NCBI GenBank assembly: GCA_950097015.1
Contig: CATNEN010000002.1
Coordinates: 3,534,001-3,598,000 of the forward strand
Source of the DNA: Macrostomum hystrix
Taxonomy: Eukaryota > Animalia > Platyhelminthes
Reading direction: 5' to 3'
Length of the DNA stretch: 64,000 nucleotides
Below are positions 1 to 64,000 of the stretch, one piece after another. The first letter of the stretch is position 1; every line of letters starts with the position of its first letter. The translations under genes were made by a program, and so were the position numbers. The notes under the pieces are model-generated. The model did not search any database. It worked only from the letters and a program-made list of their open reading frames with translations, and was not told the origin of the DNA.

Positions 1-76
1 CGCGTTCTCTAAAAAAATTACACGATTGGGAATGAAAAAAACACATCCCAATAAAATCTTTTACAATACCCATATG

Positions 77-400
77 AGCAATCTCCAACAATCCCAATGA
101 GCAATCCTCCACAATCCTAATAAGCAATCCCCCACAATCCCAATGAGCAATCACCCACAATCCCAATGAGCAATCCTCCACAATCCTAATAAGAAATCCT
201 CCACAATCCCAATGAGCAATCCTCCACAATCCTAATAAGCAATCCTCCACAATCCTAATAAGAAATCCTCCACAATCCCAATGAGCAATCCTCCACAATC
301 CTAATAAGCAATCCCCCACAATCCCAATGAGCAATCCCCACAATCCCAATGAGCAATCCCCACAATCCCAATGAGAAACTTCAAACTATCCCAATGAGAA
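77..400. repeat. Tandem minisatellite, ~23-bp unit (AGCAATCCTCCACAATCC(C/T)AAT(G/A))
   Basis: About 14 near-identical tandem units are visible. Confidence 0.9.
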
Positions 401-527
401 GTTCATCATAATCATAACAAGAAATCCCACACCCCCAATAAAAATATGCACACTATCCTTATGAGAAATCTCCCACTATCCCTGTAACGATTGCACATTG
501 TTCCCAGCGTATGAAATCCGAACTCAC

Positions 528-745
528 CCTCCGCTAGCAAGCACATTTTCAGCTCTATTGGACCATCTGACACAGCTGACGGATTTCAGGTGCGCCCTCA
601 GGGTGTGGGTTGAAGAGCCGATTAGCAAATCGATCAGCTGCACTTTCCCATCGCTAAGGGCAACGGCCACCAAGTTGTGACTAGTTGCGCAATTCGATAC
701 GTGAATCTGGTTCACAGGCTGGGTGAATGCGACCTCGTCCGCTGC
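528..745 (-). CDS. ERCC8: ERCC8/CSA internal exon (WD40 repeats)
   Basis: Translates AADEVAFTQPVNQIHVSNCATSHNLVAVALSDGKVQLIDLLIGSSTHTLRAHLKSVSCVRWSNRAENVLASG, matching CSA (HCLVAVG..KVQLCDLKSGSCSHILQGH..ILAVSWS). AG acceptor at 746-747, GTGAGT donor at 527-522, phases 0 and 2. Confidence 0.85.
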
Positions 746-857
746 CTGACAGTACGATAATAAAATTTTAATATAAAATGCTAAATAGCCTACTAGCCAG
801 TAGGTAAGTTTTGGCAAAATCTCAACAATAAAACATTCAAGAAAACGCACAGCACAC

Positions 858-1077
858 CTTGGCACAGTTCGAGTCCCAGATTTTCACTCGCCGATCCAGG
901 CCGGCTGTGAAGAAGGCGCCTGTGTCCACCGGGTACCAGCAGGCGCTGACGATGCCAGATTCGTGAGCGCGCGACAGGTGCAGACAGACTGGCACAATAC
1001 CGGTCTCACCAGCTGGGCCGGTGGCCGGACAGGTGTCATAGATAGATAGGCCACCGTCAGCGTGACCAGTTAGTAAG
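858..1077 (-). CDS. ERCC8: ERCC8/CSA internal exon
   Basis: LLTGHADGGLSIYD...HESGIVSACWYPVDTGAFFTAGLDRRVKIWDSN matches CSA YMLSGGSDG..WYPHDTGMF..DKTLKVWD. Acceptor TAG, donor GTGTGC; the 220-bp length fits the phases of both neighbouring exons. Confidence 0.88.
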
Positions 1078-1235
1078 CTATACAAGCAAATGACGGGTGG
1101 AAGTGATGGAGGAATGGTTGGTCTACGCAAATTTAATACAGTATCTAGGTAAAGGCCATTAAGACCCAAAGAATGTACAAAATGGTCCTATGTACAAAAA
1201 AGCCCGTGATGATCCATAAAGAGGTGAATAAAATT

Positions 1236-2704
1236 CCTTAAAATCAGAGAATAGAATCCCTGAAGAATCAGAGAATAGAATCGCTGAAGAATCAGGGAAT
1301 AGAATCACTGAAGAATCAGAGAATAGAATCACTGAAGAATCAGAGAATAGAATCCCTGAAGAATCAGAGAATAGAATCCCTGAAGAATCAGGGAATAGAA
1401 TCACTGAAGAATCAGAGAATAGAATCACTGAAGAATCAGAGAATAGAATCACTGAAGAATCAGAGAATAGAATCACTTAAGAATCAGAGAATAGAATCAC
1501 TGAAGAATCAGAGAATAGAATCCCTGAAGAATCAGGGAATAGAATCACTGAAGAATCAGAGAATAGAATCACTTAAGAATCAGAGAATAGAATCACTTAA
1601 GAATCAGAGAATAGAATCGCTGAAGAATCAGAGAATAGAATCACTGAAGAATCAGAGAATAGAATCACTGAAGAATCAGAGAATAGAATCACTGAAGAAT
1701 CAGAGAATAGAATCGCTGAAGAATCAGAGAATAGAATCACTGAAGAATCAGAGTATAGAATCACTGAAGAATCAGAGAATAGAATCACTGAAGAATCAGA
1801 GAATAGAATCATTGAAGAATCAGAGAATAGAATCGCTGAAGAATCAGAGAATAGAATCACTGAAGAATCAGAGAATAGAATCGCTGAAGAATCAGAGAAT
1901 AGAATCACTGAAGAATCAGAGTATAGAATCACTGAAGAATCAGAGAATAGAATCACTGAAGAATCAGAGAATAGAATCATTGAAGAATCAGAGAATAGAA
2001 TCGCTGAAGAATCAGAGAATAGAATCACTGAAGAATCAGAGAATAGAATCACTGAAGAATCAGAGTATAGAATCACTGAAGAATCAGAGAATAGAATCAC
2101 TGAAGAATCAGAGAATAGAATCATTGAAGAATCAGAGAATAGAATCCCTGAAGTATCAGAGAATAGAATCGCTGAAGAATCGGAGAATAGAATCATTGAA
2201 GAATCAGAGAATAGAATCGCTGAAGAATCAGAGAATAGAATCCCTGAAGAATCAGAGAATAGAATCCCTGAAGAATCAGAGTATAGAATCACTGAAGAAT
2301 CAGAGAATAGAATTGTTGAAGAATTAGAGAATAGAGTCCCTAAAGAATATGAATAGAATCCCTGAAGAATCAGAGAATAGAATCCCTGAAGAATCAGAGA
2401 ATAGAATTGCTGAAGAATCAGAGAATAGAATCACTATCAAAGAATCAGAGAATAGAATCACTGAAGAATTGGAGAATAGAGTCCCTAAAGAAAATGAATA
2501 GAATCCCTGAAAAATCATAGAATAGAATCCCTGAAGAATCAGAGAATTGAATTGCTGAAGAATCAGAGAATAGAATCACTCACGAATCAGAGAATAGAAT
2601 CCCTGAAGAATCAGAGAATTGAATCACTGAAGAATCAGAGAATAGAATCACTGAAGAATTGGAGAATAGAGTCCCTAAAGAATATGAATAGATTCCCTGA
2701 AGAA
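1236..2704. repeat. Satellite array, 24-bp unit TGAAGAATCAGAGAATAGAATC(A/C/G)C
   Basis: About 60 tandem units, with variant units near 2320-2520 and 2650-2700. It produces the artefactual LKNQRIES and ILFSDSS ORFs. Confidence 0.97.
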
Positions 2705-2953
2705 CATACATGCGCAACACCCAGCCGACCTGGCCGAACCAACCGGGTGAAACAAGGGCCAAGCAAGGTAAGTCGCAAAAACCAATTGACCAAGCGCAAA
2801 AAATCAGAGGGGGACCAAGGGACAAAAAAGGAAGGTGTGAAGAAAAGGAAAAAGGGGAGAGAAAAAGAGAGCAAATGAGAGCAAACTAAGTCGTAAATAG
2901 AGCAAAAACTAAGTCGCATGGCCGGCTAAGATTTAAGAGGTTGCGCATGTATG
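2705..2953. mobile_element. hAT-type MITE, 249 bp
   Basis: Perfect 14-bp TIR CATACATGCGCAAC and 8-bp TSD CTGAAGAA (2697-2704, 2954-2961). Confidence 0.9.
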
Positions 2954-3141
2954 CTGAAGAATAGAGTCCAGATGAACTGAATGAGACCCCAATGATGACT
3001 CATTTCTAGTTTCCTAAGAAGTGGATAAAAAGTGAACCTGAACAAGTTAGGCAAATGGCTTGTGGAGAAATGTGATTAAATAGTGCCTTAGCAAAGAAGG
3101 AACTTGAAAGCAAGCACTTTAAACTAGGCAAAAGCACTTAC

Positions 3142-3249
3142 TATCTGGCTTCTACACATTCAAAATCCAAATCAGTCACATTGCAGGTAATCTTAGAATT
3201 GTCAAATCGTCTCCTAACTGACAAGGCCAAGTCTAGAAATTGTCTTGAT
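3142..3249 (-). CDS. ERCC8: ERCC8/CSA exon (N-terminal part)
   Basis: SRQFLDLALSVRRRFDNSKITCNVTDLDFECVEARY aligns with CSA [35 protein letters not shown]. Acceptor TTGTAG, donor GTAAGT; the phase-2 end TA joins the C starting exon 1077 to give Tyr. Confidence 0.8.
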
Positions 3250-4218
3250 CTACAAACTATACCCAACACATGTGGCTGCAGAGCACCAAGCTGTTGCAGA
3301 CTGTGCAGATATGTTATAGATGCCTGAAAATTTATGAATCAGTAATATACATTTAAAAAAATTTAAGTAAATTAGCTACAAGACTTTTAGCTACAACCTT
3401 TTTACTATTTTTACATATTAACAGTGAGAAATACAACAACTCAAACAATAATATACAAATAATAGCTAGCTAATTACACTGAGGAAAAAATATTCCATAA
3501 TAAATATGAATTACTTAAAAAGGCGAATTTTGAACTACCAAGTGGGTATTAGGAACAAAATAGGCCCTACTAGTTAAAGGAAGATTTTGATACCACTAAA
3601 TATTGCAAACACCTGCAGACATCTACTTTAGAATCATGTGCAAGTCATTTGATTTTACTACACTAACTTATAAGTAAGTAAAGTAAAAAGTAAAAACTTA
3701 TAAAAAAATAATAAAACATTTGTAACAAAAAATTTAAATGATGGCTTTTAATCTGAATTTCATTCATTTTAAGTCTGAATTAAAAAGTATATGATTATAT
3801 GGGGCAAGCTAGCATTAAAAGAATTAATATAAATGAATTATGGAGCCTTTCACCAGATACTGCTACAACTGCTTGATGTATGTCTGGATGGTTGATGAAA
3901 TTTTGGGTTGAAATGAACTATTAATTGTTGGGTCGTTGGGTCATGCACTGATTTAACAGTCAAGACTAGGCCTACTTATCAAAAGTCAGGATAAAGAAAA
4001 ACTGTTAGGTCATAGACTGATTTAGTTGTCAGTAGGCCTAGCACTGATTCAATTTACATCAAATTTGACACCAGACCCTAATGGACCCACTTTTTGAAGC
4101 TGATAGTGATTTGGATGCTGCATCAGCTTGTTCAGGAATTGGAGAACGCACGGGTGTCATCGTCTTGACTGATGTTGCTGCATGTAATGTATTTTACATA
4201 TGAGGGGTTATATCCCCA

Positions 4219-4650
4219 TGGTACCTGGACACTTCGTCATCTTACAACTTCGTCATCTAGATGACGATCTGTCTAATATCTTAGAGGGTGGATTACGAAG
4301 AGACTTAGACTTGTGGACACTTCGTCATCTATAAAACAAAAGTTTTCAAAGTTAGAACAGAACCACCCTCCCCACCTCCTCACATCGTGTTGGCACCTAT
4401 CTTTTAACTCTTACAATGAAATCAGTTTTGACACCTCTTTTTGACAATTTAGAGTGTGAACTGTGAAGTGTGTTAACACCTCTGCCCCACCACCCCACCC
4501 TCACTTTATTGATGACGAACTTGATTGCTTGTTATTAGTAGATGACGAACTGACCAAACTTTAAAGCATGCCAATTGGCTGGATGACGAAGTGTCCTACC
4601 TTCCATCCAAGTGGATGACGAAGTTGTAAGATGACGAAGTGTCCAGGATC
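4219..4650. mobile_element. Non-autonomous TIR element, Mutator-like by TSD length
   Basis: 34-bp perfect inverted repeat CCTGGACACTTCGTCATCTTACAACTTCGTCATC (4224-4257 and 4614-4647), internal CTTCGTCATC repeats, flanking ATATCCCC(A/C) duplication (4210-4218, 4651-4659). Confidence 0.8.
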
Positions 4651-5026
4651 ATATCCCCCAGCTATGCTACTGGCTTTTGACTAGCCTGGCTATTGTGCAT
4701 CATGTTAAATAAGCAAAAAGAAAATGGAAATCAATATTTCAAGTCAAGAATGAAGCTTTTTAAAATGCATTGAAGCAAATGTTGAAGTTTAACCTTTGTT
4801 GAAGGTTATATTCAATTAAAAAGTATATTAGGGCCTACATATCAGAAAAGATACGATAGTGCCTACTAAAACAAAAGCTAAAAGGAAAAGGCAAGATATA
4901 TTGATTGATATATATGATTATACCCTACTCTATTTGTTTTTAATTCAGTTTTATCATATGATTAGGAAAAACTTTCTACTTTGTTTTCTATAAAGTAGAA
5001 GTACGTAAATGGAAACACTGTAAACG

Positions 5027-5068
5027 CAAGGACCATTAGAAGAAGACCACTTCTTCTAGTGGTCCTTG
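5027..5068. mobile_element. 42-bp miniature hAT-type element
   Basis: 19-bp TIRs CAAGGACCA(T/C)TAGAAGAAG around a 4-bp spacer; perfect 8-bp TSD TGTAAACG (5019-5026, 5069-5076). Confidence 0.8.
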
Positions 5069-5273
5069 TGTAAACGTAGAAATACCCATTCATCTTTACA
5101 GCTGTTCACTGAAACCTTCACCAGGTATAAATCTTAGAAACAAAAGCGTCGAAGGTAAAAATAATGTTTGGTCATGATAGACAAAACTGACTAGGCCTAT
5201 GCCCAGTGCCAGTGGGCAGTGGGTGCTTTCCCAAGCCCAAATTTTGCAGCTACTCAAGCACCTGCCTTCTATC

Positions 5274-5686
5274 GGTCCCAGGTCCCAGATTGGTGACAAA
5301 TATTTTTGCACCTAAATGTGCTAAAAAACTGCCTTCCATTTTAACTATGCACACATAAAATATTAATTAAATAATGCTAAAAGTATTAATAAGAAGCTGC
5401 ATCGCTATGTTAAAGTCTGGGTTTTACTTTAAATGAGTTAAATTATTTAATGAGTAGGCCCTAGTCAATAGTTTCAATATTTATTCGTTCCTAATTAAAT
5501 GTGTATAATAAACATTTTTCAAGTTTTGGATTGACAAGGCGAGTGCAGGCTTTAAGCAGCTGCTGGATCGTGGAAGGCTGTTTTCTTAGCATATTTAGGT
5601 GCAAAAATAGTTGTCACCGAACTGACCAATTCTGTCACCAAAATGACTGTCACCGAAATGTCTTGTCACCAAAATGACCTGGGACC
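5274..5686. mobile_element. MITE with long imperfect TIRs
   Basis: Terminal GGTCCCAGGTC...GACCTGGGACC, a further inverted block TTTTTGCACCTAAAT(G/A)TGCTAA, and TSD CTTCTATC (5266-5273, 5687-5694). Confidence 0.8.
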
Positions 5687-6411
5687 CTTCTATCTATGAA
5701 CATGTGTATACTATAGGCCTATATTTCGACTGGTGACACTGGTCAGGATAGACAAAACTGACTAGACTAGTCCTGGACTGATTTTGTTGTCATTTGTCCC
5801 AGGCATAGCTAGGCCCTAGCATAATTGAATTTATATAGCTACTTGCTTCATTGCTTGATATAATCCCTTAGCTACTTCCTTATGGCCTCCTAATGATTTA
5901 ATCATTTAAGGAAGAAGTAATCAATATACCCAATGGCATGAGACAAATATAGGGACCCAAACTGAACCTTTAGCCTACCTAAGTGTAGCAATCATAATGC
6001 CAATGGCAATGCCTATTAGTTAGATCCATTTTGTTCCTTTCAATAATCTATGATATGGGCTATAGCCTACACTTCTTTATTTTTGATTTATTAGTACATT
6101 TTTTGGACCTATGTATGTTGCCTATGCCTATATCATATATAGTCTCCTTGTTATACCTGTTTTGTTATAGGACCTTCCTTTTTTATTCTCCTCATTTTAA
6201 ATGATTTATTATTTCCTTTTTTGAGACCCTTCTATGGGGTAATCCAAAAAAGAGTACAGATTTTCTGTCCACAACATTTTAGATTTTAAATTTCACTTAA
6301 AATCATTTTATCAAAGATAATGTATTGGACAATCTTTTTGTAAAGTTTTAAGCACAAAAAAATTTGGAAAACAAACAGTGCAGAATTATTTTTTTTGAAT
6401 GTCAATAAGCA

Positions 6412-6520
6412 GAACTTTGGCATCGATGAGTGGAACTTTGGCGTCAGTGAGTGGAACTTGGGCGTCAATGAGTGGAACTGTGGCATTGATGAGTGGAACT
6501 TTAGTGTCAATGAGAGGAAA
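6412..6520. repeat. 21-bp tandem repeat AACTTTGGCATCGATGAGTGG, about 5 copies
   Basis: Directly visible. Confidence 0.85.
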
Positions 6521-6779
6521 CAAAGAGTTTTATGAGTGAGAAATTGCATTTGAAGAACCTTTTTATTCTTTTTTAAGCTAAATAAATAAGCAAAAACTCA
6601 CATGTAGCCTTTTTCATAAATTTTTTTATATAAAAGTAAAATGAACTGTTTTATAAGTGCATGGAGCATGCATTCTTAAGCAAATTCAGACTTCGGTATA
6701 CAAGTTCACAGAATATAAAAAGAAAAAGCGATAATAATGGCAACAGTCAGTTCAGAAAATAGTTCAAGGCGAATCACAT

Positions 6780-7100
6780 AGCACTATACAATTCTTCAAT
6801 GCGAGTGTACTCATTATCGGGTAGACAAAAAATTAGTCAGCAAACCATGCTGACTGGCACTAACTGTGGTGGCATCGGGCACACAGCCAGGACAGAGTCC
6901 ACTGCAATCCACTGCACATCTTTATTTTTCCACATGAATCTGCAATAGGAAGGCAGTAATGGTATGCAAATATAACTTAGATAAGGGGGAAATAATATGG
7001 CACACAACGTATTTTGCTCTGCGCATTCTTTACATAGTCCCAAAAACACTTTTAACAGAAAATATACAACATTGGCGTCCTTTTCAAATGGTTTCCTCAC
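6780..7100 (-). pseudogene. Possible decayed C-terminal domain of a transposon-associated protein
   Basis: FLGLCKECAEQNTLCAILFPP..RFMWKNKDVQWIAVDSVLAVCPMP*LIFCLPDNEYTRIEELY resembles the F.W...D..W.....L..P tail of uncharacterised invertebrate transposon proteins. Family not named. Confidence 0.3.
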
Positions 7101-7308
7101 CTAGCTAGATATTTTATTGATCACTCTACACCAAGTCATACAAAGCGGCTTTAAGAAGGAAAATCACTTTGCAGCATCATTTTTTATATTCATGCACAAC
7201 TGAAGGCTTCAATACAAAAAAGTCCTTTGCTATCAAACAATCAAAGAAATTCGGACAGCTGGATGTTGACAGAATAATTTGCTATATTGCGATTGATTTT
7301 ACACGGCA

Positions 7309-8686
7309 TTAATTGTCTTCGTCAGCACCGAAACCTTCAGCATCGCCCTCGCCATCCAATCTAGGACCAACACCAGAATTGGCAGCATTTTGCCCACTGA
7401 AGGCACATTCAGCTCTGCGACGTTCTCTAACGGTGGCAAAGCGCAGATGCTCGCCCACGGCTTCCTCGATCGCGAGTCCTGTCGCCGTCTTATGGGCCGT
7501 CCATACGACATCTGAGAACGAGAGAATTCCTGAATTATAAATTAAATCGAACACAAGTGGACTATTTCAACGTCTGAATTAGAAACTAATGGGCATTACA
7601 TTCTGTTTTTCTTACTTTTGATAAGGGGGAGAAGTCCAAGGTTTTCGAATGGCAGTTTGGACACACCCCTACGAACGGCACCACGAAGGCTGTACTGCTT
7701 AGCCAATCTGTCAGTCATCAGTTGGTACATAAGGGTGCTTACTTGCGTTGAAACAGACTTTCCACCCAACCGACGGAGAAAGGCGAACTGAAATGTTGAT
7801 GTTGGTTGATCACAAAATTGAAGTCGAAAGAAGTCTTGTTAGATAGCTTCTTATAAGAATCTATCAAAGCTTGCAAATCGTTTTGCTAACCTTGTACAAT
7901 ATTTTAAAGAATCAGATATCTCTAGCAAAACAGAAATCATTGGCTTTAATTACAGTGCACATTGCATTCTAGCTGTATCAGTATATTTAACGAATATTTA
8001 CCACAGTCTGTTGACATTTGATCCTCCTTGACTTGATGGCTCCATGCTAGAAGCCCCTCTGGGGAGTTGAATGGCAAGCCACCCAGAATGGTTTTGTCAG
8101 TAGGAATTTGGTGTTGTCAACTATCTGCAGCAGAATGAGCAGCGGGCAGTGGGTTTGAGGAGATATGCTGCTCAATCGATTGAAGTCGCCGATTGATGCT
8201 GCACACTTTAAGATACATCGCCCGCTGCGATGCTGAAATATTAGAAAAATAAAATAGTTGTGTGCTTATTATACGCATATTATATGTTTTTGGTATGTAT
8301 GTATCTGAGAAATATACTTCTATACGAGACAAACCATTTTTCTCATAAAAAATCAAAGCGTAGTGGTTGTGAAAATAAAAAATATGAGTATAAGCTATAG
8401 TCATGTCAGTCAATGAACAGATTCAATTGAATATTTAGTGTAGATTCATGAATTTGGATCTAATAAGTAAATATGGTGAATCTATCTGTAAGTAGCATTT
8501 ACTGGTAGGGTACAACAATATCATAACTGTTACCTTCTATTTTGGAAATCATAGAAGCAACATCTGCCAAAGTTACAGTTGACGATTGTCCTGGACTAGC
8601 AACATCAGGTTGTTGAGCGAGGTTGTTGACCGGCCCCCAGGCTGGCGAACTAGGCGGGAGTCGCCCATCGCGCCATCTGGACCCCT
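7309..8686 (-). pseudogene. Spliced DUF4806-like gene A, decayed
   Basis: Exons ~8686-8534, 8232-8002, 7787-7616 and 7511-7309 with GT/AG ends. They give LPFNSPEGLLAW, FLRRLGGKSVSTQVSTLMYQLMTDRLAKQYSLRG..SKLPFENL and AIEEAVGEHLRFATVRERRR, the typical motif order of these proteins. In-frame stop at 8117 and one phase mismatch. Confidence 0.6.
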
Positions 8687-8999
8687 GGAAACAGGCACCC
8701 CACATACAGCAGCAAGCCAAGCGGGGAAGGGGGCGGCAGCCGGAGTGCCTCTCACCCCAGGCTCGCACACGCACAGAGCAGACCAAACCAGGGGAGGACT
8801 TAGATGCCTTAAGGGTAGGGACGAGAGGACCAAGCCACGCGTGCAGACGGCTGGTGAAACCTCACAGCTCAGAGCACGCATGGCTGGTGCACACCCGCCC
8901 CACACAACGCCTACAATGCCTCACACCCGGCCCAACGCACAAACACAAACACAAACAAGCAGGCATGCAGAAGGCAGGGGTTAAGCTATTTTAAATTAG

Positions 9000-10383
9000 C
9001 TTTGGTTGCACAGAATAAGGTGCATCTCCGCAAGTCACTACTTTGCAAACCTCCAACTAAGCCCCGAAATAATCGTGACTTGGAGGGAGGAACGAACCAG
9101 CGACCATTGGAAAGTGAGGCAGCGGCATTTCGCACTGCTTGCATTACGACGTCTTCGAGCGGACCGGAAAATGTTTTTTTCCGTCCGTGCCAGTCCGTTT
9201 AAAATTCCCTTGCATCGAATTCATCAGCAGTGCAGAAATGGTCGAACGGACACAGTCTGCTAAATTTGCTCCACCAATCAGACCAATGCTTCGCAAAAGC
9301 TTGTTGCGACGCGGTGGATCTTCCAACATTTCCATTAGCACATTGACTTCTGGGTCTGATGCAGCCTATGGGAAATGCATTCGCTCGTCATCTGCCATTT
9401 CTTTTACTTTGTTTAAATTTCGCAAAACGAACGAGTTCTGATGATAAATAAGAGCACTCAAAACATAGTTCGCTTCACTTGTGTAAGGCTCAACGCCGAA
9501 GCGGCGAACCAGTGCGTTGACAGGAGCAATATCGGGACAACTTGCTCTGTTTGATAAATTCTCTTTGCCTGAAAGAACACGTGGTCGCGGAGTAGTTTCT
9601 TCAGTAGATCTGATAGCCATAGGCGAGCCTGACTCTTGATGAGTTAAGCTGGATCCGAGCAATTGTAGGATCTGAGCTGCAGCGGGTGCAGCATTGGCCA
9701 CTGATAAGAACTCATCACCATGGGCATCAGCAATATCTTCATAAGAATCAGACTGCAGCAATGGCAAGGCAGACATCGGGGTTGATGGGTTGGAAATCTG
9801 CTTGTTGTTATGATGTGAATTGCCCTGCCAAGACTGGTCATTAAACAAAACTGCAGTCCGTGGTGGTGGAAGCAGACTAAGAGACGCCGAATGGACTGAC
9901 GCTCTACTTTGGGCCTCTTGTAAGTTCTCTTGCTGGGTGCTCGTGGCCTGCGATCGAGTTGTGGCATTACGACCTTTTTCAATGTCGCTCTCGTCGGCCG
10001 TTGCTGGTTCATCAGAGTTATAAACAAATTGAGACTCCGGAGGCAGTCGAATGCGCTTGTCTCCAGGCGGAGCAATCTTTAGGTGCTGTAGTTGCATCAG
10101 GACTTGTTGAATGTTTATTCCAGTTTTTTAACCCTTTTGCAGAATTCAAGTGTCGGTCTTAGTAGTTCCTTAGATGAGGCCAGTTGAATGAGAACAGCTT
10201 TTTCTGGCTTTCATCCCACTGAGCAAGCAGCCAAATGAGTTTCTCTGAATTAAGAAATGATTCAAATTTTCCTTCACAAAGATTAGTTTCGCTAACTGGA
10301 TAAGTGGTGAATGGGCAGAACTCAGATCCCTTGTCACCAGGAAAGTAGAGAATGCACCACTTGAGCTGATGGGAGCTGTCCAT
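9000..10383 (-). pseudogene. DUF4806-like gene B, decayed
   Basis: N-terminal WCILYFPG..EFCP motif, a disordered middle, then HFP*AASDPEVNVLMEMLEDPPRRNKLLRSIGLIGGANLADCVRSTISALLMNSMQGNFKRTGTDGKK. In-frame TAG at 9366-9368; a frameshift in the A7 run near 9175 hides TFSGPLEDVVMQAVR. Confidence 0.6.
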
Positions 10384-10861
10384 TCAATTCTGAAATAAAT
10401 AAAAGACAACAACAGAACAGATATGCTAAAAATAACAAATAATTAGACTTCATGGCAAAAAATACAGCTTGTCAGTCTTGTTTCAATCATAGACATTTGA
10501 CTTGCAGAATTCTTATGCAGTATATAAAATTCGATTGCTTGTTTAATGGTCTTTAATGGGATTCTTTTAAAGACCATTAAACACCTTTAAGGGGTTATAA
10601 TCTGGTGTCTCTGGTTCAGACTCCAAATTCCTTGCTAGGAGGACTTATTATATGATATAATTGGCTCCGAATTTATTTGCCAAAAAAAGCTATCTGATTT
10701 AATATAAAAAAAACAATTTAACAAGCATTAAATGTCCGAGGCTGCAATTATGAACAAATTCTTAAAAACATTCAGTATATTACAAGTATTTTACGAGTCC
10801 AGATGCAAAGATCCTTCATTGATAGTTTACTACACTTATTTGTTCATTGTTGTCTATGATA

Positions 10862-12181
10862 CGAGGGGTGGTTATTAAGTTCTCGGAAAAGTGTCCTTAA
10901 AATTATCGGATTTGGCTGAGTTTTCACACACTGAAAGGTCGTCCTACTAGCACTTCTCAACATAGCTTCCATCCAGATCCAAGCACTTCTGCAAGCGATG
11001 GAACCACGCATCAAAGCATCCCCTCAGGTCAACTTTGGTGAAGCAGTCCAGCTCAGTCTGCAGGGCAACCGCGAGCTCCTCCCTCGAATTAAAGCGCTTT
11101 CCCTTCAGGTTCTTCTTCATCCTGGGAAAGAGGAAGAAGTCGGCAGGCGCGAGATCCGGCGAATATGCCGGATGTGGCAGCTGGACGAGCCGTGTCGCCT
11201 GCAGGAATTCCTGGGTCATTCTTGCCCTGTGAGCGGGAGCGTTGTCCTGGTGGAGGAAGATGCCCTTCTCATGCATCTTTGGCCGCTCCTGCGCAAGCGC
11301 TTGAAGAACCTGCGGCAAGCAGACTGTGGTGTACCATTCTGCGGTCACCGTGGCACCGTGATCCAGCAGCACGGGCGGCAGGATCCCGCAGCGACGGAAG
11401 AAAATGGCCGCCATCACTTTGCCGACACTGCGTTCTCGGCGGAATTTCAGCGGGGCATCCTCCTCATTGGTCACCCACTGACGACTCTGCTCTTTGGTCT
11501 CGGGTTCGTAGAAATAGACCCAAGTTTCGTCAGCAGTGAGGATGTTGTCCACCGATTTTGAAGCTCCCCCATTGAACTTGGCCAGCATCAGCTCGGCGAA
11601 CTCAACGCGGGCTCGCATCTGATCTGCACTGAGTTGGTGGGGCACCCAGCGAGCAGACAGCTTCCGCATGCCCAGGTGTTGGTGCAGAATCTTGATGATG
11701 GTTGAATGCGACACCCCCACGAGCTGCTCCAACCAACGAGTTGTCACTCGCCGATCCTCGTCGACGTGGCGTCGAACAGCAGCGACAACTCCGTCCTAGA
11801 TGGCTGAAATTGGACGACCCTCGCGAGGTTCGTCGTCCAGGGAGGCCGAGCCGCAGCGAAAGCGCGCAAACCATTCGTACACCATCGACTGGGACGGGGC
11901 TTGATCCTCAAGGGCCGCACGAAGCGTCTGGTGACACGCAGCCGCAGTGCTGCCCAGGCGAAACTGCACCAGAATGGCTACCCGCCTGTCACGTTCGGTG
12001 AGCTGAGGCAGGGGTATTATGTTTTCTGTGGAACTTTGGCCACTGCGGCGCATCATTATGGCCGATTGAGCTGAAATTTTGCATGCAAGCATTGAATAGC
12101 CATCCCTACAACATAGTAAAATTTCGTGTCCCTAGCATCTTTCTAAATTACTTTTTCCGAGAACTTAATAACCACCCCTTG
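10862..12181 (-). mobile_element. Mariner transposon (D,D34D type), full length
   Basis: TIRs C(G/A)AGGGGTGGTTATTAAGTTCTCGGAAAA, TA TSD on both sides (10860-61, 12182-83), 1320 bp. Confidence 0.95.
10947..12053 (-). pseudogene. Mariner transposase with one in-frame stop
   Basis: WVPHQL, DETW, HQDNAPAH and YSPDLAP.DF motifs. ORFs 11796-12092 and 10947-11747 are in the same frame, separated only by TAG at 11796-11798. Confidence 0.92.
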
Positions 12182-13258
12182 TATAAAGACAAGTGACTAG
12201 CCCATAGAATTCTAAGCATTAGCATGCTAAAGCAAAGCAAAGCAAAAAGACAAAGAGTATGCATAGTAGGTCACTACATTTATGCCTTACGAGTAATGTG
12301 AATGAACATGAACCGCTAAACAGGATTAGATGACAATGGGAACAAAACAAATTCAGACTCAACAGGAAAGAGGATAGCTTCCCTTGAGGAACGCCAGAAA
12401 TTGATCGTCGCGACAAGGCATAATAACCAATAAGCAAATTTCCAGATGGATAAGGATGCACATACAAATCACGGCGAAAAATCAAAACTACACCAGAAAC
12501 TGAGTTGGAAGTGACATTTTTACCAAATAAATTGACCATTAACAAATGCACAGTTATCCGGAGGTTTGGGAGAGAACTTGAAAGGACATTTAAATTTGTC
12601 CTCTTTACTTGCTAAAAGCTCTCATGTGTTATGTCAATGTGTTATGTCTATAGCCTGCGACTGCTTGTGCGTCTGATTTCTGCCTCGTTTTTGCATAACC
12701 GCACTTTGCGGCGACGATGTGCCAATGTTGGCACAAAGTTGAGCTCTATGGCACAGAAGCCAGCAATGGAAAATGGCAAGAAACAGTAGTACATGTATAT
12801 TATAGTATACGTTAGTTCGTTAGGTTACAGTTTGAAAAGGCGTTCGTCGTAGGCAATCAAAACTTTTGGATTAAAAAGTCAGCTTTACCCCCCGGATGTT
12901 CGCAATTTCGTTCGATACTTTTCAATCTGCTACTCCTGACTATGCCAGTGTTTCAATGCTAACGTGAAGCTAATAGTTTAAATTTGAGAACGTACTATTA
13001 GGCGAGACAAGTGTAGATATTGTTCAGCGGCAAAATACAGAAAAGATTGTACGCTCGAAATATCGGTCGAGAAAACTTCAACAGCATCAGCATACAGAAG
13101 AGATTGTATGCTCGAAATATCGGTCGGAAAAACTTCAACAGCATCAGCAATAACATGTGACTTCAAGATGCCTACAATGTTCTCTCTAGGCTCACTTTGG
13201 AAGTCTTTCATACAGCAAAGTTATGAGAAAAACGACGTCGACGAATCGATATTTCAAT

Positions 13259-14850
13259 TTACACCTGGGCATTGGCGTGCCAATCACCAAAGCAGGGGGT
13301 GGCACAAAGGCCAGGGTTGCCAGCACAGCTGCCGCAACAGAAGATGGTTTTCTTCGCTCGGCCGTCTTATAGCATTGTCTACAACGCTTAGCTGGGCGAG
13401 CCTGTGCATCAGTCGGATCCAATCGCTTCAGCAAATGCTGCTGCAAGGCTCCAGCCGCGAACTGCTGCACCCGAGTCTGCCGGCTGCGAGCTGGTCCAGT
13501 TGATTCAACGAAGTCTTTAATGGTGACTTCCAGGAATTCTAGAAAGCAGAGCGAGCCACCACAGGATCGGTACGCGACCCAGCCATTCCTGACCAGCACC
13601 AAGAAGAAATGCGCGCCAAGCTTGGCAAACCACCTTTGCGTCCTTCTGTTCGAACTGTACGGCTGCAAAGCAGAGTCCAGCCTGTCAACGCCGCCCATGA
13701 ACCTGCTATACACTGTCGCCGTCAGAGGCTTCAGCTCAACAATCTCCTGATTGCCTCTCCCGATTCGATGGATTGGGAGAACGGCGGCGGCATTCTTGCT
13801 GTCAATGAAATGCACAGTCTTCACTCCAGAAGCCTTCCTTGTCACGAACTTGACAGCTAGCGTGTTCCCATTGCGCATGAACGCGCAGCCAGGAGCAGGT
13901 ACAACGCGGTCAGCACGCACTGTGCATGTCAGGAGTGTGCTGCGCTGCAACAGATAGGCTGCCAGGCGACACGATCCAAACCAGTTGTCACAGAAGACAT
14001 GGTAGCCGAGGTCCAGAATGTATCTGCATGCCTCAACCAGCACCTTTTCGCTCATCGAGAGCCCATCACATCCTAGGTCTTGCCCAAACTTGTCATTTTC
14101 AGCTCTGCTTAAGTGCACAAGGAAGTTGCAGACGTAGCCTGTCGTCGCCTCACACAGGCAGTAGTTCTTGATCCCATATCGCGCTTTCTTAGCCGGCATG
14201 TGCTGGCGGAACAGCACACATCCTCGGAATAACACCAGCTCCTCGTCAACACTCACCTCCTCTGGCATGTACACTCTCCGGCAGATCTCAGACACGCAAG
14301 TGATGAAAGGTCGCGCCTTAGCTAGGGGATCAGTAGCATCGAAGTCGGTGCAATCGTAGAAGCGCAACAGACAGGTGGTCTGCTGGAAGAGTGGTGTTGC
14401 ATAAAACTCACTTGTAGACCAGTAGTGGGTCACTTCCGGTTTCTTGACGATTCCCATGTAAAGGGACATTGCTACAAACTTCGACATCTCGGGAACAGTG
14501 ACTGCCTTCCAGGTCGAGAATCGCGATGGTAGGTCTTCCATTGCAGCTTGCAGCTCCTCGAATTTGCGCCATGCACGTGCATTGGTCCAGTCCCACAACT
14601 TCTGCAGCAACTCCGGAGTCAGAAACATTCTGCTGTATCAGAAACATTGGCTCCATGAAGGCCAGGTAAAATCTCGTTCTCGTCAAGTGGAGCCCCGCTA
14701 TCGTGATCACATTCATCTTCATCGTCTGTAAATAGACTATCTTCTTCTTCCAGCTCCGAGTCTGTATCGGGATCAAAAGCTGCGTCCACGGCGGCCATGT
14801 AGAAAAACTTTTGGCTAATATCATTTTGACTTTAGTCAGCAAAGGGATGA
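13259..14850 (-). pseudogene. piggyBac-family transposase, decayed
   Basis: VDEELVLFRG, KKARYGIK, DNWF and MGGVD motifs; acidic N-terminus in another frame with a deletion. A frameshift near 13350 hides the Cys-rich tail KTIFCCGSCAGNPGLCATPCFGDWH. TTAA/TIR ends not found. Confidence 0.88.
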
Positions 14851-16057
14851 CGTAGTGGTTTATAAGAGAGGCGCCGATTTGCTTGCTGAATGAAATAAAT
14901 ATTGACCCCACTTTGGCTTGAAGAGTTATATAAATATGTGCGTTCAGGGGTTTAAATATCATGTACAATTCAAACATCGGATAAGTCGGTGATGAAATGT
15001 ACATATCGCATACTGAGAAGGAGGGAGAGAGTGCACATCAGGAAAATAGTTGAAGCAGCTAAAGTGAAAGAGAGCCATTTCATATGTGTGGGCTGTGGAG
15101 ATTAACGAAGAGCGCGCTGCCGCAAACTAGGGCTATGGCTGTCCAGCGTGAAAATCGCCAAACTGCACGTATGGCATGAAATCAACTAATATACTAATTT
15201 AATGTCTACTTGGTTGCTAGCTACCATTGTGCTTCAGTCCATGAAGTTTCAAGAAGTTCCTATCTCACTAGTGCTTTAGTGCATTTCTAGATGAAAATCT
15301 GCCTTTAATAATTTTCATAAGAAACAATATGTCCCATCCTTTTTCTACTTGTGGTCCTTGTAAATTATCTATAATTTGTGTTGGAATATCAGAATATAGT
15401 AGAAAGGTCCACTTCCTAATTAGTAGAAACAAAAAATAAAGAAGAGCATGTTTTAATTTAATTTAATTTTCAACATGTTTTGCCTTTGCTTAAGGCATTG
15501 TTAGGAAGTTTATTTTATGAAAGTTTGTATAGAGACTATATAAATAGGGTTGAGTAAAGTAGACAAAGTCAATGAAAATAGGTATGGGGTCAAAGGAATT
15601 GCACAAAAATGCACACAAGGGTGAATAGATCAAAGGTTACGTAACAGAGAGAGTAAAGAGAGAAAGAGGAGAGTAAAGAGAGAGAGAGCCACAGGAATGT
15701 GGGCTGTGAATACACATCAAAACAGCCTTAAGAGAGCACTGGCACTGCAATAGCTAAGCTGTTTGTTAATCAATGGCTTGTTATTTTTAATGTACAATGC
15801 TTCAATAATTTTGAGGCGGTGGTCATTGTTACATTTGTGCATAATGGAAAATCTACTGCTTGGTTCACTGTTTGTGAACTGCTGTGTACATTAATTGCAA
15901 ATCATGATGTGGTTGTGCACAGCAGATTGTCTTACCCAGTGCTTATTGTGTACATGTGTCGTTTAGTTTTACCAATATGCCCATAGGTAATGCTCTGATC
16001 CACAGAGCACTAAATTCACAGAGAATTAATATATGACACCTATTAGAATATCACACC

Positions 16058-16392
16058 TGTCGCTAAATTATCATGAAGTGCGCCTGCACTGGCCCCCCTC
16101 ATGCATTATCTTCGCTGCCTGCCCACTTTATCTCTAATTGCTATGCCTCAGCCCCCGTGTTCGCCACCCCTCTCGATCTGCTCGTCTCTTATCTTTCTCT
16201 CCGCAATGTACGCTCAGCCCCCCCGCATTGTTATCTCGCTATAATGAAATAAAATCAATAAACATGGTTACGCGACTTCTGACTATATATCTTGGCCCGC
16301 ACGGGCTCTCGGTCCGGCGCTCAAGTGTTCTAATCGCACCAACAATCAAGCATTGTTCAAGCCTCTCTTAAATTTGCGTGTAAGTCACAACA
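16058..16392 (+). mobile_element. Possible LTR remnant
   Basis: TG...CA bounded, with AATAAA motifs, followed by TGACGCCCGA (degenerate PBS-like). No TSD or partner LTR found. Confidence 0.35.
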
Positions 16393-17439
16393 TGACGCCC
16401 GATCTAAATTAAGACGTTGTTTCGCTCGTCTCGTCGCGGTCTGGTCATCTCGGTTGTCTCGTTGTGAAAGTGAAAGTGACTTGCATTCAATATACTACAT
16501 TTCTTTCAAAACACTAGAACTTTGATAAAGATGGTAGATCAACACAAAAGCACTAGACGGTAAGTAATTAAAACTTTATTTTTTACTTTTACTTTTTATT
16601 TTTTAGCTATATATTCTAGACCATAAATGTACTTATTAATATTGGATGCTTTCAATTCGTTGAGAGCTTCTCTTCTTGACCTAATAATATAAGTGTTTAT
16701 ACACAACTCAGTTTGTGTAACATGGTTTGTTACTTTATTCTGTTTCTGGTAGCATACTGCTTACCACTATAGGCATGAGTTGTCTCTCTTATACTTTAAA
16801 ATTCTTTTTAGTAAATCACTTAAATTATAGATGGCTCATTCTAATTCAAACTCATAATTTCAAATAACTTAAAATCATTTATTTCTGCAAATAGTAGGCC
16901 TGCCTACAATGCTTCTGTCTCTTTACAAATATTAATTCATTTTATAGTAGCATATAACATCATTGTGCAAGTAGTGATACACTTATTCAATTCATAGTTA
17001 TTCATAAAAGTATGTCATATACATAACTTAATGCTTTGCACTGGTTTGTCTATACATCCATTCCCATAAACATAGTATTAAATTAATTAATTGTAGATTA
17101 ATTGTAGTCATTAATTGCAGAGTTTTTAGCCAATGCTCTCTTGCCCTCATATGCAGGTGTCACTTGGGTTTTCCTATGTAGGAAGCGCTCTGATCCTCAG
17201 ATCAAAAATATCATTATCATTATCATTTCACTTATAATTAAAAAATTCTCTGTTGCTAAAATTGTTTCATGCAAATTTAAAGTCTGAATATATGGTAAAT
17301 AGACTCATTACAGCTGGCTCCCCTTTAGCCCTTTCAAAATGTACATTGCTTTGGAATCTGTAGTTCACAGGGCCATCCCTGTGAATCCCATCCAACTAAA
17401 TTGGAGGACCCAACAAGCACCTCAATATTGAGCATGATC

Positions 17440-17712
17440 TATTTATTCTTGTATGGGCTTGTTGGCACAGCTGTGCAGGACAAGCTCGACCCAAATGTTC
17501 CCACCTTGTGCTCTACCTGTGAGGCAGATGAGTCCGTTCTCCTCTCCTCCTCTTCGACTGCCTGACGAGGCCTAGTCCTACACCATCCGCGACCTCTGGG
17601 CCCGTCCAACCGATGTCATCCGGTTGATTGAAGCGCTTTTCCCTGGTGCTGGGGCTGGCCCGAGCCCACCTTACTAAGGACGACCACACACACACACAAG
17701 AAAAAAAAACAA
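17440..17712 (+). mobile_element. 3' fragment of a non-LTR retrotransposon
   Basis: Degenerate C-terminal CCHC-type text (LCSTCEADESV.., DLWARPTDVIRLIE) ending in a (CA)n plus poly-A tail. Confidence 0.45.
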
Positions 17713-18074
17713 AATAGCTTGTAATTAGGACAGCATTAAAGCATGCTAAAGTTCAATGGCTTACTTAAAGAAGAATAGAAAAGTCCAACAGCAAGAAAAT
17801 TTCAGCACGCAATATGTTCACAACTTAAGAAAAATAGCTGTTCTCAGCAGTTTCTGCCTCCACCCGCTTGGCTCTTTCATCCGACATTTTGCCCGATTTC
17901 ATCATATCCGGATTTTCGTCCGCGTCGCAGTGTATTTTTTCCTATCCGAAAAGCGGATGAAAAGTTTACAAAGCGGACGAAAAGTGCAGATTTTGACCCC
18001 TTGATCCGCTCTGCTGTTTTCAATTCGTCCTTTTTCTTCTTCGGATGTTGATCTGCATTCTTGCGGACTAGAGA

Positions 18075-18305
18075 CCGGACCAACATCCGGACGAATAAGA
18101 CGCACACAATTCCGGACCACTAAGTGGACCGAAATCCGCACGAATGAGACGCACGCACCCTGCGGACCACAGACCGGACCGAAATCCGGACGAATGAGAC
18201 GCACGCACCCTGCGGACCACAAAGCGGACCGAAATCCGGATGAAATCCGGACGAATGAGACGCACGCACCCTAGGGACCACAAACCGAATCGAAATCTGG
18301 ACCAC
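18075..18305. repeat. ~50-bp tandem repeat (GGACCGAAATCCGGACGAATGAGACGCACGCACCCTGCGGACCAC), 4-5 copies
   Basis: Directly visible. It lies downstream of DUF4806-like gene C and may be subterminal repeats of the CMC element (inference). Confidence 0.8.
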
Positions 18306-19621
18306 TGCATGCTCAGTTCCAGCACCCACTTATTCGAACAACCCATGCGTATGCAGATGCATCAACAGTTTAGCTTAAACAAACAAGTGCTGCAGTGAAA
18401 GAATTGAAGTCTGACAAGACTGACAATGACGCATTACTTTTGTTTTCGCAAGAAATGATTATGTCCAGTACGTGCTGGGAATACTTTTTATAAAGAATGT
18501 TATGAATGCTTACGTCTATACTTTAAATGCACACTTAGGTCAATAAGGCCAACAAGGCCAACAAGCGACAACGAACACAAACTGTCGAGACTGGATCGAT
18601 CCCTTTTGATCATTTGATCTAATGACTTATGTATCACTTTGCAGTCTTTCTCCGAATTCTAACAGCCCTTCGATAGTCTTGCAAGGCAGAGCTACAGGCA
18701 GGTTGTTTGATTCAACTGACAACCCTTGACGGTTTGCCATGGCGCCGATTTTTTCTTCTATAGTGTACTAGGGCTAAATTTACAATATTTAATAACAGGC
18801 TTTTATAAGAAAATCCCACTTCAGACACCAAAGTTGTAACGGGGCTATTTTAACAATTTCACTGCTGTTGACTCAATTTAAAAGATATTTGACTAGTGGT
18901 CCTTAAATGGGCCGTTTTAGCTTCTGAAATGGTAGCGTATGTATTCGCACGAGCGGTAACTAGGCAACTGTACACGTTTCCAGTCAATTAGGCGTCCCCG
19001 AGATTAGAGTTTAGCAGTTTCCTTTTTGCAATATTCTTAGTATAATTCTGAGTATGGTTCTGAGTATAATTCTGAGTATGGTTCTGAGTATATTTCCGAG
19101 TATAGTCCTGAATATAGTTCTGAGTATAGTTCTGAGTATATTTCTCACTGCTAGCCTCTCTTAAAATGAATAACACAATGCAACACTTGAATCTTTTGAT
19201 TTAAAACACACTTAGAAACTCTTCTTAAACACTTCGAAAACTTCAACTTCAGAAAACTTTAGTAAACTTTAGCAAGCTCAAACGACTTAAACGACTTATA
19301 TTTTCCCAGTAAAAAATTGCGGCTAGATATGCAGTAAAAAATAAACTTTTGTTTTAATGGCGACTTTTACATAGTATTATTTACAAGATACAAAATAAAA
19401 CAAAATATTTACATGCGGCATTATTTTTCTTAAGGTACAAAATAAAACAAAAAAGTTATTTTTGGCGCGTTTTTCAATTTTCTCTTTTTATATATTTTTT
19501 ACACATATTTTTATAGAAAACGTATTTACAGTAATGAAACTAAAAATACACTGTTATAACCTGCCCTCTCTAATCTGAAAATTCGAATGAAAAAAAAGAG
19601 ATTGAGTGAAAATTTTCAGAC

Positions 19622-20320
19622 TTAAAAATTACAAGGTGCAGGCAAGTTTTTATAATAGGGGTATCCTATCTGATTGAAAATCCACCTTAGCTCTATCGTC
19701 GTAAGTCGATGTTGGAAAGGCCGGCCATCCGCTCTTCTTAGTTGTTGCATCTCTTCTTCAACGGCCGTAAGGACTGTGCAAGCATGCGGCTGAGGCATTA
19801 GTTCGCGCAGGGCCTTCACCGCTGGCCAGACTTGAGCCCTCTGCGGTAGGGCCTCATCCATCCGCAGGTATGCAATCCTCACCAGATAGCGATGAATGGC
19901 ATATTTGAGGCGCTCCGCATGTTCTCCGTATGCCAGCATCACGTCGTGGCAGGTTTTCTCCGGCGGCGTTGGCGGCGCTGGCGGCGCTGGCGGCGCTGGC
20001 GGTGCTGGCGGCGCTGGCGGCGCTGTCGGCGCTGGCGGCGCGCCTGCTGCTCCTTGGGGCCGCTTCAGTAGAATCTGCTGGGTGCCTTTCACTTCTGGTG
20101 TGGCCTTGACATGCGGGACGATCGGCGCCGCTGCTTGAGCTGTCAAGATGACCGTCCTCTTCTTATGCGGCTCTTCTATTTGCCGAACCTTTACTGGCGA
20201 TGAGGTTCTTGGCCGCTTTCCCGTTACAGGTCGGGGCCTCGTCGGTTGCCTCTCCGGTATTACGTCCAAATCGACTTCTTCCTCAAGCGATCTCAAAATC
20301 TGGTCAAGTTCGTCTTCCAT
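19622..20320 (-). CDS. Gypsy accessory ORF3, unknown function (start MEDELD; upstream ATG at 20371 possible)
   Basis: Intact ORF, clearly homologous over its full length to 48710-49393. Contains GKRPR, a poly-Pro/Ala linker and a helical-looking C-terminal domain; no signal peptide or TM segment seen. Confidence 0.85.
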   Translation of the reverse strand: MEDELDQILRSLEEEVDLDVIPERQPTRPRPVTGKRPRTSSPVKVRQIEEPHKKRTVILTAQAAAPIVPHVKATPEVKGTQQILLKRPQGAAGAPPAPTAPPAPPAPPAPPAPPAPPTPPEKTCHDVMLAYGEHAERLKYAIHRYLVRIAYLRMDEALPQRAQVWPAVKALRELMPQPHACTVLTAVEEEMQQLRRADGRPFQHRLTTIELRWIFNQIGYPYYKNLPAPCNF

Positions 20321-20370
20321 TTCTTTGGCTTTTACAAAATTGGTGTTTTCACGTGCTGACCCTCCCTTCA

Positions 20371-20520
20371 TTATATAGGCTTTGGGGGTTGGCAAAAAGC
20401 GAAATTATCATGGAAACGGTTGTTAAGTTCTATCTCGATTGTTATTGGCTGGCGCGGGAGGTGGGGTTAGGCAGACTCACGGCTGTGTGGCGTGGGCCGG
20501 GAGAAAGTGGCTGAGCATAG
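20371..20520 (-). promoter_or_regulatory. Putative internal Pol II promoter for ORF3
   Basis: TATATAA at 20377-20371, GCCAGCCAAT at ~20453-20444 and a GC-rich upstream block; nearly identical to 49450-49610. Confidence 0.55.
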
Positions 20521-22000
20521 TTGAGCATAGCAGAATTTTCTTTTCTTCATAAAACTTTTAATATTCAACTTTAAGTTTCAAGTTAAATGTTTTTGAAAAG
20601 CTGGCATCAAGACGAATACATTGCTTTTTAAATTTTTCGAATATCTTATATGGTTCTCATTTTGTTGACTGGCTGCACTAAAAAGGGCCGTTTAACTTCT
20701 TCTACTGTCCATTATTCATTCTCTCGTAGTTAATCGCATTATTACGTGGTCTAAGATTATATCTCGCTTCAGGAACTTGATCCTCTTCGTACTGCTCAGT
20801 TTCTTGTTCATCTGGTTCTTCTTCTTCAGCTTCCTCTTGAATTTCTTCCTCAATTTCTCCTTCTATTACACTTTCGATTTCTTCTTCAGATTCTTCGATA
20901 TCCTCGGGTTCTCTTATTCTCCACTGTAATCTTCTCTCATCATCTTCTTCTTCTATCACAATTTCTTCTGTTTTCTTCTCCTTGACTTTTGTCTTCTGCT
21001 TATTAGTCTGCCCTCTCTTAATTTTTGGCTCTGTCTTCTTTTAATTCTCGGATGTCTTCTTCTTTCCAGGCTATCAGGTCCTTATAGAGGGGGAACTTTG
21101 TTGAACTATGTTCATCTGTTCCTACTTTTCAAGCAGACTTAGAGATAGTCGGTCAGAAATTTCAGATACATGGCCTAATCACTGGCACATTTTCCTCACT
21201 TTCTCTCGAGGGCTCAACTTCTTTTCACACTTATCAGTCAGGGCAGTCTGGCAGCTCTTATGCACAAGGCTGAGGCCGCATTAAGACTATTGTTTCTGAT
21301 ATTTTTCTCTTTGAACAACTCACTGACTTCACTTCTTTTTCCTGAAAGATTAACTTTGATCTCCTTTCTTTTTGAAACATTCAGCTGGCATCAAGACGGA
21401 TTAGTTACAGAAGTCTGACATCTCTTTTCGTTGTTTTTACTCTTAATTTTACTTTGCTTGTTATTTATGTGAGTAGGCATAATCGTTTATCTGTCTGTGG
21501 TTACGTGTTTTTTTTAACATAATAATTGCATGTTTATCACTTTATACTTTTTATATTTTTATTGTTTTTATTTCCTTTTATTACATTTTTTACATAGTTT
21601 ATATACACAAAGCATTTCTATACACTATTTACAAATTCAGCTTCATCTTTCACTGTTCCTGTTGGAAGACTTTATTTATTCTCAGAGCGTTTCAGGACGA
21701 CTCTGCACACATGATAACCTGGTCTTTTGTTTTGTTCTTCGCTGATTCTGCTTTTGGGTTCTGTTGATGTTCCAGGTGTGCCACATTGATAGCACCTGTT
21801 GAACATGTGGAAGTTATCCTTCGTTATGGTCTCGTGATTCCTTCTTCCTCTTCCGGCTGATCGATTCTCAGTTGCCTGTTGTTTTCCAAACAATGAAGGA
21901 TGAGCTGGCTGCTGGTTCATCAGAACTGCCATTATCAACATTAAAATCGACATCTTAATCTCTTTTACTGGTTTCACTCTGTTTTAATCGCTGCTTCTCT

Positions 22001-22019
22001 AATCCCACCGCTGCCACCA
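22001..22019 (-). promoter_or_regulatory. Primer-binding site complementary to tRNA-Leu
   Basis: TGGTGGCAGCGGTGGGATT is the reverse complement of the metazoan tRNA-Leu(AAG/TAG) 3' end ...AATCCCACCGCTGCCA-CCA. Confidence 0.85.
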
Positions 22020-22370
22020 AAGTTGTACTAGGGCTAAATTTACAATATTTAATAACAGGCTTTTATAAGAAAATCCCACTTCAGATACCAAAGTTGTAAC
22101 GGGGCTATTTTAACAATTTCACTGCTGTTGACTCAATTTAAAAGATATTTGACTAGCGGTCCTTAAATGGGCCGTTTTAGCTTCTCAAATGGTAGCGTAT
22201 GTATTCGCACGAGCGGTAACTAGGCAACTGTACACGTTTCCAGTCAATTAGGCGTCCCCGAGATTAGAGTTTAGCAGTTTCCTTTTTGCAATATTCTTAG
22301 CATAATTCTGAGTATGGTTCTGAGTATATTTCCGAGTATAGTCCTGAATATAGTTCTGAGTATAGTTCTG

Positions 22371-24747
22371 ACTCCGAGCTCGATCAGAAAGTGCAGCGCG
22401 TACTGCAGGCTCTGCAGTCAGCTGGAATGACCATCAACCTGGACAAGTCGAACCTAAGAGCAACAGAAGTTTCCTTCCTAGGCTACAGAATCAGCGCCTC
22501 AGGAATAACTCCGGACCCGGAGTTGGTGAAAAAAATTCGCTCTGTGAAGCCCCCCAAGGACAAGAAGCAACTGGAGTCTTTCCTGGGACTTGCCAACTTC
22601 TTCGGTCGGTTCATCAAGAGCTACTCAGATGTCATCGAGCCGCTAAATCAGCTGCGAGGCCGAGCAGCAGAGTTCAACTGGGGCCCTGCTCAGCAAGCCG
22701 CTTTCTCACTGATCAAGGACACCCTCAGCCGAAGACCGGTCATCAAGCCTTACAACAGACACGAGGAGACCACGCTCACTACCGACGCCAGCGAGAAGGC
22801 CATTGCAGCGGTCCTGTCTCAGGCCGGACACCCGGTCATGTACTTCAGTCGACGGTTGAGCAGTGCTGAGACTCGCTACTCCAACATCGAGAGGGAGGCG
22901 CTCGCAATCGTGTGGGCCATGGAGCGAGCCAAGCAGTTCCTGCTAGGATCGCGCTTCACGCTGAAAACCGACCACCGCCCGCTGGAGTTTATCTTTGGCA
23001 CGAGGCGCCAGCTGCCGAAGGTTGCAAACGCCAGGCTGCTTCGGTGGGCCATAAAGCTGATGGCATTCGACTACGACATCATCTACACCAAGGGCGAGTC
23101 GATTCCGCAAGTCGACGCGCTAACACGGCTGGACTTCGACGGCGACAGCTCGCAGAATCAGGGCGACCAGCTCGAGAGCGTCATCCACTGGACGGCAGAA
23201 GCCGTAATTCCATGGCAGGAGCTCAAGGAAAAAACCCAGCGGGAGAGGCTGCTGATGGACATCACGAAGCGAGTCGCCACTAACAGATGGTCCAACTGCT
23301 CACCAGCTGAGAAGCCTTTCAAAGCGGCCCGATTCGCCCTGACTGTGGAAGACGGAGTCCTCTGCTACGGCGATCGCGTGGTAATCCCAGCCGTCCTCCG
23401 GCAAAAAGTACTCCGGCTGGTGCACAACGATACGCACCAAGGATCCAGCTCGACTCGCGCCCGTCTTCAGAACTCCGCCTGGTGGCCCGGCTACTGCAAC
23501 GACGTGGAGGCCTTCATCCGCAGCTGCCCAACCTGCTCGAGGCTTCGACCAAGTGGCCCAGCGACTGTTCACCGGTGGCCCGAGGAGCAGGAGCCCTGGC
23601 ACTTAGTGCACATGGATCATGCGAATGTGCCGAAGGTCGGACTGCTGCTCATTCTGGTCGATGCGATGTCTGGCTGGCCAGAGGCTGTGCGAGTGCCGAA
23701 CCGAGACGCGACAACCGTCAAGCGAGTACTCCAGGCTGTCTTCGCGAGAACCGGGGTGCCACACGTGCTCGTCAGCGATAACGCCGCCGAGTTCCACGAC
23801 GCGAATCTCCTCGCCTGGCTAGAGAGGATCGGCTGTCGAGCTCTGAAGACCCCGCCGCGACATCCACAATCAAACGGCCTGGCGGAGCGGATGGTACAAT
23901 CCATCAAGCGGGCATCGGCGGCGTGGAACCAGCAGTCGGAACCGTACGATTCATTCTTGTCCAGGCTGCTCCTGAACTACAGGTGCGTACCGCATGCAGG
24001 CCGGCTGCAGAGCCCGGCGCAGCTCATGGGACGGCAGCTGCGCAACCCGATCACCATGCAGACGCCAATCGGAGCGAGCGTCTGGTACACGCCCGGCGGC
24101 AAGCAGGTCCAAGAGCGAGCCGAGTTCGTTGCCCAGAAGGGCACCAACACAGCACTGATCGCACGGCAAGGAGGCCAGGTCACACTAGCTCACGCTGACC
24201 AGCTGCGTCCCATCATCGAGAGGCAGCCGACTGAGCCAGCACGGCACCAGCCTGAAGAGTCCGCCCCGCATCAGCCCATCGAGCAGCAGCAAACGGAGCA
24301 GCCTGTCGAGCACCAGCCGGACGGTCTCCACCAAGACCATCAGGGCGCGGTCGGCGAGCCGGCCGAGGAACCAGAGCCCCGCTACCCGGTGCGTGCGAAC
24401 AGAGGTGTGCCGCCAGCTCGATTCGAAGGGGGAAGATGAGGCGGCGTTTAAGTTGTAGTGAACTTGAGTTGTGTGACTTATTTTGCACCGCAACTTGTTT
24501 ACCATATTTTGTTCTCACTTATTTTAATCCACTGCAAGTACGAGCGTACATACTCATTTTCTCTAATACATTCTGTCTACCTGTGCGCGCCTAGCCCACC
24601 ACCCCAAATATTGCCACCTTCCACCACTTTACCCTGATCGCTATATAATATCTCGCTATTCATTGTCGCACACTGAAATATAGAATTTTGCTCGCCTTAT
24701 TCTCAAACTAGCAGAATGAACTTTTATTAGTCATTTGCGACACAACA
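22371..24747 (+). mobile_element. 5'-truncated Gypsy (pol half plus 3' LTR) nested in the 5' LTR of the non-autonomous element
   Basis: PPT GAAGGGGGAAGA, LTR 24437-24747 (TG...CA); the host LTR resumes at 24748. Confidence 0.85.
22391..24439 (+). CDS. Gypsy pol fragment (RT end, RNase H, integrase)
   Basis: TDAS, YSNIEREALA, TDHRPL, H..H/C..C zinc motif, DNA..F and SNGLAER; the TGA stop forms the first bases of the LTR. Confidence 0.92.
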   Translation: MQRVLQALQSAGMTINLDKSNLRATEVSFLGYRISASGITPDPELVKKIRSVKPPKDKKQLESFLGLANFFGRFIKSYSDVIEPLNQLRGRAAEFNWGPAQQAAFSLIKDTLSRRPVIKPYNRHEETTLTTDASEKAIAAVLSQAGHPVMYFSRRLSSAETRYSNIEREALAIVWAMERAKQFLLGSRFTLKTDHRPLEFIFGTRRQLPKVANARLLRWAIKLMAFDYDIIYTKGESIPQVDALTRLDFDGDSSQNQGDQLESVIHWTAEAVIPWQELKEKTQRERLLMDITKRVATNRWSNCSPAEKPFKAARFALTVEDGVLCYGDRVVIPAVLRQKVLRLVHNDTHQGSSSTRARLQNSAWWPGYCNDVEAFIRSCPTCSRLRPSGPATVHRWPEEQEPWHLVHMDHANVPKVGLLLILVDAMSGWPEAVRVPNRDATTVKRVLQAVFARTGVPHVLVSDNAAEFHDANLLAWLERIGCRALKTPPRHPQSNGLAERMVQSIKRASAAWNQQSEPYDSFLSRLLLNYRCVPHAGRLQSPAQLMGRQLRNPITMQTPIGASVWYTPGGKQVQERAEFVAQKGTNTALIARQGGQVTLAHADQLRPIIERQPTEPARHQPEESAPHQPIEQQQTEQPVEHQPDGLHQDHQGAVGEPAEEPEPRYPVRANRGVPPARFEGGR

Positions 24748-26888
24748 GTATTATTTACAAGATACAAAATAAAACAAAATATTTACACGCGGCATTATTT
24801 TTCTTACGGTACAAAATAAAACAAAATAGTTCTTTTTGGCGCGTTTTTTAATTTTCTCTTTTTATATATTTTTTACATATATTTTTATAGAAAACGTATT
24901 TACAGTAATGAAACTAAAAATACACTGTTATAATAGCAAGGAGGCGCGCAATTATTTCTTTAATCCAACCTAAAAAAAACATAAAACTAAGTCTGAACCA
25001 TAAATTCATATTACGAGTATATAAATGGTGCCACGTGAAAGAACTAAAAAATATAGCTAGGGCTCTCTCGTTGCGGACTCTCATCGCGAAGAATCAGTCG
25101 TTGCGAAGCCCAAACTTAGGCACGGATATTGGTCCTAACTTCTATATGCTTGCAGTGACAAGTACCCGATGATGAACCTGGCGTTGCATTGTTGGTGGAC
25201 TGACTGCGCCCTGGTGTCGAAGCGCCGGCCGACTGGGTTTCACTGACTGCGCCCTGGTGTCGATGCGCCGGCCGACTATGTTGCATACTGACTGCGCCCT
25301 GGTGTCGAAGCGCCGGCTGCTTTGTCCACAGGCTGAGAAGAAGCTGGTGCGTGATGCTCGACAGTATTCTCAGCAGATAGGGCATTCGTTTTTTACAGCG
25401 TAAGTGCCGTTGATGGTGCCACCAGGAAAGACGTAGAGCTTGCACCAGAACAAGTACCAACACTAGAGAGTAGAAATCGAGGGTCACGCTTCCGATTTTC
25501 TTTTGGCTTCTTGGTAACAGACGAATCTTGACCTTGAGTGTTTAGAAAGAATTCAGGCGCTGTACGCCTTCGCTTAGCTTCGATGTCAGTTTCCGAAAGG
25601 GTGCCCGTCTTGTCGTAGCGTGTCAAACGGTAAATAAGGTACTCCAGATCATCTGCATGTGATTGATTAGATAATAAATCAACATACGCGCTCGTACTAA
25701 CCACCAAAAAACATCCTGCAGGCTTAGGAAATATTCAACAACAACAATACTTGTAGTACATAAAATTGAGCATCAAATAGTCATAGGAAATAATTATAAT
25801 TAGAAGTCAGAAAAAGCTAACACTGAAAAAAATCACTGAAAATATTGACATATGTTGTACCTGTGGTAGCGTGGCACACACAATTGGTAAAAATAACCAA
25901 GACAGGAACTAGATTTCGGGAGAGAGAGTTTATACCGGCCTCAACACTGAATGCCTCGTAGCAGTGGAGCAACCCGGTAGTCAGGCTAGATTACCTAATT
26001 TCCTCGGTCGCTATTTAGGCTCTAGCAGTAATTCCTGCTACTTTGGTTCCCTGCTCTGAAGCCTGGCGATGTGCTATGCTTCTAAATGCAACACACGGCC
26101 TTGCTTCACAATAATGTTAGCAGACAAGATACAAAGATTGCAAAAGAACACAATCGATGTGAAACGCATGAAGACTGAAGGACAGAAACGTGCCATATTC
26201 GTACAGAAGTTGTGCTACCGCGGTACTAACACCATCTCAAGGATTCGTCGGACTGTGCTCTACTTATAGTAGGAGCATTTGAGCGTTGTTATGCCAGTCT
26301 TCTTCCGAACTTAAGCGATTGCACCATGGTGTGCAATGTGACTCAGTGCGCAGACAGAGCTGGAACGAGAGAACGAGAGAGGAGGGGGGGTGGCGAGCGG
26401 AAGTGACAGTGCACGGGAAACACTAACTACCAACCCTAGCCCTCCCACAGACCTAGAACAGCCTGACTCACAGATTGCCTGGAGGCTGCTCAGCAGTCTA
26501 CAGCACATCATTCTCCTCCAGCTAAAGGATGACGGTCAACACCGGCTGGCCGTCAGCCGCACTTAAACCAAAAACAGGTAAGCACCTTTTTATTTACTTT
26601 CCGTAATGGCGCACCAAACTTGAAAGATAAACTACATGAACGATTTTCAATGGCGCACCAAATTAAACAAACTTCAACGGCAACAAGATGAACTAATAAC
26701 AGATAGACAGAGTACAAAAAAAAGATGGAACACACACTAAGAACATCAACCGGGTACATTACCGTCTGGATAACCAAACTATATTTTCACTCACTGGATA
26801 AGAATAAACAACAGGTGCATCGAACTAACAACGAATGTAAGTGCCTCTCACTTTGCACCGTCCTCGGCCACACTGGCCTCAAATCTCC

Positions 26889-27833
26889 CTACAGGAGCCT
26901 GCCAACGCCTCCTAGTTCTTCAGCTGCTGCCATGCGTACCATCGCCTCCGGGTACCAGGACTCGTCTACTAGCTCCACGATGGCCTGTCCGTAACGGGCC
27001 ATCAACTGGTGCGGGGTCCGGGCTGGTCCGTTCAACAACTGCTCCGCTCGTGCCGCTCCCTCGTGAGCCATTTCTCTCCGTGTTGTTCTCTCCTCGGCGG
27101 TGAAGGCCCGCTGCACCGCAGCCGGCCACCCTTCATCACTCTGGCCCCTGGCAGCACGCGCTAGTGACTGAGCCACAAATTGAATGGCGGCTTCCCGGTC
27201 GGCTGCTCGGCCCTGCCACTGTGCTCGCCTCTGTCGGCGCCGCTGGGCACCGCCCCTTCGGCGTCTGGGTCTGGCCACGGCAGCGTCCAACTTATCCGGA
27301 CTATCTCCTGAAGAGGAACTCTGTGGCAGAGGAGGCTCGTGCATAGGAGGCGCAGCTGGCCCCTCCGGCTCTCCCTCGTGCTCGCTAGAGTCCTCGTCCA
27401 ACATACCTTCATCCTCCGAGGGCATGTCAAACTGTAATTGGGCCCAGATATCTTCGTGCCGATCTACTTGGGCATCCATGGACCCACTGCTACTACTGCT
27501 GACTGCCGGCCTACGAGCCTGCACGGCCGCCTCAGCAGTGTCCGGTACGGCCTGCACGGCTATGTGCAGTCGCTTTTTATTGCTTGGCCCATAGGGTGCT
27601 GCAACAGGGCGCTTTACTGCCTGCTGTAAACGGGGAAGCGAGGGCATGAAGTGTTTATGCCAATTCGGCGAGCGCTGACCCAATGGAAAAGGCGCACTAT
27701 TGCCAAATTGACGTTTTAAGAGCTCCACCCGTTTTATTACCTCTGTAGGCTCATTAACTCTCCGCACCACTCCCAGTAGCCGTGGGCGCGTGGGCACCCG
27801 CCCCTCGGGATCGGCGTTCTCTTTGTTGCTCAT
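26889..27833 (-). CDS. Gypsy accessory ORF3 (314 aa), unknown function
   Basis: Intact ATG ORF starting 75 nt after the pol stop, on the same strand, before the PPT. Acidic/Pro tract and RRRR basic tract; no TM segment. Confidence 0.8.
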   Translation of the reverse strand: MSNKENADPEGRVPTRPRLLGVVRRVNEPTEVIKRVELLKRQFGNSAPFPLGQRSPNWHKHFMPSLPRLQQAVKRPVAAPYGPSNKKRLHIAVQAVPDTAEAAVQARRPAVSSSSSGSMDAQVDRHEDIWAQLQFDMPSEDEGMLDEDSSEHEGEPEGPAAPPMHEPPLPQSSSSGDSPDKLDAAVARPRRRRGGAQRRRQRRAQWQGRAADREAAIQFVAQSLARAARGQSDEGWPAAVQRAFTAEERTTRREMAHEGAARAEQLLNGPARTPHQLMARYGQAIVELVDESWYPEAMVRMAAAEELGGVGRLL

Positions 27834-27908
27834 CTTCTCTTTTCTTTAGATTCTGTTCCTTTTTATTTCTTCAAAGAGACTTCTGCGCCCTGATTCGGAG
27901 GATAGGAA

Positions 27909-30900
27909 TTACTGGAACATTTTAGGTAGGCCGTACATTGCTCTGATAAAGTAGGATTTCCTACTAGGATCAACCTGCAACCTTTCCGGCTCTCGCCTAA
28001 CTCTCTGCGGCCTTTGCTGCGGCTCCTGATCCCTAGCGTCTCCTATCTGAGCAGCCTCACCTAAATTTTCGGCCCTAACACTTTCTGCAACCTCCCCGTG
28101 CACAGAGGATGGGATAGGGGACAGGGTTGGAGAGGGCAACGGACTGTCCGACGGCAGGACAACCACATCACCATACGCCTCCCCCGCCTCTTCTCCGTTG
28201 CAGATCTCTGGACCGGCCGGTTCGTGGAGATTCGACCTGGAGACAGCTCGTGATCGCAGGTGCCACCTACGAGCGCTCCACAGGCCGATCTCTCCTTCGT
28301 CGTCGTCGTCGTCGTCGCTGCTGTCGGCTGGCTCGCCGGTCGCGTCAGCCGTCGGAGGGCTACCCTTGGGTGGCCTTCCGAGCTTCCGCCGTCCCGGGCT
28401 CGCCTCCTCCGTCCTGTCGCACATCGAGGCCGGTACCGGGAGCAGGTTGCGCCGATGGACTATCAGCACCTGCTTCCTGGCCTTCTTGGTGCTGCCGTGT
28501 CGCCGGATCTTGTAAACTGTCTCGCCCTTACACTCGAGCACTACGTAGACCGATTGTCTAGGCCGATGGAATTTGCTGATCTCGCCGGATTCGATCACCG
28601 GGTTGTTGAGCAGGACCAGCTGGCCTGGGCGGAGTGGTCTCGCCTGCGGTCTTTCTTGATAGTGTTCTTCTCGCAGCACCTGGTAACTCTCGAGCTTGTC
28701 CCGGGCACAATTGACCGCCTGGTCTATGCGCTCCTGGAAATGTCGGAGATAATCTGGCAGGTCTGCGTACTCGGCCAGTGCTGTCAACGTGTTGTCGACG
28801 GGCAGCCGGTACTCCCGTCCGAAGACCAGGAAGTACGGCGTGTACCCGGTCACAGGGTGGACACTGGTGCGCAACGCGATTAAGCACGCGGGCAGCATCA
28901 GGTCCCAATCCCTGTGATCCCTTTCCAACAAGCACGTGAGCACCGACTTAATCTGGCGATTCAGATTTTCGACCTGGCCATTGCTGGCCGGGTTATAGGG
29001 ACACGTGTGCGTATGACGGATGCCATACAGCTTACAAAAGTCCTCAAACTCTGCACTCATAAAGTTCGTCCCCTGGTCCGTGTGCAACCAGGCTGGTGCA
29101 CCGTATTCGGGAATGAACCTATCCAGCAGTAGTTTGATCACGGTTTTAGTCTTCTGGTTTCGCATCGGATAGGCAAACGGGTACTTCGATGTTGCATCAC
29201 ACAGGGTGAGGATGTACCGATGTCCTCGGGCGCTTGGTTGTGACAAAGGCCCGATTACGTCGGCGTGCACCCTTCCCAAAACCTCACACACTGGATAGCT
29301 CTGCGGTGGGACTACCTCCTTCCGCCTTGACTTGCTCTCCAGGCATGTCCTGCAACGTGCCACGTACCCCGTCGCCTCCGACCAGATACCGGGTCTCCAG
29401 AACCTGTCTCTAACTCTCTGCACTGTCTTGGACTGGCCGAGATGACCCGCCAGGGGTGAGTCATGCAAGGCCTCAAAGACACGCGAGTCTAACGCTTTCG
29501 GTAGCACTGGTCGCGGCGGCCGGTTGTCATCAAAGTCTATGACGAGCAACCCGTCGCGCACCTCCAGCTCCTCAAACGCACCCAGGTCTCTGACCTCCTT
29601 CGCCATCTGGAGTCGCTGATCGAACCTGGGCTTGTCCCTTCCTGACCGCTTCAGTTCCGTCAGGTATCGGATTGCCGGGTCTTGGTGCTGAGCTTCTAGC
29701 AACTCGACCTGGCTAACCGGTACCTTCAGGAACTCTGTCACCACTGCTCTTACCGGAGGCAGCTCTCCACTGTCCTTGTCCTCCCTGTCCTTGGACCCAG
29801 GAGCCCTGGCAGCAGGGGGTGTCCTTGACAGGCGAGACTGGTCGCAACGAGTCTGACAGCTCCCCTCCACCTCTGCTCCCTGTCCCACGGAGGGACCAGC
29901 AGTCGGCAGGCAGGACTGGCTGCAACGAGCTAACTGCTGATCCTCCTGACCCGAGGACCTTGACACAGCGCGATCAGTCGCTCGCAGGCAGGACTGGCTG
30001 CAACGAGCCAGCGACTTCTCCCCTGTTTCTGAGAACTCCTCGACAGTAGGATTCGGCGTCTGCAGGCAGGACTGGCTGCAACGAGCGGACACCTCCTCCT
30101 CTGTCTCCGGACACACCAGAGGCTCTGGATCCGGCGCCTGCAGGCAGGACTGGCTGCAACGAGCGGGCACCTTCTCCTTCACCTCTGAGCCTTCCGCCAC
30201 CACCTGAGTTTGCACCTGTGCCTTGGCATCCCAGCCCCGCACCCAGTGCTCCTCCCTTGTGGCTCCCTGGCTCCAGCTACTTTCCGTAGCTACCGTCTGC
30301 ACGGCGGCATCCACAGTCTGCAGGCAGAACTGGCTGCTACGAGCTGACTGCGGAGCCCCGTAGACAGGTGCTTCTCGCCTCAAAAGCTGGCCTGCGGTTG
30401 TGTCTTCCTGACACCCTTGCAGCACCGCCTTGTCTTGGCGCACCTCGACAGGCTCCAGGACCGGCTCTTCCACCAGTCCTTCAGACACAGCTGCTCCACT
30501 TCCTGATCGGCCGTCCATGACCTCCTGAGCCTTGGGTTTCACAGCTCGCAGTGGTTCTGCGGCTCCTGTGATTTCACCCTGTTCATTGCCCCTTTCCTGT
30601 CCCTCCTCCAGCTGACTCGAAAATTGGCGGGTGCAAGCACTCGCACCGAACTGGTTGTGGGGCGTTAATACCCCAAAGGAACAATTGACCGGATTATCCG
30701 GCTTCCTCGACATCGAGTCAGCATTTTGGTGAGACTTTCCAGGACGATGAACGATGGTGAAATCAAACTCACTCATTCTCTCAACCCAACGGCCCAAGAT
30801 GCCTGTCGCCTCAGTCTGATGCATGAGCCACAGCAGGGCCTTGTGGTCAGACCGGACGACAAACTTCTTGCCAACCAGGAAGTACCGGAAATGCCGCATC

Positions 30901-33026
30901 GCATCTACGACTGCCAGCAATTCTTTGCGAGTCGTAGTGTAGCGGGTCTCCGGCCCTCGCAGCTTCCGGCTGTAGTAGCCAACAGGCCTTTCTACTCCAT
31001 CAGACTGCAGCTGATTCAGACAAGCCCCTATGCGGTCATCAGAGGCATCTGTGTCCAGGATGAAAGTTACTTTCGGGTCAGAGGTGTACTCCGGGTACGC
31101 CAGTACCTCCGTAGAGCACAACGCATCCTTCAATCCCTGAAAGGCCCTCTCATGCTCTGTCTTCCACAGACCCTTCAAGCTGGTAACGTCCCGCTTAGTG
31201 AGCTCGTGCAATGGTGCTGCAATCCCTGAGTAATTGCGGACGAACTTCTTGTAGTACTGCGCCAACCCCAAGAAGCTGCGCAATTCCTTGGCGCTTCGAG
31301 GTGTCGGCCAGCCTCTGAGCTCGGCGATCTTATCCTCGTTCGTCAGGATGCCTTCTGGTGTCACCACGTGGCCTAAATAGTGCAACTCCCTCTTGAATAG
31401 GTGGCACTTCTTCGGCTTCAGCTTGAACTGGGCTTCACGGATTCGAGTCAGCATCATCCTCAGATGCTCCAAATGATCGTCAAAGGTAGGCGAGTGGACG
31501 AGTATATCATCGATATACCCCAACGCTACCTTTGGCGTCAGCCCCTCCAGCAGCTTGTTGATACAGCGCTGAAAAGACCCTGCCGAATCCGTCATGCCCA
31601 TCGGCAACACAGTAAACTCAAACTGACCTCTGTGGTGAACCGAGAACGCGGTCAGGTGTCTATCCTGCTCTCTCAGCGGGATCTGCCAGAAACCCTGTGC
31701 AAGATCGAGGGCGGAATAGTACTGCGCCCCTCTCAAATGCTCAAAGGTCTGCTGTATGTCTGGCAGCGGATAGACGTGCTTCAGGCAGCGGCTATTCAAC
31801 TCGCGATAGTCTAGGACAATCCTGATAGTCTTGTCTTTCTTCGGGACAATCAGAAGAGGCGTGTTATAGCTGGAGAATGTCGGCTTGATGATGCCTTTCG
31901 CCAACATCTCATCCAGCATCTTGTCCAACTGTTCCATCAAGTGAGGCGGGATCCTCCTCGGTGGAATGCGAACTGGAGTGGGATCTGTCACAATGATCTC
32001 ATGAGTGACTAAGTCAGTGACACCATGGTCCAGGGGATGCATTGCGAATGCCTCGCGGCACTCTCTCAACATCTCCTTAACCCGATGCCTCTGCTCCTCG
32101 GTCAACCTCTCACAAATCTCCACCTCCTCTAGCCATGCTTCATCGCTCTCCAGCCCTTCTGCCTGAACCTGCCTGACCGGCGTCTCCTCTAGCTCTGGTA
32201 GATATTCCAGTTCGTCTGCCTTCAATGGCCTCGCTAGCCCTACAAGTCCATTGCGCCGAATGACCGCCGGGAAGCAAGAGGTGTTGACGACTTCAACACA
32301 CCCTGTCCCGTCAGCCATCGTCAGCAATGTCGGGGCCATCTCGACCTGAGACGCCCCTGGCTTCAGTCCTGACCTCAAGGACTCAACAAGCAGCGGCGTG
32401 CCGTGACAGTCAGTCCGGCCACCCGCTAGCTTCACCGCTACGAGCATCGAAGAGCGCGCTGGCACAGTGGTCTGCTCGAGTGAGTAAACCCGACTGGCCC
32501 TCGCCTCTCGCCTCGTGAACCTCAGCGGCACTCTGGTTCCTGACTTCATGGTCAGCATCCCCTTCGGAAAGTCAATCTTCTGGGTGTGCTGGCGCATGAA
32601 ATCAATTCCTAGGATGTTCTCGTGCTCGCCCTTCGTCACGCAGAACTCGACGTCTACAGCGTAGTCGCCGAGCCTGACCTCAAAGGCGACTCGCCCTAAA
32701 ACCGGCAATCGAGAACCATCAAAGTTGCACAGGGCACTCTCTCCTGTCAGCACAGCGTGCGGCACTACATGCCGCAGAGATGCCCACGTCTCACTTCCAA
32801 TCAGACAGCGCCTGCTCCCTGAGTCTAGGAGAAAAGGCACCGTCTTCTTGGAAACCATCGCCGTCACATAGGGGTCAGCGTTGGAGGCATACCAACGCTC
32901 GAGGAAGCTGGTGCTAGGAGAGCCCCTACCCTCTCCTCCAGCTGACTCCTCAGTCTCCCTCAGGCCCGTCCAGGAACTGGACTGCGAGGGGCACTGCCGT
33001 CCGTGCTCCTCGCCGTCCCGTTTCCC
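27909..33026 (-). CDS. Gypsy pol (PR-RT-RH-IN), translated by -1 frameshift
   Basis: LLDSGS, YIDDILV, DTDAS, H..H/C..C, DQG..F and SNGQVE; the frame stays open up to the GGGAAAC heptamer at 33026-33020. Confidence 0.95.
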   Translation of the reverse strand, partial: GKRDGEEHGRQCPSQSSSWTGLRETEESAGGEGRGSPSTSFLERWYASNADPYVTAMVSKKTVPFLLDSGSRRCLIGSETWASLRHVVPHAVLTGESALCNFDGSRLPVLGRVAFEVRLGDYAVDVEFCVTKGEHENILGIDFMRQHTQKIDFPKGMLTMKSGTRVPLRFTRREARASRVYSLEQTTVPARSSMLVAVKLAGGRTDCHGTPLLVESLRSGLKPGASQVEMAPTLLTMADGTGCVEVVNTSCFPAVIRRNGLVGLARPLKADELEYLPELEETPVRQVQAEGLESDEAWLEEVEICERLTEEQRHRVKEMLRECREAFAMHPLDHGVTDLVTHEIIVTDPTPVRIPPRRIPPHLMEQLDKMLDEMLAKGIIKPTFSSYNTPLLIVPKKDKTIRIVLDYRELNSRCLKHVYPLPDIQQTFEHLRGAQYYSALDLAQGFWQIPLREQDRHLTAFSVHHRGQFEFTVLPMGMTDSAGSFQRCINKLLEGLTPKVALGYIDDILVHSPTFDDHLEHLRMMLTRIREAQFKLKPKKCHLFKRELHYLGHVVTPEGILTNEDKIAELRGWPTPRSAKELRSFLGLAQYYKKFVRNYSGIAAPLHELTKRDVTSLKGLWKTEHERAFQGLKDALCSTEVLAYPEYTSDPKVTFILDTDASDDRIGACLNQLQSDGVERPVGYYSRKLRGPETRYTTTRKELLAVVDAMRHFRYFLVGKKFVVRSDHKALLWLMHQTEATGILGRWVERMSEFDFTIVHRPGKSHQNADSMSRKPDNPVNCSFGVLTPHNQFGASACTRQFSSQLEEGQERGNEQGEITGAAEPLRAVKPKAQEVMDGRSGSGAAVSEGLVEEPVLEPVEVRQDKAVLQGCQEDTTAGQLLRREAPVYGAPQSARSSQFCLQTVDAAVQTVATESSWSQGATREEHWVRGWDAKAQVQTQVVAEGSEVKEKVPARCSQSCLQAPDPEPLVCPETEEEVSARCSQSCLQTPNPTVEEFSETGEKSLARCSQSCLRATDRAVSRSSGQEDQQLARCSQSCLPTAGPSVGQGAEVEGSCQTRCDQSRLSRTPPAARAPGSKDREDKDSGELPPVRAVVTEFLKVPVSQVELLEAQHQDPAIRYLTELKRSGRDKPRFDQRLQMAKEVRDLGAFEELEVRDGLLVIDFDDNRPPRPVLPKALDSRVFEALHDSPLAGHLGQSKTVQRVRDRFWRPGIWSEATGYVARCRTCLESKSRRKEVVPPQSYPVCEVLGRVHADVIGPLSQPSARGHRYILTLCDATSKYPFAYPMRNQKTKTVIKLLLDRFIPEYGAPAWLHTDQGTNFMSAEFEDFCKLYGIRHTHTCPYNPASNGQVENLNRQIKSVLTCLLERDHRDWDLMLPACLIALRTSVHPVTGYTPYFLVFGREYRLPVDNTLTALAEYADLPDYLRHFQERIDQAVNCARDKLESYQVLREEHYQERPQARPLRPGQLVLLNNPVIESGEISKFHRPRQSVYVVLECKGETVYKIRRHGSTKKARKQVLIVHRRNLLPVPASMCDRTEEASPGRRKLGRPPKGSPPTADATGEPADSSDDDDDDEGEIGLWSARRWHLRSRAVSRSNLHEPAGPEICNGEEAGEAYGDVVVLPSDSPLPSPTLSPIPSSVHGEVAESVRAENLGEAAQIGDARDQEPQQRPQRVRREPERLQVDPSRKSYFIRAMYGLPKMFQ

Positions 33027-34249
33027 GACGTCTGAGTGCCTTGGGCCTGCAGCTCGGACTGCTGCCTGGGCTCTTGCCGTTGCTCTCTCGGGTACCCCTG
33101 AGCGTGGTGCTCATAACGCGGCTTGGGTGGCCTCGTCGGGCAATCACGCCTCAGGTGTCCGAACTTCCCGCAACCAAAGCATGCCCCTCTTGGCGGCGCC
33201 GGTCCTTCCTGCTGCACGGCTCCTTGTGGTCGGCTGAGCGCCTGGACCAGCATCTCTTGCACCTTCTGCTGATGCTGCAGCTGCTGACCCTGGACCTCGA
33301 CCATCTTGGTCATCAGCGATTCGAGTCCCTTCAGCGCAGCGGTAACACCTTGCGGTGGCGGCCGCGCATTCAGTTCCTCATCCTCGCCGTGCACCATCCG
33401 AGCCGGCCCATCCTTCGCCCTCTGGACTGCCTCGTCGACCACCTCTAGGCGCTTTAACTCTCGCCTAGCTTCCAGGAGTGTTCTAGGGCGAGTCCGCAGC
33501 AGGTGCTTGCGGTTCTCAACCGAAGTCCGAACTCCCTTAATAAACTGGTCGACCAACTCATAGTCCAGGTCTCTCTGGCGAAGGTTGGTGTAGGCCTGCT
33601 CACCGAGTCCTTGCAACGCATCAGCATAGTCATCAAGCGTTTCCGCTTTCTTCTGATAGCGATTGCGGAACTCGTCTCGGTACTCCTCAGGGCTACTCAG
33701 CGGCGCGAATCGCTCCACAATACGCTCCTTGAACTGGGCATACGTGAGCTCTTCGGGCAGCTTCATCCTGAGGACGGCATTCAGGCACTGTACATCGAGG
33801 TGGTCGAGTAGAAGGGCCTTGCGTGTCTCCGAACTGTGAATCGCAGCCCGGGCGCAATACGCTTCAAACGCGTCCACCCACAGATGCACGTCCTGACCCC
33901 GAGAAAACTTGGCAATTTTCGCCGTCCTACCTTGTTGTTGTTCCACCTGCTTCTCCATCAGGTTGAGCATCCGGTACACCAGGTCAGCCGTCGCCCTGTC
34001 GTCCAGCCTCGGTCGTCGTCGCCTTGCTGCCGCTGCCACTGCGCCCCGGTCGTCGTCCTCGCCGCCGGACTGATCGTCGTCGCCGAAGTCGCTCTCGCCG
34101 TCCTCGCCGTCGCCGACACAGCCGTTGCCGCGGCCGTTCCACCGACTCCTGCCAGCAGCTTCCTGCAGCGCACAGCCAACGCGAGACTCCAAGCTCCGGG
34201 CTACCTGCTGCCTCTCCTCCCTCTCAGAATCCAATTCCTCTTGGGACAT
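32960..34249 (-). CDS. Gypsy gag
   Basis: Capsid-like Q...E....Y...L motif and CCHC knuckle CFGCGKFGHLRRDC. Confidence 0.93.
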   Translation of the reverse strand: MSQEELDSEREERQQVARSLESRVGCALQEAAGRSRWNGRGNGCVGDGEDGESDFGDDDQSGGEDDDRGAVAAAARRRRPRLDDRATADLVYRMLNLMEKQVEQQQGRTAKIAKFSRGQDVHLWVDAFEAYCARAAIHSSETRKALLLDHLDVQCLNAVLRMKLPEELTYAQFKERIVERFAPLSSPEEYRDEFRNRYQKKAETLDDYADALQGLGEQAYTNLRQRDLDYELVDQFIKGVRTSVENRKHLLRTRPRTLLEARRELKRLEVVDEAVQRAKDGPARMVHGEDEELNARPPPQGVTAALKGLESLMTKMVEVQGQQLQHQQKVQEMLVQALSRPQGAVQQEGPAPPRGACFGCGKFGHLRRDCPTRPPKPRYEHHAQGYPREQRQEPRQQSELQAQGTQTSGNGTARSTDGSAPRSPVPGRA

Positions 34250-35299
34250 GGCGTTCGTTTCCGCAGTGAATGAGTAAAAGACTAACTCGAATCACACCGC
34301 TTTGCCACCAATGTTGTACCTGTGGTAGCGTGGCACACACAATTGGTAAAAATAACCAAGACAGGAACTAGATTTCGAGAGAGAGAGTTTATACCGGCCT
34401 CAAGACTGAATGCCTCGTAGCAGTGGAGCAACCCGGTAGTCAGGCTAGATTACCTAATTTCCTCGGTCGCTATTTAGGCTCTAGCAGTAATTCCTGCTAC
34501 TTTGGTTCCCTGCTCTGAAGCCTGGCGATGTGCTATGCTTCTAAATGCAACACACAGCCTTGCTTCACAATAATGTTAGCAGACAAGATACAAAGATTGC
34601 AAAAGAACACAATCGATGTGAAACGCATGAAGACTGAAGGACAGAAACGTGCCATATTCGTACAGAAGTTGTGCTACCGCGGTACTAACACCATCTCAAG
34701 GATTCGTCGGACTGTGCTCTACTTATAGTAGGAGCATTTGAGCGTTGTTATGCCAGTCTTCTTCCGAACTTAAGCGATTGCACCATGGTGTGCAATGTGA
34801 CTCAGTGCGCAGACAGAGCTGGAACGAGAGAACGAGAGAGGAGGGGGGGTGGCGAGCGGAAGTGACAGTGCACGGGAAACACTAACTACCAACCCTAGCC
34901 CTCCCACAGACCTAGAACAGCCTGACTCACAGATTGCCTGGAGGCTGCTCAGCAGTCTACAGCACATCACATACAAAAATAATTATTTAAATTTGGCATT
35001 ACGCACCATTGGACATAAGAATATCCGAAACTGCATGGCTTCTCCAGTCAATAATTCCTGGCGCATCTTGCCGACGTAGACGCTTGATAAATTTTTTGGA
35101 TCTGTTGTACTTCGGTAGTCATTTGGCAGTAACACAGCACTATTATCAGATGTGAGCCAATTTTTAGAAACAACCATAAATCCATCAGGAAAGCTTACCA
35201 GGCAGTTCTTTCTCATAATTTAATTTTGCTTTTGAGCTGCAAGAAAGGGATGATGCATAAATTGAAATTCAATAACATTTATACAATGTGACGATTCTT

Positions 35300-37560
35300 G
35301 AAATAACCAAGTCCGGCGATGATAACTCAGCGATTCCAAGTTAGTTCACAGAGAGTAGAATTCTGTGTAGTGGTAGCACTTAATCTTTATTTGCGAACAC
35401 TGAGGCGCACAACAAGCAGTGGATTAATATAAGTCAGGTGCAGGAGCTCAAAAGTACAAAGGGTGATGACACGCAAAGGTAATGATAATGAGAGCGGCGC
35501 GACGGCGAATTGAGAGAATGGCAGCGAGGTGTGGCGGACAGAAACTAGTGGCACTAGACAGTGTTAAACAGGAACAGGAGCACCAGGTAGGCTAGGACAA
35601 GGAGGACTGGTGGCGAGAGGGGGGAGGAAAGGTAAGGTAAGAGTGGACGCGAGCGGGCCTAAAGCCCTTAGTTAAATTAACTAGACAGACTGTAAAACAG
35701 GGCGATCGATAACTCTCGGAAACAGTCCCAGCCAATGAGCGTGCAAGCCCACTGGACAGGGTAGAATAGCTTGAGACATTAGTAGAAAATAAGCTAGGGC
35801 AACGCGGTGTGCATCCACGTCTACTTACAGTAGCGCGCACAGAATAATAATTAATTATATGAACTGGATAAATTGAAGGCAGCAAAAAGACATTATTTAA
35901 CGGCCCAAGTTATTACATATTTAGGAATTCGTAAGTTACAATTCACAGTGACAGTGACAACGTCACAACAAATTCTCTACACAAAAACATCAGTTTTTGG
36001 TATTACCAGTACTCATTTATCAACAGATACATGATACTTACTAGTTTGTAGATTTAACCAACTAGAAGCAATTAACTGTGTGATGCAGGGGAGGAATGAG
36101 GACAAGTGGTGCTAAGTATAGAAAAAATTGACGGGCTAAAGTTGCTTTCCATAAACTAAGATGCTGCAATGGAGCAGGACGGCGAGAAAAATCAGTTGGT
36201 AAATATACACCAGCGTGAAGGAGATAGGCATTGATCTTGCACTGGAGAGTCTGATTAACGATATGGCAAAGGACCTTATTTCAAGATTTTTAGTGCTATG
36301 AAGCCAACACCACGAAACAATAAATGCATTGGATCCGCAGGAAATCCAGCAATCATATCAATATCCAAGTCTTCAAATGGTGAATGCATGGTGATGTAAT
36401 TCTTGAGCCGGTTCTCGGTATGATTTGTCTGTTCTTAACTCTGCATCAGTCTCCAAAAAGACAACTGTATTGCCTTTGTTGATTGTTTTCACATAATCAG
36501 TTGTTCCTTTTTGGCAACATCGATCACATCCAAAGAATCCAGTATAGCCTTTTATACATTTGATAAAATAATGGGCTGGAGTATCACAAATCACATATTC
36601 TAGACTGACATTGAAGTGAGTTCCGCATACACTTAAACCATTCTGCAAAGATCTGCAAAGACCATTCTGCATCTCATCAATAAATAGAGCTAGGAACTCT
36701 TTTGCAGATGATGGTTTAGCAGGTCCATAATATAAGCCAACAATAAATGTAGGTGATGGAATTCCTCTTATATTAGCAACCATTGTCCAAAATCCCTTTG
36801 TAGTACTATTAAAGATAGGTAATCCATCAATACAAAGTAATAAGTGGATCTCATTAGAGTGGGGCAAGTTGTTGATAGCATTTAATGACTGAAGGATAAA
36901 CTTAATACCTGAAGAAATTCCAAAGTGATAGTACTTTCCAGGTGGAACATCAATTAGTTCAGCAGCTTTAGGAGAATCTAGAAAAGTTCTTGGGTCTTTT
37001 GGGAGTGTAAGTTGACTTGGCCTTAATAAATCCAATAAATCTTTCACAATATGTTATTATAATAATTATAATTATAATTATAATTCTAATAATAATAACA
37101 ATAATAATAATATGCTTTAGGTTATGATTAATACACAATGACTTCAAGGCCTCAGCAAACTTCTCTACATGACCCTCTGCATTGTCATTTTCTTCAAAGA
37201 AACTATTGTCATCACTGGAAGTATCACTAGAAAATACGTCATCTTCTTCAATGTTAAAAAAATCATGGAACTTCACAATTCTCAGGTTCATTAGCTTTAT
37301 TTGATGTCACAATTCATTGGTTGATATTGAACAATTGAACTTTTATTTTCATCCTTATAAACAACTTGGGATACTTCATCTTGGATAGTATCATCTTCCC
37401 TTGATGAGCTTATCAGAGTAGAACTCAATTTCATCAATTCATTTGCTAACTTGTTATACTTCTTAGATGCCATACTATTTTGGTATTAGTATTTTCACTT
37501 AAAAGGGAAAATTATAGACAGAACTTTTTAATAAAGTAAAAAATAAAAAAATTATAGCCA
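35300..37560 (-). pseudogene. EnSpm/CACTA-type (CMC superfamily) transposase, decayed
   Basis: LPKDPRTFL, IDGLPIF, GLYYGPAKP..EFL, ICDTPA..FIK..KG.TGFFGCDRC, LRTD.SY and PTDFSRRP..L..WKATLARQFFLY motifs. Interrupted by stops, a microsatellite and the solo LTR; probable N-terminus at 42453-42667, beyond the next Gypsy. Confidence 0.82.
35364..35970 (-). mobile_element. Solo LTR, 607 bp
   Basis: TG...CA ends, 5-bp TSD AATTC (35359-63, 35971-75), AATAAA near the 3' end on the minus strand. Confidence 0.85.
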
Positions 37561-37896
37561 TAGGCAATATTAATTCAATTCTTGTTATTACATTCCATTT
37601 TGGAAAGCAATTCCAAAATGATAGTATTTGCCAGGAGTAAGATTAATTATCTCAATTGTGCCTTAAGACCCAAGAAATGTACGAGGATCAATTGGAAGTT
37701 CTGGATAGCTTGGTTTTAGTAGTTTAAGAAGATCTTTGATTGCCATGTGAAAATTTATGATCAATACAGACCTGCTTAAATTTCTCACTGAAACCTTCAT
37801 TATCAGACTCTTGGTCTATAAAACTACCAAATCTTTCATCACCACTGCTATTAACATTATTATTACTAATAACAGCTCCAACTTCTTCTTCCAAAG

Positions 37897-40800
37897 TGTC
37901 GGGCTATGTCAATTGTTAGTGCAGTCACTGTCGTTGTTGTAATAGTTCAGTTCATTTAAGTGCGCGCGCGCCACCCCCGCCGCTGTTATTTACTTTGATG
38001 TGTCTTATACAACCACCCATCCTCCACCCTATTGTTATCTCGTGTGATTGCTGAATCATGCCTGTCTGGCACAATATATATTGATCGAAGGTGCACGGCT
38101 AGAGTTTGCGCTTGTGACTGTCCTGCAACCTGCTCAATGCGTTTGCTTCTGTTCTTCAATTAACCCACGACTTCACAGTGGCGACGAAGATGGCTGCGAC
38201 TATTCCTACACTCTCTGCAAACTCTGATGTTGAGGTTTACATCGAGAGGCTAGATCAGTACCTGGTCTACAAGGAAGTTAAAGACGAAGCGAAGGTTGCA
38301 ACCCTGATCACAGTCATTGGAGAAGAGGCATACAAGCTGCTCCGCAACCTGTGCCTGCCAGACGCAGTGTCCTCCAAGCCCTACGAAACGTTGACACAGC
38401 TGCTGAAGGATCACTACGCTCCAAAAACATCAATGCTCTCGGCCAGATTTCGTTTTCAGCAGCGCATCCAGAGACCCGGCGAGAGCTTCACCGACTTCGT
38501 TGCCGGTCTCAAAGCAGCTTCTGAGCACTGCAAGTTCGGCATTACTCTGACCGAGAGGCTACGCGACCAGCTCATCTTCGGCATACGCAGTGACGCCCAC
38601 CGAGCGAAGCTTCTGGAAGTCGAGGATCCGACTTTTGATGCCCTGACTAAGAAGATTGAAACGCTGGAGACGGCAGAGATGTCCTCATCCGAGATGACAC
38701 ACAGGGCCGAGCCAGTGGCCCACCTGCGCCCGCACAGGAACCCGTCTGGAGCCAAGGGAGTCAAGGACGTCAGCAGGCAAGCTCCTCGCCGGTCAGCTGC
38801 CAGCTTCGCTGACCCAGCTCGGGCAGCGCAGTCGTGCTCGGCCGCAAGTGCGTGTGCAAGCTGCGGCGGCGCCCATAGTCGGCAGCAGTGCAAGCTGCGC
38901 GAGGCCAAATGCCACGGCTGCGGTAAGGTCGGCCACATCCGGAAGGTGTGCAAGTCATCCAGGCTGCACAAAGTAGATCCCGAGCCGGCTGAGGCGCAGG
39001 AGCCCCTTTTCAGCCTTAGGCAAGGCGGATCAAGCAAGGGACTGGTAGTCAAGTTGCTTGTTCAGGGCAGCCCATGCTGTTTCGAGGTGGACACCGGGTC
39101 CGCCCTCACTGTCATACCCAAGAACCTGCAAGAGGAGGTCCTGCCGGACTTGCGCTTGTCGCCGACCTCCACGGTGCTGCGTACCTACACTGGAGAAAGC
39201 TTTCGGCCAGTCGGGCAGGCGGAGGTCACCGTCCAGCACAACAGCCAGGACCTGCGGCTGCCACTGCTGGTCGTCGAACAAGGCGACGTCGCGTTGCTCG
39301 GCCGAGACTGGCTGGCGAAGCTGAAACTTGACTGGCCGAGGATCTTCGGGCAAGTCAACTCGGTGACTGGCGAGGCGGATGGTCTGATCGCGCAGTTTCC
39401 CGAGGTCTTCCAAGGCGGCCTGGGCACCTATCGGCACGGCGAGGTGAAGCTGCACATGCCTGCGGAGGCTAAGCCACGCTTTTTCAAGGCCAGGCCGGTC
39501 CCCTACGCGCTCCGAGAACGCGTTGACGACGAGCTTCGGCGGATGGAGGCGGACGGCATCATCACATCAGTCAAGTACTCAGACTGGGCGGCGCCCATCG
39601 TGCCCGTGGTTAAGAAGAACGGTGCAGTGCGGATCTGCGGAGACTATAAGCTGACCTACAATGCGGAGGCTACGCCAGAGCTGTACCCGCTGCCGCGCAT
39701 CGAAGACTTGTTCGCTAAGTTGGGCGGCGGCTGCAAGTGGTCCAAGCTGGACATGTCGAACGCCTTTCTGCAGCTGCCCCTATCTAAGGACAGTAAGATT
39801 TTCTTGACCATCAATACGCAGCGAGGTCTGTTCCAGCTGAACCGCATGCCATTTGGCATCAACTGCGCCAGCGCCGTGTTCCAGCGCACGCTCGACTCTC
39901 TGCTCGGTGACCTGGAGTCGGTGCAAGTCTTCGTTGACGATATCCTGGTGACAGGCAGAACTCTGCAGCATCATCGCGAGAATCTCACCAAGGTCCTTCA
40001 ACGCCTCCAGGAGGCGGGTCTACGGTTAAACAAGGACAAGTGCGAGTTCTTCCGCGACTCGGTCGATTACCTGGGCCATCGGATCGACAGCCAAGGTCTG
40101 CGGCCGCTGGCGGAGAAGGTGACGGCAGTGCAGGACGCGCCGGCGCCCACTGATTGCAGTCAGCTTCGAGCCTATCTCGGCATGCTAACTCACTACGGTA
40201 AGTTTCTGCCTCATCTGTCTACCGTGGTCGCTCCGCTCAACCAGTTGCTGACTAAGAACGCCCGCTGGTGCTGGGGAGAGCCCCAGCAGCTGGCCTTCCA
40301 GAGGTCCAAGCGCCTACTGCTCGAGTCTCCGGTGCTTGTTCACTACGACTCGAAGCTGCCGCTGCGATTAGAGTGCGACGCCAGCCCCTACGGACTCGGC
40401 GTGGTGCTGACACATCGAATGGACGGCCAGGACCGAGCGATCGCCTTCGCTAGCCGCAGCCTGACTACGGCTCAGAAGGGCTACTCGCAGCTGGACAAAG
40501 AGGCCCTTGCGATCATGTTCGGCCTCCAGCGTTTCAATCAGTTCCTGCAAGGCCGCAAATTTGTCATCGTGACCGACCACAAGCCGCTCCTGGGACTTCT
40601 AGGCGAGCACAAAGGCATCCCTGAGCACGCGGCTGCCCGCATGCAGCGCTGGGCGATCCGCTTGGCTGGTTATGACTACGCGCTTGAGTTCCGGCCCACC
40701 AGCAAACACGCAAACTGCGATTCACTGTCCCGGCTGCCGCTGCCGAGACAGTTCGAGGAGGAGCCGGCCGTAAACGCCCTGCTGCTCGACGAGGAGACCG

Positions 40801-42452
40801 GGTCTGCTATCACGGCTCAGGCGGTGGCACGGCACACGCGTTCGGATGCTACCCTCGGCCGGGTGCTTCGCTGCCTGCAGACTGGCGCCCCGATGGCGTC
40901 GTCGGACCTGACGGACTTCGCGAGGCGGCAAGACGAGCTGAGCGTCGAGCAGGGCTGCGTGCTGTGGGGTGCCCGAGTAGTGGTACCGACGGCCCTGCGG
41001 CAAGGCGTGCTGGATGAGCTTCACCAGGCGCACCCTGGCATCAACCGCATGCGAGCGCTGGCCCGCAGCTACGTCTGGTGGCCCGGTCTGGACAGGCAGC
41101 TCGAGACGACCGTCAAGGCCTGCCGGACCTGCATGCTGAACCAGGCCGATCCGCCCAAGGCGCCGGTGCAGCCGTGGCCGTTCCCAGCCGAACCGTGGGC
41201 AAGGCTGCACATTGACTTCGCCGGGCCCGTCAACGGCCGCACCTACCTGGTCATTGTGGACGCCTTCAGTAAGTGGCCGGAGGTTCTGCAGGTGCACAGT
41301 GTGACGGCGGCGGCGACCATTGAGCGTCTTCGTGAGGTGTTCGCGAGACTTGGCATTCCGCGCGTGCTGGTCTCTGACAACGGCACGCAGTTTACCTCGG
41401 GGGAGTTCAGCGAGTTCACCAGGCGCAACGGCATTCGTCACGTCTTCTCGGCGCCCTTCCACCCGGCCACAAACGGCCAGGCGGAGAGATTCGTGCAGGT
41501 GCTCAAGCGACATCTGCTCAAGAGCGGCCACTCGACAGCCGCACTGCAACAAATGCTAATTTCCTACCGCAACACGCCGCACTCAATCACCGGCGCGGCC
41601 CCCAGTCAGCTGCTCATCGGTCGCAGACTACGCAGCCGGCTGGACCTACTGATGCCATCGCTGACGAACAGCATGCAGCAGCGCCAAGAGCAGCAAGTGG
41701 AGCAGCAGCCGCGAGCACGCGAGTTCCATGCCGGCGACCCAGTGCTGCTGCGCGACTTCAGCTCGGATGCCAGGACCGGCGGCGGCCGCTGGACAGAGGG
41801 CACTGTCGTTTCCGCCGGGTCCCGCAACTGCGCCGTCGATGTTCGCGGAACTATCCACCGGCGGCACACAAACCAGCTGCTGTCGGCCGCCCTCCCACCG
41901 CCGACAACTCCCGTGACCCCGCTAGTAGTCACAGCCGAGGCACCGTCGACCTTGGCGGAGCCTGGCGGTCAGGACATCGAGGCGCCGGCAGTCGGGGCAG
42001 CCGCCGACGCCACCGACGCCGCCGACGCTAGCGATGCAACGTCCCCGACAGACACACCAGCTCGTCGCTACCCGCTACGGCAAAGGCGACCACCCGAGCG
42101 GTTGCAATCGTGATTAGGGACTCGAATGGACTATGCGGATCGACTGGGATGTTTCTAGCCTAGGGGGGAGATGTCGGGCTATGTCAATTGTTAGTGCAGT
42201 CACTGTCGTTGTTGTAATAGTTCAGTTCATTTAAGTGCGCGCGCGCCACCCCCGCCGCTGTTATTTACTTTGATGTGTCTTATACAACCACCCATCCTCC
42301 ACCCTATTGTTATCTCGTGTGATTGCTGAATCATGCCTGTCTGGCACAATATATATTGATCGAAGGTGCACGGCTAGAGTTTGCGCTTGTGACTGTCCTG
42401 CAACCTGCTCAATGCGTTTGCTTCTGTTCTTCAATTAACCCACGACTTCACA
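37897..42452 (+). mobile_element. Full-length Gypsy element (Mag-like, single ORF)
   Basis: 281-bp LTRs at 37897-38177 and 42172-42452, identical by eye; TSD CAAAG; PBS-position TGGCGACGAAG; PPT AGGGGGGAGA. Confidence 0.97.
38190..42113 (+). CDS. Gag-Pol polyprotein, intact
   Basis: Two tandem Cys/His knuckles, VDTGS, FVDDIL, CDAS, HPG..RM, DNG.QF and ATNGQAER in one uninterrupted frame. Confidence 0.96.
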   Translation: MAATIPTLSANSDVEVYIERLDQYLVYKEVKDEAKVATLITVIGEEAYKLLRNLCLPDAVSSKPYETLTQLLKDHYAPKTSMLSARFRFQQRIQRPGESFTDFVAGLKAASEHCKFGITLTERLRDQLIFGIRSDAHRAKLLEVEDPTFDALTKKIETLETAEMSSSEMTHRAEPVAHLRPHRNPSGAKGVKDVSRQAPRRSAASFADPARAAQSCSAASACASCGGAHSRQQCKLREAKCHGCGKVGHIRKVCKSSRLHKVDPEPAEAQEPLFSLRQGGSSKGLVVKLLVQGSPCCFEVDTGSALTVIPKNLQEEVLPDLRLSPTSTVLRTYTGESFRPVGQAEVTVQHNSQDLRLPLLVVEQGDVALLGRDWLAKLKLDWPRIFGQVNSVTGEADGLIAQFPEVFQGGLGTYRHGEVKLHMPAEAKPRFFKARPVPYALRERVDDELRRMEADGIITSVKYSDWAAPIVPVVKKNGAVRICGDYKLTYNAEATPELYPLPRIEDLFAKLGGGCKWSKLDMSNAFLQLPLSKDSKIFLTINTQRGLFQLNRMPFGINCASAVFQRTLDSLLGDLESVQVFVDDILVTGRTLQHHRENLTKVLQRLQEAGLRLNKDKCEFFRDSVDYLGHRIDSQGLRPLAEKVTAVQDAPAPTDCSQLRAYLGMLTHYGKFLPHLSTVVAPLNQLLTKNARWCWGEPQQLAFQRSKRLLLESPVLVHYDSKLPLRLECDASPYGLGVVLTHRMDGQDRAIAFASRSLTTAQKGYSQLDKEALAIMFGLQRFNQFLQGRKFVIVTDHKPLLGLLGEHKGIPEHAAARMQRWAIRLAGYDYALEFRPTSKHANCDSLSRLPLPRQFEEEPAVNALLLDEETGSAITAQAVARHTRSDATLGRVLRCLQTGAPMASSDLTDFARRQDELSVEQGCVLWGARVVVPTALRQGVLDELHQAHPGINRMRALARSYVWWPGLDRQLETTVKACRTCMLNQADPPKAPVQPWPFPAEPWARLHIDFAGPVNGRTYLVIVDAFSKWPEVLQVHSVTAAATIERLREVFARLGIPRVLVSDNGTQFTSGEFSEFTRRNGIRHVFSAPFHPATNGQAERFVQVLKRHLLKSGHSTAALQQMLISYRNTPHSITGAAPSQLLIGRRLRSRLDLLMPSLTNSMQQRQEQQVEQQPRAREFHAGDPVLLRDFSSDARTGGGRWTEGTVVSAGSRNCAVDVRGTIHRRHTNQLLSAALPPPTTPVTPLVVTAEAPSTLAEPGGQDIEAPAVGAAADATDAADASDATSPTDTPARRYPLRQRRPPERLQS

Positions 42453-43118
42453 CAAAGCATCTTCACTAGAACTATTATTAGAATCATATTTTGCACTTAA
42501 GAAATGCTAGAATTTGAAGTTATATTTTGGTCTTGGAGTTGACAATTATTAGCAGTTGAATTTTCATTATAAATACTATCAGTAGAATCAGTTTCACTAG
42601 AAGATGAAACTAAGTGTGCACTTAATTATATTAAATGACTTGCAGCTTTTTTGTCTATTAGATGCCATGTAATTTTGAATTGTTTATTAGGAGTTAAATT
42701 AACTTATACTCGTAGCTAGGCTTGTAACATTGCAGTGTACCGTATTGTCTAAATTAGGTAATCTTCGAGAATATTCTAAGTCAAATCCTTCTATAATTTT
42801 CTCAGAATTTCTAGAAGTTCTCAAAAGTAAATGTTATATTTCTATTAATCAGCTTGCAGTTAATTATAAGACTTAGATAATACTTTATCGTCACATATTT
42901 CGTACTATAGTTATTTCCGAATATTAACTTTGTTATAATGCAATAAAACATTCTAGAATATTCCGTTGGACACTATAAATATAAGTAGCCAAGGAGTGCA
43001 ATCTCCAACCTTCCTCAAGCTCTCGGTCATACGATCGACAACCAACCGAAAAGAACCACCGCCTTTGTTCTCTGATTCATTACGAAAACTTTACAACTGG
43101 TCCGGCGAGGCGACAAAC

Positions 43119-44132
43119 ATGATAAATCCCAGCGAGGAAACGACTTCACCGTCGGACAGCAATCCAACTCCTACACCGGTAGTCAGTCAGCCAAGCGCTA
43201 CCACAAGCGCCGCGCCTCCGCCCATGAGCCAGCCCAGCAGCATCACCATTGCTCCTACATCGTTAGGTCAGCCTTACGTCGTCGCAGACTCTATGCCACT
43301 GCCAGTTTTCCAACCCACGTTAGCAGCTGTAAGCGTTAAGGCACCACCATTCTACCGCAATAACCCCGATGCGTGGTTTCAGACTCTCGAGTCACAATTC
43401 AAGCTGGCACGCATCACGTCGGAGGATACTCAGTACCATCATCTCGTTGCAAACCTGCCTGAGGACATCGCCTCTGTGCTCCTGACGGCCGAGACCGTAG
43501 CCAACTACGCTGCTCTGAAGACAAGCGTCTGCAATATGATGCAAAAGAGCAAGCAGGAGAAAATCAACGACCTGCTGGCTACTTCGGACCTCGGCGGAGA
43601 TAAGCCGTCCATCTTTCTGCAACGACTCACGGCCAAGATGTCGCAATGCGGAATCCAGCCGTCCGCCTGCCCCGACATGGTCAAGGCAACGCTGCTGCGC
43701 TGCCTACCCAACGAATTTCGCATCGCTCTATCCGGCTTTCAGCACCAGTCGCCAGCAGAACTCGCTTCAATCGCCGACTCGATGTTCGCAGTCCAGAACA
43801 CATTCGGCAAAGTCAACGCTGCTCTGCCTAGCATGGTCGCGGCCCTCCCCGCGACATCGCACGGCGACTCCAGCCAGGCTCGGAAGCCGAATCGGGGCGG
43901 CATGAAGCCCTTTAAACCGGGCCAACGTCCGGTCATATGCCGCGCGCACGTTTTCTACGGTCTCCAAGCTCGCTCCTGTCGCCGATGGTGCCAATTTCCG
44001 AAGACGCCCGGGCACTCCCCGCATGTTCTCTCGAACAACGAGACGACGCCTGCTCAATCGCGTTCTTCGTCGCCAGTGCGACACAGTCAGGCCCCGGGAA
44101 ACAGGATGGCGCTGCCCACCACGCCGCAGTGA
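43119..44132 (+). CDS. Gypsy gag
   Basis: K.PPF..NNPDAWF..LESQF, KPS.FL.RL and the C..H..YG..A..C...C motif typical of this Gypsy group. Confidence 0.9.
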
Positions 44133-47100
44133 GTAGCGTCGAGCCTGGGAGTGCGGCGAGAAAAAACTTCCTGGTGGTAGACCTCACCTTCAGCAACAGG
44201 TGCCTCTCCTTTCTTGTCGACACAGGCGCTGCCGTGTCCATCATTCCGACAAAGTACCTCCACCAGGCTCTCCAAGCAACCGGGTACCGATTGACAACCG
44301 CCACCGGTGAGTCCATTCCTGTTTCCGGAGAGATTACGCTCACCATTGCCATCCGAGGTCTTCGCCGATCGTTTAAGTGGACCTTCCTCGTCGCCACCGT
44401 CATTCAGCCGATTCTCGGGTACGACTTTCTGTCTCAGTTCGGATTGCTCGTGGACTGCAAGGCCCGACAGCTGGTGGATCCTGAAACGAACCTGCACACG
44501 CAGACGCTGCCTGTCGCCAGCTTGCAGCTCGACACCTTTGCCATCTCCTTAGCGTACCCGGAGCACTGTGACGCGCGAGTCCAGCAGCTCATCGACCGTT
44601 TTAAGGACACATTCTCGTACGTCGAAGGCGGCCGCTTGCCCAAAGCCGAGGAGGTCGGGCACGACACGAAGCACCATATCATCACCTACGAGCACCCGCC
44701 AGTTCACGCCAAAGCTCGACAGCTACATCCCGAGAAGTTGGCGATCGCCAAGGACGAATTCCAGCAGCTGATCGACGCCGGATACCTTCGGCCTTCCGCC
44801 AGCAACTGGGCGTCACCACTACACATGGTCCCCAAGAAGGACAACGGCGTCCCCAACGGCAAATGGCGACCCTGTGGCGACTACCGGCAACTCAACAAGC
44901 TCACCAAGCCGGACAACTATCCGATTCCGCACATTCAGTGCTTCACAAGAAGTCTTCACGGCGCGAGGGTCTTCTCGAAACTGGACCTCGTACGAGCGTA
45001 CCACCAGATTCCGATCGCCGAGGAGGACATCCCGAAGACCGCCATCATTACACCGTTTGGTCTCTACGAATGGACCCGGATGCCATTCGGCCTGAGGAAC
45101 GCAGCACAAACATTCCAGCGTTTCATTGACAGCGTTCTGCGCGGACTTCCGTTCGCGGTCGCCTACATCGACGACCTGCTGGTTGCCTCCCCCAGCGAGG
45201 AGGAACACCTGCAGCACATGGAAGCAGTCCTGCAACGTCTGGCCCAGCACGGACTCAAAGCGCAGCTCAACAAGTGCGCCTTCATGCAGCGCGAGGTGAC
45301 TTTCCTGGGACATCAGGTATCAGCCGAGGGCATACGGCCTCTCGCATCCAAGGTCGACACCATCCGCCAGTGGCCGGCTCCCAAGGACCCCCACGCCCTG
45401 CGTCGATTCCTCGGCGTCATCGGGTTCTACCGACGCTTTGTCCCGCAGTTCGCCGAAATCGCAACACCTCTGCAGGATCTCGTCACTACAACACTGCAGT
45501 CTCCGAGATCCTACAGATGGGACCCGGCTCATCAACAGGCCTTTGACAAGCTCAAGGCAACCTTAGCGGAGAGACTTCTGCTGCAGCACCCGGACCCCAA
45601 GTGCGACTCATACAGTCTCGTCACTGATGCTTCGTCCAGCAGCGTCGGCGCAGCTCTGCATCAATCGACCGACGCTACCACGACGCCCATTGGCTTGTTC
45701 AGCAAGAAACTGTCGGCAGCACAACAGAAGTACTCAGCTTTCGACAGGGAACTTCTCGCAGTGTACCTCGCTGTTCTGCACTTCCGGAGCCTGATCGAGG
45801 GTCGCAAGGTAACAGTCTTCACGGATCACAAACCCCTCGCCCAGGCGTTCCGCAGCAGCAACACCGGCACCTCCGACCGGAATCAACGGTACCTGAGCGT
45901 CATCGCCGAGTACGTCGTGGATATCACCTATATCCGCGGCTCCGACAACATCATAGCTGATGCGCTATCCCGGCTTGACGAGGGCACCACCCCGGTCAAC
46001 AGCGTCCTACCGACAACACCCATCGACATCCCGGCCATCGCCGAATGTCAGGCAAAGGAGCAGCTGCAGCCATCCGAGGGCTGCCGACCCTTCCCGGTGA
46101 ACGGACAGCGGACGATTCTTTGTGAGACCTCCTCGAGCTACCCGCGCCCGGTCATACCGGAGTCGATGCGACGAGCGACGCTGCAACACTTTCATGACAT
46201 CGGACACTTCGGTTTCCGCAAGACAGCTCGCCTCATCACGTCGCGCTACTTCTGGCCCAACATGCGCGCGGATATCAAAGACTACTGCCGAGCCTGCCAG
46301 ACCTGCCAGCGCAACAAGGTCAGCCGCCACACCATATCCGGCACCTCAGCGTTCGATCTGCCTTCAAACCGGTTTGAGACCGTCCACATCGACATTGTCG
46401 GCCCGTTGCCAGTTCCCGAGCGAAAGCACGACGTCTCATGCGGCCTAACTCCACGGTACCTGCTCACCATGATAGACCGAGGCACGAGCTGGATCGAAGC
46501 AACGCCGATCGAGTCCATCACGGCTCAGAGTGTCGCGTCCGCTTTCCTAGCATCCTGGATCTCGCGATTCGGCGTACCCCTCTACGTCGTCACCGACCGC
46601 GGCGCGCAGTTCGAAGCGGACCTCTTTAACATCCTGGCTACCAGCGTCGGCTTCTACCGGCTTCGGACGACAGCGTACCATCCGCAGACCAACGGGAAGA
46701 TCGAGCGAGCTCACCGGACGCTCAAGCACATCCTGAAGGCTCATGGACAGGAGTGGCTCGACAACCTGCCCCTCGCACTACTCGCCATGCACATCAACCC
46801 GGACGAGGATGGAGTCAGCCCTTTCACGCGTCTCACAGGAGAGCATCCGATGCTGCCGAGAGTCCTGGCCACCGAGGACGTCGACCCCAATGATCTACGG
46901 CTTCGAATGGACGATATCACCGACGACGGCGCGCGACCTTCGCCTTCGACGGCCAAGCGATACATCCCAGCAGACCTCTGGACGGCGGAAAAGGTCTGGG
47001 TGCGAGTGGATCGCGTCCGCAAACCCTTGGAAGCACCCTACCAGGGGCCCTACCCGGTCATACGTCGGACGGCAAAGTTCTTCATTCTGGAGCTCCACCC

Positions 47101-47326
47101 AGGTCAGCAGGAGGCAGTGTCAATCGACCGCCTGAAGCCGCTCCGTACCGCCGCTGCCACACCTCGTCCAAAGCCACCCGACCAAGCTCAACCGTCCAAG
47201 GATCGGGCGCAGAGCGACATCGCATTGCCACCACGGACGACTCCGGTGGCGGCGAGAGCACCAAGGACTACCAGGAGTGGCCGGCACGTGCGCTTCAAAA
47301 ACAACAATGATTACCTATATTTTTAA
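44096..47326 (+). CDS. Gypsy pol (-1 frame), intact
   Basis: VDTGA, YIDDLL, TDAS, H..H/C..C, DRG.QF and TNGKIER; slippery G GGA AAC at 44096-44102 in the gag frame. Confidence 0.95.
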
Positions 47327-48709
47327 TGTCGAATATTTAATTTTTTTCATAACTCTACCCTATCATACGGTACGTTAAGCCCCGCCAACGCATTATTTTA
47401 GGAGACTCCGTCTCCCGCAGGGGGGACTATTGTAACATTGCAGTGTACCGTATTGTCTAAATTAGGTAATCTTCGAGAATATTCTAAGTCAAATCCTTCT
47501 ATAATTTTCTCAGAATTTCTAGAAGTTCTCAAAAGTAAATGTTATATTTCTATTAATCAGCTTGCAGTTAATTATAAGACTTAGATAATACTTTATCGTC
47601 ACATATTTCGTACTATAGTTATTTCCGAATATTAACTTTGTTATAATGCAATAAAACATTCTAGAATATTCCGTTGGACACTATAAATATAAGTAGCCAA
47701 GGAGTGCAATCTCCAACCTTCCTCAAGCTCTCGGTCATACGATCGACAACCAACCGAAAAGAACCACCGCCTTTGTTCTCTGATTCATTACGAAAACGTT
47801 ACAGGCTCAGCTTTTCAGAATCAAAATAGTAAATTTTTTATGTTTCAGTGGTAATGAATATGTACTAGGGCTTTTACTTCTTTTTACCTAATTCTACTGA
47901 ATGCCACCAAAGTTGTTCTTGGGCTATTTTAATAATTCCACTGCTGTTGACTCAACTAATAGATAATTTTAAATGGCGGTCCTTAAATGGGCCGTTTTAA
48001 CTTCTCAAATGGTAGCGTTTATATATGCACGAGCGGTAACTAGGCAACTGTACACGTTTCCAGTCAATTAGGCGTCCCCGAGATTAGAGTTTAGCAGTTT
48101 CTCTTCTGTAATATTCTTAGTATAATTCCTGAGTATAATTCTGATTATATCTCTCACTGCTATTTCTTCTTTAAAATGAATAACACAATGCAATACCTTC
48201 GGAAATTTGCTTTTTAACACACTTAAAAACTCTTTTTACAAACACACTAAAACTGCTTTAATTTTAACTCTTTACACACTTCAAATTATCTCACTTTAAA
48301 CTCACTCTTTAAACTCTTGAAAACACCTTAGAACACTTGCCTTTAACTTCAACTTCTTACAAGAAAACTTCGGAGACACTTTAGACTCTTTAACACTTTT
48401 GTTTGCCCTTTTTATTTTTCCTGGTCAAAACTCGCGGCTATTTATACAGAGCAAATTGACATTTTGTTGAAACGATAATATTTTACAAAGTATTATTTAC
48501 AGGATACAGTATTAAAACAAAATCATTTACATAAGCATTACTTTCAATACGGTACAAAGATAAACAAAAATCTTTTTTTTTGGCGCATTTTTTATTTTAT
48601 TTATTTTTACAATTTTTATAATAGCAAGAACGTATTTATAAAGTGGCTAACTGTTACAACTTCCCTCTCTAAAGAGAAATTTGAATAAAACAAATAAGTG
48701 AAAATTTTT

Positions 48710-49393
48710 CTAAAAATTATAGTTGTGCGGTAAGTCCTTGAAATATGGGAAATTCACTTGATTAAACAACCAACGGAATTCGATAGTTACTAGCCGATGC
48801 TGAAAGGTCCTGTTGTCGGTCTGCCGCAGGCGCTGAAGCTCCCCTCCAATTGCGGCGTAGATGGTTACCACTTCCGGCTGTGACATCAGTTCCTTAAGCG
48901 CTCGGACCGCCGCCCACACTTGCGCTCGCTGTGGCAAGGCCTCGTCTAACTTTAGGTAGGCGACCCTTGTGAGGTAGCGGAGTATGGCAAAACGGAGCCG
49001 TTCCGCGTGTTCTCCGTATTTTACCATCAGTTCCTGATAAGTCAGCTCCGGTGATGACGGTGGCGGAGGCGGCGGCGGTGGTGGCGGTGTTCCAGCAGAG
49101 GGTTGACCACGCTTCTTGTCAGCCACCGGTGTGATGAAGATCTGGCACGTACTTTTGGTGCCCGGCGTGTTTTTGGCGTGCTTCTCAATTGGCATCGCTG
49201 CCTGGGCCGCCATCAAGTTTGCTCTTCTATTGTGTAGGTCCAATTGCCGTACCTTAGTGGGTGAAGAGGTCCTCGGCCGTTTCCCTGCCACTAGCTGAGG
49301 CCTCGTTGGCTGTCGCTCCGGTGCTGATATTTCGGCGTCAAGGTCTACTTCTGGTTCCAGCGACCGCAGTAGTTCGTCGAGTTCATTATCCAT
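48710..49393 (-). CDS. Gypsy accessory ORF3 (start MDNELD; upstream ATG at 49450 possible)
   Basis: Intact; homologous to 19622-20320. Confidence 0.85.
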   Translation of the reverse strand: MDNELDELLRSLEPEVDLDAEISAPERQPTRPQLVAGKRPRTSSPTKVRQLDLHNRRANLMAAQAAMPIEKHAKNTPGTKSTCQIFITPVADKKRGQPSAGTPPPPPPPPPPSSPELTYQELMVKYGEHAERLRFAILRYLTRVAYLKLDEALPQRAQVWAAVRALKELMSQPEVVTIYAAIGGELQRLRQTDNRTFQHRLVTIEFRWLFNQVNFPYFKDLPHNYNF

Positions 49394-49449
49394 CTCTGCG
49401 CAAATTAGCTTTTCACAATTACTGCTCTTGGGTGCTGACCCTCCCTTCA

Positions 49450-49610
49450 TTATATAGGCTTTGGGGGTTGGCCAAAAGCGAAATTATCATGGAAACGGTT
49501 GTTCAGTTCTATCTCGATTGCTATTGGCTGGCGTGGAGGTGGGTTTTAGGCAGACTCACGGCTGTGTGGCGTGGGCCGGGAGAAAAGTGGCTGAGCATAG
49601 TTGAGCATAG
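49450..49610 (-). promoter_or_regulatory. Putative internal promoter for ORF3
   Basis: TATATAA at 49456-49450 and CCAAT at 49527-49523. Confidence 0.55.
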
Positions 49611-49792
49611 TGAGCATAGCAAAATTTTTCTTTTCTTCATAAAACTTTTAATATTCAACTTTAATTTTTAAGAAAAATGTTTTTGGAAAGCTGGCATCAA
49701 GACGAATACATTGGTTTTTAAATTTTTCAGATATCTTATGCGGTTCTCATTCTGTTGACTGGCGGCACTAAAAAGGGCCGATTAACTATTTT

Positions 49793-51549
49793 CTACTGTC
49801 CATTATGCATTCTCTCGTAGTTAATCGCATTATTACGTGGTCTAAGATTATATCTTGCTTCAGGAACTTGATCCTCTTCGTACTGCTCAGCTTCTTGTTC
49901 GATTGGTTCATCTTCTTCAGTTTCTTCTTGAATTTCTTCCTCAATTTCTTCTTCTATTATACTTTCGATTTCTTCTTCTTCAAATTCTTCAATATCTTCG
50001 GGTTCTCTTATTCTCCACTGTAATCTTCTTTCATCTTCTTCCTCTTCTTCCTTTTCTTCTTCTTCTTCCTCTATCACAATTTCCTCGGTTTTCTTCTCCT
50101 TGACTTTTGTTTTCTGCTTATAAATCTTCCCTCTCTTAATTTTTGGCTCTGTCTTTTCTTCTTGTTGTTCTTCTGGAATTTCTCTCTCAGAGTTCGGGAC
50201 TGGCGTGAGGTTGTTTCGATGAACCAACATTTTCTCACCTGTTCTTGTTCCTTCAATTTCCTTCTGTACTCGGAAAACTGTGTCACTTATTTGCGCTAAT
50301 ACTCGATATGCTGCGCGCTTTTTCCGATGGAATTTGTTGCTTTCATCTACATGCAATTGTGGGTTGTTGATTAGTGCTAAGCATCCCACTGGGACAATCT
50401 TAGGTTGTTTATTCTCAGCAGAGATTTCTTCTCGTTTATCTCGAATTTTTTCAACTTTTTCTGAACTATTCCTCTGACTTCTTCGAGTCGCTTCGCATGA
50501 TCAGCTACATAGCTCAGATAATCACTGTACTGCTTCGGCTTCTTAATAATGTTATCAATGGGTAAATCTGCTTCTCGGCCAAACAGTAAGTAGTGTGGAG
50601 TGAATCCAGTGGTCTGGTTCACACTTGTTCTAACAGCTACTAATGCGGCTGGGATTAGCAGATCCCAATCAGAATGATCTTTCTCTACTAGACAGGTAAT
50701 GATTGACTTGATTTGTCTATTAAATCTCTCGACAAGTCCGTTGCTTTGTGCATGATAAGGCGTTGTGCAGGTATGTTTGATTCCATACAGAGCACAGAAA
50801 GCCTGAAACTGCCTACTCACAAATGTCTTACCATTATCGGTATGTATCCACTGACACTGGCCATATTCACTAAAGATTCTCTCTTGGATCAGCTTGATGA
50901 CGGTGTCGGATTTTTGATTCCGAATCGGGAAAGCAAACGGGAACTTAGTGGTACTGTCCACAATAGTGAGTACATAGCGGTGTCCTCGTTTACTTTCTTT
51001 GGAGATTGGGCCGATAATGTCAATGTGCAGCCGGTGAAATGGTTCACAAATTGGGAACGTCTGTACCGGCGCTTGCACTTTACTGCCGACCTTACTCTCT
51101 AAACACGGAATACATTCCGAAATATACCGCTCAATAGAGGTCACCAATCCTGGTTTCCAAAACCTCTCACGAACACGCTGAATGGTTTTATCACGCCCTA
51201 GATGACCTGCGAGAGGACTGTCGTGCAATTCCTTTAGCACATCCTTCTCAATAGCCTCTGGCAAAACCACTTTCCTTTTTCCATCTTCTTCAATCACCAA
51301 CATTTCATCTTCGATTCTCATGTGTTCATAAAACTTCGCCATTTTCTTCAATTCTTTACTCGCGCTCTCATGTACTTTTGGCTCTCGGACATCTTGTTCC
51401 TTCCAATCTATCAGTGTCCTTATAGAGGGATCTTCATGTTGAGCTGTTGTCAACTGTTCCTTCTTTAACGGAACATTGAGATAGTCGGTCAGAAGTTTCC
51501 GACACACGGTCTTATTATGTAATTCTTCCTCAAAATAGTCTCTGGCATC
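49793..51549 (-). pseudogene. Gypsy pol 3' part (integrase and acidic tail)
   Basis: HDSPLAGHLG, C..C, DNG..F and SNGLVER. In frame with the upstream pol once the LINE is removed; one frameshift near 50450. Confidence 0.9.
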
Positions 51550-51602
51550 CATTCCATTTCAGGCTTTCACCCTCGTAGAGGGTATGCCTCACCCCATGTC
51601 GC

Positions 51603-54600
51603 TCATGGATCTTCGTTGTCGCACTTCTTGCGGTGTCTCGCCATGTTGGTTGCCGCCAGAACTCGCTTGCATCCTGGGCACTCTTTCCACTTTTGTTTGT
51701 AGACCCTCGCTGTTCCGGTGATGTTTCGTTCTGTCGTTTCGGCGCTCTTGCAGCTTCGCCTGTGTCTGGCGAGGTTCTTCCGATGCACTTTTGCTCCGCA
51801 CTTTCCACAAGTTCTCATTTCTCCTTCGCTGCTGTCCACTCCCTTGCATGCTTTTCTGTGATTGTTGAGGGTATTCTCACTCTTGAAGGTTGAATTGCAT
51901 CTCTCGCATCTGAAAACGACCACTTGTTCCCGGTGCATTCTCTTCGCATGGATTGCTAGCCCGCCGCGGGATTTGCAGATTTTTCCGCAGCCTGGCCATT
52001 CGCATACGTTTTCTTTCTTTGTCATCATAGCATTTCTTTGAAACGTAGTTTCCTTGTTGTACTTGTTGCCTTTCCTTCTTTCGAACTCCTCCAGGTGTTG
52101 CATTCTTCTGGTGATGGTTTCTTTCCACTTCTTTCTGTCTTTCGTTTCCGTTGTTATTCGAGTCCAGTCGATGGCAGCCTCGCTGAGCAGTTTCTTCCAA
52201 TAAAACAGAGTCTTCTTTTTCTTGCCTCTGCTCTTCCTCGTTCTCTCCAGGTCTTTAAGCCATCCTAGCGCTGCTACTTTTGTCATTCTATTGTTGTCCA
52301 TTCTCATCACATGGCCGATTCTTTCCAAGGTTCTCTTTTCGATTTTCCATCGGATGGATCTAACCCCCAGCTCGTTGCGTACGTCCTGCATGTTCTTGCC
52401 TTCTTTTTCCATTTGCTTCAGAGGAGGTTCGTGTCTGTTACTCCAGATGGATCGGTAGCACTTGTCGATCCAGTTTTGTAGCTCGCGTATTTCCTTGACA
52501 GCCCATGGTCTTGTGTTGCAATCGAACAGTAAACCGCTCTCTACGCAAGCTTCCACGATCTTTGCTTGTTTTTTCTTTCCGATGCGACTCTTATATAGCT
52601 GAGGTCTGACTCTTCCCCAGAGGCCGCCTGCTCGGCGTTTGCGGTTTCTTGTGTCGTGTTTCGTTCCGATCCAGCATCCTAGGAAACGGGTTGCTTCTTG
52701 ATCTGTTCTTCCAAAGACTACTCTTTCCTCTTTGTCGTCGTTACTGTGTTCTTCGAAATTGTTCATGATGGATTTCACCGTCAAGACGCCTCTCTGAATC
52801 TCTTTTGTCTGGCCTATGATCGTGGTGTCGTCGGCAAAGAGTAACGATGTGGTGGTTACTTCGGCCAGTTCGCTGTTGTTGGCGTTTCTGGATTTGTCGC
52901 CTGGCAGGCCACCATCCGGGATCCATTGCCATTTGATGCCTTCCACTTGTTGGTGTTCCTGGGCTGCAGTTTTCCTTGCTTCTTCAGCCTGTTGTATCAC
53001 TACTTGGTGGTAGATGTTGAACAGCACCGGGGAGGTCGGGCACCCCTCCCGTAGTCCTCGTTCCGGGTACCAGCTCTGGCTATCTCCCTCCTTCCCGCGT
53101 ATGCAGTAGCTCGTCGTCTCATGCAAGTTGATGGTTGTTTGCAGGAAATTGCCTTTGAGTCCTAGGCGGTCGAGCATCCTCCATAGCGCAGGTTTGTTCA
53201 CGCGTGGATAAGCTTTCTTTAGATCTAGGAGTCTGGCTTCTGGGTCCGAGTCCATTTCGGTTTGGAGTCCCATAAGGTCCCTCCGCTTTCGTAGGTCTTC
53301 CATGTCTTCTTGTATTCGAACCATAATCTGGGTTGCATCGGCTGTGGACCTAATCTGTCGGAAGCCGTTTTGGTTCTCACTGATTATGTTCAGTCTCTCC
53401 GTCCATGTTTGTAAGCGTTTCGCGAGCACTCTTGCCAGGATGCGGCTGCCCATCGCTAGTAGGCATACTCCTCTGTAATTGTTTGGGTTGTTCCTGTCAC
53501 CCTTTTTGTGAAGAGGAATGATTTGTCCTGTCTTGAGAGTTTCGTCCCATTTGGCTGCGTTGCTCTCAAACATTTGTTGTACCATGCCGATTATCTCTTT
53601 CTTGATGTTCTCGTCTGCTTCGTTGATGTAACACATCCTGACTCCATCCTTCCCTGGTGCTGATTCCTTCACTTCTCTCATCGCTTGGCGAATTTCCTCC
53701 TCGGCTGGTCGTCTGTTCATGTCTATGTTTGCCTGAATTGCTTCCTTGTCTTGTCTTAGGTCTTGCATTCTATCCACTTCTCTGAAGATTTCCTCACGTT
53801 GTAATTCGAAACGTTCTTGGGAGACTTTCTCGAAATGTTCCTTGAACTCGTTGGTTGTGATCGTTGATCCTGTGTTGGGTTTGCTCGTTCTCTGTCCGAG
53901 TTTCCTCAACGCTTGGTGCATCCGGCGGAGGTCCCCTCGGTTGCTCGCTTCGACGCTCTCTTCTATGATTTCTTCCCACCAATTTTCTTCGAGTTCTTTA
54001 AGTTTTCTTTTCATGCTTTTCCGTGCTTCTCGCAGGTTCACTGAGGCGACTTGCAGTTCCCTTCTCAGGTTCCGTTTTGATCTCTCAGATTCTGTTTCGT
54101 TCAAGACTGTTAATATTCTGTTCCTTTCTTGGACTCTTGTGTTGATTGTGTCATGTAGATGTTTCAGCTCAGTCTCGTGTCCGATTGTCCATGGGTTGGC
54201 GACCGTCTTCTTTCTCGTGCCGCAGATTTCTCTTGCTGAATCGGTGAGTATCTTCGATACTTCTTCCAATTTCCCGAGCTTCTCGTTGTCGTCGCTTCTG
54301 TTTTTGTTTGTTTCAAGAATTTTTGTTAGTTTTTCTTTGGTTTTGGTGCGGAAACTCCGCTTGTTTTCCTCATTCCTTAGGTTCTCCCAGTTGATTTGGG
54401 GTAGCCGGGTGCATTCTCTTTTTCGCCATTTCTTCTTCCTTCCTCTCAGATTGATCGAGACCGGTTTATGGTCTGACAGTGCCATTTCTTCCGTTGTGTA
54501 GATTTTCTCAACCTGTCTGTGTCTGTCTCTTTTCCTGAGGATGAAACCGTCCAGTTCATACCATCTGCCTGTGCTCTTGTTGAACCATGTACCTCTCCTT

Positions 54601-55274
54601 TTGTGTGGTGAGAAGGTATTGGCTAGCTGCAAATCTTGCGTGGTGCACCACTCGATGATGTCATCTCCCGCTCTGTTGGTCTGTGTTTCGAGGCCGTATT
54701 TCCCTGTTGCCTCGGTGACAGTCTCCCTGCCTACATGGGCGTTATGGTCTCCGCCTATGATGAGGATGTGGTCTTTCGGACAACGGGAGATTTCTCTCTC
54801 TAGTTCTTGTCGGTACTCCTCTCTCGTCTCTGGGCCGTAGTCCCACAGCGGTTGGTAGGTGGCGATTAGGTGGTAGTTAGCAACCTTGACAGCTGTGACT
54901 CTTTCTCCTAGCGACTTTTGCTGTTTCTCTTCGATCCATTTCTGCAGTGTTTTCCCTCTTAGCAATATTCCTGATCTCTTAGAGTGCACTAGGACAATCT
55001 GGTCATCGTTTTCTTCGTCCTCGAGCCAGATGGTGCCGGCTTCCTCCGCTCTGATTTCCGAGATAAGAACTATTTCCCATCCTTTGCTTTGGATGTACTT
55101 GATGGTCCTTCTCAGTCTCGCTCTGTTGTTTTCTCTGACCGATATGCCTTGTAGATTCCAAGTTGTTACTACGAAAACGTTTTTCTTTTCTGTTTCCTGC
55201 TCATTCTTCGTTCGTCCTTTTTCTTTGTTTTTCTCTCTTTTTCTTTCTTTACTTTTTTGTGCGTTTTGTTTTTT
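51603..55274 (-). CDS. LINE APE-RT-zinc-finger ORF
   Basis: TWNLQG, GGDHNAH and SDHKPV (APE); DLKKAY, GLREGCPTSPVLF and LFADD (RT); C-terminal Cys/His fingers. The frame is open from 55457, upstream of the track's GTG start. Confidence 0.93.
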   Translation of the reverse strand, partial: KKQNAQKSKERKREKNKEKGRTKNEQETEKKNVFVVTTWNLQGISVRENNRARLRRTIKYIQSKGWEIVLISEIRAEEAGTIWLEDEENDDQIVLVHSKRSGILLRGKTLQKWIEEKQQKSLGERVTAVKVANYHLIATYQPLWDYGPETREEYRQELEREISRCPKDHILIIGGDHNAHVGRETVTEATGKYGLETQTNRAGDDIIEWCTTQDLQLANTFSPHKRRGTWFNKSTGRWYELDGFILRKRDRHRQVEKIYTTEEMALSDHKPVSINLRGRKKKWRKRECTRLPQINWENLRNEENKRSFRTKTKEKLTKILETNKNRSDDNEKLGKLEEVSKILTDSAREICGTRKKTVANPWTIGHETELKHLHDTINTRVQERNRILTVLNETESERSKRNLRRELQVASVNLREARKSMKRKLKELEENWWEEIIEESVEASNRGDLRRMHQALRKLGQRTSKPNTGSTITTNEFKEHFEKVSQERFELQREEIFREVDRMQDLRQDKEAIQANIDMNRRPAEEEIRQAMREVKESAPGKDGVRMCYINEADENIKKEIIGMVQQMFESNAAKWDETLKTGQIIPLHKKGDRNNPNNYRGVCLLAMGSRILARVLAKRLQTWTERLNIISENQNGFRQIRSTADATQIMVRIQEDMEDLRKRRDLMGLQTEMDSDPEARLLDLKKAYPRVNKPALWRMLDRLGLKGNFLQTTINLHETTSYCIRGKEGDSQSWYPERGLREGCPTSPVLFNIYHQVVIQQAEEARKTAAQEHQQVEGIKWQWIPDGGLPGDKSRNANNSELAEVTTTSLLFADDTTIIGQTKEIQRGVLTVKSIMNNFEEHSNDDKEERVVFGRTDQEATRFLGCWIGTKHDTRNRKRRAGGLWGRVRPQLYKSRIGKKKQAKIVEACVESGLLFDCNTRPWAVKEIRELQNWIDKCYRSIWSNRHEPPLKQMEKEGKNMQDVRNELGVRSIRWKIEKRTLERIGHVMRMDNNRMTKVAALGWLKDLERTRKSRGKKKKTLFYWKKLLSEAAIDWTRITTETKDRKKWKETITRRMQHLEEFERRKGNKYNKETTFQRNAMMTKKENVCEWPGCGKICKSRGGLAIHAKRMHREQVVVFRCERCNSTFKSENTLNNHRKACKGVDSSEGEMRTCGKCGAKVHRKNLARHRRSCKSAETTERNITGTARVYKQKWKECPGCKRVLAATNMARHRKKCDNEDP

Positions 55275-55555
55275 TCTCTTCTCCTTTTTGTTCTCTGATC
55301 TCTGTTCTTTTCTCTCTTTTTGTTCTTCCGTTCTATTCTTGCTTTCTTCTGCTCTGGTGTTCTCTTCTTCCGTTTGGATCTCCTCTTCTTGCTCTTCCCA
55401 CTTTCCGCGCCTTGTTCCGTGCTGGCTGCAGCTGGCCCGGGATTCGGGTGGATGGTCTCAAGCTGCTTCTTTACTATTTCCACTTTGTGCCTTCGGGTCG
55501 TGTTCTTCTCGATCTTCTTCTCGTTGCGACTTCCTTCGATCCTTGGCGGGCTCAT
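55169..55555 (-). CDS. LINE leader ORF with 2A-like NPGP motif and K/R-rich tract
   Basis: MSPPRIEG...KKQLETIHPNPGP, then a basic tract; the APE-RT ORF is in the -1 frame relative to it. Confidence 0.6.
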   Translation of the reverse strand: MSPPRIEGSRNEKKIEKNTTRRHKVEIVKKQLETIHPNPGPAAASTEQGAESGKSKKRRSKRKKRTPEQKKARIERKNKKREKNRDQRTKRRREKNKTHKKVKKEKERKTKKKDERRMSRKQKRKTFS

Positions 55556-55684
55556 GGGGGCCCTCGCCTGGTGGTTGTTTTCAGAGGTGCTCAGGTTGGC
55601 TAGGCCGTTGCCGCTCTGTTGTCCGGGAGGAGGTGGCGGGTGCGAGTCGGACGAGTCGCACCCCACTCCTATTCCCCCGGCCGT

Positions 55685-55773
55685 GTGGAGAGATTTTGCC
55701 GCACTGTCGCGCTGTCGCGTGGCGTGCGTTTCCCGCTTGCACCGCTTGGAGGTGCCCTCCACTTTCTGCAAGC
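55685..55773 (-). ncRNA. HDV-like self-cleaving ribozyme at the LINE 5' end
   Basis: P1 GCUUGC/GCAAGC, P2 GUGGAGGG/CUCUCCAC, P3 ACC/GGU, L3 UCCAAGC, P1.1 CC/GG, then GAAA, P4 CGCAC/GUGCG, J4/2 G-C(55698)-AAA. G1 is the first base after the TSD. Confidence 0.8.
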
Positions 55774-58557
55774 GTCTCTGGCATCTTCATATTCTTCGTA
55801 ATCATCGTCTTCTTCGTCTGAGGGCTCAATTTCTCTAGTCAGAGAAGTCTGACAGCTCTGATGCACGAGGCTTGGGCTGCATTGAGACTGATGTTCTGAC
55901 ATTTCTCTTGAAATGACTGACTGGTTTCGGTTCACTGTAATGGCAGGAGGCTCAGCTTCTACCTGTAGTTCTTCCTTCTGAACCTTTTCTTCGTTGGACT
56001 TTTCCGGCGGTCGTCTGGATAGGCTGTCTGCATTTCCATGCTTCGCTCCACTTCTATGCTCAATATCATATTGGAATTCGCTCAATCTCTCAATCCATCT
56101 TCCTAGGATTCCTTGCGCCTCGGTCTGTCTCAGTAACCATAAGATTGCCTTATGATCTGTGCGAGCCAGGAACCGTTTGCCTATCAGGTAGAACTTGAAA
56201 TGCTTCATCCCGTCTACTAGTGCAAGTAATTCCTTCCTTGTAATCGGGTATCTCTTTTCAGACTCCTTCATTGCCCTGCTAAAATATGCTATGGGCCTTT
56301 CAACTCCATCAGATTGAATCTGACCTAGGCAGGCGCCGATTCTTCCATCGCTAGCATCTGTATCAAGTACCATTCTTACATTTTCATCATCCGTGAACTC
56401 AGGATATGCCAGTACTTCAGTGGAAGTCATCTTCCTTTTGAGTAGCTCAAAAGCTTCATCATGTTTTTTAGTCCACTTCTCCTTAAAGTTCTGGATTCCT
56501 TTCTTGGTTAACTGGAATAGCGGATGCGCTGCTTCGGCATAGTTCTGGACAAATCTACAATAGTAGTTACATAGTCCGAGGAAGCTTCTTAACTCCTTGA
56601 CATCCTGTGGTGTTGGCCAAGTCTGGATTGCCTCTATTTTGGCAGGATCTGTACTTATTCCTTCTCTTCCAGCAACATGACCTAGATATTTCAATTCCTT
56701 TTGAAACAGATTACACTTCTTAGGTCTCAGCTTCAGTCCAGCAGTTGATAGTCTTTGAAATACTTCTCGTAGGTGGCTCATATGATCTTCAAATTCCTTT
56801 GAATACGTAACGATGTCATCAATGTAGGACATAGCGTACTTGTGCTGAATACCCATTAACACTAGGTTCATCAGTCTCTGGAATGTTCCTGGGGCATTTG
56901 ATAAGCCCTGAGCCATCACTTGGTATTCAAACTGTCCTCGAGTCAAGGTGGAGAACGCCGTCATGAACTTATGCTCCTCCTTGATGGGTACCTGCCAGTA
57001 ACCGGAATTCAAGTCTAGGCTACTGAAGTAGTTGCTTCCAGTCAGATGCGAGAAAGTCTCTTGTATGTTCGGCAATGGGTATGGATAATAGTTGACACGA
57101 GAATTCAACACTCGAAAGTCACTAACAATCCTGATAGTTCCATCTTTCTTTGGCACTATCACCAATGGTGTCGAGTATGTACTATAGCAAGGTCTTATTA
57201 AACTCTTTGCAAGCATGTCGTCAAGCTGTTCATCTACTTGCTTCTGTAGATGTGGTGGAATTCTGCGTGTTGGAATCCTGACCGGAGTAGCATCTTTTAA
57301 TGAGATCTCATGGGTTACCAGGTGGGTCAGACCCATGTCTTGATTATTCTGAGAAAAGGCTGATTTATTCTCCTTTACTAACTCAATTACTCTTGCTCTT
57401 TGCTCTGTTGTTAGCTCTTCACTGATGTTAATCTCTTTGATCCATTCATCATCATTCTCCTCAGCTTTATTGCTCTTTACTGTCTTGATTCCTCCATCAG
57501 TCTTTGCATTAGGTAGTTTTTCCTCTTCCTGACTATTTAGGTAAACTAGATCTTTTATTTTTAATGGCTTTGCAACTCCAATGAAAGTTGACTTGGATAA
57601 GCGAACATCGCTATTTTGCTGGTTGATTACTTCCACTACACCTTCTCCGTTCGTCATTGTTACAAGAGTCGGACTTATTTCCAGACTACCTTCTTTTGTG
57701 ATTATATTGCCTCCAGATCGCTCAATTACCATGGGTGTACCATGATTTGCTTCATTATTTCTGGCTAATTTTACAGGTATTCTCAATGCACTATTAGCTG
57801 GTATAACAACTCTTTCTTGGCAAAATACTCGGCAGACTCGGACTGGTAATTTAGTGAATCGAATAGGAAGGCAGATTCCATCCTTCATCATCAACATTCC
57901 TTTTGTGAAGCTGACATTCTCGCAATGATTCATAAAAAACTCCATGCCTAGGATATCATCACAGTCGTGACTGCACAGCAAAAACTCTGTCTCGATTTCA
58001 ACATCTCCAAATCTGACCTTTGTCGTAACTTCACCTTCAATTCTGACTTTCGATCCATCAAATGTGGTTACTCTTCTATCTGACGGCTCAATTTCATGAC
58101 TTTTGAACATCTTTTTCCATGAACACTTACTAAGAAAATTATGACCGGCTCCAGTATCTAACAAGAAATCAACTTTCTGTTTCCGAATCTCTCCACTTAC
58201 AACAGCTTCACGTCCTTTCTTAATCGGTTCTTCATATTCACTGGTTTCTGGGGTAATGTCGGCATGTACTTCTGTACTTTTAATCTTCTTATTCAAGTTT
58301 CCACGCGCAGGTGCATAATCGCATTTAGGTGCAAGCGACTTATTTACAGTGGGTGCAGTAGGTGCATAATAATTCGCACGACTATTTACACTCTTCTTTG
58401 GCAAATATAACTTATTATACTCGTCACTTTGCTTATGTACAAACTTCTTCTGATTAACCTTGTATGCATTATTTACAAATTCAGAGGCCTGAGCTTCGTA
58501 TTTTCTATTTCTTGAGGGACGTGGCCTCGTAGTTCGACCCTCGGCAATCAGTTTCCC
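55774..58557 (-). pseudogene. Gypsy pol 5' part (PR-RT-RH), cut by the LINE
   Basis: LLDTGA, YIDDIV and DTDAS; the -1 frame is open from GGGAAAC at 58557-58551. Confidence 0.93.
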
Positions 58558-59543
58558 TGCGCCCGATAGCGCGGTTGTCTGGACTCCTGGCAGAATCTGG
58601 CCATATGACCTGGCTTTCCACAGTTGAAGCAGGTTCTGGGTTGCTGCTGTTGCTGCATCGTTGGCTGTGGCCTGTTATTAGTACGGAAACCTACCTGCTG
58701 CTGATGGCTAGGAGGGTGTTGAGATCTGACAGCCTGGGCGTAAGTCTGACGCTGTGGACTCTGTAGAAACTGCTGCTGCTGTTGCATTGGCTGTTGCTGA
58801 TAGCCATCTTTCTTCTCTGTTAGTTCTTGTAGCATTTTCCGTTGCTGAGCCAGCTCCATCATCTGTTTCCTCACCAGTTCTTCTAACCTTTCCCGAGCAA
58901 GCTTCTCTTGTTGGTTCTCTTCATCTTCCTTGGCCATTCTTACACCAGAATTATTTCTGTGTGACATGCACCAGGCAGCCTCTATGCGCCTGAGAATTCT
59001 CTTCGCATCCTGCAGATTCGCTGGCTGGGCGAAAATCAGCTTTTCTCTAGTCTCTGTCGGAATCTTGGCTCCCCTAATGAACTGTTCCACCAGCTCTTCT
59101 TCTCGCTGTTCTATCGTCATATTAGGAAATGCCCTTGCGGCTAATTCAATCAAGCAATCAGAAAATGCTTCAGCAGATTCATTTCTTCCTTGCATCCTTC
59201 CTCGGAATTCCTCACGACATTCCGTAGAACTGCCAGTTCGTCCGAATCGCTCAATAAGTCTGTCCTTGAACTCTTGATATTCTAGATCTTCAGGGAGGTT
59301 CATTCGTTGAACTGCAGCGAAGGCAGTTGATAAGTCCAGATTGGCAAGCATTTCCTGCTTCCTGTTTTCTTCTGGAAAATCATCTGCATCACATCGGAGA
59401 TCAAATGCCAGCAGCCACATCCTGATGTCTTGGCCTGGCTTAAATTTCTCAATTTTCACATGGCGTGTTGGCCCGATCTCAAGTCTGTTTCTCAGTTCCT
59501 CGGCTAGCATAGCCATTAAATCTTGAGCTTGTGCCTGATTCAT
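58548..59543 (-). CDS. Gypsy gag
   Basis: Capsid-like region, Gln-rich tract, CFNCGKPGHMARFC; ends QGN-stop on the slippery site. Confidence 0.93.
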   Translation of the reverse strand: MNQAQAQDLMAMLAEELRNRLEIGPTRHVKIEKFKPGQDIRMWLLAFDLRCDADDFPEENRKQEMLANLDLSTAFAAVQRMNLPEDLEYQEFKDRLIERFGRTGSSTECREEFRGRMQGRNESAEAFSDCLIELAARAFPNMTIEQREEELVEQFIRGAKIPTETREKLIFAQPANLQDAKRILRRIEAAWCMSHRNNSGVRMAKEDEENQQEKLARERLEELVRKQMMELAQQRKMLQELTEKKDGYQQQPMQQQQQFLQSPQRQTYAQAVRSQHPPSHQQQVGFRTNNRPQPTMQQQQQPRTCFNCGKPGHMARFCQESRQPRYRAQGN

Positions 59544-62500
59544 TTTGTTTTAATCGCTGCTTCTCTAATCCCACCGCTGCCACCAAAGTTGTACTAGGGC
59601 TTTTACTTCTTTTTACCTAATTCTACTGAATGCCACCAAAGTTGTTCTTGGGCTATTTTAATAATTCCACTGCTGTTGACTCAACTAATAGATAATTTTA
59701 AATGGCGGTCCTTAAATGGGCCGTTTTAACTTCTCAAATGGTAGCGTTTATATATGCACGAGCGGTAACTAGGCAACTGTACACGTTTCCAGTCAATTAG
59801 GCGTCCCCGAGATTAGAGTTTAGCAGTTTCTCTTCTGTAATATTCTTAGTATAATTCCTGAGTATAATTCTGATTATATCTCTCACTGCTATTTCTTCTT
59901 TAAAATGAATAACACAATGCAATACCTTCGGAAATTTGCTTTTTAACACACTTAAAAACTCTTTTTACAAACACACTAAAACTGCTTTAATTTTAACTCT
60001 TTACACACTTCAAATTATCTCACTTTAAACTCACTCTTTAAACTCTTGAAAACACCTTAGAACACTTGCCTTTAACTTCAACTTCTTACAAGAAAACTTC
60101 GGAGACACTTTAGACTCTTTAACACTTTTGTTTGCCCTTTTTATTTTTCCTGGTCAAAACTCGCGGCTATTTATACAGAGCAAATTGACATTTTGTTAAA
60201 ACGATAATATTTTACAAAGTATTATTTACAGGATACAGTATTAGAACAAAATTATTTACATAAGCATTACTTTCAATACGGTACAAAGATAAACAAAAAT
60301 CTTTTTTTTGGCGCATTTTTGATTTTATTTATTTTTACAATTTTTATAATAGAAAGAACGTATTTATAAAGTGGCTAACTGTTACAAATAAAATTAATCA
60401 TTTTTGCATAACATATAAGAGCCTATTTGAGATCAGAAATATACAATTATTAGAAAATAAGCATAGCTAGATAAAAATAATAATATAGAGCCTAGATAAG
60501 ATAAAGGCCTACCTACTCTACTGAGCTTTCGAAATTGCAAAACTAACTTAGCTAACAGTCAATCTAAGAGTTATACTCGTATATGCACAATTACATCGAA
60601 ACCAGATACAAAAGTAGATTGCTGAGACTTAGTAAGCTATTGTATTAACAGCCCAGTAAATAGTTCCACATAACACTCCGTATCTTCAAAAGTTTAGTTT
60701 CACCCACCCTCCAGTCTTTCAAAAACGGTAGTACCACACGCTGTTTAAGGTAATAAACTGGTAAAAAATGCAAAAATACAGACAAAACGAACTCATGTAT
60801 ACGTTAATGACACGCGCAGACGCGAAAAGTCATTAAAAAATATACATTTTACACGATTAAAAGTATCCAAATTTAATTAACATCAACAGAAAAGTAAAAT
60901 GACTTAATACAAGATCAATCGATTATCAGTTCTCGCAAAATTAATTTTAAGCAATTTTATTTTGTTAGTTTCGTTAGCTGCGGCAATCGGGCTAAAAGTA
61001 GCGGGACTGCCGCCACGGACTGCTACGCTCGCTGACAATAGTAGGAGTCAGCTATCGTCGCAGTTTTGCCGAAAAAATGTATTATTGATTTATTGGCTTA
61101 GAACGATCATAAATGCATCGATCATTTGTTCTTGAAGCTTAAATCGATTTTAAATTGCGATTTTGCAAGGTTAAAATTGAAATCGCAGAAGCAGCGACGG
61201 TAGCATTCGGCCCGCTGTCGGGCCGCCGAAACTTTTCCCAGCGGGTTCTCGCCGCCCTCCGTGGGCGCGGGCTCGAATACCACGATGGTCACCCCGGTAG
61301 GCAGTGACACAGTGCGCCAGCCGTCCGTTGTACCTTGCGGACGTCGCAACAGCACTCCTTCAATCACGAGTGACTCTGTCCTGCGTTTACCACGTGGCTC
61401 AGGGTGGCGGACACCGTCGTTGACAAAATCTTCAGCCTGGATTACTGCGACTTACCTCTCCACTGCGCCAACCAATTCGATGTCAGTGCGCCTGGAACCG
61501 TGAATCCGACGACGCAAACGGGAGTGCATGGTTTCAAAGAGTCATGCTGACTGTCAGTGCAGTGGCCCGGCTAGCAGAACGGATGGCAGCATGTTACAGC
61601 ACACCTGGTGGCTGTTGTACGTGAGGGCCCTCAGTGAGCATAGGCGCGGTAGGGCGGCATGAAAATGCCGGAGAGTTATTTCGACATGCCGCAATTCGCT
61701 TCTTGGGTCACCCTCCAAGGTCATCTAGAATACAGCAGAGGATAGGAGAAACAGGTGCCAGTAGTGTTCCGGTGGCAGAAATTTCCCCAAGCACCATCGG
61801 GCCGAACGCTAGGATCCAGACTGCTAGCTCGTGGCCACGAAAGTGACGGAGGTCTCAGCTCACGCGCACCGTGTGGCATTGAAGAATGCAGGCACTTGCA
61901 GGATGTATTGAAATGGGATTCGCCCACCCATTGCAGATTGCCTGGCAGCGAGTAGCTGATGGTGTTGCCTAGGTTGGCGGAAAACATTCGCACGCCAAAC
62001 TCTAAGCCGGGCTGCTGCTGCTCATTGAGTGCCGACAGCAGACTGGGCAACTGTTATACCTAGAACGGGCCGGACTGTGTAATGTGACAATCTTTTCCTT
62101 GGTCAATCTACATGTAAAAATGGTCTAAATCAACATACCATGGTACTTATAGAAGACTAGATTTATATTCATCCTTTCTCACTCGTTTTTTGTATCTAGC
62201 TTGTTCTGAAATTTTGGTATGTGAAAATTGCCAGGAAAACAATCGGCTGCAAAAACAGAGCAACACTGATGAGATGAGATAACATGTTTCATAGCAAATG
62301 GTACCCAAATTATCATCGACACACTGTGTTAAATCTGTAGCTCCCCAGTCAGGTCTGTTTGGGGTCGAAAAGCCTTCATAATTGAGCGTCAGGACAGTAA
62401 AGTACGTTTCTTATTTTGCAGAATGCAGGTCACATTTCAGCGTCAGTTTCGTTACTGGCTTTTTTATTCTAGTCTTTTATCACTAACAGTTTAAACACCA

Positions 62501-62734
62501 ACAGTAGCTGTTTTTTTATTTTAATTATTAGGCTTTGATTGGGTTCAAAAATAAATAGTAAGTACTTTCAATTTGCTATTGTGAAAGCAAATATTATTGT
62601 TTTCTTTATTACTACTTTTCTCGCTGTGAGATAAGAATAAAAGTTTTTTCCAAGTGTAGCAGCAAGTTTTATTCGATACTAAACTGACGAAATAGTTTTG
62701 AGCATAGCTACAAGCGTAGTCGAAACCCAAACTA

Positions 62735-63642
62735 TACTGTCTAACAAAAGTTCTTGTACGGTTGCTTCTGTTGCTTCTAGTATCCATAATTTCCATCCGA
62801 TTCAAATGAAAATTAGTGCAAATCAAAGCTGGGAATCCCTGCAACATTTTCTGTTTCACCGTATTTTTTATTCTGGAGTGGCTCGGAACAGCTTGCCGTT
62901 TAGCACAGACAGGTCGAATAAAAAGTGACAGAATGACATAGAGCAAGCAGTCTATGGCCAACTTTCTTCACGCGCTGACAAACTCCACAGAGTGTCTAGG
63001 AAGCCTTCTGTCGATCGATCGCTCTGTGTGTGGGGTTTGCTTTACTTCTTCACAGATAATCAGATATGGTCATTGGTGACAGAATTCGTTGCCGCAAATT
63101 TGGTCGCATAGTGCTGAACAGTAGATTTTGGCACGACGAGATGGTTTGCAATCCTGCCAAGCGACCAGCCTGCGTCCTCTCGAAGCGAAACGATTCTCCA
63201 ACGAATTTCTTGGCTCACAACAGGCATGTCTCTCAGAAAGGGCAAGTTAAGTCATGGAACTTTGCGAGGAAGCACAGGGTTATACAGTGTGCGACAGTTT
63301 AGGCCATAGACATGTCGCGTGGGGTGAAGAAGTAAAGCAAACCCCACACACAGAGCGATCGATCGACAGAAGGCTTCCTAGACACTCTGTGGAGTTTGTC
63401 TGCGCGTGAAGAAAGTTGGCCATAGACTGCTTGCTCTATGTCATTCTGTCACTTTTTATTCGACCTGTCTGTGCTAAACGGCAAGCTGTTCCGAGCCACT
63501 CCAGAATAAAAAATACGGTGAAACAGAAAATGTTGCAGAGATTCGCAGCTTTCATTTGCACTAATTTTCATTTGAAACGGATGGAAATTATGGATACTAG
63601 AGGCAACAGAAGCAACCGTACAAGAACTTTTGTTAGACAGTA
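62735..63642 (-). mobile_element. Internally deleted Tc1-like element with ~320-bp TIRs
   Basis: Arms 62735-63053 and 63324-63642 are near-perfect inverted copies with TA flanks. The spacer encodes an HTH start, RWRIVSLREDAGWSLGRIANHLVVPKSTVQH (63060-63245). Confidence 0.85.
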
Positions 63643-64000
63643 TAGAAAAAATGTCAAGCATAGCTAAAAGCGTTATGCTCGAAAATTGTTAAAACTAAAA
63701 AAGAATGACTTCAAGCGTTATTGGATTCGAAACTAACTGAACTGTTCGAGCACACATAGCTATTAGCAATATTTTATTTTCAAAACGAAATAAAATTGTT
63801 TTTAGCATTGCTCCAATCGTTATTTGATTCAGAACTAGAAGAAAATATGTTTGCACAGCTAGAAAAGTTATTCGTTTTGCATTTTTACTTTATTTGAGCA
63901 TTTGCTTTATTTGAGCAAAGTGATTCAAAACTAAATGAAGACTGTTTGAGCATGCGTAGCTTTTAGCGTCTTTTAACGAAAGAAAAGTGCTACGAGCATA

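Follow-up and report, generated by a model that had tools for sequence, protein, structure and literature searches.

The window, i.e. the whole stretch of 64,000 nucleotides of Macrostomum hystrix DNA that was analysed, carries on its minus strand the LTR retrotransposons that we call A, B and C, each with a third open reading frame (ORF3).

18764..24932, minus strand: element A, non-autonomous, target duplication ATAG, LTR halves 3.3% different
18764..19558, minus strand: 3' LTR of A, U3 divergent, downstream part C-like
19622..20320, minus strand: ORF3 of A, from ATG 20320 to stop 19622, 232 aa
20702-21037, minus strand: pol tail of A, kept beside gag-pol remnants
21038-21198 and 21208-21335, minus strand: gag-pol remnants of A, about 78% identical to C, frameshifted
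22024..24932 (24747-24932 plus 22024-22371), minus strand: 5' LTR of A, split by an insertion
25853..34969, minus strand: element B, sister lineage, gag and pol frames open, LTRs 0.5% divergent, target duplication CATA
26889..27833, minus strand: ORF3 of B, 314 aa, unmatched by the profile of the A/C family
47861..60386, minus strand: element C, target duplication AATA
47861-48658 and 59590-60386, minus strand: LTRs of C, 5 differences in 798 bp
48710..49393, minus strand: ORF3 of C, from ATG 49393 to stop 48710, 227 aa
58548-59549, minus strand: gag of C
from 58674, minus strand: pol of C, split by a LINE (ORF 51603-55457), its frame also broken in the integrase region

Elements B and C (A being derived) have the make-up of Ty3/Gypsy retrotransposons, with LTRs, target duplication, PBS and PPT, gag and the order PR-RT-RH-IN. 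Element A, a mosaic, has lost gag-pol and is non-autonomous, and the insertion in its 5' LTR is a piece of an unrelated pol of Gypsy type, on the plus strand. The original prediction had described a conserved non-env third ORF in a Gypsy lineage; its non-env nature stood, but the two elements do not each represent a complete lineage, A being without gag-pol and sharing about 92% of its DNA with C directly upstream of ORF3. The non-autonomous state of A, the cassette and promoter-like array described below and the different ORF3 of B had escaped that prediction. In a quick RT tree C and B grouped with P0013 and the RTs of Macrostomum lignano (SH-aLRT 99), apart from two other elements of the window that we take to be Mag-like and CsRN1-like. 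Membership in the Gmr1/Osvaldo clade of M. lignano is suggested only by elimination, from PMC12801592.

In both A and C, ORF3 occupies the env position, with pol on one side and the 3' LTR on the other. Both of the predicted frames exist, not on the plus strand, where stops abound, but on the minus strand; each of the other five frames of ORF3 contains 6-16 stops. The two proteins share 132/241 residues by BLASTP (55%, E 2e-85), or 61% over aligned columns, in line with the first estimate of about half, and every indel between them keeps the frame, as had also been claimed. The linker of A is made of a 9-bp repeat in 8.9 copies. Over 218 aligned codons the identity by codon position was 0.67/0.80/0.35, with pN 0.25, pS 0.81 and dN 0.305. 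Synonymous sites are saturated, four-fold sites matching in 20 of 65 cases against 0.29 expected at random, so that dS has a lower bound of 1.05 and dN/dS an upper bound of about 0.3. The dN/dS check that had been proposed thus upholds purifying selection.

The protein has a soluble three-part layout in which an acidic amphipathic helix, RxPTRP, KRPR, a Pro/Ala linker and a helical C-terminal domain follow one another; all the motifs named beforehand (acidic amphipathic start, PTRP, GKRPR, poly-Pro linker, helical domain) were found in the ORFs. In an alignment that includes the M. lignano homologues, the acidic helix and RxPTRP are present in all four full-length members and KRPR in three of the four, the PhixxPhiPhi helix appearing as LDELL, LDQIL, IDDFL or IDMFI. 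The best 19-residue hydropathy was 0.97 in A and 0.69 in C (range 0.22-0.97 over five family members), and the furin pattern R-x-K/R-R has no site in A, C, P0003, P0010 or P0011, confirming that transmembrane segment and furin site are missing. The claimed lack of a signal peptide also held in the five members, as judged by hydropathy only and by the acidic N-terminus. ORF3 is an accessory gene under selection, of non-envelope type, in a Macrostomum-type Gypsy clade.

No family had been recognised at the outset, and this remains so: A, C, P0003, P0004, P0010 and P0011 all fall below the Pfam family cut-offs, and no fold match was accepted. The proposed check of the C-terminal domain gave a confident model of a five-helix bundle (residues ~115-227 of C ORF3, pLDDT 87, pTM 0.81, net charge of the domain +3/+4) but no specific structural relative with Foldseek or VIA. 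Foldseek against PDB and BFVD returned no match at E <= 0.001. The best VIA matches, Munc13-4 for the whole model (Z 8.4, rmsd 3.0, 103 aligned) and a B12-binding cap bundle for the domain alone (Z 8.0, rmsd 2.3, 81 aligned), were rejected as specific relatives, their scores being usual for helical bundles. No helix-turn-helix or other DNA-binding fold was prominent in the structure searches, and superposition on the LEDGF IBD/TFIIS N-terminal fold gave weak matches (E >= 1.3, TM 0.26-0.33, rmsd ~7); neither these nor the weak cullin-repeat candidates were accepted. The PDB sequence search gave a single low-complexity match (E 0.26). In the ESM Atlas, fungal DUF6532/DUF6698 clusters (0.93-0.95) were discarded with fewer than 170 shared features, and the P0003 query found no usable feature match. 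An enzymatic ORF3 of the GDSL or DEDDy kind was also rejected, as no catalytic-domain profile matched and the model is all-helical.

The homologues found were proteins derived from M. lignano transcripts and one contig cluster. The M. lignano identifiers, among them Mlig016073, Mlig008543 and Mlig026206, stem from an annotation built on RNA-seq (PMC5730564) and recur in the supplement of PMC7336406, in its table of the Mlig_37v3 transcriptome. Two of the seven phmmer matches (P0006 and P0009) were dropped as proline-rich low-complexity sequences. A word-indexed protein search with C ORF3 confirmed none of 737 candidates, and a search with the ORF3 profile, in which 7,996 proteins were scored, returned only two, both already part of the profile. 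Scans with the ORF3 alignment for related loci confirmed none of 173 metagenome and none of 118 viral stretches. Among the 6,455 ORFs of 80 distant loci that came from an integrase scan (25-40% identity), the ORF3 profile had no match (best E 0.42). The literature covered, to which Repbase and the earlier LTR classification of M. lignano do not belong, contains no account of ORF3. Since P0007 and P0011, 118-aa M. lignano proteins, consist of the helical domain alone (27-29% identity), this domain could be a captured host gene with little element-specific function; we consider this very improbable given the strong purifying selection within the elements and a search of 1.84 billion representatives in which no homologue outside Macrostomum had a named host. 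The layout and the motifs kept in the M. lignano homologues would fit a nuclear accessory role, and nothing in this evidence gives anti-silencing an advantage over transactivation.

The comparison of A and C, the two copies on which it rests, shows that ORF3 lies in a divergent cassette between much more similar flanks (one block 93% identical, the other 87%).

19260..20352, minus strand: divergent cassette of A, comprising ORF3, 3' UTR, PPT, U3 and the start of R, ~60-64% identical to C
48371..49431, minus strand: matching divergent cassette of C

Upstream of ORF3 a change-point separates 0.927 identity over 685 aligned sites from 0.597, and the 5' break falls within 6 bp, at A 20357-20352 (dlogL 112), the identity ending after A 20353 and C 49432. 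The 3' break is at A 19260, inside the LTR, where identity goes from 0.64 to 0.87; as similarity is regained there, ORF3 and U3 moved as one cassette, although joint travel is also expected from linkage alone, ORF3 adjoining U3. ORF3 was likely swapped between element families, to judge from this mosaic pattern, and the same make-up in both LTRs of A makes the swap older than the insertion of A. Uniformly fast evolution of ORF3 without recombination was rejected because four-fold matches change from 15/17 in the pol tail to 20/65 in ORF3 across the 6-bp boundary. The flanks shared by the two elements are 7-8% different and have their own indels, which makes an assembly chimera unlikely. The cassette also bears on a role of ORF3 as a post-transcriptional cofactor of the particle or pre-integration complex (RNA export, nuclear import, integrase tethering), for which its basic motifs and Pro-rich linker and the known roles of retroviral accessory genes (PMC7264820) would speak; this is quite unlikely, as ORF3 recombines with U3, away from gag-pol, and A retains it without a gag-pol partner of its own.

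A promoter-like block precedes ORF3 in both elements and is closed by the sharp mosaic boundary.

20353..20500, minus strand: predicted Pol II promoter of A, GC/CACC-like boxes at 20495, 20465 and 20458, CCAAT at 20448, TATATAA at 20377
49432..49580, minus strand: predicted promoter of C, GC-like boxes at 49574, 49543 and 49536, CCAAT at 49527, TATATAA at 49456

The CCAAT-plus-TATA arrangement appeared in 0.6% of 20,000 shuffles in a post hoc test, and ORF3 likely has its own internal promoter, as predicted from these boxes. The usual distance from TATA to start site is about 30, and the A/C identity break, 20-25 nt below the TATA start, is a few bases short of it. An upstream in-frame ATG (20371 in A, adding 17 aa; 49450 in C, adding 19 aa) sits at the TATA edge, and in either element no stop separates it from the main ATG, the chance of a shared frame alone being by our estimate ~1 in 9. 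This ATG speaks against a simple promoter model and agrees with a longer protein from a transcript spliced or starting further upstream; CAG sites preceded by a pyrimidine do occur upstream of ORF3. In A no word of 9 nt or longer is common to U3 and the promoter region, and in C the longest such word has 10 nt. No TATA/CCAAT array was found upstream of the ORF3 of B.

Our preferred reading, held tentatively and at somewhat less than an even chance, is that ORF3 encodes a nuclear protein, made from an internal promoter, that transactivates the LTR of its own element or serves as an adaptor for it, similar to Tas of foamy viruses. The GC-box/CCAAT/TATA block would drive a subgenomic RNA ending in the 3' LTR, from which ORF3 could precede, or be separate from, the genomic RNA. 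The KRPR motif would import the protein into the nucleus, the acidic PhixxPhiPhi helix would recruit a host co-activator and the helical domain would dock on U3 DNA or on a host factor bound to it. RNAs of two families would be co-packaged and, after strand transfer in R during reverse transcription, the enzyme would switch templates again at the internal promoter and so move ORF3, PPT and U3 as a single cassette; such template switching would give the helper-dependent A an ORF3 and a U3 that match each other, within a backbone like that of C.

The main rival to the transactivator is an anti-silencing factor, acting in the nucleus or germ granules by binding or diverting a piRNA or heterochromatin component, with alleles swapped in an arms race. 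The hallmark of transposon anti-silencing proteins of the VANC type would be that they act in trans to remove silencing marks from specific sequences. A layout of short motifs plus a helical bundle, deeply divergent ORF3 alleles on near-identical backbones and a sister element B with a different ORF3 (the N-terminal RxPTRP being the sole feature it has in common with A and C) agree with it, as does the silencing of Macrostomum transposons via Macpiwi1 reported in PMC4604429. Nevertheless, the amino-acid signal is purifying and not diversifying, and a non-autonomous element would not need to keep a general trans-acting suppressor, so that we rate it as rather unlikely. The U3 raises another alternative, manipulation of the host cell cycle by ORF3 jointly with an E2F-like site, favouring transposition in neoblasts or germ cells.

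19461, minus strand: E2F-like TTTGGCGC in the U3 of the 3' LTR of A

Each of the four LTRs of A and C contains this motif although U3 identity is ~68%, and these occurrences make up four of the seven E2F-consensus matches in the window; the ORF3 of B opens with a motif, read in the sequence, that we take to be KEN-like. Against this, no LxCxE-type motif was seen by eye, and an 8-mer survives at 68% identity in ~5% of cases by our own arithmetic, making this alternative highly doubtful.

Foamy viruses, the model for the transactivator, combine an internal promoter with Tas, of 209-308 aa, and their response elements are themselves poorly conserved (PMC3798896). Tas/Bel1 resembles ORF3 in being a 3' accessory gene of similar size, with an internal TATA promoter (predicted here), an acidic activation-type segment and lineage-specific pairing with U3 (inferred here). 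In contrast, our elements are env-less Ty3/Gypsy, their acidic segment is N-terminal, and activation and DNA binding are only predicted; Pfam, PDB, BFVD and VIA searches found no link in sequence or fold. The ORF3s of bdelloid LTR retrotransposons (PMC5408684) and plant aORFs (PMC7264820) are likewise family-specific genes in the env position with modular gain and loss, but A and C lack a GDSL, DEDDy or transmembrane domain or Pfam family, and where the bdelloid additional ORFs are described as spliced, a promoter-like array is found here. The maize Grande gene23 is a Gypsy nuclear accessory protein with its own promoter (PMC7264820), both traits being predicted here, but it is antisense and plant-specific whereas ORF3 is sense and animal. 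In the animal Gypsy-type elements Tor3b/4b of Oikopleura a third ORF is expressed from a promoter (Penv) in the pol tail or post-pol spacer, after pol in Tor4b (PMC4402516), as predicted here, but the product is a transmembrane Env and not a soluble protein. The swapping of env among ERVs by template switching (PMC10536682) is a similar copy-choice exchange of a 3' gene between backbones, although here the gene is non-env and the boundary lies at a predicted promoter. In its widest form, which we regard as unlikely, the transactivator reading would have an env-less animal Gypsy clade independently evolving a foamy-like two-promoter switch, with a family-specific U3 transactivator and an ORF3-U3 pair traded between families, including helper-dependent ones, through co-packaged subgenomic ORF3 mRNA copied end to end.

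Extra ORFs of animal LTR retrotransposons are usually read as env, and soluble ones are seldom assigned a function. Transgenic LTR reporters work in M. lignano (PMC12801592), and since the ORF3 family is present in this species, self-encoded transcription regulators become directly testable. The sharp boundary of the cassette shows, in addition, how element families exchange their accessory genes and LTR promoters.

Both third ORFs of the original prediction exist, at 19622-20320 and 48710-49393 on the minus strand, between pol and the 3' LTR of two Gypsy-type elements (A and C); a sister element, B, absent from that prediction, carries a different ORF3.

18764-24932, minus: element A, with its own target duplication
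20320 (ATG) to 19622 (stop), minus: ORF3-A, 232 aa
25853-34969, minus: element B, sister lineage, open frames, own ORF3
26889-27833, minus: ORF3 of B, 314 aa, with RxPTRP, an acidic middle and an Arg-rich RPRRRRGG stretch
47861-60386, minus: element C, with LTRs, 4-bp target duplication, gag and pol
49393 (ATG) to 48710 (stop), minus: ORF3-C, 227 aa
51603-55457, minus: LINE in the pol of C, open 1284-aa ORF with endonuclease, RT and C-terminal C2H2 fingers

The LTRs of element C differ at 5 of 798 sites, and its pol is interrupted by the LINE, for which no target duplication of at least 8 bp was found, and by one frame break. In element A the LTR halves are 3.3% apart, the 5' LTR is interrupted by a foreign Gypsy fragment and of gag-pol there remain only the pol tail and frameshifted remnants that match C at ~78% identity. 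Both LTRs of A start with TA, not TG (element strand), with the 4-bp target duplication still clean, and the target sites of A (ATAG), B (CATA) and C (AATA) all contain ATA. Near the end of the LTR, A and C contain a degenerate second LTR-end/PBS-like copy (18810-18840, 47895-47920 and the matching 5' LTR positions), which suggests an old U5-PBS duplication. The E2F-consensus TTTGGCGC is present in all four A/C LTR copies (19461, 24835, 48579 and 60307) and may tie expression of these elements to cycling cells.

ORF3-A and ORF3-C share 132 identities in a protein alignment of 241 positions, about half as had been claimed, and all indels between them are in-frame, as also predicted. Over 218 codons pN was 0.25 and pS 0.81; four-fold sites match at the random level (20 of 65, against 0.29), which puts dS at 1.05 or more and dN/dS at ~0.3 or less, bearing out the purifying selection proposed by eye. 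Neither protein contains a hydrophobic stretch or furin site, in keeping with the proposed non-env nature, and neither reached a Pfam cut-off, so the statement that no family is recognised also holds. That ORF3 is a captured host domain seems to us very unlikely. Searching 1.84 billion representatives with phmmer gave seven matches, two of which were dropped as Pro-rich noise; the other five, four from M. lignano and one from a contig cluster, share the helical domain. Full-length members keep the layout originally described (acidic amphipathic helix, RxPTRP, KRP motif and C-terminal domain), with Y-L-x-R, LPQR and an L invariant in the C-terminal domain. The N-terminal half is predicted to be disordered except for two helices, and the helical domain, expected to span ~110 aa, corresponds to five predicted helices in the last 113 residues (pLDDT 87, pTM 0.81). 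The M. lignano relatives appear to be transcribed, on the indirect evidence that the annotation was derived from RNA-seq (available part of PMC5730564) and that all four homologue ids searched are in the Mlig_37v3 table (available part of the PMC7336406 supplement), there classed as 'Non-Specific', which may be a default, the Mlig008906 row being g1 and the protein g2.

The profile of the A/C family did not match the ORF3 of B, which also had no Pfam match and was absent from large protein libraries by exact look-up. It begins with what we take to be a KEN-like motif, and has RxPTRP near its start, which occurred in 0.08% of 200,000 shuffles (post hoc test); the only RxPTRP-bearing frames in the window are the three ORF3s. 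In a quick tree covering 57 RT rows, M. lignano RTs grouped with those of B, C and one metagenome protein in a single clade (SH-aLRT 99). The best RT match came from M. lignano (56%), which makes a flatworm related to it the probable host. One RT of the same clade, found in database matches P0013 and P0144, is labelled in its record as coming from a bacterial MAG (Kangiellaceae), and is probably animal contamination. The 3' UTR of B has a 14-bp motif twice (26662 and 26618, minus), with a core, TGCGCCA, that is loosely similar to the E2F-like site of the A/C LTRs, and the long RNase H-integrase insert contains a 78-bp repeat (RCSQSCL units; 29894-30200, minus), to which a Gln/Cys-rich linker in C is related.

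Elements A and C are mosaic in their similarity. The pol tail and the spacer between it and ORF3 are 92.7% identical (685 aligned sites), with 15 of 17 four-fold sites matching in the pol tail; past A 20353 / C 49432 identity falls to 59.7% (support interval 20357-20352, dlogL 112), and past A 19260 / C 48371, within the LTR, it is back up to 87%. A differing substitution rate cannot yield such steps together with the four-fold contrast; judged from these sequences, the common ancestor of ORF3, 3' UTR, PPT and U3 is therefore far older than that of the flanks, and they moved as a single block. We infer this cassette exchange from two copies, A and C; since both LTRs of A have the mosaic, it is older than the insertion of A. 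A co-packaged subgenomic ORF3 mRNA could have been copied as far as its 5' end, or a homologous switch between genomic RNAs could have occurred within a conserved core promoter, and by either route the predicted internal promoter would be real. The available parts of the sources describe subgenomic RNA co-packaging in MLV (PMC2925334) and env swapping through template switching in ERVs (PMC10536682).

The 5' boundary of the cassette lies 20-25 nt below TATATAA in both A and C, where this box is preceded by three GC/CACC-like boxes and, at 71 nt upstream, by CCAAT; the CCAAT/TATATAA arrangement arose in 0.6% of shuffles (post hoc). Against a promoter, however, an ATG within TATATAATG is in frame and open through to the main ATG in A and C, pyrimidine-preceded CAG sites are found upstream, element B has no such TATA/CCAAT array, and the break falls a few bases short of what we assume to be the usual start-site distance. 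Trans-splicing, also described as widespread in Macrostomum (available part of PMC5730564), is a further argument against it.

The window contains several other repeats and transposable elements.

63-482: tandem array, 23 bp, ~18 copies
1242-2704: tandem array, 24 bp, 61 copies
10947-11795, minus: mariner-type transposase
13192-14637, minus: piggyBac-type (DDE_Tnp_1_7) transposase
38118-42113, plus: intact single-ORF Gypsy with identical 281-bp LTRs, presumably Mag-like
42722-43095 and 47430-47803: partner LTRs of an element that we take to be CsRN1-like

The LTR at 42722-43095 has a heat-shock-element pattern twice (42764 and 42951), a pattern reported for M. lignano CsRN1 families in the available part of PMC12801592.

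Non-env third ORFs are already known (PMC5408684; PMC7264820), third ORFs with internal promoters are known from Tor elements (PMC4402516), and in an errantivirus survey flatworm env is gB-type only and located before pol (bioRxiv 2023.10.26.564294), all according to the parts available. The term 'ORF' is absent from the main text of the recent M. lignano LTR survey (PMC12801592), an id search of five supplements gave nothing either, and the accessible PMC8662610 supplement had no match. Neither the ORF3 protein family nor a promoter-bounded cassette swap was found in the literature searched.

The ORF3 finding is real and its function putative. Our tentative first choice is a nuclear transactivator or adaptor expressed from an internal promoter, in line with a layout in which a flexible linker joins an acidic helix and a basic import motif to a folded, mildly basic domain. 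An anti-silencing factor is a doubtful second, a particle or integration cofactor is less likely still, and a cell-cycle manipulator is improbable. Travel of ORF3 with U3 is also explained by linkage alone, and no words of at least 11 nt are common to spacer and U3. The intact frame of ORF3-A is weak evidence, because each copy has changed by ~1.7% since insertion and an ORF of this size often survives by chance. Foamy Tas (available part of PMC3798896), to which no homology of ORF3 was found, is proposed as a working likeness only. As a transactivator or adaptor, ORF3 would act in the manner of Tas, its gene travelling with U3 and being retained by an element, A, that borrows Gag and Pol.
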